Shown in pieces: positions 1 through 64,000 of a stretch of DNA of 64,000 nucleotides. The stretch spans positions 1,984,001 to 2,048,000 of the forward strand of contig NC_043003.1 in the NCBI RefSeq assembly GCF_006345805.1, read 5' to 3'. The notes under the pieces are model-generated. The model had not been told where the DNA came from. It saw only the letters and a list, made by a program, of their open reading frames with translations, and searched no databases. The stretch is from Octopus sinensis (taxonomy: Eukaryota). Within the stretch, counting starts at the first letter, position 1, and the number at the start of each line of letters is the position of its first letter. The position numbers and the translations under genes were made by a program.

Positions 1-1070
1 TTCTTCCCCCCAAAGGGGGAATGAACAACGCGTGCTACCACAAGCACTAAGTGTTTTCAATTGAAAACTCCAACAGTTAAGTTATTCAACAGTTTAACAA
101 GAAACAACAGTTATTAACAATATTAACACCAAGAAACAGCAATTCTTACCACGAACACATGTGCGACAGACGAAATACGGCTACGCATTTCGCCCGGCGT
201 GCTAACCATTCTGCCAGCTCGCCGCCATTCAGTACCAGGAGCAACAATAACAGGTAAGACAATAGTAACATCAAAAACAACAGCAGCGGCAGCACCAGCA
301 GTGGCAGCGGCAGCCATACTAGAACAGCAAGAAAAAAACTCTGAGCAGTAATGGACTTGCGTAATTATTTTACTTGGAAGAGGCAAAGATCTGCAGAGCT
401 AAGTCTCCAGGAACATAACGGATGTCTCCAGAGAAATATTTATGCTTCCAGAAACATCCTCGTGTCTTCTGAAACACATGTCCATCATCCGAAGTAACGT
501 ATGTCTCTTAGAACATAAATATGTCTCCAGAGACGTGCACTTCAAGAGACTGCAGAAACGGAACGAGGAGGTTTAACATGGTCACTCTCTATGCCAAAAA
601 CAGCAGCCAAATTTGATCAAATCTTGAAAAACAGGACACATTCATCACACAGTGTAGTCCTAAATACACAAAAAGACGAGCTGTCCTTAGACCCACCATG
701 ATCGTAAATCTGCTCTGTGAGGGCCGGTTAGGGTCTTGATAAAGATCACCCTCAACCGCTGCAACCACCAACAACAATGGCAACTGCAGTAACATAACAA
801 CGGTGATGATGATGATTACCTATTTTTTCTGAAAGTTATAAAGAAACAAATTCGGTGAGGAATTACACTTGTGTAGGTAAGCGACAACTTTAGTAGGGAG
901 GCCATTGTTTGCACGTGGATTGTTGAATTTCCTCTTAGATTCGATGACGTCACTGAATTACGTTGTTTTCTGAAACAGCGCTGGTTTCGTTATCCATGTT
1001 GTCATTCACAACATCACACTTCAATAGAGTTTCAAACGGAGTACTTAACGCTTGTCACGTATATAAATAA

Positions 1071-1072
<2 letters not shown>

Positions 1073-1101
<29 letters not shown>

Positions 1102-1212
1102 TGTATGTATGATGTATGTATGTATGTATGTATGTGTGTGTGTGTGTGTGTATGTATGTATCTGTGTGTGTGTGTATGTATGTATGTATGTATGTATGTA
1201 TGTATGTATGTA

Positions 1213-1245
<33 letters not shown>

Positions 1246-1250
1246 ATGTA
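1073..1250. repeat. (TATG)n/(TG)n microsatellite
   Basis: Read directly. Similar tracts at 6590-6800 and 38585-38797. Confidence 0.95.
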
Positions 1251-2405
1251 TAGGGTGTGTAATATATTTGAGGACAGATTTATGGTTTATAGCAGATATA
1301 TAACATATAATAACTTTATTTATCAAAAAATGCTATGAGGATAAAAATAAACCTTCTTTTCTAGAATGTTATTCAATAAAGCCCCCTTCAGCTTCAACAA
1401 CTGCTTCTTTATGAGATCTAAATCATCTACATGCTCAAATCAAGTGGTCTTGGTTCATTTTGGACATTACTCTGACTATGGCAGCTGTCATAGAATCTTT
1501 GGTTTTTATGGATGTGTTCATTGACCTCTCTCTGAACATCATTCCACATGTAATAGTCCAATAGATTGAGATCTGAGGAATTAGAAGGCCAAATATCAGG
1601 GGTTATGTGATCACGAAAATTTTTCGCCATCCATTCCTGTGTTACTAGAGCCATGTCTGATAGTGCAGAGTCTTACTGAAACACGTATGGCCTTCCACTG
1701 CATACACTATTCAAGGCTTAACAATTATTTCCAGGACCTCAATATAGGCAGCAGAGTTAACTCTAAGGCCTTGTGGAAAGAAGTAAGGGGGCATCACATG
1801 TCCTTCATTGCTGACAACCCCTAAAACCATGACAGTTGCAGGAAATTTTGTATGCATAACACTTGGGACTTCAGAAGGGTCTGCACATAACCATGTCATT
1901 TCTTCTGTTAACTTTTTGATTTTGGTGAAAGTTTTTCTCGCTTGAGAAAAACCAAATCAAATCTTCTTCTGCTGGATTTTTTAGTTTGTTTAAGAGCCTT
2001 TTAGATCTGATTTGGTGATTTTCTTTTGCTTTTTCTGACATAAATTGACCTTTCCTCATCATATAAGACTTATATCTGATGTCTTCTTGGACAACATTTC
2101 TGACTGTTCCTTCTGTCACATGGAGATCTTTTGCAATTGACCTCATGGACTTTCTGGAATTGTAGTCAATGATTTGTTGAACTTGCCGGATAAATTCAGG
2201 TGTTTTGATGATTTCAGAGCATTTAGAATGCTTTGTATACTTTGTATACTGGTGATACGTTTCCATCTTTAGTCTCTAACTCCTTACAAACTTTTCTAAA
2301 TCACTATGCTCAACCTTTATAACCACAATAACAACTTGTCCCTTCATTTGTTAAATAAACTGAGGGTCTGCAATTATTATTTTCTGAAACAAAAATTACA
2401 CAGTG
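1251..2405 (-). mobile_element. Degenerate Tc1/mariner-superfamily transposon, maT (DD37D)-like
   Basis: Frameshifted ORF pieces SMRSIAKDLHV..TVRNVVQEDI (HTH), WFFS.EKNF, VMVLGVVS.EG.VMPP.FF, WPSNSSDLNLLDY.MW. Confidence 0.8.
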
Positions 2406-2407
2406 TA

Positions 2408-2463
<56 letters not shown>

Positions 2464-2710
2464 TAAAAAATGGAGTTAATGCAGGTGTAATCAAATATTT
2501 TTACTTAAATTAAAAAGTAAAAATATTTGATTACACCTGCGTTAACTCCATTTTTTATTCATATTATTCAAAATATTCAACGTAAACACGAAGTTTCTAC
2601 CTTTATAAACAAGGAGGTACAACACCTTTACTTGTGAGATTTTTGCTGTCCTGGTAACTATTTATTTATTTTTCCGTGTTAATTGTTAACAAGGTAAAAA
2701 TACACTTATC

Positions 2711-2803
<93 letters not shown>

Positions 2804-3458
2804 TAGATAGATAGATAGATATAATGCCAAAACGAATTTCTGCTTGTCAATGTGTCACAATTTCCCCCCCTCTCTCACTAATCAGTGACACTTCTACAAT
2901 TCCTCCTGCTGGGGTGATAGTAATAGTATCAGCTGTAGTTGTGATAGAAGCGGAGGTGACAGTGATAATGGTGGTGGTGGTGGTGGTGGTGGTGGTAGCC
3001 GAGGCGGTCAGGGATGACGGTGAGAGTAAGCGATGTAAAAGACAGTGGTGATGGCAGTGGAGAGGAAGGTGGCAATGTCAAAAGCATTGATGGTTGTACG
3101 TCAGAAGTCTGAATGGTGTGTGTGTGTGAAGCAGTTGTGGTGGCAATGGTAATGGTTGAAAACACTTAACAGAAAGAGAGAGAGAGAAAGAAAGAGGTTA
3201 GACAGAAAAAAAAACTTGTACTGACCCCCGAACGGGAAGACAAAATGTTGTTTATCCTGCAGCTTTGCAATAAGTTCCAAATCGACAAATTATATCCTTG
3301 TTTTGATGAAAATTGTTCATTGCTTGAAAAATATTGGTCAAGTTTATTTAATATGTACTCAATGCATGAAGTGTCATTGTTGGGCCCAAGGCCCAATGAA
3401 GAGCCCTCCAGCACAGGAGCTAGCTTAAAAGCCACTCGACAGGGCTGCTTTTAAGCTA

Positions 3459-3495
<37 letters not shown>

Positions 3496-3534
3496 TGAGC
3501 AATATATTGACCACTCTCTTATATTTGTTTTGTG

Positions 3535-3573
<39 letters not shown>

Positions 3574-4759
3574 ATCATGCAGGCATAGCGTGGATTTGAT
3601 CCTCGATAGCCAAATTTCACTCAACAGTTCAACAGCACTTTTCTCACGGTAAAACAATAGATTGTCTGTGAGTGACAGCAGTTACTTTTGTCAGATGCCT
3701 TCACTAAGCAGAATAATGTCTTTGCCACTTGACCCTTCTAACCTCTTCTAGGCTACCAAAAGCTAGAATAGAGATAACAGAACTCCCAACGAAATCTATT
3801 GGTCTCAACAATATGTCTATCCTTCTAGCTGGTTTTGGATAGTTATAAAAACAAGAACTCCGTAAGCCAGTCTGGCCAACCGGCTGAACAAAACGCCATC
3901 TCTAAAGAAAAGGCACAAAGGGACAACTATGGTAACTCACCAACGAAGCAGTTGTTTCATCCCACCACTCTCACTTTCACTAACTCCTTTTCTTTCCTCT
4001 GTAACATTACCATATCTCTCTTTATATATACTACTATCAGAACGTGTACACACATACCGGCCAAATGAACTCTTTTTACATCGCATGTTTTTCCATTTTA
4101 CTAATTATACATACCAACCCATTGTGGTTTTGGATATATACAAACTAACCGTAAATATTTCTTTACAACTTCGATCCCTGTTCTTCCATTTTGCACACCA
4201 GCAACTAACACCTTAACAACAACCGTTACACACACACACGTGTGTGTGTGTGTGTCGTCAGTTAATAAAAAATCATACATCAGAAAGAAGCGCACTCTAA
4301 AAAATAGAGCAGTAATTATTACAACAACATTTTAGGCATTCATTTACGTCAAGCATTGATGTTAAATGTTTTTGTGCTGCTAAAATATCATAGTTGTTTC
4401 ATTGTCGTTTGAAAAGTTATTTGCTCAGTGAAATTTAGTTCAACTCATTGGGAGTGGTCACTAGAATACAACACCGCTTAATTTCTTTTAATGTCAGATG
4501 TCTTTTGTGTGTAAATTTGTGTGTAAATACTTATTGCTCTCTGATGAATCAAGACCGCTCTTTTTTTTGTTTTTTTGGCGATTCAATTTTCGATTCAGAG
4601 AATTAAAAGATTCCCAACACTTTGATGTGTTTCTTTACAATGAAACAATTCCGAATGCGTAAACTAATAAACAACGCAAGTACAATTACCGTATTAACTA
4701 ATATCCTCTCGTTTTACAGGCCTACTTTTCTACAATATTGTATCATCAAGGGTCATCAT

Positions 4760-5960
4760 TACCATCGGCATTATCTGCTCTCAACAGGTTAAATATTGAG
4801 CATTTCCATTCAGGTCTCTTCTCTGCCATTCTTCCATATTCACCATTTGATAGTTTGGTCCAATCTTTGACGCTATCAAACCAGTTTGTTCAAGGTCTTC
4901 CTCTTAAACACTCGCCATCTTTCTTTCCTTCTTTTATATACTCCATGCTTTGATGTAATCAAAATACTTTTTCTTTAGTAATAATTAAGAGTAACGATCT
5001 TCTTTGTAATTAGGAGTAACGATCTCCTTTGTAATTAGGAGTAACGATCTTCTTTGTAATTAGGAGTAACGATCTTCTTTGTAATTAGGAGTAACGATCT
5101 CCTTTGTAATTAGGAGTAACGATCTCCTTTGTAATTAGGAGTAACGATCTTCTTTGTAATTAGGAGTAACGATCTCCTTTGTAATTAGGAGTAACGATCT
5201 CCTTTGTAATTAGGAGTAACGATCTCCTTTGTAATTAGGAGTAACGATCTTCTTTGTAATTAGGAGTAACGATCTCCTTTGTAATTAGGAGTAACGATCT
5301 CCTTTGTAATTAGGAGTAACGATCTTCTTTGTTTAAACGATTTAATTGGAGTAACGATTCTTTGTAATTAGGAGTAACGATCTCCTTTGTAATTAGGAGT
5401 AACGATCTCCTTTGTAATTAGGAGTAACGATCTTCTTTGTAATTAGGAGTAACGATCTCCTTTGTAATTAGGAGTAACGATCTCCTTTGTAATTAGGAGT
5501 AACGATCTCCTTTGTAATTAGGAGTAACGATCTTCTTTGTAATTAGGAGTAACGATCTTCTTTGTAATTAGGAGTAACGATCTCCTTTGTAATTAGGAGT
5601 AACGATCTCCTTTGTAATTAGGAGTAACGATCTTCTTTGTAATTAGGAGTAACGATCTCCTTTGTAATTAGGAGTAACGATCTCCTTTGTAATTAGGAGT
5701 AACGATCTCCTTTGTAATTAGGAGTAACGATCTTCTTTGTAATTAGGAGTAACGATCTCCTTTGTAATTAGGAGTAACGATCTCCTTTGTAATTAGGAGT
5801 AACGATCTTCTTTGTAATTAGGAGTAACGATCTCCTTTGTAATTAGGAGTAACGATCTTCTTTGTAATTAGGAGTAACGATCTTCTTTGCTAGTTGCAGC
5901 ACTTCTTCATTAATTCGATGTTTTGCCTTCTAAATGTCCAACATTTCAAAAGCTTCGAGT
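4760..5960 (-). mobile_element. RTE-clade LINE 3' ORF2 relic interrupted by a tandem expansion
   Basis: Minus strand reads LEAFEM...INEEVLQL, then QRRSLLLIITK..YFDYIK and RGRP..NWFDSVKDWT. Confidence 0.65.
4980..5889. repeat. 25-bp minisatellite, about 36 copies (GTAATTAGGAGTAACGATCT[C/T]CTTT)
   Basis: Head-to-tail units with two variants (CTCC and CTTC), one aberrant unit near 5330-5360, no spacers. Confidence 0.97.
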
Positions 5961-8771
5961 TTGTCGGAGCATAAATATTTTTCGGATGTTGTCCTGGATG
6001 GATTCCCCTTTTCCATTGGGTGCCAACCATTGTCATTTTTGTTTGATGTTGATTGCAGACATCCATCAAACGAAGATTTGTCTCCCGGAAACAATCACAT
6101 GACATTTCACTCAAACGAGGTCAAATGAATTTGCCCGAGCTATAAGGGTTATTCGTGGGTGGCGTGGATTACAGAGGATGGCGAATCCCTCGGAGTTGGT
6201 TTACGAGTGGATTAGATGCAGATTATAAAATTGAATAAAATTGTAGGCTACCAGAATAAATTCCATAACACTAGTACAAAATTTCCCAAAATAAAAGCAT
6301 TTCTTGTCACTTCCTCTATATCCTTTTCTGTTTCTCTCTCTCTCTCTCTTTTTGCTGCTCTATTTTTCGCTTATTTTTCTCCCCCCCCCCTCTCTTTTCT
6401 CAACCGCTGCCACCACCGCCGTTTAATCTTACTTTCCACTTAGTATTTACTTTCAAATTTCGGAGGACGGATATTCTTTCCTTTGTCTCCTACTACGAAC
6501 CCTTAATCTCTTCCTTTCATCTCTGCCATGCTACATGCTACGTGAGTGTTGTTTTCTCCTGTATTTGGCTGAAAGGCTAACGCCTGCGTGTGTATGCACA
6601 CATGCATGCATGTATGTATGTATGTATGTATGTATGTATGCATGTATGTATGTATGTATGTATGTATGTATGTATGCATGTATGTATGTATGCATGTATG
6701 TATGTATGTATGTATGTATGTATGCATGTATGTATGTATGTATGTATGCATGTATGTATGTATGTATGCATGTATGTATGTATGTATGTATGTATGTATG
6801 TTGTGTCAGGTCACTCTTCGTGCTACTGGGTAACATGTAACACAATACAGCCTGTTACATTTGCGGGCCGTTGGCGGTTAAACCGGTACCTACCAAGCCT
6901 GCCTGGTGATGAGGTTGGTTGGTTTTTTTATGGAACCCTGCAGGTTGAAAACCATAACTTGCCAAAAGGCGAATGAACTCAGAGTCAATTGCGATCCAGA
7001 ACTTCGGAATGAGAAACTTTGGTCTTCGTTCAGACATCTCTGTAAGAGAAGGAAATTCCGAAAAAGCTATCGGCTCATTGTGAAACGAGAGATCTTGTCG
7101 TTGCTTGTTTCTGGTTATTTGGCTTTGAAGGCGAGAGTCTCAATTTGCTGTGCAAGCTGATGCTGTCTTTCTTTCGATTACAGCACAATCATTGCTAACA
7201 GCCAATATGTGTAATATCTAGGATAAGATAATTTGGTGCCGGCGTATGAATCGGCTGGAGCACACTGAAGAGAAATATGTCAGTCACTGTAACTCTTCAA
7301 TCTTCTGAGAGTAGTCACACGTGACAGGGAATCATAAGCAAAATTTGAACTTGTTCACGAAGTATCAAATGTTGGAAACATAGTGTTTCTATCTAAAATT
7401 TTGACCACATGAATTGTTGAAAAAGTCTTTCACTAAGGTTTCCCAACCAAATTTTTGTTTGAAAAATTTAGCCTTGCTCAAAATCAAAAGAAGAACGAGT
7501 CCCAAGCACCCCTCTACCTACCCTTTTCAGTGCACACATGTATAAAATATAAGAAACAATAGGAAACAATATAAAAAGGTACTGAAAGATAAAGTAGTCT
7601 TAGTTTAACCGGTAGAAAAATATGGGAGATGGCGACCATGTGCGTGCACAATTGGTGACCAAAAGCAAGACAATACAAAATGACAACAGAACAAGACATG
7701 ACTTTACTGCAGAGAACTGACTTAGATAAAATAATCAAACACATTGTGATAGCAAATGAATGGGTGTAGATAACAATGACAAATAAATGGTTCATGAATG
7801 GGCTAGAAAAAGCGAATAGATAACAGCAAACGGAGTGAACTTGCCATTGGTGATGATTAGACTTAAACAACAAATTACAGTAAAATTTTTGAGTCATGAT
7901 TGTTGGTTGGTTGACAAACGATGGATTCTATTTGATATTTATCAAAACGATGGAAAAACACTGGTGCTGGTGTCATGTAAAAAGCACCCAGGACACTTTG
8001 TAAAGTGGCTGGCATTAGGAGGGGCATCCAGCAGTAGGAAGAACCCTGCTAAAATAGAGAATGAAACCAGCTGCAACTCCTTGCAAGCTCCTCCCACACC
8101 ATCCAACCAATGCCAACATGGAAAATGGATGTAAAAACAGTGATGATGATGATGGTGATGATGATGGTGATGGTGATGGAATACAAAAATACTTCAAAAA
8201 CTTAATGGATGTTACTCAAAATAGAAGAGGGAAGAAACAAAGTCCAAACCTAAAAAAGATTCTTCTTTAATGAGGAACAAACATGGAATGGTGACAAATT
8301 AGTGAAGTCTGCTATGGAAATATGGAGAGAAAAACATGATTTCTGAGAAAGTAATAATTATTAACATGGGTTGGGCATGGCTGGCTTCTCAGCTATGTGA
8401 TCTTGGGTTCAGTCCCACTGCACTGCACCTTGGGCAAGTGTCTTCTAGTATAATCTTGACCCGACCAAATCTTGGAACTGGATTTGATAGAGGGAAACTG
8501 AAAGAAGCCTACCGTGTATACATGTGTGTGTGTGTGTGTGCATGTGTACCCTTGCCTTGACATCATGTGTTAGTTGTAAATGAGCATCACTGTTATACAA
8601 GCGAGGTTGTTCCTTTCTGTCTTCTATGAAAAACGCATCAGGCTTGAGAAAACCGTTGCCTTGCATGGAAACAGATGAAGGTTGGCAATGAGAAGGACAT
8701 CCAACCATTTCAAAAGTCTACTTCAACAAATTTGGTCTGCCTCACGCAAGCAAGGGAAAGGGAACATTAAA

Positions 8772-8804
<33 letters not shown>

Positions 8805-9663
8805 GTGGTGGTGGCGGGGAGTGGCAGTGGTGGCGGTGGTGATGATGATATGGAAGATAATGTAGTCAAATCTCAATACAACCCTGCTCAGAATCTTAAT
8901 TCTTCAAAGGTCAATCTTCCATAGTCAATAGAATAAGCACCAATTCAATTCTTTAGCTTAATTCATTCCACAACATCTTCCCTCTCTGAAACAACTGAAA
9001 TAATTTAATCCTTTAATCCTTAATCAGGGAAAGCAACAACAAAAAAATGTAGTTTTACATTAGAGTGAGATTACTCAAAGCTTCATGTTGCTCGTTATGT
9101 TCGAAAAATAACTGAAAACAAGTTGAAAAGCAATTTTTTTCTCGGTGAAGGATTTTAGATAAGATAGCAAACAGAAGCCTCAAGTATTTGAGAAGAGAGA
9201 GAAAGCACGGAGTTTATTTAGGTATTTGCTTTGGCTTAGAATATCAGATATAATCAGATACAGGGTATTACATGGACTCAACACTGGGATTAAAGTATCT
9301 AATTTATTAACGAAACTCAGATTTTGATATTGATTTCTATCATTCTATTGACAGTCACAAGCATGGCTGTGTGAAAGAGAAGTTTGCCTTCCAACCATTT
9401 GGTTTCAGGTTCAGTCCTGTTGCATGGTACCTTAGGCAAGTGTCTTTTTTATAGGCCTGGGCCAAACTAAGCCATGTAAGTGGATTTGGTAGGTGGAAAC
9501 TGAAACAACTCCACACACAATGCTTAGCTGTATTTCGTCTGTCTTTACATTCAGAGTTCAAATGATGCCAGGGTCGACTTTGCTGTTCATCCTTTCAGGG
9601 TTGATAAAATAAGTATCTCTTGAATATATAGTGATAAAATATATAGGGTTGATAAAATAAGTA

Positions 9664-10937
9664 TCCCTTAAATAATGCGGTTTTCTCAATTGCATGAACT
9701 AAAAGTCGGTGGGGGACGGGATAAACTACCTGCATCAACTTGCTATAAAAGCAGGTAGTAATTTTACCTTGCCCTTATTCTTAGTGCAAGTTTTGAAGAG
9801 TGTAGTTCGATTTTAACAGTTATCTTTTCAAAGCTATAATGGAAGTGACAAAGGAGCATATTCAGCATATTTTGCTTTAAGAGTTCAATAAAGGCAACAA
9901 TGCAACGGAAAGTGTGAGGAATATTAATGCAGTATATTGGGATTGTACAATAAGCGTAAGCCAGTGTCAACAATGGGTCTAGAAATTCCGAGCGGGAAAC
10001 TACAGTCTAGATGAGCCTTGTCCTGGAAGATCTGTAGAGTTTGACAAGGATGACCTGCAAACCCTGGTGGAACAAAATACCATTGTATCTGTTGGGGAAC
10101 TAGCAGAGAAGCTTGGATTTGGTCATTCAACCATTTATCGACACCTGTGTGTCACTGGAAAAATTACCAAATTTGGTCAATGCATTCCTCACAAACTTTC
10201 TGAGTCTAATCACATGCAGAGAGTGAATGTGTGCTCTTCTTTGCTGTCACGTCCCATGAATAAACCTTTTTTTGGATCGAATAGTGTTTGGTGACAAGAA
10301 ATGGGTTCTCTATAAAAATGTCAAGTGCCAAAGACAGTAGGCAGGAAAAGGAGAAACACCAGCACCCCAGGCTAAAGAAGGTCTTCATCTATGTAAGGTG
10401 TTGCTATCTGTTTGGTGGGATATAAAAGGTTTAATCCATTTCAAACTTTTAAACCCAAACCAAATGATAACAAAAGAGATCTACTGTGAGCAGCTTGAGC
10501 GGCTTCAGACAGTGCCAGAAGAAAAACAACCATGTTTGGTTTCAAGACGAAAGGTGTTCTTCCATCAGGATAATGCTCGACCACATGCAGTGAAGATGAC
10601 ATTCCTACAGCTGGACCAATTTGAATGGGAAATGATGCCCCACTCACCATATTCACCGAATATTGAACCCATCTGATTATCATTTATTCTGCAGTCTTCA
10701 AAATCATTTGGATAGAAAAATATGAATTCCGTAGACGAGGTCAGAACAGTATTGGAGGAGTATTTTTTGTCACGGATGAGTGAATTTTGGAAAAGGAGCC
10801 TTGTAAGTCTACCGGATAGATGGAAGAGCATTGTAGAAAATGAAGGAGAGTATATTTGAGATTAAAAAAGAGCTTTATCTTAATTTTGAAAAATAAAAGA
10901 AGTATAAAAAAATTGCATTATTTATGGGATGACCCAA
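9664..10937 (+). mobile_element. Degenerate mariner (D,D34D) transposon nested in a SINE at a TA site
   Basis: Broken transposase from about 9839: MEVTKEHIQHIL, CIPHKLSE, LLSVWWD, FHQDNARPH, SPYSPNI.P..YHLF. Right TIR ...TTATTTATGGGATGACCCAA matches the truncated left TIR TCCCTTAAATAATGC. The SINE resumes after TA (ataagTA / TAccagttgagtact). Confidence 0.9.
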
Positions 10938-11048
10938 TACCAGTTGAGTACTAGAGTTCATGTAAATGACTTAACTCCACCTGCTAAATTGATGGCCTTG
11001 TGTCAAAATTTGAAACCATATTATAAATATATATATATATATATATAT

Positions 11049-11667
11049 ATAAGTAAGCAAAAATTTTTTTTTAAATGCAGAATGCTCAAATGAAAGAAAA
11101 TTTTAATAAAATGAGAAATTGATAAAATATATAAATATATATTTATTCAACCGGTTTTCGTCATTGTATGACTTGTCAAGAATATATATGTTTTAAAAAG
11201 TTTTTTTAAAAATTAGAAAGGGGAAAAAAAGAAAATTGCATTGTTTTTTGTAAAAGAATAATGATAAAAATGTACAAAAATTAAAAAATAAGTTCTCCGA
11301 TACATTGTGAGTTCGTTGTGTATCTTGAGTTTTATGGTTGTTCACGAAAAAATTACCTTGAGGTGTTAAGATCCAAAGGGATTAAGAGCATGTGTTGTGT
11401 TGTTTAATTCAGCATGTTTGCAGGACAGGAAGTAAGTCCTGCAAACATGCTGAATTATTCTTTTACAAAAAACAATGCAATTTTCTTTTTTTCCCCTTTC
11501 TAATTTTTAAAAAAACTTTTTAAAACATAAATATTCTTGACAAGTCATACAATGACGAAAACCGGTTGAATAAATATATATTTATATATTTTATCAATTT
11601 CTCATTTTATTAAAATTTTCTTTCATTTGAGCATTCTGCATTTAAAAAAAAATTTTTCCTTACTTAT
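11049..11667. repeat. Large fold-back inverted repeat (about 214-bp arms) between (TA)n tracts
   Basis: 11049-11262 is the near-perfect reverse complement of 11454-11667. A second perfect 21-bp hairpin pairs 11406-11426 with 11436-11456. Confidence 0.95.
11532..11572 (+). ncRNA. Variant (U3-A8) minimal hammerhead-like motif; mirror copy at 11144-11184 (-)
   Basis: TATTC-TTGACAA-GTCAT-ACA-ATGAC-GAAA-ACCGG-TT-GAATA. 5-bp stem I and 5-bp stem II; stem III is irregular. Confidence 0.5.
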
Positions 11668-11711
11668 CATTTCTCCACGTGCGGTCAACACAACCCCACC
11701 ATTTATTGATC

Positions 11712-11743
<32 letters not shown>

Positions 11744-11801
11744 CATCATCTTTTAACGGCCATCTTCCATGCATGCATAGGTAGGAGCTGGGTGGGTAGA
11801 A

Positions 11802-11844
<43 letters not shown>

Positions 11845-11902
11845 CATCATCTTTTAACGGCCATCTTCCATGCATGCATAGGTAGGAGCTGGGTGGGTAG
11901 AA

Positions 11903-11945
<43 letters not shown>

Positions 11946-12270
11946 TAATATATATATATACACATATATAATATATATATATACACATATATATATATAT
12001 TACGGAGATGTACTTGCATAACAAGTGACCTGATCTGAGATCGTGTGCTGGAACGAAAACAATTGCAGCATGGAAGGTGTTTATAAGCTATTTAAAAACA
12101 CACAAAAACCGTCAGATTCACTTCAACATTTAAATTTAATTTCCCAAAATATTTTTGTCACTTTGAGACTGCGACCTGTTCACTGACAAAATTCTGTGCT
12201 GCATCTCAAAATTTTGTAAGAGAACAGGTCGCGATACCAAAGTGACAAAAATATTTTGGGAAATTAAATT

Positions 12271-13368
12271 CAATGCCATGCAATGGGTGTGAGGGATGAC
12301 CTTTTTAACTGGTTGAAATCCTTCATTCTCAGCCGAAAGGAGGTAGTCACAGTTCTAGGACAGCATTCTACACCATATGAGATGTCATCGGGTGTACCAC
12401 AGGGATCTGTCCTTGGTCCCCTCTTGTTTGTGGCATACATTAATGACATAGATGCCAATTTAAAGAATGCCACAGTATTGAAATATGCAGACGACATCAA
12501 GCTGTACCTTGAAATCAAGAGGACAGATCCTGATGTCTACAACTCTTTCCTGCAATCAGACCTAGACACAATGCAGCAATGGATCACAGACTGGCAACTG
12601 AAACTGGCTGTGGACAAGTGTACCACCATGCATTTTGGGAGAAAAAACCCTGCGTCCACATACTCCCTCCACAACACTGATATCAAGAAATCCTCTTGCG
12701 AGGTGACCTAGGCATCACTGTCAGCAGTGATTTGCGTTGGACAAAGCATATCTCTAAAATTGTCAAGGCCGAGGGTGTCTTGGCATCACTCAGCAAGACT
12801 TTTGTTAGCCGCTCTCCAGCCATCTATTTAAAACTGTATACAGCTATGGCACAACCACATTTGGAATTCGCATCATCAGTTTGGAACCCCTATCTTGCAC
12901 AGAACATTGACCTCCTGGAATCTGTTCAGAGACATGCAACCAAACGCATACCCTCCATCAGACACCTACCATATTCTGAGCGCCTTGTTTCCCTGGGCAT
13001 GGATTCACTGAAGCTCCGGCGTCTGGCGACGGACTTGGTAAGCGCCCACAAAGTTGTCAACCACCTCACCAACAATGACACTGAACACCTTTTTGATCTC
13101 CATGTGTCTAACACACGTGGACATGCCTACAAAGTCAGAAAACAGCACAGCTCCCATGACTTTCGGAAACATTTTTTCACGCTCAGAGTTGCTGAAGCAT
13201 GGAATAAACTGCCTGCGTCAGTTGTTGACTGCCATGACACTGCATCCTTTAAGGCCCTCATGCTTTCCGAAATCCGCCGAAACTACACCTGTTTATATAT
13301 ACACTTTAGATGAGTTGTAGTGCACCTGAGCACTGTACACAATTATTATTATTATTATTATTATTATT
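12271..13368 (+). mobile_element. 5'-truncated CR1/L2-group LINE (RT C-terminal part) with (ATT)n tail
   Basis: ORFs 12283-12711 and 12696-13313: SGVPQGSVLGPLLF, KYADD, PHLEF.S.VWNP, TRGH.YK, FFTLRV..AWNKLP. One frameshift. Confidence 0.93.
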
Positions 13369-13838
13369 TAAATGTTGAAGTGAATTTAACGGTTTTTTGT
13401 GTTTCTTAAATGGCTTATAAACACCTTCCATGCTGCAATTGTTTATATATATATATATATATAGGATCACACGGTTTTGTTACAACGACGAGGGTCCCAG
13501 CTGATACGATCAACGGAACAGCTTGCTTGTGAAATTAACGTGCAAGTGGCTGTGTACTCCACAGACACTTGTACCCTTAACCTAGTTCTCAGGGAGATTC
13601 AGCATGACACAGAATGTGACAGGGTTGGCCCCTTTGAAATACAGGTACTACTCATTTTTGCCAGCTGAGTGGACTGGAGCAACATGAAGTAAAGTGTCTT
13701 GCTCAACGACACAATGCGTCACCGGGAATCGAACTCACGACCTTACAATTGTGAACCGAATGCCCTAACCACTAAGCCATGCACCTTCACTATATACATA
13801 TATATATGTATATATATATATATATGTATGTATGTATG

Positions 13839-13870
<32 letters not shown>

Positions 13871-14096
13871 ATATGAATATGTATAGTTGGAATTTACAAA
13901 AAACAAAAGATGAAGACAGGTGTGTAACCAACAAACAGGTGTATTAATTTAATGCCTGGGAAGTGAGAGAGTCTTTTACATTTTGAGCCTACGCTCTGCA
14001 ACAGAAAGGAATATGAAGAAATAACCAGAGAGAGAATATATACACACACATACACATATATACATCAATATATATATATATATATATATATATACG

Positions 14097-14133
<37 letters not shown>

Positions 14134-14432
14134 CACCATGATCACCATGACCAACCAGGCTATCAGATGTTGCTACACATCGCTGGTCACAATGCGCTTC
14201 GCATTGTTTTTAGCCTTCAAATGACGCCACCCCGCTGGCTAAGCGAGCAGGCCAACAGAAGAAAGAGTGGGAGAAAGTTGTGGCGAAAGAGTACCCCCCC
14301 CCCCACTGCCAGAGCCTCGTGGGCTTTAGGTGTTTTCGCTCAATAAACACTCACAATGCCCGGTTTGGGAATCAAAACCGCGATCCTACAACTGCGGGTC
14401 CACTGCCCTAACCACTGGGCCATTGCGCCTCC

Positions 14433-14462
14433 ACATATATATATATATAAATATATATATAT

Positions 14463-14508
<46 letters not shown>

Positions 14509-14513
14509 ATATG

Positions 14514-14544
<31 letters not shown>

Positions 14545-14768
14545 ACATATATATATGTGTGTGTGTGTGTATATATATATATCTATGTATATATATATGT
14601 ATATATGTATATATATTATATATATATATAAATATACATATATGTGTGTGTGTGGTGTGTGTGTGTGTGTACATATATATATGTGTGTGTGTGTGTATAT
14701 ATATATATCTATGTATATATATATGTATATATGTATATATATTATATATATATATAAATATACATATA

Positions 14769-14804
<36 letters not shown>

Positions 14805-14930
14805 AATATCTATATGTATGTATGTATATATATATGTATATATATTATATATATATATATATTTACATATACACATGTGTGTATATACATATATGCAAAT
14901 ATGTGTGTATGAGTGTGTGTATGTTTGTGT
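14433..14930. repeat. Compound (TA)n/(TG)n microsatellite with an internal duplicated block
   Basis: Read directly; the ORF track shows the same low-complexity peptide twice. Confidence 0.9.
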
Positions 14931-15713
14931 CTCCTTGTTTTGACATCGCCTGATAGTTGTAAATGATCGTGTCACTGTCATCCAAGCACTGTCCTTCATT
15001 TCCGATATTCTGCGTAAACCTGTCTGGCCATGGGGAAAATATTGCCTTTTGCTTGGAAACAGTTGAGGGTAAGGGTCGGTGACAGGGAGGGGAACCAGTT
15101 GTAGGAAATCTGTCTGACCCATGCAAACATAGAAAAATAAATATTAGAAAGGTGCTGCTGCTGACGATGATGATGATGATGATGATGAAGGACAGCTTTT
15201 TAATACTTAAGCAAAATGCCTAGAAGAGTTTTGAGAAAATTCTTAGCTGTTGCTACCATGAAATATTTCTTTATGTTGAATTCGTTTTAATGACAAATTA
15301 GTGCATTATATTTTTTGTTAGTACGACCATTCTAATTGCCATGGAAGCATGGCCGTGTCTGTGTGGTTAAGAAACTTGCTTGGCAACCACATGGGTTTTT
15401 TTTAATGTCTTTTATTATAGCCCTGCGCCAACCAATGCCTTGTCACTGAACTTAGTTGATAGAAACAGGAAAAGAAAGATGGATGATGGTCACATGTGAG
15501 CAACGGGAGAGAGAAAAAGAGAAAGAGGGGAGAGAGAGAGAGACAGACAGATAGAAAATGGTGAAGGGGAGGATGGGGGTAATATATATATATATATATC
15601 AGTTGAATAAAGTTACAACATGGTCATGGTTTTCACTATTGTATTAAAAAAAAATTTTTAGTGTTGAAGTGTGTTAAACATTAAAAAAATATTCTGTAAT
15701 GTTCACATAGTTC

Positions 15714-15751
15714 AATTAGCGCTTTCATACGTTCTTAGTAATCATCAGATT
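15714..15751 (-). ncRNA. Minimal type I hammerhead ribozyme motif
   Basis: Minus strand reads AAT-CTGATGA-TTAC-TAAGAAC-GTAT-GAAA-GCGC-TA-ATT. Canonical core, palindromic AGCGCT stem III, short stems I and II. Confidence 0.6.
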
Positions 15752-15993
15752 TCAAAATGTATTTAACTGACAGTTGAATTGAGTGCTTGACAACTGTAGT
15801 CAAATGACTGACTTCTTCCTTTTTATACCTCTTTGAAGGCTCCAGCAAGATGAATTTTTCAAATACGGTTTTGACCAATCAGTATGCAGCTTAAACATCA
15901 CAGTTTCCCAGGTGCACTGATATTACTGGCAAAAAAAACTTGTAAACCAGACCATGTTGTAACTTTATTCAACTGATATATTATTCTATACAC

Positions 15994-16155
15994 AGGAGCA
16001 GGAGTGGCTGTGTGGTAAGTAACTTGCTTACCAGCCACATGTTTCTGGATTCAGTCCCGCTGCATGGCACCATGGGTAAGTGTCTTCTACTATAGCCCTC
16101 AGGCTGACCAAAGCCTTGTGAGTGGATGTGATAGATGGAAACTGAAAGAAGCCTG

Positions 16156-16192
<37 letters not shown>

Positions 16193-16428
16193 TACACACA
16201 TATATATATATATATATGTTTGTGTGTCTGTATTTGTCCCCCCGCCATCACTTGACAACTGATGTTGGTGTGTTTATGTCCCCTGTAACTTGGTGGTTTG
16301 GCAAAAGAGACTGATAGAATAAGTACTAGGCTTACAAAGAATAAGTCCTGGAGTTGATCTGTTTGACTAAAGGTGGTGCTCCAGCATGGCCACAGTCAAT
16401 GACTGAAACAAATAAAAGAATAAAAGAA
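15994..16428 (+). mobile_element. tRNA-derived SINE family A (full length, internal microsatellite)
   Basis: Head GGAGTGGCTGTGTGGTAAG...GGATTCAGTCCC (A/B-box-like), tail CCAGCATGGCCACAGTCAATGACTGAAAC. Confidence 0.85.
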
Positions 16429-16520
16429 TTTACACAAATTTGGAAAAAAAAAAATCTTTTATCTTTTACTGGTTTCAGCCCAGGGCTGAGGTCATGCTGG
16501 AGCAACACCTGTAGCGTAAT

Positions 16521-19290
16521 ATCATCATCATCATCATTTAGCGTCCGTTTTCCATGCTAGCATGTGGTTGGACGGTTCAACTGGGGTCTTGGAAGCCCGA
16601 AGGCTGCACCAGGCAGTCAGATCTGGCTTGTTTCTACAGCTGGATTCCCTTCCTAACCGCAACCACTCCGAGAGTGTAAGTGGTTGCTTTTACTGCCACC
16701 GACACAGTGCCAGACGAGGCTGGCGAACGGCCCGCTCGGATGGTGTTTTTTGTGCCAACCGACACAGGTGCCAGACGAGGCTGGCGAACGGCCACGCTCG
16801 GATGGTGTTTTTAATGTGCACCGACACAGGTGCCAGACGAGGCTGGCGAACGGCCACGCTCGAATGGTGTTTTTATGTGCCAAAACCGACACAGGTGCCA
16901 GACGAGGCTGGCGAACGGCCACGCTCGGATGGTGTTTTTATGTGCCACGACACAGGTGCCAGACGAGGCTGGCAGACGGCCACGCTCGATGGTTTGTTTT
17001 ATGTGCCACCGACACAGGTGCCAGACGAGGATGGCAGACGGCCACGCTCGGATGGTGTTTTTATGTGCCACCGACACAGGTGCCAGATGACGCTGGCAGG
17101 TGCCAGACGAGGCTGGCAGACGGCCACGCTCGGATGGTGTTTTTATGTGCCACCGACACAGTGCCAGATGAGGCTGGCGGACGGCCACGATCGGATGGTG
17201 TTTGTTACGTCCCCAAAGCACGGAGGCCAGTCTATGCAGTACTGGCTACGGCCACGTTCGGATGATTTTCTTGTGTGCCACCGGCACTGGTACCACAAAG
17301 ATACAAATTCCATTTATGCTCATCTATTTTGATTTGTTTTGATTTGATTTGATTTTCACTTGCCTCACAAGGTCTTCACAAGTGTCACTTGCCTCAACAG
17401 GTCTTCACAAGTGTCACAAGAAGAGGTATGCACAGGTGGACTGTCTACGTCGCCGGGTCTTCGGATGGTGTCTTTATGTGCACCACACACAGGTGCCAGA
17501 TGTGGCTGGCGAACGGCCACGATCGGATGGTTTTCTTGTGTGCCACCGGTACTGGAACCACAAAGATACAAATTCCATTGATGTTCATCTATTTTGATTT
17601 GGTTTGATTTTCACTTGCCTCAACAGGTCTTCACAAGTGTCACGCGTGTCCTTGTGTGCCACCGTACTGGAACCACAAAGATACAAATTCCATTGATGTT
17701 CATCTATTTTGATTTGGTTTGATTTTCACTTGCCTCAACAGGTCTTCACAAGTGTCACGCGTGTCACACACTTGCCTCAACAGGTCTCCACAAGTGTCAC
17801 ACACTTGCCTCTGCCTCAACAGGTCTTCACAAGTGTCACACACTTGCCTCTGCCTCAACAGGTCTTCACAAGTGTCATAAGAGGGAAGGTATGCACAGGT
17901 GGACTGACTACGTCGCCGGGTCTTTGGATGGTGTTTTTATGTGCCACCGACACAGGTGCCAGGTGAGGCTGGCGAACGGCCACGATCAGATGGTGTTTGT
18001 TGTGCCCACAGCACGGAGGCCAGTCGATGCGGTACCAGCTACGGCCACTTCGGATGGTTTTCTTGTGCCCACCGGTACTGGAACCACAAAGATACAAATT
18101 CCATTGATATTCATCTATTTTGATTTGGTTTGATTTTTGATTTTTGATTTTCACTTGCCTCAACAGGTCTTCACAAGTGTCACACACTTGCCTCAACAGG
18201 TCTTCACAAGTGTCATAAGAGGGAAGGTATGCACAGGTGGACTGACTACGTCGCCGGGTCTTCGGATGGTGTCTTTATGTGCCACCGGCACAGGTGCCAG
18301 ATGAGGCTGGCGAACGGCCACGATCGGATGGTGTTTGTTGTGCCCACAGCACGGAGGCCAGTCGATGCGGTACTGGTTACGGCCACGTTTGGGTGGTTTT
18401 CTTGTGTGCCACCGGCACTGGTACCACAAAGAATACAATTCCACTGATGTTCATCTATTTTGATTTGTTTTGATTTGATTTGATTTTCACTTGCCTCAAC
18501 AGGTCTTCATAAGTGTCACAAGAAGGAAGGTATGCACAGGACTGACTACGTCCCAGGTCGGGGCCACGGGTTATGGCCTGACTAGTCTTGGCCGGGTCTT
18601 CTCATGCACAGCATACTTCCATAGGTCTCGGTCTCTAGACATTTCCTTAGTGAGACCTAAAGTTCGAAGGTCGTGCTTCACCACCTCGTCCCAGGTTTTC
18701 CTGGGTCTACCTCTTCCACAGGTTCCCTCCACTGCTAGGGTGTAGCACTTTTGCACACAACTATCTTCAGCCTTTCTTGTCACATGACCATACCAGCGCA
18801 GCCATCTCTCTTGCACGCCACAACTGACGCTTCTTAGGTTCAGCTTTTCTCTCAAGGAACTTACACTCTGACGATTATGAACACTGACATTACACATCCA
18901 TCGGAGCATACTGGCTTCATTTCTTGCGAGCTTACGCATATCCTCAGCAGTCACGGCCCATGTTTCACTACCATGTAGCATGGCTGTACGTACACATGCA
19001 TCATACAGTCTGCCTTTTACTCTGAGCGAGAGGCCTTTTGTCACCAGCAGGGGTAAGAGCTCTCTAAACTTTGCCCAGGCTATTCTTACTCTAGCAGTTA
19101 CACTTTCAGCACACCCACCCCCGCTACTGACTTGGTCTCCTAGGTAGCGGAAGCTATCAACTACTTCTAGTTTGTCTCCCTGGAACGTGGCAGAAGTTGG
19201 TCTCTGCATATTTCCAGTGTTTATTGCTCCTGAGCATTTGCCACAGACAAAAACTATTTTCCTAGTTAGCCTTCCTTTGACATTGCTGCA
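16521..19290 (-). mobile_element. 5'-truncated RTE-clade LINE with a long repeat-containing 3' UTR and (GAT)n tail
   Basis: ORF 18571-19464 segment FVCGKC, VDSFRYLGD, RVKGRLYDACVRTAMLHGSETW, RLRWYGHV-like, GRGRPRKTW. Tail appears as (CAT)n at 16521-16537. Confidence 0.92.
16693..18540. repeat. About 62-bp GC-rich tandem units plus higher-order duplicated blocks inside the RTE 3' UTR
   Basis: Unit GTGCCACCGACACAGGTGCCAGACGAGGCTGGCGAACGGCCACGCTCGGATGGTGTTTTTAT repeats about 8 times to about 17200. Larger blocks with CACTTGCCTCAACAGGTCTTCACAAGTGT subrepeats follow. Confidence 0.9.
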
Positions 19291-21289
19291 TACGTACATG
19301 TGTGTGATTGTGTGTGTGTGTGTGTATGCCATGTGTGTGTGTGTATGCCATGTGTGTGTGTGTGTGTGTGTGTGTGTATGCCATGTGTGTGTGTGTGTGT
19401 GTGTGTATGCCATGTGTGTGTGTGTGTGTTTTGTGTTTGTCCCCCACCCTCCACCGCTTAACAACTGGTGTTGGTTCGTTTACATCCTTGTAACTTTGCA
19501 GTTTAATAAAACAATAGAATAAATACCAGACTTTTTAAAATAAAATAAGTGCTGGGGTTGATTTGTTTGACTAAACCCCCTCCAGGCAGTGCCCCAACAT
19601 GGCCGTAGTCCAATGATTGAAACAACAACAAAAAAAAAGAAAGAAAGATAAATCTCACAAGCTAAATGTAACACCAAAGTGTTTTAGTTTGAAAAACTAC
19701 GTCAAACATTTTTATTAGTAACGTACGATAAATCCCCATAAATTAACGAGAAAGCTGAGACGTCCTCAAATGGAACACTAACATAATACAATGACCGTAT
19801 TTGTGGCAAAGTTCAAAATAGATAAACCAGATCGAAGACCTTTGGAGCTGAAGTTTTTTATCTTTTATTTGTATTTGAAAGTCAACTGAAGTGAAGAGAA
19901 AAAAATTGAGATTATCAAATTTGTTCACAACCCTTACCAAACGTGTGTGTGTGGCTCTGTATCTGTGTTTGTCCACCCACAACTGACTGGCATCTGGTGT
20001 TGCTGTGTTTAGGTCCCTATAGCTTAGTGGTTCAGCAAAAGAGACCAATAGAATAAGGACCATATGTGTGTGTGTGTTTGTCCCTGCCAACTGATTGACA
20101 AACAGTGTATCATTTAACATTCATTTTCCATGCTGGCATGGGTTGGACAGACTGAATGTGTGTGTGAGTGTGTGTGTGTGTGTATGTGAATGTGTGTATG
20201 CATGTATGTACATGCATGTGTATGTCTGTGTGTTTGTGTTTGTCCCCCACTACTGCTTGACAATCGATGTTAGTTTGTTTCCATCCCCATAAACTAGCAG
20301 TTCAAGGGATACTTGATAAAGTACTGGACTTAAAAATGTACTGGGGTCAATTTGTTCTCCTAAACCCCTGAGGGTGGTGCCCCAGCATGGCCACAGTCCA
20401 ATGACTGAAACAAATACAATAAGTAAAAGACAAAACATGAAACTAATTATGAAAGAAACTCAGAACTGAGTATCAACACTCAGTTCTGAGTACAGTAATC
20501 CCTTGCCATGGCACAGTTTATTATTTAATCTTACATCAATTCCTCCATTGTGTTGTTTTGCATTTATAATAAAATAAATATAAACAAATTATGAAAATGA
20601 TTTTTAAAAAATATACAGTACAGTAGTGTTTCTACCTCATGGATTTTCATTCATATATTCATCACTGAAACAAAAACAAGTGTTGATAGAGGCAAATGTA
20701 GGCTACATGTTAAATTGCCACACAAGATGAGAATTTATTTTACTTTGTTATCGCTGTAATTATAGTAAAGTTCTCCTCACGGTAGGCTACTGATATTAGG
20801 TTATAGTAAACCACTCAGACTTCCTTTTCTTGATAACTGCTAGGGATGTTAAAACAAAGTACATTAAATAAGAGAGCCAGGTTACGTGAAAAGCAGTTTA
20901 GTAGTAAGTTTAGTTATTTATGAAAGTGATCAATGTTTGAAATTTAGAGATGGAAAACAACTGTTTCGTGATAGCCATAGCTTACTCTTTACTCTTTTAC
21001 TCTTTTACTTGTTTCAGTCATTTGACTGCGGCCATGCTGGAGCACTGCCTTTAGTCGAGCAAATCGACCCCGGAACTTATTCTTTGTACGCCCAGTACTT
21101 ATTCTATCGGTCTCTTTTGCCGAACCGCTAAGTGATGGGGACGTAAACACACCAGCATCGGTTGTCAAGCAATGCTAGGGGGACAAACACAGACACACAA
21201 ACACACACACACATACATATATATACATATATACGACAGGCTTCTTTCAGTTTCCGTCTACCAAATCCACTCACAAGAATCCACTCACA

Positions 21290-23065
21290 AGAAGAACAAA
21301 TCCAAGATTGTTTATCCGGATTGCCCTTCAGCTTTAAAACCAGTTGCTCATGCTGCTGAAAATATTCCAATTCCAGAACCTCCCTCATCTTTTGACAAAG
21401 ATAGTTTAAGTGAAGAAAGTACTGCATCTACTTCAATTGAAGTCGTGACGAATGACACAAATCAGGATCGTCACTCTGACAAACCAGGGTCTTCAAAAAA
21501 AGTTTCTCATTTATGAAGTCAACTTGAGTTAAATGATTTAGTTAGAGACTTGGGTTTAACAAAAGAAACGTCAGAACTACTGGGCTCCAGGTTGAAACAA
21601 TGGAATCTTTTACACAAAGGTGTAAAATGCTCATATTTTTGAAAATGGCATACAGAATTGCATGAATTTTTCTACAGAGAAAGATGGTATTTGTTTTTGT
21701 TGTGATGTTGAAGGACTCCTACGTGAGATGGGGTACAGCCATAATCCCAAAGAATGGAGACTCTTCATAGATTCCAGCAAAGCAAGTCTAAAAGCTGTTT
21801 TGCTGCATAATGGCAATCAAAACCTTTCAATACCACTAGCACATGAAGGTAGGATTAAAGGAAACTTATGAATCAATGGATAAAATTTTGCACTTGATTA
21901 AATATTCTGAGCACAAGTGGAAAATATGCGGGGACTTGGAAGTTATTGGTTTGCTTCTTGGGTTGCAAATGGGGTATACAAAGCATCAGAGCTTTTGTGC
22001 CTTTGGAACAGCAGAGATGACTAGCCAAAAACAGCAGAGATGACACCAAAAAGAGTGGCCAAAGGGAAGTGATTTCACCCCAGGGAAATATATCCCTTTA
22101 TGTGACCCTCATAAAATTTATCTTCTTCCCTTACTCATTAAACTTGGCTTAAATCCTTAAAATCCTTAAAAATGTTTTAACCCGAAGGCCATGGCCATGC
22201 TGGGGCACCACCGGTGAAAACGATTAACTTGTCGTCCCTGGCTTGTTTAAGAATTTTGTTAAGGCCATGAATGAAGATGGTGAAAGATTCAAATCTCTCA
22301 GTGAAAAGTTTGTTTCTAGCAAGAGTGAAGCTAAGATCAAAGCTGGTGTTTTTAACGGACCAGAATTTTGCACACTAATTTGTGAAGAGCCTTTTCAAGA
22401 AAAATTAAGCTCAGTAGAGAAAGCTGTTTGGGAATAGTTTGATTCTCTTGTAAAAAAAATTTTGGGAAAAGAAAAATCATCTACGTTGCAATTGGGAATG
22501 AATTTTTGAAGGCTTCTAAGCAACTTAAGGCAAGAATGTCTCTAAAAATTCATTTTCTTCACTCTCATCTTGACTTTTTCCCACCCAATATGGGTGATGT
22601 GAGCAATGAGCATGGTGAACGATTTCATCAAGAAATCAGAGATAGAAAGCCGCTACAGGGGCAGACTTACACCAAACATGCTGATGGACTATTGCTGGTT
22701 TTTAGAACGAGAAACAGACATGAAACATAAGCGTAAAAGACGACGCCAAAACTATTTTTGAAAAAAACATAAAATGAATTATATTCACTTTACACTTTTG
22801 TTTCATGTTTTATTGGTTTTAGAGCTACTTGTCCACCAAATTGTTATTGTTCTTATACCAAATAACAGTAATTAACGCTTAACATAACAGTTATTTTATT
22901 TGTCATGAATTTTCACATTATTGTAATTTTGATAGCAGTATAACAATGATAGCGCAAAAACGTGAGGTGCTAGAGCAAAAGTAATTGCAGATTTGGAATC
23001 GGTGCTCCCGAATTACCTATAAGCACCATTTTGTCCAATAGTAGCAAAAATTTTATTGCCTAGTG
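21290..23065 (+). mobile_element. Degenerate DNA transposon, Chapaev3-like (CMC) transposase pseudogene
   Basis: Fragments EWRLFIDSSKASLKAVLLHNGN, WKICGDLEVIGLLLGLQMGYTK, IKLGL.KNFVKAM, MSLKIHFLHSHLDFFP.N.G.VS.EHGERFHQ. Right end ...TTGCCTAGTG gives a CACT-type terminus. The family name is from recall. Confidence 0.75.
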
Positions 23066-23187
23066 AAACCGGGGTTGGTTTGTTTATGGTCTTATAACTT
23101 TGCATTTTGACAAAAGGATCGACAAACTATCTAACAGAATTTTTGCCTTGCTTAAAAACAAAACAAAAAAAAAACGTCCTAGTGTCA

Positions 23188-23747
23188 CTAGGGTAACTAG
23201 AGTGTGTGCCGCTTGTGGTGGCCCTTCCGTTTTCCACCCCTGGACCCCACAAAAGGCACATATTTATTTCTTTATTGCCCACAGGGGGCTAAATGTAGAG
23301 GGCACAAACAAGGACAAGCAAAGGAATTAAGTCGATTACATCGACCCCAGTGAGTAACTGGTACTTATTTAATCGACCCCGAAAGGATGAAAGGCAAAGT
23401 CGACCTCGGTGGAATTTGTACTCAGAAATACCTATTTCTTTACTACCCACAAGGGGCTAAACACAGAGGGGACAAACAAGGCCAGACAAACGGATTAAGT
23501 CGATTACATCGACGCTAGTGCGTAACTGGTACTTAATTTATCGACCTCGAAAGGATGAAAGGCAAAGTCGACCTCGACAGAATTTGAACTCAGAAATACC
23601 GCAAAGCATTTCGCCCGGCGTGCTAACGTTTCTGCCAGCTCGCCAAAAGAGACATATTGCCTACAGCAGACTCCAAAGTGGTACCCCTTTAGAAGTGCCA
23701 CCCGGGGCAGACCGTCCCCACCGTGCTCCTACCTTAGCTACGCTAGT
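23188..23747. mobile_element. MITE-like element with short TIRs carrying two tandem SINE-domain copies; related inverted copy at about 27800-27915
   Basis: ACTAGGGTAACTAG ... TTAGCTACGCTAGT ends. A roughly 165-bp block containing ATCGACCCCGAAAGGATGAAAGGCAAAGTCGACC is duplicated internally. Confidence 0.5.
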
Positions 23748-24033
23748 ACCTGGTGTCGCTTTGTTCGCCTAAACTTTTCAAGGCGTTGCTCCAGCATGGC
23801 CGCAGTCCAATGCATGAGGCAAGTGTAGGAAAGATTATAAAGAGGACACGAATAAATGACTTCTAAAAACGGCAATGTTTATGATTTCCTGACATCGTGG
23901 TTTTAGAAAGAGAGATATTTTCGGCAAAGTGTCAACAACTGTGACATAATTTGGCAGATGACAGAAAATGTGACCGAAGCTGACATTGTCTTGAAAACGT
24001 TGAGTTCATTCCAGTAAATGACCTGAACGGAAA

Positions 24034-24302
<269 letters not shown>

Positions 24303-24584
24303 TACATACATACACAGACATACATACAGATAGACACATTGATGAATGGATAGCTAGATAGTTAGCTAGATAGACTAGTACGTGTACACACCCACACATA
24401 CACATGTATATATATATGTACATATATAAAAGCGACCTCTGCAGATGATGTAGTTGTTAATTTTGTTACATTGCCCTTTCAAATAAATCTGTTTTTTTTT
24501 ATCACCAACAATGTTATTATCGCTAAACTAAACACTATTTCGGCAAGAATGCCGTACTCTAACAATCGTTCGCCCTTCTTACTC

Positions 24585-24648
24585 TGGACTTTGGTTCGTT
24601 ATTGACAATTTTTTTACTATCTCCAGTCGCATCTTCATTAAATATAAT
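24585..24648 (+). promoter_or_regulatory. Putative MTTP distal promoter: HNF4-type DR1 site and TATA-like element
   Basis: TGGACTTTGGTTC at 24585-24597 (reverse complement GAACCAAAGTCCA, containing the CAAAGTCCA HNF4 core). TAAATATAAT at 24639-24648, about 90 nt upstream of ATG 24731. Confidence 0.45.
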
Positions 24649-24730
24649 TTCCACTTTACCCCACTCCGCTTTCGGTAGCTTTATCATATGAAACAAAACT
24701 GTTACAGCTTAGCAGAGCAATTAACTAGAC

Positions 24731-24803
24731 ATGTTGCCTTTTAATACACTTTACAAGACTGGTTTTCTGGTATTCGCTTCCTTATTTATTATTAATGTCG
24801 CTG
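24731..24803 (+). CDS. MTTP: MTTP candidate first coding exon 1A (signal peptide MLPFNTLYKTGFLVFASLFIINVA)
   Basis: gacATG start, hydrophobic 24-aa leader, donor G|GTAAGT at 24804 in phase 1. G+AT gives Asp, in frame with exon 48307. Confidence 0.7.
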
Positions 24804-25139
24804 GTAAGTTTTACTTTTTATTTCGCATCTTCGAAGAATTATCTTAATTTACGGGGGTTCAAACTTGCTCCCAAGACACTGCTTTGACTATCGAAGGATT
24901 TTCCTATATTCAAATGTGGTGTGTATGTTTCATGATGGATAAATAAGGATGAGAACAATCAACCGTTTCGCAGTGTTTCATATTCTTCTTGTATATACAT
25001 CGTTCGGTTGTCATTCATAAAATATTTATATATAATATATATTTCTATATTCTTTTCTGCTGTTTACTCTTCAGACATACATACATGTATATAATACATA
25101 TATACATACATTCACATATACATTCGTACATATACACAT

Positions 25140-25202
<63 letters not shown>

Positions 25203-25627
25203 TAACATACATCTAGTCATATATACACACATACACGTTCGCATATACATTAAATGACATTCACATGCATACATATACATATATAAACATACATTTACAT
25301 ATGTCCATGCGCACACACACACACCCACCCGCATAAACCGAAGGAGCCCCCCCCCCCGTTTCTTCATTAAAATCTGCCACGTGTCTGTAGGTGCCAGCAG
25401 CTGTCTTTGGTTCTTTATTACTCACCATCGTTGCCAGACCGGACCAAATGCTTGGCAGCATTTCTTTCGGCTTTGTACGTTTTAAGTTTGTCTTTCGTCT
25501 CTTTCGATAAAATAAGTACCAGTTATACACTGGGGTCGAAGATATCACCAAATCCCCTTCCTTCCAAATTACTAGCCTAAGGAAACATGGACATATCATG
25601 TGTGTGTGTGTGTGTGTGTGTGTATAG

Positions 25628-25988
25628 GGGCAGGTGTAGCTGTGTGATAAGAAGTTTGCTTCCCAACCACATGGTTCCAGGTTCAATTCCAGTGTTGGGC
25701 AAACGTACTCTACTATAGCCTCGGGCCGACTAAAGCTTTGTGAATGGATTTGGTTGATGGAAATTGAAAGAAGCCCATTATATATGTGTGTGTGTGTGTG
25801 CACGCGCGCGCGCGTTGTGTGGGTAGTGCATTCGTAACCTAGCGGTTCGGCAGAAGGAACCGATACAATAAGTGCCAGGATTTTTAAAAAAAACAAATTA
25901 TATCCTGGTGTCGACTTGTTCGACTAAAATTCTTCAAGGCAGTACTCCAGCATGGCCGCAGCCTAATGACTGAAACAAGAAAAAAGAC
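25628..25988 (+). mobile_element. SINE family A copy
   Basis: Same head and tail as 15994-16428. Confidence 0.75.
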
Positions 25989-26989
25989 ATATATATATGT
26001 ATATATATATATATAGATATATATATATACACACACACATGTTCTACGTCGTTCCATATTCTGTAGAGTGTCGAAGAATGAAGTAAAGCGTTAGAGCTCG
26101 ATATAAACAGCTGGGATAGAATTTATAAGAAGACCTCAGTGGTTCTCGGTCATTATAATGTGCGTTAATTAAAAAATTATAGCTATTTTAATTAATAATA
26201 CGTTTGTATATTTTGCTTTCAGACATTTCGATTTCAAATGTTTAGTTCACTTCGATTTCAAATTTTTATTTGCTTCCGTCTGGCCGGGTGCTCGAATGAC
26301 GGGTCCCACCCACTTTTTGACTCGGAGACAATCGCTGGCTCTTATATATATATATATATAAATTCGTGTGTGCGTTTGCGCGTGCGCGTGCACACTTGTT
26401 TCAGTCGTTGGACTGCGGCCATACTGGGGCACCGACTCGATGTGCTCGGTCGAAACAAGTCTACCCCAGTACTTATTTTTAAGTCTGGTACTTAAATGTA
26501 TCGGCCTCTTTGGCAAAATATATCCTTACGAGGACGTGAACAAACCAACACCGGTTGTCATGCGATGCTGGACACACACACACACACACGTGTGTGTATA
26601 ATGGATTTGTGTGTGTGTGTGTGTGTTGGTCTGTAGAGATGGAATGGTTATCTTATAAGCTTTGGTTCATTGTTTGAAAGGCTTGTGTGAAATCATTTAT
26701 TTCCTCCAAATCTTAATTGTGACATCACTTTTTTTTTTTTTTTGCTGAAAACCTAAGTTTTTGAAACGATTCCAACATTTCTTCGCTGAATTAGCATCAC
26801 TAACATCATCATCATCTCATCACAGCACTGTGTGTGTGTTTGTGGAGAGAGAGAGAGAGAGAACAGAGAGACATATAGATAGATAGATTAGAGAGAAAGA
26901 TATATATATATAAATGGCGGTGCCCCAGCATGACCACAGCTCGTGAGCTGAAACTAGATAAAATAAAAAAAATAAAATAAAATATATAT

Positions 26990-27043
26990 ATAGATAGATA
27001 GACAGACAGATAGATAGATATATATATATAGATAGATAGACAG

Positions 27044-27116
<73 letters not shown>

Positions 27117-27240
27117 TAGAGATAGATATACAGAATATAATATATTATATATATATTATATATATGTATAAGAGAGAGAGAGAGATAGATAGATAGATAG
27201 ATTCGAGAGAGAGAGAGAGAGAGAGACAGAGAGAGAGAGA
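26990..27240. repeat. (GATA)n/(GA)n microsatellite
   Basis: Read directly. Another (GATA/GACA)n tract lies at 29150-29390. Confidence 0.95.
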
Positions 27241-28538
27241 GGTGACGTTTTACACGCAACAGACGACATGCTGTCATGGATCCAAATGGAAAGAGCAGAC
27301 GATACATCACGTGACCAACAATGTCGTTCTGTTTGTTCAGTCACAGGTCAGTCCTGATTGAACAGACTTATGATTAAGTGTATATGATTAACGAATTATA
27401 CACTTTTAGAACTAAGCCTAGAACTACATTATCTAATGTGTCCTTTCTTTTGCTTTTTTTCTCTCAACACAATAGGATGCGATAGAAGGGAGATTTGGCT
27501 GCTATTTCTAGCAGATCCATCGACTACATAAAGACTCTAAATGTGAATGACTAACATTTTCGTGTTGCTTGCTACATGTGTTGTTTCCAGTTCTATCTTT
27601 GTCGGTCATTGGAATGCAGCCATGCTGGAGCACCGCATTCAAGGGACTTAATGCACAAATCAAACGCAGTACTTTTTTTTTTATTTTTAAAGTCCGGCAC
27701 TTATTTCATCGTTTTCCTTTGTCGCACTGCTATGTTACGGGGACGTAACTAAACCAACGCCGGTTGTCAAACGGTGGCGGAACTGACACAAACACACACA
27801 CTAGCGTAGCTGGGGTGGGGAATGGTCCGCCCCGGGCGGGACTTTTGGGTCTGCTGTAGGCAGTGTGTTTTTTGTGGGGTCCGGGGTCGCAAACAGAAGG
27901 ACCGCCCCGGGTGCGAATTTTTTTCCCCACGAGAATTCCGGACCCCAGTGATGGTGTATGCCCCTCTATGAATATAACAGCAGGTCTCACATAAGCATCG
28001 CAGTCTCCGCCGCCTCCACCATCATCATAGATCAGTGGAGCACCATCTCTATATGGAGCTAACATTAGGCACCCATACTCAGACTGAGATTAGTGATACT
28101 GCATGTAGCCATTGATATATGCAAGGAGGGCGCAATGCGACACAACGCCATATTGATTACGTTGTTCTCAGATCAACACCAACATTTTAAATTAAGAATG
28201 TACAAAATCAGTCAAAAAACTAGGAAACTACACACGTTTACATTTTCTAGTAAATTACGCAAATTGGCAACACTTCTGGCATCATCTGGGAGCAGTTCTC
28301 CATTCCCTTCATGCACTAATTTTCACATTTGTCACCCCTATTAACCCGTTTAAAACAGATTTTGCTATAACGCACATTTTCCACTAAACTCAACCGGAGT
28401 ATTTTCGTGACTAGGTGGACACTAGTTTGATAGTTGAGCTGTGATTGGCTGTATGCAAATGAGTTCATAACTGGAGTCCGGAACTCTCGTGGGAAAAAAA
28501 TATTTCGCGCCCCGGGCGGCAACACACACACACACATG

Positions 28539-28569
<31 letters not shown>

Positions 28570-29308
28570 GTAACAACGGGCTTCTTTTAGTTTCTGTCTA
28601 CGAAATCCACTCAGAAGGGCTTTAGTAAGGTCTGAGGCTATAAAACAAGACTCTTGCCGAAGGTGCGGCGCAGTGGGACTGAACCCAAAACCATGTGGTT
28701 GGGACGCAAACTTCTTACCACACAGCCATTATTGGGAAAGAAACTAAAACCGTGTTGCCATATTTGGCCGGGACGTGTTGTAACTCCGTGGATGTGTTAG
28801 TCTTATAAATGTGCGGAATGCGTCGGTTCGGAAACCGAAAATGACGGAGTGTGGAATTGGAGGAAGTGAGGCTAACATAGCTACGGAGTGTAGAATTGAG
28901 TGATTGATGACAGATCATGTGGGATGCAGAGAGAGAGAGAGAGAGAGAGAAATGGAGAAGCGACGAAGGTGGGGGGAGGGGCAGGAAAAGAATAACAGAT
29001 TGAGGCTGCTTACTTGAAATGTTTTCCTGCATCAACAAGTCGATGTTGAGAGAGAGAAAGAGAGAGAGAGAGAGAGGTGAGCAAACACAGTGTAGCCGCG
29101 ATTAGAGAGGGAAAGAATGAAACTAGACAAGAGCTGTTTTAGAGAAATGATGACAGACAGACAAGCAGACAGACAGACAGATAGATAGACAGATAGATAG
29201 ATAGATAGACTGATTGATAGACAAACAGACAGACAGATAGATAAACAGATAGATAGATAGACATAGATAGACAGGCAGGTAGACAGATAGACAGACAGAC
29301 AGACAGAC

Positions 29309-29346
<38 letters not shown>

Positions 29347-30489
29347 GTAGGTAGGTAGGTAGGTAGATAGATAGATAGATGAACTGATAGACAGGCTGAT
29401 TCATACTGTATTCTCCTGCATTAACAAGTCGATGTAGTGTAGAGAGCAACATGTAATGTAACCATTCAACCATCATTACTACCCAACCAACTCCTCTTGC
29501 ATTTCACATGGAATTTTTGGTTCTCCACCGTCACCCTGGTGCAGAAGTCAACCTGTCTTTTTTGGTTGTGAAGTTCGGTCTGAAAGATTAAACTCGTACA
29601 CCGGAAAATATGGCAGGGCACTGCGGTCGATGTAATCGACGTCTCTCCTCCTTTCAAAACTGTTGGCCCGAATCCTGCAATGTACTGGCATCGCATTCAG
29701 GGGGATGTTGTGATCTTGGTCACTCATAAGCCTTGGGAATCGGGTAACCGACCCTGTGAATCCTAAGGCTCAAGGAAAAAACTGTGAAAGTATCTTTTGT
29801 TGACACGGGATTTTAAAGGTCATCGACATCACAATGTGTCTGCTGTGGGTGGTGGTGGCGGCGGCGGTAGGGGGTCATGACTCGAACCCACGCAAAATAA
29901 AATACAAACTGCTCCGAAGGTGAGGGCCTTGGTATGGAGGCTGAGCTTATTTTCCAGTCATTGGACGGCGGCAATACTGGAGCATCGCCTTGAAGGGGTT
30001 TAGTCGAACAAATCGACCCCTGTATCCAGTTTTAAGTACTGGTACTTATTTTATCGGTTTTCTTTTATCGAACTGCTATGTTGTGGGGACGCAAACAAAC
30101 CAACACCGATTGTCAAAAGTGGTGGGAACAAACACAAAGGTATACACATACAACAAGCTTTCTCTCAGTTTCCGTCAACCAAACTCACTCACATGGCTTT
30201 GGTCAGCCCGAGGCTACAGTTGAAAAAAAAAACACCTACGCAATATATATAAAGATTTTCTTTCTGAACCTTCTGAAGGATGTTTGAGACGGTTTTGAAT
30301 TTCCCTGTCCATTGTGCAATCGTACCGATGTGCAGTCATTGGAGATGTTGCTGCCTAGAAGTCTGGATCGGAGGAGAGTGTCTAATTATCGCTTCTGTGC
30401 TGAGAAATGAAGGAGTGATGCAGGAGAATACTATTGACATATTAACCGAAGTTTTCTAAACGTTAACTATCAATTCAGTTCATGTATGT

Positions 30490-31250
30490 CCTTACTCGGG
30501 TGCTGAACTAATAGCTGTAGGGCTTCCAGAATGTGAGCAATGATCTGTATCAATAAGATATTTGGGTTTGGTAAGGAGATGGAAGAACAAAAATCTGTAT
30601 GAAGTTCCAAATGCTAAGTATTTACCGGTAGCAAAAATGTTGTCGTTGTGACGAATGACAGCAAAAAAAAAAAAAAAAAAGATATTCACACTAAATGAAG
30701 CAAGCCAACAGTTTGTATGAAATGGTGAAATGTATATTAGCGATGACAGTAACCATGAGTTGTGTAGATTCTTACAGTATACTGGTTTAAACTGTCACGA
30801 CCACCGTCAGTTGCTAGATAAACGATCTTATAAATGGTGTATCAATGAAAAGGCGCCAAAGACAAAATTGTTAATGACATTTCTGTTTGTACAAGAGACT
30901 TTAGAGGTCAGTTGTTTGCTGACGTCATCAATATTTGACAAAATTCCGTTTGTGTTGTCTAGTCATCTTTACATATGGACACAGTGATTCGGGCTCGATT
31001 CCTAGGTAGTGAGTGAGTGTTTGAGACTGCCAATTTACCTGCTACAGATCTATTGCAATGTAAACTTGGTTATGGTCTGTAACCTTCTGATGCTGAAAAG
31101 CTTTTGTTGAGATCGAAAGTTAATAGGGAATCCTGCATCCCTTTTCTATCCCTTAGCATAATAGAGTTGTCACATATACTAAACGGTACACAAGCAAGCA
31201 CGCAGCTTTGACTTCTGTTTTTACACCAAAGGGCTCAAATTTCTACCTTT
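30490..31250 (-). mobile_element. Possible highly decayed Gypsy LTR gag/protease relic
   Basis: Minus-strand fragment YRFLFFHLLTKPKYLIDTDH resembles the FLIDTG protease motif. Upstream gag-like similarity is weak. Confidence 0.3.
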
Positions 31251-31883
31251 CAACAACCCTTGTGTGGACTTGGCAAAGGAAATTAACTTATGTGGGCGGT
31301 TAGTAAATTCTCTGAAAACAATTCACAGAAGTCCTCTGTTTATTGTATAAACAGCTCTTTTGATAGAACCACAAATGCATACATAGACATTTGCATGTAT
31401 GCATGCATAGGTAATGATTGCATCTCGATGTCAAGCAATGCCATCGTTTGATTGATCCCTCAAAGCAGCATGGATGTGGCTTTTCTATCCTACGATGGAC
31501 CCTCACGCTTTTGCACGGATGTGACAGCGATGGACTCCACTTATAGCAGACGTTTAGAGACTTGCCACTAACGCTGACACAGGCCTTCATTCCTTCGTGG
31601 GATTTTTCTTTGAGTTTTTTGCCTTCTTTCGGCCACAGTCAGCCATAGTATGCAACACAGAATATAATTATCAAAAAAGCAGGCAATGCTTGTGTCTGAA
31701 GCTATTTAAGCAAAGAAAGGCTTTGCACGGGGTCGATTCCACTTTCTAAACAACATGTGTTTTCCCTAAAAGAACTAGTCTACATCACTGGATGCAAACG
31801 AAATCGCAAGTGTCACATCAGAATTCCCTTCTTCTAAAGAAGGTTCTGTCTAAAGAAAGGTTCTCTTACTTCCAGCTGTTGGA

Positions 31884-32097
31884 TACTCTCTTTTTACTCT
31901 TTTACTTGTTTCAGTCATTTGACTGCGACCATGCTGGAGCACCGCCTTTAGTCGAGCAAATCGACCCCGGGACTTATTCTTTGTAAGCCCAGTACTTATT
32001 CTATCGGTCTCTATTGCCGAACCGCTAAGTGCCGGGGACGTAAACACACCAGCATCGGTTGTCAAGCAATGCTAGCGGGACAAACACAGACACACAA

Positions 32098-32187
<90 letters not shown>

Positions 32188-32310
32188 GACGGGCTTCTTT
32201 CAGTTTCCGTCTACCAAATCCACTCACAAGGCATTGGTCGGCCCGGGGCTATAGCAGAAGACACTTGCCCAAGGATGCCACGCTACTTACCACACAGCCA
32301 CTCCTGCGCC
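31884..32310 (-). mobile_element. SINE family A copy
   Basis: Reverse complement of the family A head and tail. Other minus copies at about 20982-21277, 45870-46270, 47050-47395 and 58545-58906. Confidence 0.85.
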
Positions 32311-34319
32311 TTTGTCATTGATTCTACTGATTTCAGACCCCCTTTCACAGGATTTGTTTTTCGTCATACCAGCTGTCCACCGAAAACTATCTTCATGCAC
32401 GCATACATAGATACGTACGTACGTAATACATACATACACTCAAAGACAGACAGACAGATGTAAATTGACTTTATTTCTCAGATAATTAATATTCATGTTT
32501 CGAGCAATTTGAATTTGTGTAATCATTTAATTACTTAAAACTAATAATTCATTAAAATATCGTTTTATTTTCCCTTTAGCTTTAATTCCACTTTCAATCA
32601 CAGAATCGTAGAAATTAAAGCATTGTCGGCGATTAATCTGGATTTTTAATTTTTTAATCAAAAATGTTAAAACGTTTAACGAATACATCTACCCGGCCTG
32701 TAACGAGCCTCAAACATTCTCTGTATATTTACCTCCACTGATAGAGACAGTCACAATCCTATTTCAAATATGTTTGTTTTTGGAAATGTCCCTGACATAC
32801 ATACATATTCTTTGTGACAATGTTTTATTATTTTCTTTCTCTTGCAACATTATACGGTCGTTTTTTTTTTTTCTTCTTCATTTGGTTATGTGAGACATTC
32901 TTAACTCTAATATTCACTGGTTCAAAAGATTAGGTTGCGGGGGCTTAAAGCTATATATATTCGTGACAACTAACCCATGAACGAAAAATATTTTGCCGCC
33001 TTAACAAAAAATGCAAGTTGTTGAGGCGAAGGATGACACTAAAGAGACACACCATAGTAACATTTGACCTAATTGGAAATGTTGGTGGCAAAACGTGGGA
33101 CGAACAGACATTTTATAGATGTCCTTTTATTTTGTTGTTATACATTAAAGAAATCCAATAAAACTGATATATTAGAAACGATGAAAAAATAGTGCTGGGT
33201 TATACCTACTCAGTGCGTCCACTCCTAGACTTTGTTTCCTCATAACTTTAATAGGTATTTTTAAATGAAATCTTCTGGAAATACCTTTCAGATGGTATAG
33301 AATTCGATTGTATCGGAATTTAATGCAACAAGACAAACAAACGATGGCTGCGCACACATCCTGACACACAGCACAATTTTTTCAGAATTTCAAGTTACAT
33401 TTTAAAGACATGTGATGTGCATAACAATGCATGTGTGCATCCAACAATTTCTTTTTCTTTTTTCTTTTTTTACATTAAATTCCGATACAATCGTATTCCA
33501 CACCGTCTGAAAGTGCTTCTTTGGCGTGTGATCTAAAGGGGAGATGACTTTAGGTTACTTTTTAAAATTATTTTGTACATACTTAGCATTGTAAATGTAT
33601 TTTTCAAAATTCTTACTATTTTAATAATAAAAACAGAAGATACTGTCACTCACACTTTTCTCCTTCAGCCTTAGACTCTTTGATTAAACAAATCTGTATC
33701 TTATAGCATCGTCTAAATTCTAAACAAACTCCAAATGTTCGGACAATTTTTCACAATCGCAAAGTTTCTCTTCCCACCCACCTTTTTTTAAAATTATTTT
33801 GAGAACCCAATTTTGATTTTAGGTTGTAATATTTCTTTAAAATCCAGATTGCTTCCTCTGCTAGTTTTCTTGGGGCTGTAAATCCGCTTAACCAGCATTG
33901 GGAGAAGCGCAATGAGAGATTAACAAAGCAGCAAATTTCTTTTCGTAGGTGAACCCATAAAATGCAACATTTTTTTTTTTTTTTTTTTGCCAAGTTACTC
34001 AAGAAGTACTTTTGTTGTCTCTTATACTGCTAGAAATATCGACTAAATCTTCCTCAAATTGCACTTTTCTATTTTAGACTTTGCGTAACGTAGCTCTTGA
34101 CACATATATCTGAAAATATGATAATATATAATAGGGATGGTCATAGCTGGAATGCTTTTTTATAACAGGTGTACTCCACGAGAACAAATGTTACTGTTTG
34201 AGAAGTTCAGGAATATTTTAGGGAAAATATTGCGTGTAAAATTATGTTGTAGATAAATGACGGAGAGGGTTACACTTTGAAAAAAAAAAAATGATTCCAC
34301 CCATCCATTCTATTTTCTC

Positions 34320-34640
34320 CGCCCAGTATTCCTGGTAAGATTGTGGGGTAGAGCCTTCAGTCACCTCCTGCTTAGGGTCATATCAGAAGCAACCATTATT
34401 ACACTTTCCGTCTGGATTCCCAAGCCTGACCAACTGAGTCTCCCCTGAGCCTCCTGCTTGTTGGCTCCGCTTGAAGAATCCGTCTTGCCATTCTAATACT
34501 TGAGTTGTGATTTCTCAATGTAGAGAAGTAGCAGCTTTACTTGGAGAGACTCCCTGATCTTCAAGCCATGACCCTGTTGAATAATATTATTCCAGAGACC
34601 CTTCGAAAGAACCCCATTTCAGCTGCTTGTGTTCTCAGTT
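34320..34640 (-). mobile_element. RTE-clade LINE 3' relic
   Basis: Minus strand reads RTQAAEMGFFRRVSG...IRESLQVKLLLLYIEKSQLK. Confidence 0.6.
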
Positions 34641-37600
34641 GAGAAGCTCAGTTATAGGTTTACTTTGTCTCGAAACTCTTATTTTCGTAAAGAATGTAAA
34701 AAAGGAAAAAAAAAATAGTGATCTGTCAACCACCCCTTAATTCTATTGGGTTGTCATACAAATTCATTTCTACCCATTTATTTTAATCCTCTCCAATGTT
34801 ATTTGAATTAACACGAGAAATATTTCTATCCTGGTGTTTTATGGGTTCTCAAAGCTCTGTTCGTCCTTTACAATTTTCGTTTATCGATTTTGAAATTTGA
34901 ATAAATTTTACCTCTTTTCAAACATATCATGATGGAGTGCCAAGTAGGAGAAAAAAATGACAAACCAATATTTTAAGCAGAATTTTAAAAATATAATCAT
35001 GCTTCAGTTAGTTTCCCGGATTCTTTAAAGTCAAATCTGAGAAATATCTCAGAGTGGCCAGAGAAGAGATAGCCAGATATGCTAGACATAAGTGTGATAA
35101 AACAGCGAGGAGGCTTGAATACAAATTACAAAAATTATTTCGAAAGGATTTGTTTAACCAGAGCAGGCTTCATAAAAACAATTCGGTATACAGAAATACC
35201 ACCACCAGGAAAATACAATCTAACGTTTCGGACCTTCTCTTTTTGCCAAAGAATGGGGAAAAGAAAGGAAGGAAATAATGCTCTTTCTTTCTCTCGGTGA
35301 TCTTTTGTTTTCGGTACATATATCTGCGGGACTTATATTCGGCCCTTACGCTGTAACACCAGAGCTTCCCGGGATCACTCACAGATGGAGGTGAGAAAAC
35401 TCCCACACAACAGCATGAGCTTTGTCGAGCCAGACGTTGCGACTCTGAGACAGATGTTTCTCCCATGCTCAATGTCCCCTGTGATCCATTATAGAGAATT
35501 AATCTCAGTGGAGCAAAGTCTTCTGTTATTTGGAAGATCAAAAACTGTGCAGAAGACCATCGAGGATTCTAAGGGATACATTTCCCCACTTCTGTCTCAG
35601 TTTCCCCTCACAAGAGGACCCACAATACAACACCCTCTTCCTTCTCTCCGTCTTCTATCATTTCATTTGTGTGAAACCCAAAATCCTGAAGTTCCCATCA
35701 CTTTTGAGTACCAACTTATTTCTTTTGCTGACACCAGATGTCAGTGTTTTCAACCAACACCTGTTGTCCATTCCGTACACGAACTCACACCACATTTGTG
35801 ACACTTTCTTTTTGCTACGTTGGTTCAAATACTCAGCCGCCCCCTACTTGCTCACAATTTTTAATTCATAGATTATACATCTTCTACCTTTTACTTGTTT
35901 CAATGGCCTAGTGGTTAGGGCAGCGGACCTGCAGTCATAGGATCGCGGTTTCAATTCCCAGACCGGGCGTTGTGAGTGTTTATTGTGTTAAAGCAACACG
36001 TGGCTCCGGTGGGGGTGGAGGTGACGAAACCTGCTGTAATCTTTCACAACAACTTTCTTTCTGTTGTACCTGTATTTCAAACTCTGTGCCACGCTGAATC
36101 TCCCCCGAGAACTATGTTAAGGGTACACGTGTCTGTGGAGTTCTCAGCCACTTGCACGCTAATTTCCCGAGCAGGCTGCTCCATTGATCAGATCAACTGG
36201 AACCCTCGTCGTCGTAACCGACGGAGTGCCACGATAACGTTATACACGTGCGTGCGCATATGCACAGGTGTGGCTGTGGTAAGAAGTTTGGTCTCCAGCT
36301 TCATGGTTCCAGGTTCAATCCCACTGCACCGTACCTTGAACAAATGTCTTCTCCAATGTCACCAGGCTAACCTAAATCTCAAAGCCTTGTGAACGGATTC
36401 GGTTGACGGAAACGGAAAGAATCTTGTCGTGTGTGTGTGTATGCATGAGTTTGTGTGTGTAAGTGTGTGTATGAGTGTGTGTGTGTGTGCATGAGTGTAT
36501 GTGTGTTTGTGTGTAACTTAGCAGTTCGGCTATCGAATAAATGCCAGGCTTAAAAAATGTATTGGGTCGATTTGTTCGACTAAACCCTTCAAGGCGGTGC
36601 TCCAGCATGGCCACAGTCCAAAGATTAAAACATGTGAAAAAGTAAAAACATAACACTGGAAAGGTTTAAATATTACAAAAAAAAAAGTGCCAACCGATTT
36701 CTGGTTTTGTTGTTCTTCCAGGAGCAGCGAACTATGTCGAGTTGTTTGTCGAGGTTTTCTCTTCTAATTTTATTCCCACCGTCCTAACAATCGTGGCACG
36801 AGGGTTCCAGTTGATTCAATCAACGGAACAGCCTGCTCGTGGAATTAACGTGAATGTGGGAGATGCAGCGTGACACCGAGTGTGAGACAAGGCTGACCCC
36901 TTTGAAATACACGTACAACAGAAACAGGAAGAAATTGTGAGGGAAAGAGTACAGCAGGGTTCGCCACTGCCGGAGCCTCGTGGAACTTTAGTTGTTTTCA
37001 TTCGTTGTTTCAACGCCCGGTCTGGGAATCGAAACCGCGTTCCTACGACCGCGAGTCTGCTGCCCTAAGCACTGGGCCACTGCGCCTCCACGAACCTAAC
37101 AATAACATTTGACTGTTGTGTGGTTAGTATAACTATTATTTCTTAAACTTCAGTTCTTGTGGGTCGCTGTTGTTTATCAAAATCCAACGTGTGAAAATGA
37201 ATCACCGGGGAACGTCATGTTGGGTCGTTGTTCTCAATTTTCATTCTATCGTTTATAGTTTTTATATTTTATTTTGTTTAGTTATCTATTTAAAGAATTC
37301 GAGTAATGTCCTCCAGAATATTCGCTAATAAACATCAAGCACAACAATACTAACGGTTCCAACAGCTCTGTCGCCTGACTTTTAGAGGCCCCTCTCCTGC
37401 AACCTTTTGTTTCGAGGCCCCATCCTTTCAATCAGAATTCATAATCTACGTACCTTTTATTCATAGCTATATTTTACTTTATTTCGTTTCTGGATTTGTT
37501 TTGCAAGATTCTTTATGTGAGTTCGTGTGTTGAAGCATATTCTGTTGTGTCTGGGGAGAGTCATTCTCTTTTAGTGCCTTATGATTTTCAACTATTGAAA

Positions 37601-38623
37601 AGGTTGCAAGACGCAACGAAAATTTTAGAAAAATAAATAAGAAATAAGTGGGAATTTTACCAATGAGTGTGTTAAATGATAAGGCACCAAAAGAGAATGA
37701 CTCTCCCCAGACACAACAGAATATTTTACTATATTCTATCTGAAGTTCAGTATTTCACGATATCGTGGAGTCGGTAAAATAATGTACCGGTCACAATATT
37801 AGTCAAGCACTGGGGGATCGATGTAATCAACTCGTGCCCTTCCCTTAAAATTGCTGGTCATGAACCTTACAACAAGGGTAATATTGTGGTCCTAGTCACT
37901 TGTACGCCATAGAAACCAAGTGACTGGCTCTGTGAGTGTAAGGGTCCTATAAAACCACAAGCGCACGCACACATTCTTTTACTTGTGTCAGTCATTGGTC
38001 CACGGTCACGCTGGAGCACTGCCTTGAAAGGTTTCGTCGAATAAATCAACCCCAGGACTTTTTTTTCTTCAAGTCTGAGCTATCGTTTTTCTTTTTGGCT
38101 TTTTTTTATTGTGTGTGTGTAGAATACGGGAATGTAAACAAACCAACGGTTGTCAAGTGTTGTAGCGATAAACACACACACACACACACACATTATACAT
38201 ACATACATACATGTATATGTATGTGTATTTTTTCAATGTGTACAAATAACACGGAAAAAATAAATAAATAGTTACCAGGGTGGCCAAAATTCGTGTAAAT
38301 GCCAAGGATATTACAGCCTACTTATAAAGGTGGAAATTCCAGGGTTGAATGAAATGTTTTTGTATAACGTGGATAAATTAAGAAATTGAATCAAACGCAA
38401 GTGTTATTCAAATCATTTATACTTCCAACACATGTTTCAAAGAAAGTATTGAGATTATTCCGGAGGGAATAAAAATGATGTAAAACAATGCAATCATCTC
38501 GGAATAATCTCAATGCTTTCTGCGAAACATATGTTGGAAGTATAAATGATTTGAATAACTCCTACGTTTGACTCGATTTCTTAATACATACATACATACA
38601 TACATATACATACATACATATAT

Positions 38624-38658
<35 letters not shown>

Positions 38659-39249
38659 TATACACACACACACACGCATGCATGCATGCATGCATACATA
38701 CATACATACATACATACATACATACATACATACATACATACATACATACATACATACATGCATACATACATGCATGCATGCATACATACATACATACAAG
38801 AAAACAAAAAATGGAAAAAAAAGAACATAACAGGCGACAACAAAACATTCGGATGGTTGGACGATACAAAAAAGGACATATATATATATATATATCATCA
38901 TCATCATCAACGTCGTTTAACGTCCGTTCTCCATGTTAGCATGGGTTGGACAGTTCAACTGGGGTCTGTGAAGCCAGGAGGCTGCATCAGGCCCAGTCTG
39001 ATCTGGCAGTGTTTCTACAGCTGGATGCCCTTCCTAACGCCAACCACTCCGAGAGTGTAGTGGGTGCTTTTTACATGCCACCAGCACGGAAGCCAGTCAA
39101 GGCGGCACTGGCATCGGCCACATTCGGATGGTGCTTTTTATGTGCCACCGGCCCAGGGATCACAACTAGTTTCCATTGATTTTTGCTGTTGCATTGATTT
39201 TTGATGTTAAAATTAACTCATTAAGCTAATGTTTGGAATATAAATTAAC

Positions 39250-40890
39250 ATTTAAAAGATTTTAATTTAGATCATAATCAAAATAAGCAACAGGATATCA
39301 AGAGGCGATGCAGTACGACCATTTCAAGCAGCTCCATTTAATTGAACAATGCAATCATTACATCAAGTTAAATGCAGGGCTATCCTCAGCTGCATAAATA
39401 AATAGAAATTTTTAATCAGTTGGACACATTTGTATGATTTTACTTGAATACTCAAATAGAGCAAGAAGAAGGAGAAAGTGCATGTTGCTACTAATGTGAC
39501 TCAGAATATACTACACTTCTAAGAACTCTATGAAGTTTGTTAGGGTCATAGCTTGTAAAGGATTGTGGTTGCTTTTAATGTATCAGTCTTTTTTTATCAA
39601 CTACCAAATCTAAGACAAGAGGACAGTGTCTGTTTAGAATGGATAGACAGAGTGAGTTGATGGTTTATAGTTGGGTATGATCATAAATATTGTCAGGATT
39701 TAGAAAATGTATAAATAATTGTCTATAAAGGAGGCTGGGTAGGGGAAGAACCTAAATCAAGATATTAATTACCAGTTAATGGGGCAAGACACTAATAAAA
39801 CCTATAATGTTAATACAAAGGAAATTATCATGGGGTACAATGGATGATTGTATATAAACAATATTGTTATGTTGTATGAAGATAAAATTTAAGATTATTA
39901 AAAATGATATTATAACCAGAATAAATAAACTGTGTATATAAAGCAATTTTCAACATAGAAAGGGGAGATTACATAAAATTTGTTTAGTATTCATACCAGT
40001 ACTTAATTATTTTCTTATAAGGTGATTTCTGTAAAGATTGCTCTGGGTATTTACTTAGGGAATACTGGGGCGATAAATCATGCTATCTTTATACTAGTTA
40101 TAAGCTAAGAATCAGAAAAAAAAATGGAAAAAATAAGTTGTGCACAGATACATACACATATTTAACTATGTGCATACATACAAATATACACAAATATTTG
40201 TACTTTATTATGGGTAGGTTACAATCAACTCTTCCTGACTTAAATAATTAGAAAGTTTATATTTCTCTTTAAGAACATTAATAGCTTATAAGAGATAAGA
40301 AGTTGATAGGTAAATATATCAAAATAAGAAAACACAATGATAAGAAATTATAGAGAATAAGAAGAAAATATATACAATACTAGCAGGTGTTCACATCACA
40401 TACGACACTAAAATTAATTTCTCCTGTCCAGGTCCAAATGTAGCATCTATAAACGCTAATTTCAAAAATATTTAAATGTACAGCCAACACTATGTACGCA
40501 TGATACCCTTAGGTCTAATCTATTATTAACCAGGTTGCTCTTATCCCTACACTTAAAAATTTCATATATTTCCATAGAGCACAGCTCACACCCATATCGA
40601 CTATCTCTATAAGGCTGCGCTTTCCTTATAATATCCCATTTAAGGCGAAATTTGATTCCGCTTTCTTTCAGTTCCCAAATCTTGCTAGATGAGGACGTAC
40701 AATTGGCTTTATGTTTGAGCCTAAAAGATGAAAAATATTTATTAATGCGATTTTTTAATATTTATTGAACATCCTATATATACAATGTTACCAGCTACAA
40801 TTGTGATAGTACACTTATAGAACACATTTTGGGTTAGACATCAGCCTAATAACGGACAGTGGGATTTAACCCTACAATTGCAACTAGAAT
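39250..40890 (-). mobile_element. Penelope-like retroelement relic (C-terminal GIY-YIG endonuclease plus 3' region with hammerhead)
   Basis: Minus translation of about 40885-40490: SCNCRVKSHCPLLG*CLTQNVFYKCTITIVAGNIVYIGCS, a frameshift, then SSFRLKHKANCTSSSSKIWELKESGIKFRLKWDIIRKAQPYRDSRYGCELCSMEIYEIFKCRDKSNLVNNRLDLRVSCVH. Confidence 0.82.
39308..39395 (-). ncRNA. Type I hammerhead ribozyme motif in the 3' region of a Penelope-like element
   Basis: Minus strand reads ATGCAG-CTGAGGA-TAGC...GCTT-GAAA-TGGTCG-TA-CTGCAT. Perfect 6-bp stem I, canonical core, extended stem II (CATTTAA..TTGA / TCAA-TTAAATG). Confidence 0.72.
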
Positions 40891-42078
40891 TACCACAATT
40901 AATATTATTGATATTCATACCATTATTATTATAAATATTGTTATTAATATTAATCCTACTACTACTATTGTATGTGTTATTTTCATATCCGGTATTATAT
41001 CTCCATATATATATATATATATGTCGTTGCCAGTACCGCTTGACTGGTTCCCGTGCTGGTGGCACGTAAAAAGCAACCACTACACTCTTGGAGTGGTTGG
41101 CATTAATAAGGGCATCCAGCTGTAGAAACTCTGCCAGATCAGATTGGAGCCTGGTGCAGCCATCTGGTTTGCCAGCCCTCAGTCATTCGTCCAACCCATG
41201 CTAGCATGGAAAGCGGACGTTAAACGATGATGATGATGATATATATATATATATGTGTGTGTATGTATATATATTATAGTGTGGTATGCCGGTTTATGGG
41301 GTTAGCCCTGGGTTTCTCGCTCATAAGGGGTTTAGCCTTACTGCGCATCTTCATACTCCAAACACCATAAACGGGGCTAACCCACTATAATATCAACTGC
41401 TCTACATCTTAGGGTGTGCTTCTCCTCCGGATTGATGTATTTCTACAAACGATCCATATATATATCATCATCATCAACATCATTTAACGTCTGCTTTCCG
41501 TGCTAGCATGAGTTGGATGATTTGACTGAGGACTGGTGAACCAGATAGCTACGCCACGCTCCAATCTGATCTGGCAGAGTTTCTACAGCTGGATGCCTTT
41601 CCTAACGCCAACCACTCCGAAAGTGTAGTGGGTGCTTTTATGTGCCACTGGCACAAGAGCCAGTATGGCGGTACTGGCAACGGCCACGCTCGAAATGGTG
41701 TTTTTAACTTGCCACCTGCACAGGATGTCAGTCCAGTGGCACTGGCAACGACCTAGCTTGAATGTTTTGCTCCCATGCCACCGGTACAAGTGCCAGTAAG
41801 GCGATGCTGGTAAGGATCACGCTCAAATGGTGTTTTTTACGTTCCACCAGCACAGAAGCCAGGCAGCTGCTCTGGCAGTGATCCCGCTCTGATGGAGCTG
41901 TTAGTGCTCCACTGGCACGGGTGCTAGTCATCGGATTTGATTCAATTTCGATTTCACTTGCCCCAACAGGTCTTCGCAAGCAGAGTTTAGTGTCCAATGA
42001 AGGAGGTTGGCATGGGTGCCAGTCGTTGAATTTGGTTCGATTTCGAATTCAATTTCGATATATATATATATATATATA

Positions 42079-42265
42079 GGCACAGGAGTGGCTGTGTGGT
42101 AAGTAGCTTGCTTACCAACCATATGGTTCCGGGTTCATTGCCACTGTGTGGCACCTTGGGCAAGTGTTTTCTACAATAGCCTCGAGCTATAATAGAAGAC
42201 ACGTGCTGGGAATCTTCATCCCACATGAGTGGATTTGGTAGACGGAAACTGAAAGAAGCCTGTCG

Positions 42266-42345
<80 letters not shown>

Positions 42346-42573
42346 GTGTGTCTGTGTATGTTTGTGTATCTGTGCTTGCCCCCCACCCCCCACCCCAACA
42401 TCGCTTGACAACCGATGCTGGTGTGTTTACGTCCCGGTATCTTAGCGGTTAGGCAAAAGAGACCAATAGAATAAGTAATAGGCTTACAAAGAATAAGTCC
42501 TGGAGTCGATTTGTTCGACTAAAGGCGGTGCTCCAGCATGGCCGCAGTCAAATGACTGAAACAAGTAAAAGAG
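42079..42573 (+). mobile_element. SINE family A copy with an internal templated insertion
   Basis: Family A head and tail; aberrant segment at 42186-42225. Confidence 0.85.
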
Positions 42574-43202
42574 TAATATATATATATATATATCATATAT
42601 ATTATATATGGATCGTTTACATACCGTTTATACATGCATACAAACACAGACACACACACACACACACACAGAGGCTTCCACTCAATTTTCGTCAGATAAA
42701 TTCCCTCTCAGGACATTTACCGACTCGAAGCAACAGTAAACGACTCAGGGTTGAACACGAAATCACGCGCTCCCAAAGCGCGTGCGCGATAAAGAGTGGT
42801 GGTGATGGGGGGGGGTCGGTGAGTGTGTATAGTTATATATATATATATATATACTATACATATATATTATATATACTTTGAGAGACAATTTGAAAACTAT
42901 GTCACTAGAAAAATAAACGCATAAAACGCAGTGGTATAAGCGATATTAAAGTCCAAACTGTGTAAAGGAAAATAGAAGTTGTGGCGTTCAAACTTTTCCT
43001 AAAATTATTGTGAATGATTCTGAGATGAAGATGAACTTTCCTCCACCACACTTCGAAACATCTCGAAAATCCCAAATCACCGTCAGTAGTACAACTCGCT
43101 GTATACATCCGGTTAGGTTTGTGTACCATTCTCTCAAGTGCTGGGAATCTTCATCCCAGCTCAGCATCCTTTCAACGAGGACAGTCTTGTAACATTTTGG
43201 TA

Positions 43203-43272
43203 ATGGCATTCCCAAGTAATAATACCCGTTCTTACTTTCTGCTTTGTTACGCGTTGATTTCTTTATTTTCAT
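43203..43272 (+). CDS. MTTP: MTTP candidate alternative first coding exon 1B (signal peptide MAFPSNNTRSYFLLCYALISLFS)
   Basis: gtaATGg start, hydrophobic 23-aa leader, donor T|GTGAGT at 43273 in phase 1. T+AT gives Tyr, in frame with exon 48307. Lies in non-repetitive sequence relatively rich in CpG. Confidence 0.65.
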
Positions 43273-43787
43273 GTGAGTATCCACGATTTGCTTTTTTTTT
43301 TTGTTTTTAATGTGGCATTTTAGAGATTTCTAGAAATGATCAACAACTGAGTCGGACGGAGGGGGGTGGGGCTCGGAATCCCGTCGCCTTGCGTTGTGGA
43401 CAAAACAAGATTTCGCTCGCAAAAAAAAATAATTTAATTCCTTCTGATATAATAACAAATTATTATTATTATTGGAGTGAAAAATTGTTGACAAAAAAGA
43501 TGTTTTCCCGAAAGTATTTCGTTTTAGCAGGAAAGAAAACTTTACGGAGATAGGGAAACATTAAGCGATCAAATTGTGAAGAACTTAACAATAATTATTT
43601 ATTGTGTATGTGTACATATATATTCTCATACATATACACATGCATATGCATACACACATTGTGTATGTAGTTGTGTGTGTATGTATGTATATATATATAT
43701 ATATAAACCCTTTATGGACGGGAAACCTGAGGTAATCCCATAAACTGGCTTTCCTCCTTTTTAATATATATATATATATGTATATAA

Positions 43788-43861
<74 letters not shown>

Positions 43862-44410
43862 TACAAACACACACACACACATATGTGCGCACACACCCAT
43901 ATTTTTGTTTAAAATGTTTGTGTGTGTGACCTTTTTTTTCCAATTACATCAGTCATATTTCCAAAACATCGTTGTTATAACTAAATTCTTGATGGAAAGG
44001 AATAACTTTCCTGAACTCGTCAGTTGTTTCCCTTCCCCTGTACCACGAGCCTGTATATGTGTATATATATATCGTTTTTGGATTTGGTTTGCAAGATTCT
44101 TTATATGAGTTCGTGTGTTGAAGCACATTCTCTTGTGTCTGGAGAGAGTCATTCTCTTTCAGTGCCCTACAATGTAACACACTCACCGGTAAAATTTCCA
44201 CTTATTTCTTATTTTTAATTTTTTAAAAATATTTTTATTTTCCTATAAGAATAAGAATATAAAAATAAGAAATAAGTGGAAATTTTACCGGTGAGTGTGT
44301 TACATTATAAGGCACAAAAAGAAAATTACTCTCCCCAGACACAACAGAATATATATATAGGACATGCACAAGGAATGTTTTAGTTTGACAGTCAATAAAA
44401 AGAGAAAATT

Positions 44411-44446
44411 TTTTGACGTTTCGAGCCTAGCTCTTCTTCATAAAGG
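44411..44446 (-). ncRNA. Degenerate minimal hammerhead motif
   Basis: Minus strand reads CTTT-ATGAAGA-A-GAGC-TAG-GCTC-GAAA-CG-TC-AAAA, with C3 changed to A. A more decayed copy lies at 13973-14008 (-). Confidence 0.45.
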
Positions 44447-44913
44447 AGAAAAGGAAAAGTCCAAAGAAGGAAAAGAAATCGCCAACAGCACATGTGTAGT
44501 TACATTGCTGAAGTATATGTCTGTCATTGTTCAGTTTAGTTCAAGATTTTTTGCCAATGGAGAAAGAGCTGGTTTCTAACCCAGATCCAAGGCTCCTTCA
44601 TTGGAATTTCAACATCAACAACAGGGTATGTTTGTATGTACGTATGTATGTATGAATGTATGTATGTATGAATGCATAATGTATGTTTTATGTATCTATT
44701 CTCATGCATATAGCTACATATCTAGACATGCTCATATATATATTTAAATGCTAAACTTCTGTAAAGTTTTACAGATTTTTACAGTTCCAGTGATGGATTG
44801 GATCTGCAGTCTTCCAATTAGCTTTCTCCTTTCTGGTTTTGTGAAGCTTAATTTCTCAAGATTGGTATTTAGGCAGTGTGTTACATATCCCAGGGCCCCA
44901 ATAATTGCAGGTG

Positions 44914-45596
44914 TGGAGGTGCAATGGCCCAGTGGTTAGGGCAGTGGACTCGTGGTCATAGGATCATGGTTTTGATTCCCAGACCGGGCGTTGTGAGTGT
45001 TTATTGAGCAGAAACACCTAAAAGCTCCACAAGGCTCTGGCAAGGGGTGGTGGTGAACCCTGCTGTACTCTTTCACCACAACTTTCTCTCTCACTTGCTT
45101 CCTGTTTCTGTTGTACCTGTATTTCAAAAGGGGCCAGCCTTGTCACACTCTGTCACGCTGAATCTCCCTGAGAACTACATTAAGGGTACATGTTTTGTTG
45201 TTGTTTGTTCCTTCTCGAGCCATGCCTGGCTCATAAGGGCCAGTTTCCCGGTTTCTTGGTGTATAGGTTCCCCACCTGGATGGTACGCCAGTCCATTGCA
45301 GGTGAGCTGCAAGATGCAAGAGGAAAGAGTGAGAGAACGTTGTGGCGAAAGAGTCAGCAGAAGTTTCGCCATTACCTTCTGCCAGAGCTGCATGGAGCTT
45401 AGGTGTTTCGCTCATAAACACACACATCGTCCGGTCTGAGATTCGAACTCGCGATCCCTCGACCGCAAGTCTGCTGCTCTAACTACTAGGTCATGTGCCT
45501 CCACATAGGGTACATGTGTCTGTGAAGTGCTCAGAGTAGGCTGTTCCATTGATCAAATCAACTAGAACCCTCATTGTTGTAACAGACGGAGTGCCG
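44914..45596 (+). mobile_element. tRNA-derived SINE family B with a nested opposite-strand SINE (45194-45506)
   Basis: Head GGAGGTGCAATGGCCCAGTGGTTAGGGCAG. The nested copy is flanked by an 11-bp duplication AGGGTACATGT (45183-45193 and 45507-45517). Related copies at about 14150-14432 (-), 35900-36230 (+) and 36795-37090 (-). Confidence 0.8.
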
Positions 45597-45599
45597 TAG

Positions 45600-45849
45600 T
45601 AATTACAGGTATAAACCTGAACTTGTAATTTGGATAGAGTAACTGCAGATTTCTCAATACTTCAGCGTCGGTGTTCCCTCTTCCACTGATCTTCAGCTTT
45701 ACGTTAACATCCATTGGGCAGCTAATTTCCACAACTGTGCACCGTTTCTCTTCTCAATCCCAAATCATTATATCAGGTCTGTTGTGCTTACATTTTATTG
45801 AGGTCTTCTCTGGTACATTCCACCAGTATTCCTCTTCGTTATGAGTGGT
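45600..45849 (-). mobile_element. Restriction-like-endonuclease LINE relic (R4/Dong-type)
   Basis: Minus strand reads YWWNVPEKTSIKCKHNRPDIMIWD*EEKRCTVVEISCPMDVNV...LRNLQLLYPNYKFRFIPVI, an RPD..D..E RLE motif. Confidence 0.75.
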
Positions 45850-47509
45850 TAACACTTTAACAATACTCTTTTTTTCTTGTTTCAGTCATTTGACTGCGGC
45901 CATGCTGGAGCACCGCCTTTAATTGAGCAACTCGACCCCAGGACTTATTCTTTTGTAAGCCCAGTACATATTCTATCGGTCTCTTTTGCCGAACCGCTAA
46001 GTAACGGGGACATAAACACACCAGCATCGGTTGTCAAGCAATGCTAGGGGGATAAACACAGACACACAAACACACACATATATATATATATATACACATA
46101 TATACGACAGGCTTCTTTCAGTTTCCATCTACCAAATCCACTCACAAGGCTTTGGTTGGAACGAGGCTATAGAAGAAGACACTTGCCCAAAATACCACGT
46201 AGTGGGACTGAACCTGGAACCATGTAGTTGGTAAACAAGCTACTTACCACACAGCCACTCCTACGCCTATGTGTTTTTTTTTTCTTTGTCCTTGAGATTA
46301 TCCTTCCAAGTATGTATGCATGTATGTATGTATGTATCTTTGTATTTGTGTGTGCGTGAGTGTCTTTGTATGTGTCTTGACAACTTTGTTGGTGTGTTTA
46401 CTGTAACCTAGTGGTTCAGCAAAAGAGACCGATAGAATAAATACCAGGCTTACAGAAATATAAATACTGGGGTTGATTCATTTGATTTTTAAAAAATTCT
46501 TTACGGCACTGCCCCAGCATGGCCACCACAGTCTAATGATTGAACCAAGTTAAAGATAAGAGATTAAAAAAAGGAGCCCCCATACCTGACCAGACCTGTC
46601 ATATTGTCTTAATTAATTATCTGTAATTTACTGTCAATAACATCTGTTAATTGCCAGCTAATGTACTTGAAGGAATAACAAATGTGGCTGAACTCTTCTA
46701 AGACTTGATGGAATGAAACCAAAGAACATTTAAAATTAGATGATTTCAGCATCCATCCATCAGTGAGTTGGCAGAATCAATAGAGTGTCAGAGGAGAGAA
46801 ATACTTTACCATTTTATGTCCTGAGTTCAAATCCTGTTGGGGTCAACTTTGCCTTTGAACCTTGTAGGTTTGATGAAATTTGCATGGATATGAGCAGGTT
46901 TTTTTTCCTCTTCCTTGCGTCAGGTGAGGAACTGCAACAGACCCACCTAACCCATACCTGTCTGGATAGATGGACGTAAAAGGGTAGTTGGAATTATTTC
47001 TGTAACAAATGTTTAAAATACGCAATGAATTTACATTCTTTTAGACTTCTATTTGTTTCAGTCATTTGACTGCAGCCATGCTGGAGCACTGCCTTTAGTA
47101 GAACAACTTACCCTTTGTAAGCCTCGTACTTATACTATTGGTCTCTTTATTGAACCGCTAAGTTACAGGGATGTAAACACACCAACATCGGTTGTCATAA
47201 GATGGTGACGGGGGGAGGGGCAAACATACACACACACACAACAGGCTTCTTTCAGTTTCCATCGACCAAATCCATTCACAAGGCTTTGGTTGGCCCAAGG
47301 CTATTGTAGAAGACACTTGCCCAAGGTACCACGTAGTGGGACTGAACCTGGAACCATGTGGTTGGTAAGCAAGCTACTTACCACACAGCCACGCGTGACA
47401 CCTCTCATTTAGTTAAATCTTAATATGAAATTGTTTCCATTGATAGTTTTAGCTTTGGTGCATGTATAAGTCACCCCCTAGTTTTTACAGCTGAAATCAT
47501 GTTTAAAAC

Positions 47510-48219
47510 AAGAGAGACGACTGTGCTGGTATGGTCACGTGTTGCGAATGGATGAGAACAGCTGTGTGAAAAAGTGTCACATCCTAGCAGTTGAGGGAAC
47601 CTGTGGAAGAGGTAGACCCAGGAAGACCTGGAATGAGATGGTGAAGCGTGACCTTCGAACATTGGACCTTACTGAGGCAATGACTAGTGACCGAGACCTT
47701 TGGAGATATGCTGTGCTTGAGAAGACCCAGCAAGCCAAGTGAGACCATAACCCATGGCCTATGCCAGGGGTATAACCAGCCCACTTATGAGTAACCTTCA
47801 TTCATTGGACAATAAACTTTGCTTGCAAAGACCTGTTGAGGCAAGTGAAATCAAAATCGCTGATATGGCCGATGACTGGCTCCCGTGCCGATGGCACATA
47901 AAAAGCACCATTCAAGCAGGATCACAGCCAGCGTTGCCTTACTGGCACATGTGTCGGTGGCACGTGAAAAACAACATTTGAGTGTGGTCATTGCTAGTAA
48001 CACCGTACTGGCTCCCGTGCAGGTGGCACGTAAAAAACACCTTTTGAGCATGCACCTACTGCACTCTCGAAGTGGTTGGCGTTAGAAAGGGCACCCAGCT
48101 GTAGAAACTTTGCTAGATCAGATTGGAGCCTGGTGCAGCCTTCTGGCTCGCCAGCCCTCAATCGAATCATCCAACCCATGCCAGTATGGAAAGCGGATGT
48201 TAAACGATGATGATGATGA
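47510..48219 (+). mobile_element. RTE LINE 3' fragment with (GAT)n tail
   Basis: ORF 47539-47742 VEGTCGRGRPRKTW...DRDLWRYAVLEKT; same family as 16521-19290. Confidence 0.85.
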
Positions 48220-48306
48220 ATTACACATAAGTAAATACAGTTGTTTGTTTTTCAATTGCAATATTTTAAATGAAACCTGATTTTTTGAAATTGCTTTATT
48301 TTACAG

Positions 48307-48476
48307 ATCTTACGGCTGGCTTTCAAGTAGGTGTTTCTTATCAGTATCAATATGAAACTTCAGTTTTATTCAATGAAGTCCATCACAAAACACCAAATGA
48401 GGACAAGCTCATCTTGGCAAAGGTTGTTGTTACCCCTTTGTATCAACTCGGAGAGAGGAAGTTTGTCAAGTTACAG
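48307..48476 (+). CDS. MTTP: MTTP exon 2 (LTAGFQVGVSYQYQYETSVLFNE...ERKFVKLQ)
   Basis: Acceptor tattttacag|, donor CAG|GTTAGT. Carries the Y-x-Y-x-Y start typical of the vitellogenin-N beta-barrel. Confidence 0.9.
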
Positions 48477-49298
48477 GTTAGTCCACAAATTATTTGTGTT
48501 AAGGAGAATATTTTAGTTTGCTTGAAGCATTGTGTATTGTTTGTAAAAAATAAATAAGAAGAAGAAAAAAGTGCTTTGAATGGCACAACAATGCACTGTA
48601 AGAATAACGATGGACTATAATAACTGGTGTAGTTTAATCATCCATGGTCTGCTGAGCACTGAATACAATAATTTCATTATTATGAATAAAATATTTCGGA
48701 ATATAAAAAAAAAACAAAAGCAGTGTTACGGATGTGCCAGCACACACATGCTTGAAACATGGTCACCATCACAGACTTCTCACAAAGAATTCCGGAAGGG
48801 ACTTCGTGAGACCAGTGCACAGACGCTTCCAGGGAAAAGAAAAAATATAAAAAACATTGGAAAATCGATTATAGCAGTGACTCGATCAATCCCTGGGGAT
48901 ATCAGAAGAAGGAATTTTTATATTCCGCAATATTATTATATCAGACTATGGATGATTGAATTACAAGAGTCCATTGTTGTTATTATGGTGCATTGTTGGT
49001 GCCATTCAGAACATTATTATTATTATTTGTATTATAATTGATATTCCTCCTCTCAATCATGTAATGCTCGTTATCTTTGTACTTATTAGTCATTTTATAC
49101 GGTGTTGATGAATTCTTTTAGATTGTAGCTATTGTTTCATATAACAGAAGAAGATTATTGGGGGGGGGGCAGCCATTTGGATAGTGGCAAAAAGGGTTGA
49201 AGCTGATGGGACAGTTGGCCTGTTTCGGTGACCACAGTACTTAAAACCAAACACACACACACACTCACATCATCATCATCATCACCACCACCACCACC

Positions 49299-49362
<64 letters not shown>

Positions 49363-49716
49363 ATTCATCCATCAATCCATTTGTTTTCCATGCTGGCATG
49401 GATTGGATGATTTAACAGGGGCTGGCAAACCAGAGAGCTACACCAGGCCCCAGTTGTCTGCTTTGGTTAGGGTTTCTACGGCTGGATGCCCTCCTTCCTA
49501 AAGCCTCCCACTTTACAGAGTGTACTGGGTGCCTTTCATGTGCCACCAGTACCAGCAGGATTACCAAAGAGCTTGCAAGATAAAGGCCTTCAGCTGAAAG
49601 AAGTAACACAAAAGATAAAAGACAGACTTCTGGGAAGGGAAACAAGGCACAAGCTCCGGGAACTCCCGAAAGTAATATTTTTGAAACAATATTCATAAAA
49701 TTTATAAAAATTAAAT

Positions 49717-50119
49717 GCAGGAGTGGCTGTGTGTTGTATGTAGCTTGCTAACCAACCTCATGGTTCCGGGTTCAGTCCCACTGCGTGGCATCTTGGGCAA
49801 GTGTCTTCTGCTATAGCCCCAGGCCGACCAAAGCCTTGTGAGTGGATTTGATAGATGGAAACTGAAAGAAGCCTGTCGTATATATGTATATATATATGTA
49901 TGTGTGTGTGTATATGTTTGTGTGTCTGTGTTTTTCCCCCTAGCATTGCTTGATAACTGATGCTGGTGTGTTTACGTCCCCGTCACTTAGCGGTTCGGCA
50001 AAAGGGACCGATAGAATAAGTACTGGGCTTACAAAGAATAAGTCCCGGAGTCGTTTTGCTCGACTAAATGCGGTACTCCAGCATGGCCGCAATCAAATGA
50101 CTGAAACAAGTAAAAGAGA
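49717..50119 (+). mobile_element. SINE family A copy
   Basis: Full head and tail. Other plus copies at about 36263-36645, 56388-56800 and 63660-63965. Confidence 0.85.
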
Positions 50120-51185
50120 GGCAGGCTTATCAGCCATTTCTTCGTCAGAAAATTGTTAAATCATTGCAGCATTTATAATGAAATAAAATAGAAACTATTT
50201 ATTATGTATATTTGAGATAATTAATGTAACGAGCTGATAGGGTCGTTAGTATGCCAGGCAAAATGCTTAGTGGCATTTTGTCCCTTTTTATGTTCTGAGT
50301 TCAAATTTTGCTAAGGCCAACTTTGCCCTTCATTCTTTCAGGATCAACAAAACAAGTACCAGTTGTGTACTGGGGGTTGATGTAATCGACTGACTCCCGC
50401 CCCAGAAGTTGCTGGCTTTGTGTCACAATTTGAAACCAATATTTGAGATAATTAATTCACTGTAGTGAAGGTGCGTGGCTTAGCCACTCAGCTGGCAAAA
50501 ATGAGTAGTACCAGTAATTCAAAGGGGCCAACCCTGTCACATTCTGTGTCCTGCTGAATCTCCCTGAGAACTACGTTAAGGGTATACATGTCTGTGGAGT
50601 GCTCAGCCACCTGCACATTAATTTCATGAGCAGGCTCTTCCATTCATCAGAACAACTGGAATCCTCGTTGTCGTAACGAACAGAGTGCCAGTTAATTAAT
50701 TCACTGTTTTATGCAAATGATGTGACATGGCTGTGTGGTAAGAAGTTTGTTTTTTCAATCACCGGCTTTCAGGTTCAGTCCCTCTGTGTGGCACCTTGGG
50801 CAAGTGCCTTTTAATATAACCCTGGGTCAACCAAAGCTTTGTGAGTGGATTTGGTAGAAGGAAACTGAAAGAAGCCCATCACATGTATGTGTTACTGTCT
50901 CCTTGCTATGTCATCACATTGTAGTTGTTAATGGATGTCAGCATCATGCAAGCAGTGTCCTTCCTTTCCAATATTCCATGAAAATGTGTCCAGCCATGGG
51001 GAAGTATTACCTTACTTGGAGACAGACGAGAGTTTGGGACAGGAAGAGCATCCAGCCACAAAACATCCGCCTTCAACATATTCCATCCAACCCATGCAAG
51101 CATGGAAAAGTGGATGCTGAAACGGTGATGATGATGAATGCTGTTGTAAATAGTTCAGCATCTTTGTAAACATTTTCTTTTCTAG

Positions 51186-51392
51186 GTCCTCAAACCTGAT
51201 AAAGATGCCACAGGTTCTCATTCGAAATATATAAAACGACTCCAGAAGTTTCCCATATTCTTTGAAATCCATGAAAATGGAGAAGTGACCAATTTATATA
51301 TGGCAGCAACTGATTCCATATTTTCAACAAACTTCAAGAAAGGTATCATTAATTTATTCCAGCTGAAGACATCAGAAGAAACATCAACAGAA
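51186..51392 (+). CDS. MTTP: MTTP exon 3 (VLKPDKDATG...NFKKGIINLFQLKTSEETSTE)
   Basis: Acceptor ttttcttttctag|, donor GAA|GTGAGT, 69 codons with no stop. Contains the N-x-K-[KR]-G-x-x-x-L-F-Q motif. Confidence 0.93.
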
Positions 51393-51592
51393 GTGAGTAT
51401 ATTCTTCAAAATTCTCATTTTATAAACTTTACTCTATTCCCAAACATCACAAGTTCCAAATAATGTGGTCGACAAATTGGATGTTCTTCAGTTTCAATTA
51501 TTGGTTTCATTAGTCGATGGAACAGACAGACTACCAAATGTTTCCAAGTCTTTGGCCGTTGCTTTTATTGATCTAATTCATATTTATCTAAA

Positions 51593-51740
51593 CCCGTGGT
51601 CTGTGGACCCCTGGTGGTCCACTCCACAAAGCTAATCTGTGAACATGTTAAGCTGACAGACCTTTCAACATCCTGGGGCCTGTGGGAAAACTCATTTAAA
51701 TAAAAGGGGTCCTTGGTGTTGAAAAGTTTGGGAACCACTG
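51593..51740. mobile_element. hAT-like MITE fragment
   Basis: Ends in AAAAGTTTGGGAACCACTG, with internal GTGGACCCC/GGGGTCC motifs typical of Charlie/MER5-like MITEs. Confidence 0.45.
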
Positions 51741-52553
51741 GTCTAATTCCTAAGATTTTCTTGCTTCTTTTCAGATTATTATTATTATTATTATGCAGAA
51801 TCGTTACAGAACCAAACGAAATGCTTAATGGCATTTCTCCTGGTCTTAGATTCTGAATTTTAATTCTGTCAAGATAAACTTTGTCTTTCAACCTCATGGG
51901 GACAATGAAATAAGTTCTAGTTGAGCATTTGGGTTGACTCACCTCCTCACCTAAAATTTCAGGCCTTGTGCGTAGAATAGAAAGGATTATTAATATTGTT
52001 ATTTTTATTGTTATTGAGTGAGAGAGCAGTGCATGCCATCAAAGTGATACTGGGGTAAAATATACGAAGCCCAATATACCCATCATGACTAACCATCTGA
52101 TGAGGTTACACCAGGCACATGTATCACAACCATGTGTGCATGACATGGTGACCTCATATCAATATAAACAGTGCATGACCTTGCAGGTGGGGCCCAGTTA
52201 GAATTTTCTTCAGATCAAGAGCACATATCACTCAAAAGGTCCTTGAATAAGGGTTGTTTAAGGATGTTGAACGAAACACCTAGGTTTCCAACTGTGAATT
52301 ACGAAATCCCAAAGAATTCCTCCCCTACTATTTTTGCTCATGATCAGAGATGCACATATCGTCAGCCACTAAGGGACATGCTCAACTGGTTAAGGTCAAA
52401 CAACTGACAAACAAATCCGTGGTATTGAGCAGAATATTTGCTGTAGCCCATCTTTTATACCAAGACATAACAATGTACATGATAACACTTCCAATCAGTT
52501 AAGATCAGAAGACACGAGAGCCACTGCCTGGTACTGCATCAGGGCATTTTTTA

Positions 52554-52584
<31 letters not shown>

Positions 52585-52586
<2 letters not shown>

Positions 52587-52770
52587 ATAGTCTTATTTCT
52601 ATCACATGCTTTCACTGCACTACCGAGCACAGCTCTGTGTGCCTTGGGTATGTGCTGTGGTTTGTTGTGGTGCTCTTATTTTCACTGTATTGAAAGCACT
52701 TTATGTAAGATGTGTGCAGTGTCTAGGAATACCATTTGCTGTGTGTTATATACATTCTTAAGTCCTGGTT
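52585..52770 (-). mobile_element. R4/Dong-like LINE extreme 3' end between (AAT)n tracts
   Basis: Minus strand reads QQMVFLDTAHILHKVLSI, like the QK.VLLGTAHILRKVL terminus. (TTA)n tracts on both sides. Confidence 0.55.
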
Positions 52771-52848
52771 GTTGTTATTATTATCATTATTATTATTATT
52801 AATGGCAATATGTTTCCTCATAACTAATATCCCACTTTCACATTTTAG

Positions 52849-52965
52849 CTCGACATATCAGGAAATTGTTCCGTTAAATACACAAACATGGGAGGCCGCA
52901 TAATTAAAATCAAAGAAAACTGCACCAATATGGAAATTGCAGGAGATTTCTCCGGAGCAGAAAAA
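52849..52965 (+). CDS. MTTP: MTTP exon 4 (LDISGNCSVKY...KENC...FSGAEK)
   Basis: Acceptor cacattttag|, donor AAA|GTGAGT, 39 codons. Contains DISGNC and its partner Cys. Confidence 0.95.
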
Positions 52966-53857
52966 GTGAGTTTTTACTTTTTTTTTTAAGCACAGATTCT
53001 AATTAAAATATTTCAAAGTCATTTAACTTTATTGGTATTTTGCTAATTCATAATTTTGGATTACTGCATTCGGTTAATATCAATGAATGCAATCGCATTT
53101 AGAAAACCAATGGAATTCTACAGCTTGCCATTGTCTGTCTTGCAGCTCCTGCTGACCACTTTCTATTTCTCTCCCTCTCTTTTACTCCTGCTGAAGGATC
53201 TGCTTGGCTACACATGTAGTAATCCTCTTGTCCCCTAACATGAAGCTTCTCCCCCCCCCCCCCCTCACCCGGGGCTTATGTTTCTGCAAACTGCATGGCA
53301 ACTTCAATAATGCAAGTGGCACAAAAAAAAAAGCCCCCACTCCAAACTGTGAACTGTGGACACCAAGATGGGCATTCAACCGTAAAAACCATGCCAAAAC
53401 AGACATTTGGTGCTTGACGCATTGGACCTTGTCAAACCGTCCAACACATTCCTGCATGGAACATGGATGTCAAATGGTGATGATGATGATGATGATGCAA
53501 TTCCACGTAAGGTTTTGGTCAACTCAAGATTATGGTAGAAGAAATTCGTTCAAGATCTCACGTGATGGTGGTCAAACCTGGAACCACATGCCATGCTTTC
53601 TTAACCAACAGATGCAGAGTAAAACAGCCAACAGCCAACTGGATGAGTTGTAAGAGCTTCAGCTAGATTAACTTTTGGTGTTTGTTCTGATTCTGATGTC
53701 TGAGTTCAAACCCCACCAAGGTCAGCTTTGCCTTTCGTCCTTTTCATTATCATCATCATCATCAATCTTCACTCCCTCCATTTCTTTTGTAGGGGTTTAT
53801 TCCCTTATCCTTTCTTTAAACCCTTGGTAACTCACCCCACAAGGCATCAGGGCTTTG

Positions 53858-54228
53858 TTACCTCTGCCTTAGCGAAGGCGGAAGTATTGTTTTCAGTTGT
53901 ACTTGTTTGCTTGTTTGTTTGTCCCTTAGACAAGATATCTCAAGAACCGCTCGATGGATTCGGATGAAACTTCAAAGGAATGTTTGGCCTCGTGACTGGC
54001 ACCGACTGATTATATTTTGGGATCAATCTGGTACTGGACAAGGTTCTGAATTATTTTTCCGGTTTTTTTACTTAATTTTTGAGAGTGGTCAGGTTCATTT
54101 TTAGGATTCTCGTTTGTGAGAGCAATCGAGATTATTTCAGATATTCTCATTTTAAAAATCATCCCTGGCTAATCGTTGAAAGGACGTTGGTGTTGCCTTG
54201 GTGGAGGTTTGCACTCTCTGAGTGCTCT
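53858..54228 (+). mobile_element. Non-autonomous Helentron-type (DINE-1/HINE-like) element
   Basis: 5' TTACCTCTGCC with internal inverted GGCGGAAGT, a (GTTT)n microsatellite, and a 3' sub-terminal GGTGGAGGT followed by hairpin GCACTC-TCT-GAGTGC. Confidence 0.7.
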
Positions 54229-54867
54229 TATTATTACTATAGGGGTCATGGATTGTGTAGATCCACTCCCACTCTCTCTCATCCTTCAAACCTGTATTGG
54301 TCTCCTGCACCATGTGCCATGATGCCAGTAAGTTATCAGGACATACGGTTTGTACGAAGTTACCTTCTCTTAGATGAGTAGCTAAAGAACTGAAGGGCTT
54401 TGTCTGCTCCGAAACCATTGAGATGTCTGTGAGTAACCTTCTTTTGGAGACAATTCCTGTTGTTCTAAGCTTAAACAAATTGATGCCATAACATTAAAAA
54501 TTTGGTAATCTGAAATTATGAATGACTTTTATATTTTATTACATTTTTATTTATTTATTCATATTTTGTTACATGTTTTGGTTTGTCAAAGTCCTTTTGT
54601 CACCATTCACAACCTCAAACATAATTGATTAATTGACTGATTGACCAAAAGATTAATCAAACAATCAATGAGTTGACTGGTTAAATGATTAACCTACTGA
54701 CAAATAAATAATAAAGAAGTAAAGTACAACCAGTGCATGTATTTACTATTGGCACAATGACCCTCCCAAGATACACCAAAATCTGTTCACATCAAGAATC
54801 CTTGAAACAAAATCAAAAAACACTACACTCAAAAGTTTTACTCTAATATCATTTTGTTATTTTGCAG

Positions 54868-55007
54868 TTGTTGGGTGTTTCTACATCTTCCACATCCGCT
54901 ATTTCCTATATTCTGAACGATGGCATCATAGACACAGCCGTTGGAAACGGTGCCAGCCAACTGAAAATAAACCTAAATACATCAATGGGTGCGAAAATCG
55001 ATGTTTT
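54868..55007 (+). CDS. MTTP: MTTP exon 5 (LLGVSTSSTSAISYILNDG...GAKIDV)
   Basis: Acceptor ttattttgcag|, donor TT|GTGAGT, phase 0 to 2. Matches the MTP LGVS segment. Confidence 0.92.
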
Positions 55008-55466
55008 GTGAGTATAATTGGAGCTAAATTTAATTATTGAAATTTTCCCATTTAAATATGAATTTTACTGGTTGCCTCCTCCTCCTCCTAATCATAATCG
55101 TCATCATCATCATTCATCATCTGCCTTCCATGGTGGCATGGGTAGGACAGTATCATAAGAGCCGGCCAGGCTGAAGCCTGCACCAGACTTCTGTGACTGT
55201 TTTGGTAAGGTTTTTACAGCTGGATGCCCTTCCTAACACCAACCACTCAGCAGAGGGGACTGAGTGCTTGTTACGTGGCACAAGCACAGGCGAGGTTTTT
55301 ACAGCTGGATGTCCTGGGCCAAGAGGACAGGATTGGGGAGTGGGAGGTAAGCATAGTGCATCAAGTGGAAATTTCTAGAAGCAGGATTTTTTCTTTTACA
55401 TTACAAATTGTATTCAAATCCAATATATTTTATTATTTATATATTTTTCTTTTACTTTTTTTGTAG

Positions 55467-55555
55467 CCAAAAGTTAAAACTGACTGGTCAGGTGGAAACG
55501 AAGGAGAAAATGATAATTCCAGACCTTGATGAAGCAGAAAGTTTCTTAGACACCA
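55467..55555 (+). CDS. MTTP: MTTP exon 6 (QKLKLTGQVETKEKMIIPDLDEAESFLDT)
   Basis: Long polypyrimidine acceptor ...ttttgtag|, donor A|GTAAGT, phase 2 to 1. QKL-x-L motif. Confidence 0.88.
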
Positions 55556-55690
55556 GTAAGTCAATTACCTTTGATTAGGGGTTTATAGGTACTGAGATTC
55601 TTTTAATCTCTATCCCTTCTCCTGCCCTTCCCTCAGGTTGGGTAACCATGAGGGAACCTTGCAGCAGCACACCTGTTTTTCTATCTTCAT

Positions 55691-55930
55691 TCTCTCTCTC
55701 TCTCTCTCCAGGTAACCTTGTACCTCCTCTACTGCAAGACACCTGTTTCTGTCTCTCTCTCTCTCTCCAGGTAATCTTGTACCTCCTCTACAGCAAGACA
55801 CCTGTTTCTGTCTCTCTCTCTCTCTCCAGGTAATCTTGTACCTCCTCTACAGCAAGACACCTGTTTCTGTCTCTCTCTCTCTCCAGGTAATCTTGTACTT
55901 CTTCTACAGCAAGGCACCTGTATCTGTCTC
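55691..55930. repeat. 57-59-bp minisatellite, about 4 copies
   Basis: Unit (CT)nCCAGGTAATCTTGTACCTCCTCTACAGCAAGACACCTGTTTCTGT. Confidence 0.9.
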
Positions 55931-56541
55931 ACTATAACCTTTTCATCATCATCTCCTCCAATGCCTCCTCCCCTCTCAAAAGGTTTTTGTCTTGCAAGTT
56001 ACTTGGTGACCCTGTCAGAGTGGGTGCCACTTAAAAAGCACCCAGTCCACACTATAAAGTGGCTGGCATTTGGAAGGGCTTCCAGCTGTAAAAAACCTTA
56101 CCAAAACTGACCTCACCTGTGCTAGTGCCACGTAAAATGCACTGAGTCCACTCTGCTGAGTGGTTGGTGTCAGGAAGGGCATCCAGCCATAAAAACCTTG
56201 CCAAAACGGTCACAGGAGTCTGGGGCAGGCTTTTGCCTGGCCAGCTCCTGTCAAACCATCCCACCCATGCCAGCATGGAAGGTGGACGTTAAACGCTGAT
56301 GATGATGATACATTTAAACAGCTCATATTGATAATATATTTATTATAGAGCAGCTTCTGTTGTGTAAACCGAATTTATTCTACTTATGCAGGCATGGCTG
56401 CATGGTAAGAAGTTTTCCCAACCGCATGGTCCCAGGTTCAATCCCATTGTGTGGCCCACTCAAGAAGTGTCTTCTACTACAGCCTCAGGCCAACCTTTAT
56501 GACTAGATTTGGTAGACAAAACCCGGAAGAAGCCTGCTGTG

Positions 56542-56597
<56 letters not shown>

Positions 56598-57536
56598 TCC
56601 TCCACCATGGCGTGACAACTGTGTTGGTGTGTTTAGATGCCTGTTACTTAGCAGTTTGGCAAAAGAGACCGAGAAAATAAGTACCAGGCTTTGTAAAATG
56701 AACGAGTACTGGAAGTCAGTACATTCAATTAAAAATTCTTCGAGGCATTGCTCCAGCATGGCCACTGTCTAATTACTGAAACAGGTAAAAAATAAAAGAC
56801 AAAAGAAATAAATAAAACTGTTTTAGTTAAATCATCATCATCATCATCATTGTTTAATGTCTGCTCTCCATGCTGGCATGGGTTGGACGGTTTGACTGAG
56901 GACTGGCAAGCCAGGAGGCTGCACCAGGCTCCAATCTGATTTGGGAAAGTTTCTACAGCTGGATGCCCTTCCTAACGCCAACCACTCCGAGAGTGTAGTG
57001 GGTGCTTTTTACATGTCTCTGGCATGGGAGCCAGTGAGGCAGTACTGGCATCGACCACGCTTGAATGGTGTTTTTCATGTGCCCTTGGCACAGGAGCCAG
57101 TCAGGTGCCACTGGCATTGACCACACTTGGATGATGCTTTTTACGTGCCACCAGCAAGGGAGTCAGTCAGGTGGAACTGGCATAGGTGCCAGTCACACAG
57201 CACTGGCATTGGCCACGCTCAAATGGTGCTTTTTACATGCCACTGGCACAGGTGCCAGTCAGGCAGCACTGGCATTGGTCATGCTCGGATGATGCTTTTT
57301 ATGTGCCACTAGCATGGGAGTCAGTCAGGTGGCACAAGCATCAGCCATGCTTGAATGGTACTTTTTATGTGTTACTGGCACAGGAGCCAGTCAGGTGGCA
57401 CTGGCATTGGCTATGCTTGAATGGTGCTTTTTCCGTGCCACTGCATGGGTGCCAGTCAGGATAAATTTCAATCTTAGTTTAGAACAGATTGTTCTCTTCT
57501 GGTTTCTTTTGACCATTTTCCAATATTTATTTACAG

Positions 57537-57613
57537 AAATGGGCTACGATCATATTATTTCACTTTTACCAAGCAGCAGAGAGATCCAGCATTGTACTCA
57601 GGGTTGTATATCA
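57537..57613 (+). CDS. MTTP: MTTP exon 7 (MGYDHIISLLPSSREIQHCTQGCIS)
   Basis: Acceptor ttatttacag|, donor TCA|GTAAGT, phase 1 to 0. HC..GC motif like MTP HCKGC. Confidence 0.87.
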
Positions 57614-57642
57614 GTAAGTTCTTTGAAGAATATTTCAACAAG

Positions 57643-58456
57643 TTCATCATCATCATCATCATCATCATTTAGCGTCCGTTTTCCATGCTAGCATGGGTTG
57701 GACGGTTCTACTGGGGTCTGTGAAGCCAGAAGGCTTCATCAGGCCCAGTCAAATCTGGCAGTGTTTCTACGGCTGGATGCCCTTCCTAACGCCAACCACT
57801 CCGTGAGTGTAGTGGGTGCTTTTTACGTGCCACCCGCACTGGTGCCAGACAGAGCTGGCAAACGGCCACGAACGGATGGTGCTTTTTATGTGCCACCGGC
57901 ACGAGGGCCAGGCGAGGCTGGCAACGGACACGAAACGGGGCGGTGCTGGCAACGGTCGCGAAACGGAAAGTTCTCTTACATGCCACCGGCACTGGTAACA
58001 CATCTGCAATTTCCATTGATCGATTTCGATTCTGATCCTCACTTGCCTCAATGGGTCTTCACAAGCAGAGTTTCGACATGCCACTGGCACTGGTAGCACA
58101 TCCGCAATTTCCATTGATCGATTTCGATTCTGATCCTCACTTGCCTCAACACGTCTTCACAAGTAGAGTTTTGTGTCCCAAGAAGGGAAGGTATGCATAC
58201 GTAGGCTGGCTCCATCCCATGTAGAAGGCCACGGGTTGTGGACTCACTTGTCCTGCCGGGTCTTCTCGCGCACAGCACACTTCCAGAGGTCTCGGTCTCT
58301 AGTCATTTCCTCAGTGAGACCTAAAGTTCGAAGGTCGTGCTTCACCACCTCGTCCCAGGTTTTCCTGGGTCTGCCTCTTCCACAGGTCCCCTCAACCGCT
58401 AGGGTGTGGCACTTTTTCACACAACTATCTTCATCCATTCTCGCCACATGACCACA
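57643..58456 (-). mobile_element. RTE LINE 3' fragment with (GAT)n tail
   Basis: ORF 58244-58471 GHVARMDEDSCVKKC...GRGRPRKTWDEVV, with a 3' UTR like 16521-18570. Confidence 0.87.
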
Positions 58457-60172
58457 TAAAACGGAAAACATGCAAGAACATTGAGAATTATTTTGAAAAC
58501 TATAAGAGAACTTTGGAATCTATGTTTTGTTTTTTTGTTTTTAATTGTTTCAGTCATCATTGGATGGTGGCCATGCTGGGGCACTGCCTTGAAGAATTTC
58601 TAGTCAAACAAATCAAACCCAGTACTTATTGTTTTTTTAAGTCTGGCACTTATTTTATCATTCTCATTTACCAAACTGCTATGTTACAGGGTTGTAAACA
58701 AACCAACACTAAGATTGGGATGGGGGGCAAACAAATACACACACACATGCACAGCTGGCTTCCACACAGTTTCTGATTGCCAAATCCACTCCCAGGGCAT
58801 TGGTCAGCCCAGGGCTATAGTAGAAGACACTTGCCCAAGGTGCTGTGCTGTGGAATTGAAACCAGAACCATGTGGTTGCAAAGTGAACTCCTTGATCACA
58901 CAGCCACGGAACTGTATTTTTTCTATGGTATTTGGCTCTCAAGAGTTGGCACTGGTAATTCCAAAGGTGACGCCTTAGCAGAGAATATCTTTGAAAACTA
59001 AATTCTGTTTTTATATTATCATCATCATATACTTCTCCATCCTTTGTTCTCTACTTATCCCTTCTTCCACCTTAAAAATTGTTACCTATTTTATCTTGAT
59101 AACAACAAGTGAACTTTGTTCACGCCTCTTTGCATTTGTGGTACATCATCATCATTGTCATCATTATCATTCTAATGTCAGATGGAATGTGTTGAGGCAT
59201 ATTTTCTACAGCTGGGTGCCTTTCCTGTCACCAACCCTCACTTGTTTCCTTGTCAGGTAATATGTCCTCATGACCAGACATGTTTTTATGGAGATTGGAG
59301 ATGAAGGACACTGCTTACAGGATGGTGACATGCGATGTCAAGGCAAGCTGACACTAACACACACACACACGACTACAACTGGCATAAAGCCACCGTCTCC
59401 TCTCAAATACTTCCAAACATGCTCTTAGACAAGGAAGATTTGATATTTCTTCTTTCTTTCTTAGTCTTGTGAGTTACTTAGAGATCCCACTTGCGTCAGT
59501 GTCACCAAAAACAAGCACTCAATACATTACGTAAAGTGGGTGGCATGAGGGTGGGCATTCAGCTGTAGAAACCATGGCTAGGGCTGACATTGGAGCTTGA
59601 CATGGTTACAGCTTGCTGGATCTTGTCAAACCATCCAGCCCATAGCCCGTATCACCATGGAAAACATATGTTAAATGATGGTGGTGAACGTCTGCTTTCC
59701 ATGCTGGCATGGGTTGGACGGTTTGACTGAAAACTGGTAAGCTGGAGAGCTGCGCCAGGTTTCAGTCTGGTTTGGCATGGTCATCTACAGCTGGATGCCC
59801 TTCCTGATGCCAACCACTCCAAGAGTGTAGTAAGTGCTTTCTACGTGTCACTGGCACCATAACATCGACATCGGCCATGACTACAATTTCACTTGGCTCA
59901 ACAGGTCTTCTCAAGCACGGTAAAGGTCTCGGTCACTTGTCACTGCCCCCATGAGGCCCAATGTCCAAACAGTGCTCTTTACACACCACCAGCACGGTTG
60001 CCAGTTACACGACACCAGCATTGGCCATCACTGCAATTTCACTTGGCTTGATGGGTCTTCTCAAGCACGGCATGTTTTATCTTTTTAGATTCTGTTTTTG
60101 GTTTTAGTTGTACAATAAATGAAATGTCTTTTTAACGTGAATTACTCTCTTTTGCTTCTGTTTCTTGTGTAG

Positions 60173-60333
60173 CCTTTGGATTTGCTGAGTAAAGTGAAAG
60201 AGGTTTTAAGGAAGGAACAACTTTCCACACTGGCATCCGCATCTGCATTCTTGGAATATGTCCGTTCATTTAGAAACCAAGGGAAAGAAATTATTTTACA
60301 AACCCTGACACACGCAGACAGTTATTATATTGT
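60173..60333 (+). CDS. MTTP: MTTP exon 8 (PLDLLSKVKEVLRKEQLSTLASASAFLEYVRSFR...SYYI)
   Basis: Acceptor tttcttgtgtag|, donor GT|GTAAGA, phase 0 to 2. Start of the helical domain. Confidence 0.9.
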
Positions 60334-60535
60334 GTAAGAAACAAATATTTTCATCTTTTGCTAGCTTCATTCATTGGACTGCAGCCATGCTTAGGCACCA
60401 CCTTGAAGAGTTTATCACTTATTTAATGTCTGGTACTTATTTTATTGTCTCTTTTGGGAAACCATTCTTTTAGGAGTACGTAAACTAAACAACACTGGTT
60501 GTGAAGCAGTGGTGGGAAACAAACAAAGAAACAGG

Positions 60536-60577
<42 letters not shown>

Positions 60578-61258
60578 TATATATAGTAAATAGCTGTTTA
60601 CTGGTCAAAAATAATTTTCTCCTCATAGTTCCTGGATTCTTACAGATTCAAGCTAACTAAGTTGTCTACAAATTCTTCTGTATTTGGTCACTTTAGAACC
60701 CCCTCCCTCTAAGTTGTCACAGTATCCTCTATATAGGCGCCTTTTCTTTTCTCCCTTCCTCCCCTTTTTTTCTTTTTCTTTTCCTTTTTCTTTTTTCTTC
60801 TTTTTTTCTTTTTCTTTTTCTTTTCCTTTCTTCTTCTTCTCCTTTTTCTTTTTCTTTTTTCCTTCTCTCTTTTCTTTTTTCTTTTATCTTCTTTGCTCCA
60901 CAAATAAATTCCTTCAGCTTTTAGAAATCTTAACATAGCAGTTTTGCATGGAGAGCAGTAAATGTGGCAAATACCTTATCATATAGCATGAAATGATTGT
61001 GGATTAACAATGGTTAAATTCATCGTCTGTGAGTATGAAATTCCTCCTCATATCGCTGGAAATTTAAATCTTCGCTACGGATTAATTCACCTTTTCTGTG
61101 AAGCTAATAAGTTTTTAAAAACCTGTGATAAGTCTGTGCATCATCATTAAGGAACTTTGGAAAACTGTTTACAACCTATATCTGCCTCTAATGGAACTAT
61201 CTCCAATATTTCATGAGTATAACCTCACCCACTAAGATGTCTAGAGAACTCAAATGTA

Positions 61259-61349
61259 TTTTAGCTGATGAGTACGGGACACTTTTATCTGCTGCAATTT
61301 TTGCAACTTGTAATAAAGCCTGTCTTTGTATGAAACAATTGTACTAAAA
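61259..61349 (+). ncRNA. Type I hammerhead ribozyme motif with an intact core, in MTTP intron (sense strand)
   Basis: TTTTAG-CTGATGA-GTAC...GTAT-GAAA-CAATTG-TA-CTAAAA. Perfect 6-bp stem I, canonical core, long stem II, palindromic stem III ACAATTGT. Confidence 0.8.
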
Positions 61350-61380
61350 ACTAATCCATTCTTGTTGCTTCTTTCTCGTT

Positions 61381-61474
<94 letters not shown>

Positions 61475-61625
61475 CACTATTACACATAGATGCTTCACGC
61501 TAGGAGGAAGTTTTGACTTTAAGAGTCCCTCCGAGCATGAGGCATCGAAGTGTAATAATGCCCTCTATATAATATAAATAAATAAATTTAAAGGGAAAAG
61601 ATTGATGATTTTTTTCCCTATATAT

Positions 61626-61676
<51 letters not shown>

Positions 61677-62194
61677 ATATATATTGTGACAGGCTTCCTG
61701 CAGTTTCTATCAACCCAATTCACTTTTACAGGTGAAATGTTTCTATGCAATTGACAGTGTCTACTTGGTGCTGATGATGTGCAATGACTCAGAAATCCGG
61801 ATTTGGCAAGCTGACTGCTGCTGCTATATTTCTGTGCTCTTTAGCACTGTAGGTTTCTAAAAGAAGCTTTCGCAAGATAAATACCGTAGTTTAGTAGCTT
61901 ACTACAGTATATCGACATTAAGTAAGACACACAGAATATACATATGTATATATATATATATACATACACGGAGCCACCCATGCTAGCATGGAAGGCGGGT
62001 GTTAAACGATGCTGATAATGATGCTGGTGTATATACATACATACATATGTTCAAATTAATGAGTTATCATTTAAATCCTAATTAACGTGAAATGCTTTAA
62101 ACGTTCATTTTGCTCTGTTCAAACAATGTTGATAATAATATTGACTAATTAACTTTTCTCCTCGTTATTTTAAAATAGTTTCTTTTGTTTTTAG

Positions 62195-62360
62195 CCCCCA
62201 ATTAATTGACATTGCCAGTGCTGCCCAATCAAAAGGATCTCACAAAGCCATTATGGAGCTTCTCAATTTTGAAGGGGACCACACGGATTACCCAGAGCGC
62301 TATCTCTTTACGTTAGCTTATGCGACCAAACCTGCCAAATTCATTCTGAATAATTTCTTG
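62195..62360 (+). CDS. MTTP: MTTP exon 9 (PQLIDIASAAQS...PERYLFTLAYATKPAKFILNNFL)
   Basis: Acceptor tttgtttttag|, donor TTG|GTAAGG, phase 2 to 0. Strong resemblance to MTP LPQLVDAVTSAQT...ERFLYACGFASHP. Confidence 0.95.
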
Positions 62361-63480
62361 GTAAGGACGATGAAGCAATATCATATTTTCTTTTTATTTT
62401 GTTTTTATCGTTGTTATCTAGATGTTATCAATGTGTGTATATATATATGTGCGTGTGTGTATATACAGACATACATACAGACAGAGGGGTTTCCACACGA
62501 TTTCCATCTACCGAATTCACTTACAATGCATCATTTGGCTTGGTGAAGGTGCCACGTAATGGGAAAGAACTCAAAACCCTATGACTGCAAAGCAAACCTC
62601 TTTACCACACAGCCATGTCATATATACATCCATAAACATACATATGTACACACACACACACACATCCTGGGATATGTAACACACTGCCTAAATACCAATC
62701 TTGAGAAATTAGACTTTTCAAAACCAGAAAGGAGAAAGCTAATTTGAAGACTACAGATCCAATCCATCACTGGAACTGTAAAAATCTTTGAAACTTTCCT
62801 GAAGTTTATCATTTAAATATATATGAGCATGTCTAGATATGTGGCTATATGCATGAGAATACATATATAAAACAAAACACACAAATCTGTGCATATACAT
62901 ATATACATATTTACAAAAATACCCTGCTGTTGATGTTGAAATTCCAATGAAGGAGCCTTGAATCAAAGTTAGAAACTGGTTCTTTCTCTTTTGGCAAGAA
63001 ATCTTGAAATAAAACTGAACAATCACATACACACATACATACAAGCATGTATGCATACATACGTACGTACATACGTCCGTCTGTCCATCCATCCATCTAT
63101 GCTTGACCAAAGAAGACCTAAGGTCAAAATGACAATAACAACAACATAATTCTAAAATTGTTTTCACTGCTGGGCACCACATAAAAGGTGCCCAGTGCCA
63201 CTCTGTAAAGTGGTTGGCATTAAGAAGGGCATCGTGCCATACAAATCTTACCAAAACAGACAATTGGAACCGGGTACAGCTCTCCGGCTTGCCAGCTCCA
63301 GTCAAACCGTTCAACCCATGGAAAACAGATGCCAAACAATGATGATGATGATGATTATGATATTGAATTGTAATTCTTTTTTAATTCATCTTTATTTGAT
63401 AATAAATAATATATTTCATTATTGTCCATAAATTGTCAACAGATTCATATTTAAACTCAAAATGTTTAACTTTATTCCAG

Positions 63481-63591
63481 AAAATATATAAGAAAAAAAT
63501 AGCAAACAAGAATTTGAAAGAAAGCGTTGGTTTGACCCTTGGCGCTTTGATGTTCACATATTGTTTGGTACCGAGTCAATGTGAGGAAAAT
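63481..63591 (+). CDS. MTTP: MTTP exon 10 (KIYKKKIANKNLKESVGLTLGALMFTYCLVPSQCEEN)
   Basis: Acceptor tttattccag|, donor AAT|GTAAGT, 37 codons. Has the E-x-V-x-x-x-x-G-x-L and paired-Cys pattern of MTP. Confidence 0.88.
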
Positions 63592-64000
63592 GTAAGTAAA
63601 TAAAGATGCTATTTATGTGGCAGATAAATGTCGTGGGTGAGTGGAGAGGCACAGGAAGGATTGGATGATGGTTAAGAAGGTTGCTTTTAAAACCTCTTGG
63701 CTTTGGGGTCCAGTCTCATTCTGTGGCACTTTGTTAATATTAATGTAGCCCTGGGCCAGCCAAAGCTTTGTGAAGCCCATCATGTGTGTGGGTGTGTTGC
63801 CCCCCCCCCCACTGCTTGACATCTAGGGTTGGTGTATTTACATCCCTGTAACTTAGCAGTTCGGCAAAAGACACCAATAGAATAAGTACCAGGTTTTATA
63901 AGTATAGGTAATGGGGTCAGTTCATTCAACCAAAAATTCTTGAAAGTGGTGCCCCAGCATGGCCAGTAAAAGACAGAAGAGTATCTGAAAGCAGTCAGCT

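What the first reader, a model, noticed from the sequence alone, without database searches (positions are those of the whole stretch)
24731..48476. MTTP appears to have two alternative first exons, 18.5 kb apart, encoding different signal peptides
Seen: exon 1A (24731-24803, MLPFNTLYKTGFLVFASLFIINVA, G|GTAAGT) and exon 1B (43203-43272, MAFPSNNTRSYFLLCYALISLFS, T|GTGAGT). Each has an ATG with a purine at -3, a hydrophobic leader, a consensus donor and phase 1, so both splice in frame to exon 2 (...VADLTAGFQVG or ...FSYLTAGFQVG). Intron 1 would be 23,503 or 5,034 bp. Both sit in islands of unique sequence. Known: mouse Mttp uses alternative first exons (MTP-A and MTP-B). Inference: a mollusc has independently evolved or retained dual promoters giving tissue-specific N-termini, for example digestive gland versus gonad or nervous tissue.
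Basis: partly seen in the sequence, partly recalled or inferred. Interest (0 to 1): 0.75.

Follow-up and report, generated by a model that had tools for sequence, protein, structure and literature searches.

The report
Octopus MTTP has two first exons
The octopus lipid-transfer gene MTTP has two alternative first exons 18.5 kb apart, both already in public gene annotations; they encode different predicted signal peptides that are likely cut off to leave the same mature protein, an arrangement already described for this gene in mice and crustaceans.

Summary
Confirmed, but ordinary. Coordinates, phases and intron lengths are as stated. The strict pattern occurs twice in the 48 kb upstream of exon 2, against 0.1 in shuffles. 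Both N-termini are already annotated: O. sinensis RefSeq X1 (1A) and X2 (1B), and two O. vulgaris proteins. Public contigs join 1B to exon 2 in 4 of 4 runs. A contig in 1 of 4 runs covers 1A and leaves the genome at its donor, but the joined letters were not shown. What I add: 1A resembles the MTP leaders of Argonauta and squids, so it is likely ancestral. 1B is shared with O. bimaculoides, resembles no outgroup leader and is likely a later gain. Both leaders are predicted to be cleaved at one site inside exon 2, so the exons likely swap promoter and 5' UTR rather than change the mature protein. Tissue specificity is untested. Mouse, human, salmon louse and mud crab MTP have comparable 5' variants. 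My searches found no paper on the cephalopod case.

The parts
24551..24730 (+). 5' UTR of exon 1A (at least this long)
   Evidence: One contig of run X2 covers 24551-24803 with 0 differences; a contig start is not a transcription start
24688..24744 (+). Out-of-frame upstream ORF (18 codons, weak context, C at -3) that overlaps the 1A start codon
   Evidence: Sequence; effect on translation untested
24731..24803 (+). Coding part of exon 1A: 24-residue leader, phase-1 donor; likely the ancestral first exon
   Evidence: (100% to XP_029639127.1 residues 1-24; same leader in CAI9725120.1)
24804..48306 (+). Intron 1 of the 1A isoform (23,503 bp), containing exon 1B
   Evidence: junction inferred from the annotated proteins
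43125..43202 (+). 5' UTR of exon 1B, if the contigs are colinear with the genome (78 nt in X11; possibly back to about 42908 in X18)
   Evidence: Lengths of loose ends, projected; only 30 letters of each were shown
43203..43272 (+). Coding part of exon 1B: 23-residue leader, phase-1 donor; likely a later gain
   Evidence: 100% to XP_029639128.1 residues 1-23; spliced to exon 2 in 4 of 4 runs
43273..48306 (+). Intron 1 of the 1B isoform (5,034 bp)
48307..48476 (+). Shared exon 2: end of the signal peptide, predicted cleavage site after Thr-Ala-Gly, start of the Vitellogenin_N domain
51186..63600 (+). Further MTTP coding exons (approximate matches 51186-51401, 52849-52968, 54865-55002, 55468-55554, up to 57613, 60173-60334, 62196-62360, 63475-63600); the gene runs on beyond the window
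   Evidence: tblastn of P0005 and P0007 on the window

Best explanation
This is the octopus MTTP gene with two alternative coding first exons, likely driven by separate promoters, each supplying a start codon and most of a predicted signal peptide that would be cut at one site in the shared exon 2 to leave the same mature protein. Shown: both exons, their phase and frame, the 1B-exon 2 splice in transcript contigs, and both isoforms in the annotations of two species. Inferred: the 1A-exon 2 splice (from annotation plus a contig that leaves the genome at the donor), separate promoters, and the cleavage site. Also inferred is the order of events. 1A is the older exon, shared with Argonauta and probably squids. 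1B was gained inside intron 1 before O. bimaculoides and O. sinensis split and now likely carries most transcripts in the sampled runs. The likely purpose is to control where, when and how much MTP is made, through promoter and 5' UTR; 1A also carries an overlapping upstream ORF.
For: RefSeq XP_029639127.1 (X1) and XP_029639128.1 (X2) match exons 1A and 1B at 100% and are identical after the split codon. O. vulgaris CAI9725120.1 and CAI9725121.1 carry the same two leaders (24 of 24 and 22 of 23 identical). The O. vulgaris reference-genome preprint says its alternative forms were added by PASA updates from Iso-Seq and RNA-seq (10.1101/2023.05.16.540928, passages); I assume, without checking, that these two proteins come from that annotation. 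In 4 of 4 runs (4 studies, 2 species labels) the exon-2 contig continues upstream into exon 1B letters 43236-43265 and downstream into exon 3. In 1 of 4 runs a 260-nt contig lies on 24551-24803 and its last 7 letters do not fit the intron. That run, X2, also holds the 1B form. O. bimaculoides has a 1B-type leader (15 of 23 identical) and Argonauta a 1A-like one (8 of 24; shuffle p 0.0015 uncorrected, among 21 comparisons). Against five outgroup cephalopod leaders 1A scores 14.8 (p 0.0004), above the best of 70 unrelated MTP leaders (12.4). 1B scores -3.8 at its donor and 6.6 at its best anchor. All 8 cephalopod leaders examined have small residues at -3 and -1 before the conserved F/Y-Q/E-V-G. 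In mouse, both MTP-A and MTP-B signal sequences are cleaved, the mature proteins differ by 2-3 residues, and the isoforms differ by tissue (PMC4714884, introduction).
Against: The 1A-exon 2 junction was not seen letter for letter: the 7 extra letters were not printed. No SignalP was available; cleavage is inferred from hydropathy and the -3,-1 rule. An earlier cut in 1B (after Leu-Phe-Ser) is possible and would leave a few extra residues. The anchor for the leader comparison was chosen by eye, needs a one-residue shift for squids, and assumes exon borders in the outgroups. Taken singly, 3 of 5 outgroup leaders did not match 1A (p 0.37-0.66). Outgroups are known from few proteins, and contigs drop rare forms, so a 1B-like exon could exist there unseen. 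No transcription start or tissue data. In human, an in-frame alternative first exon gave no protein (PMC4891672), so annotation does not prove translation.
Confidence: 0.82

Rival explanations
1. The two leaders give the protein different fates: different cleavage sites, import efficiency, or one leader kept as a membrane anchor. The isoforms would then differ in function and not only in expression.
For: The leaders are unlike each other (p 0.17-0.24) and differ in hydrophobicity (3.0 against 2.4). Mud crab MTP-C is predicted to lack a signal peptide (PMC8416765), and mouse MTP-B is linked to lipid droplets in that paper's discussion.
Against: Both end in the same exon-2 c-region with a good -3,-1 site at the position conserved across cephalopods. 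Both h-regions look too short for a stable anchor (inference). The mouse isoforms are equally effective in lipoprotein assembly.
Confidence: 0.1
2. Exon 1A is a vestige of the ancestral promoter that gives only rare or poorly translated transcripts. Functionally the gene has one first exon, 1B.
For: All 4 exon-2 contigs run through 1B. The 1A contig has depth 4.25 against 106.6 for the gene-body contig of the same run (the tool warns this is a poor measure of expression). An out-of-frame upstream ORF overlaps the 1A start.
Against: The 1A leader is intact, hydrophobic, 24 of 24 identical between two species, and still recognisable against Argonauta. RefSeq lists it. The runs were picked for holding exon 2 and may not include the tissues that use 1A.
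Confidence: 0.15
3. 1A and 1B arose by duplication of one first exon with its promoter, not by gain of a new exon.
For: Same phase, nearly the same length (73 and 70 nt), both hydrophobic; a faint likeness between 1A and the O. bimaculoides 1B leader (p 0.08).
Against: DNA alignments of islands, flanks and exons score within the shuffles (71, 86 and 106 of 300 shuffles reach the score). An old duplication of 70 fast-evolving bases could have faded beyond detection, so this bears on origin only and is not excluded.
Confidence: 0.3
4. One of the two exons is a chance match or an annotation artefact.
For: Looser criteria give further look-alikes, such as 32820-32889.
Against: 1B is spliced in 4 of 4 runs. 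1A is covered by a contig that stops fitting at the donor, is annotated in two species, and resembles the outgroup leaders.
Confidence: 0.03

Closest known systems
Mouse Mttp MTP-A / MTP-B (PMC4714884, abstract and introduction)
   Same: Two coding first exons spliced to a shared exon 2, each with a signal sequence; mature proteins nearly identical.
   Different: The mouse exons are 2.7 kb apart (18.5 kb here). The mouse extra exon is upstream of the canonical one, whereas here the likely newer exon is downstream. Tissue split and a form with both exons (MTP-C) are shown in mouse and untested here. Exon homology was not tested.
Human MTTP MTP-B / MTP-C (PMC4891672, passages)
   Same: Distant alternative first exon (10.5 kb) with its own promoter; upstream ORFs tune translation.
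   Different: Human MTP-B gave no protein and exon 1B acts as UTR; here both exons encode full leaders conserved between species.
Salmon louse LsMTP-A/B/C (PMC5538283, passages) and mud crab MTP-A/B/C (PMC8416765, passages)
   Same: Invertebrate MTP genes with 5' variants that change the N-terminus and differ by tissue or stage.
   Different: The louse variants come from intron retention and exon skipping with a second start codon; one crab form lacks a predicted signal peptide.
RefSeq O. sinensis MTP isoforms X1 and X2 (XP_029639127.1, XP_029639128.1)
   Same: These are the two products described; their first-exon peptides match the window at 100%.
   Different: They are annotation records; my searches found no paper that discusses them.

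Membership tests
MTP large subunit (MTTP) | N-terminal lipoprotein domain (Vitellogenin_N, PF01347) | tested here: met
   118.5 bits against a cut-off of 24, residues 30-568
MTP large subunit (MTTP) | C-terminal MTP lipid-binding domain (PF19444), protein of about 870-900 aa, no further domain | tested here: met
   198.6 bits against a cut-off of 27; 872-873 aa; only these two Pfam families
MTP large subunit (MTTP) | Closer to MTP than to lipovitellin | tested here: met
   PDB 6i7s and 8eoj (MTP) E 1.7e-86; 1lsh (lipovitellin) E 4e-8
MTP large subunit (MTTP) | Cleavable signal peptide | tested here: inconclusive
   Hydropathy and the -3,-1 rule fit both leaders; no SignalP available
MTP large subunit (MTTP) | PDI heterodimer and lipid-transfer activity | not tested
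   No complex prediction or assay was run
Alternative-first-exon MTP isoforms (mouse MTP-A/B type) | Two coding first exons in frame with a shared exon 2 | tested here: met
   the 1A junction rests on annotation
Alternative-first-exon MTP isoforms (mouse MTP-A/B type) | Nearly identical mature proteins | tested here: inconclusive
   Identical after the split codon; shared cleavage site predicted only
Alternative-first-exon MTP isoforms (mouse MTP-A/B type) | Separate promoters and transcription starts | not testable with these tools
   Only contigs were available; they cannot show a start
Alternative-first-exon MTP isoforms (mouse MTP-A/B type) | Different tissue distribution | not testable with these tools
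   Runs carry no tissue label
Alternative-first-exon MTP isoforms (mouse MTP-A/B type) | Common descent of the extra exon with the mouse exon | not tested
   Mouse exons were not compared; PMC4891672 found no human counterpart of mouse exon 1B, so independent origin is inferred

The most novel reading that the evidence does not exclude
Promoter turnover caught in progress. A new signal-peptide exon (1B) arose inside intron 1 of MTTP in the Octopus lineage at least 34 million years ago and took over as the main start, while the ancestral coleoid exon (1A) survives as a minor, uORF-damped, tissue- or stage-restricted start. With mouse, human, louse and crab, this would be a further independent gain of a second 5' end on the same gene, implying repeated selection to split MTP control between lipoprotein export and other lipid roles.
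Probability: 0.35. Interest if true: 0.42.

Novelty: new member of a known kind. Interest (0 to 1): 0.22.

Why it matters
It adds a mollusc to the animals in which MTP has more than one 5' end, and it gives octopus researchers two isoform-specific junctions for following lipid handling by tissue and stage. Because the mature protein is likely unchanged, the case speaks to promoter evolution and not to new protein function. Alternative first exons are common and both isoforms are already in RefSeq, so a specialist would not be surprised.

Tried and rejected
No RNA holder listed: one search listed 24 runs, none on record as RNA; the contigs laid are nonetheless spliced on both sides of exon 2. 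Runs X5, X10 and X16 gave no contig on exon 1A; contigs drop rare forms, so this is no evidence of absence. I laid 7 of the 24 listed runs (7 of the 20 that hold exon 2). A search for shorter proteins with the N-terminal 82 residues found none among 18 candidates, so no further octopod leaders were obtained. DNA and peptide likeness between 1A and 1B was not above shuffles. Exon 2 alone gave only a sub-threshold Pfam hit, DTC, rejected. Twenty of the 65 long ORFs in the window were scanned and none hit Pfam at E 0.01, so no nested or neighbouring gene was found among them. The 150 listed 50%-identity representatives added no octopod leader; 70 of them served as background. Earlier scan notes held nothing near this place or under these words. 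Paper searches: MTP with octopus gave 4 unrelated listings; MTP with cephalopod gave 0; octopus, alternative promoter, first exon and cephalopod gave 0. Subscription journals are mostly outside the library, and no supplements were read. No structure or complex was predicted, since the isoforms differ only in the leader.
Full report
Observation. Both candidate exons are present exactly as described. Exon 1A codes from 24731 to 24803 and exon 1B from 43203 to 43272. Each has G at -3, ends in phase 1 at a GT[AG]AGT donor, and reads in frame into exon 2 at 48307-48476. The introns are 23,503 and 5,034 bp. A scan for the same pattern finds only these two on the + strand upstream of exon 2 and none on the - strand; 200 local shuffles give a mean of 0.1 and never 2. 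The thresholds were set with the two exons in view and the hydropathy scale is recalled. A looser donor admits three more + strand donors (two in a microsatellite near 2968, one at 32889). Sequence alone is therefore suggestive, and the case rests on the evidence below.

The gene. Exon 2 retrieves Octopus and Argonauta MTP proteins. The full protein carries Vitellogenin_N and MTP_lip_bd and no other Pfam family. Its best solved relatives are MTP structures at E 1.7e-86, with lipovitellin far behind. An exon-3 peptide has one match in the genome. Eight more coding exons map downstream within the window. Both leaders match the O. sinensis RefSeq proteins at 100%, so the window is most likely from that species.

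Both isoforms are already annotated. The cluster look-up lists O. sinensis XP_029639127.1 (X1) and XP_029639128.1 (X2), which begin with exon 1A and exon 1B and are identical after the split codon. O. vulgaris has the same pair, CAI9725120.1 and CAI9725121.1, plus a 754-aa form that starts at an internal Met. The O. vulgaris reference-genome preprint says its alternative forms came from PASA updates on Iso-Seq and RNA-seq (10.1101/2023.05.16.540928, passages). I did not check that these accessions belong to that annotation, and I could not see the reads behind either annotation.

Transcript evidence. In 4 of 4 runs laid on exon 2 (4 studies, 2 species labels) the contig continues upstream with letters of exon 1B (43236-43265) and downstream into exon 3. 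The 1B junction is therefore shown. On exon 1A, 1 of 4 runs gave a contig: 260 nt, of which 253 lie on 24551-24803 without a difference, and the last 7 do not fit the intron. That is what splicing at this donor would give, but the 7 letters were not printed, so the partner exon is inferred. The same run, X2, holds the 1B form. All data are contigs, which cannot give starts, levels or tissues. That every exon-2 contig runs through 1B suggests only that 1B is the commoner form in these runs.

Which exon is older. O. bimaculoides has a 1B-type leader (15 of 23 identical, against 805 of 849 for the rest) and Argonauta a 1A-like one with the same junction residues. Against five outgroup cephalopod leaders anchored at their ends, 1A scores 14.8 (shuffle p 0.0004). 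The best of 70 unrelated MTP leaders with a free anchor scores 12.4. 1B scores -3.8 at its donor and 6.6 at best; the O. bimaculoides leader reaches 10.8 at best, within the background. Singly, only Argonauta (p 0.0015) and Uroteuthis (p 0.0095) match 1A; three others do not. The anchor was chosen by eye and outgroup exon borders are assumed. By parsimony both exons existed in the ancestor of O. bimaculoides and O. sinensis, dated to about 34 million years in the preprint, with 1A the older. In a cuttlefish-like cluster all 9 members that keep their N-terminus share one leader type, one of them starting later; this is weak evidence, since rare forms are dropped. No likeness between 1A and 1B was found in DNA or protein, which neither shows nor excludes an old duplication.

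How it likely works. Each exon supplies the start codon, the n-region and most of the h-region; exon 2 supplies the c-region. All 8 cephalopod leaders examined have small residues at -3 and -1 just before a conserved F/Y-Q/E-V-G, where the Pfam domain begins. Both isoforms would thus be cut at the same place and yield the same mature protein. This is a prediction without SignalP. The difference would then lie in promoter and 5' UTR. The 1A UTR holds an out-of-frame upstream ORF, 24688-24744, in weak context, that overlaps the main start; upstream ORFs damp translation of mouse and human MTP-C. Tissue specificity is plausible by analogy and untested.

Comparison with what is known. Mouse MTP-A and MTP-B use first exons 2.7 kb apart, both signal sequences are cleaved, the mature proteins differ by 2-3 residues, and the tissues differ (PMC4714884, abstract and introduction). 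Human MTTP has an unrelated exon 10.5 kb upstream that gave no protein when spliced to exon 2 (PMC4891672, passages). Salmon louse and mud crab MTP each have three 5' variants, and the crab paper notes the pattern across phyla (PMC5538283 and PMC8416765, passages). The octopus gene works like the mouse pair; shared descent of the exons is unlikely and was not tested. Three searches found no paper on the cephalopod case, within a library that lacks most subscription journals.

Verdict. It is a new member of a known kind, already present in annotation. The modest addition is the likely order of events: an older distal exon and a newer proximal one. Interest 0.22.

Noticed in passing
window 32820-32889 (+): A third look-alike: ATG with A at -3, 23 hydrophobic codons and a phase-1 but weaker donor (TAT|GTGAGA), in sequence that matched only itself in the genome. 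T-rich and in no annotated protein; probably chance. No reads were laid on it.
   Followed up: partly
P0006 (CAI9725122.1); its start Met lies in the exon at window 51186-51401: A third O. vulgaris isoform of 754 aa starts at an internal Met and lacks the leader, which implies another 5' end or a frame-breaking splice form.
   Followed up: no
P0045, P0046, P0049 against P0015, P0047, P0050: Mytilus MTP isoforms X1 and X2 differ by a 16-residue insert right after the signal peptide, and other Mytilus forms start at an internal Met: 5' variation of another kind in another mollusc.
   Followed up: no
C-terminus of P0001, P0003, P0005 (beyond the window): Octopus MTP ends in S-L-E-L, reminiscent of a KDEL-type ER retention signal (recalled); Argonauta ends in S-L-E-I and the squid proteins lack it.
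   Followed up: no
window 48490-48555: A short dispersed repeat just behind exon 2, with at least 42 other matches in the genome.
   Followed up: no
window 43014-43192: Upstream ATGs at 43014, 43025 and 43031; the last two open a 53-55 codon ORF that stops 10 nt before the 1B start. They matter only if transcription starts that far up, as one contig may imply.
   Followed up: partly
window 23265-23600: Two tandem copies of a 168-bp unit (86% alike) about 1 kb upstream of exon 1A, probably a SINE-like repeat.
   Followed up: no
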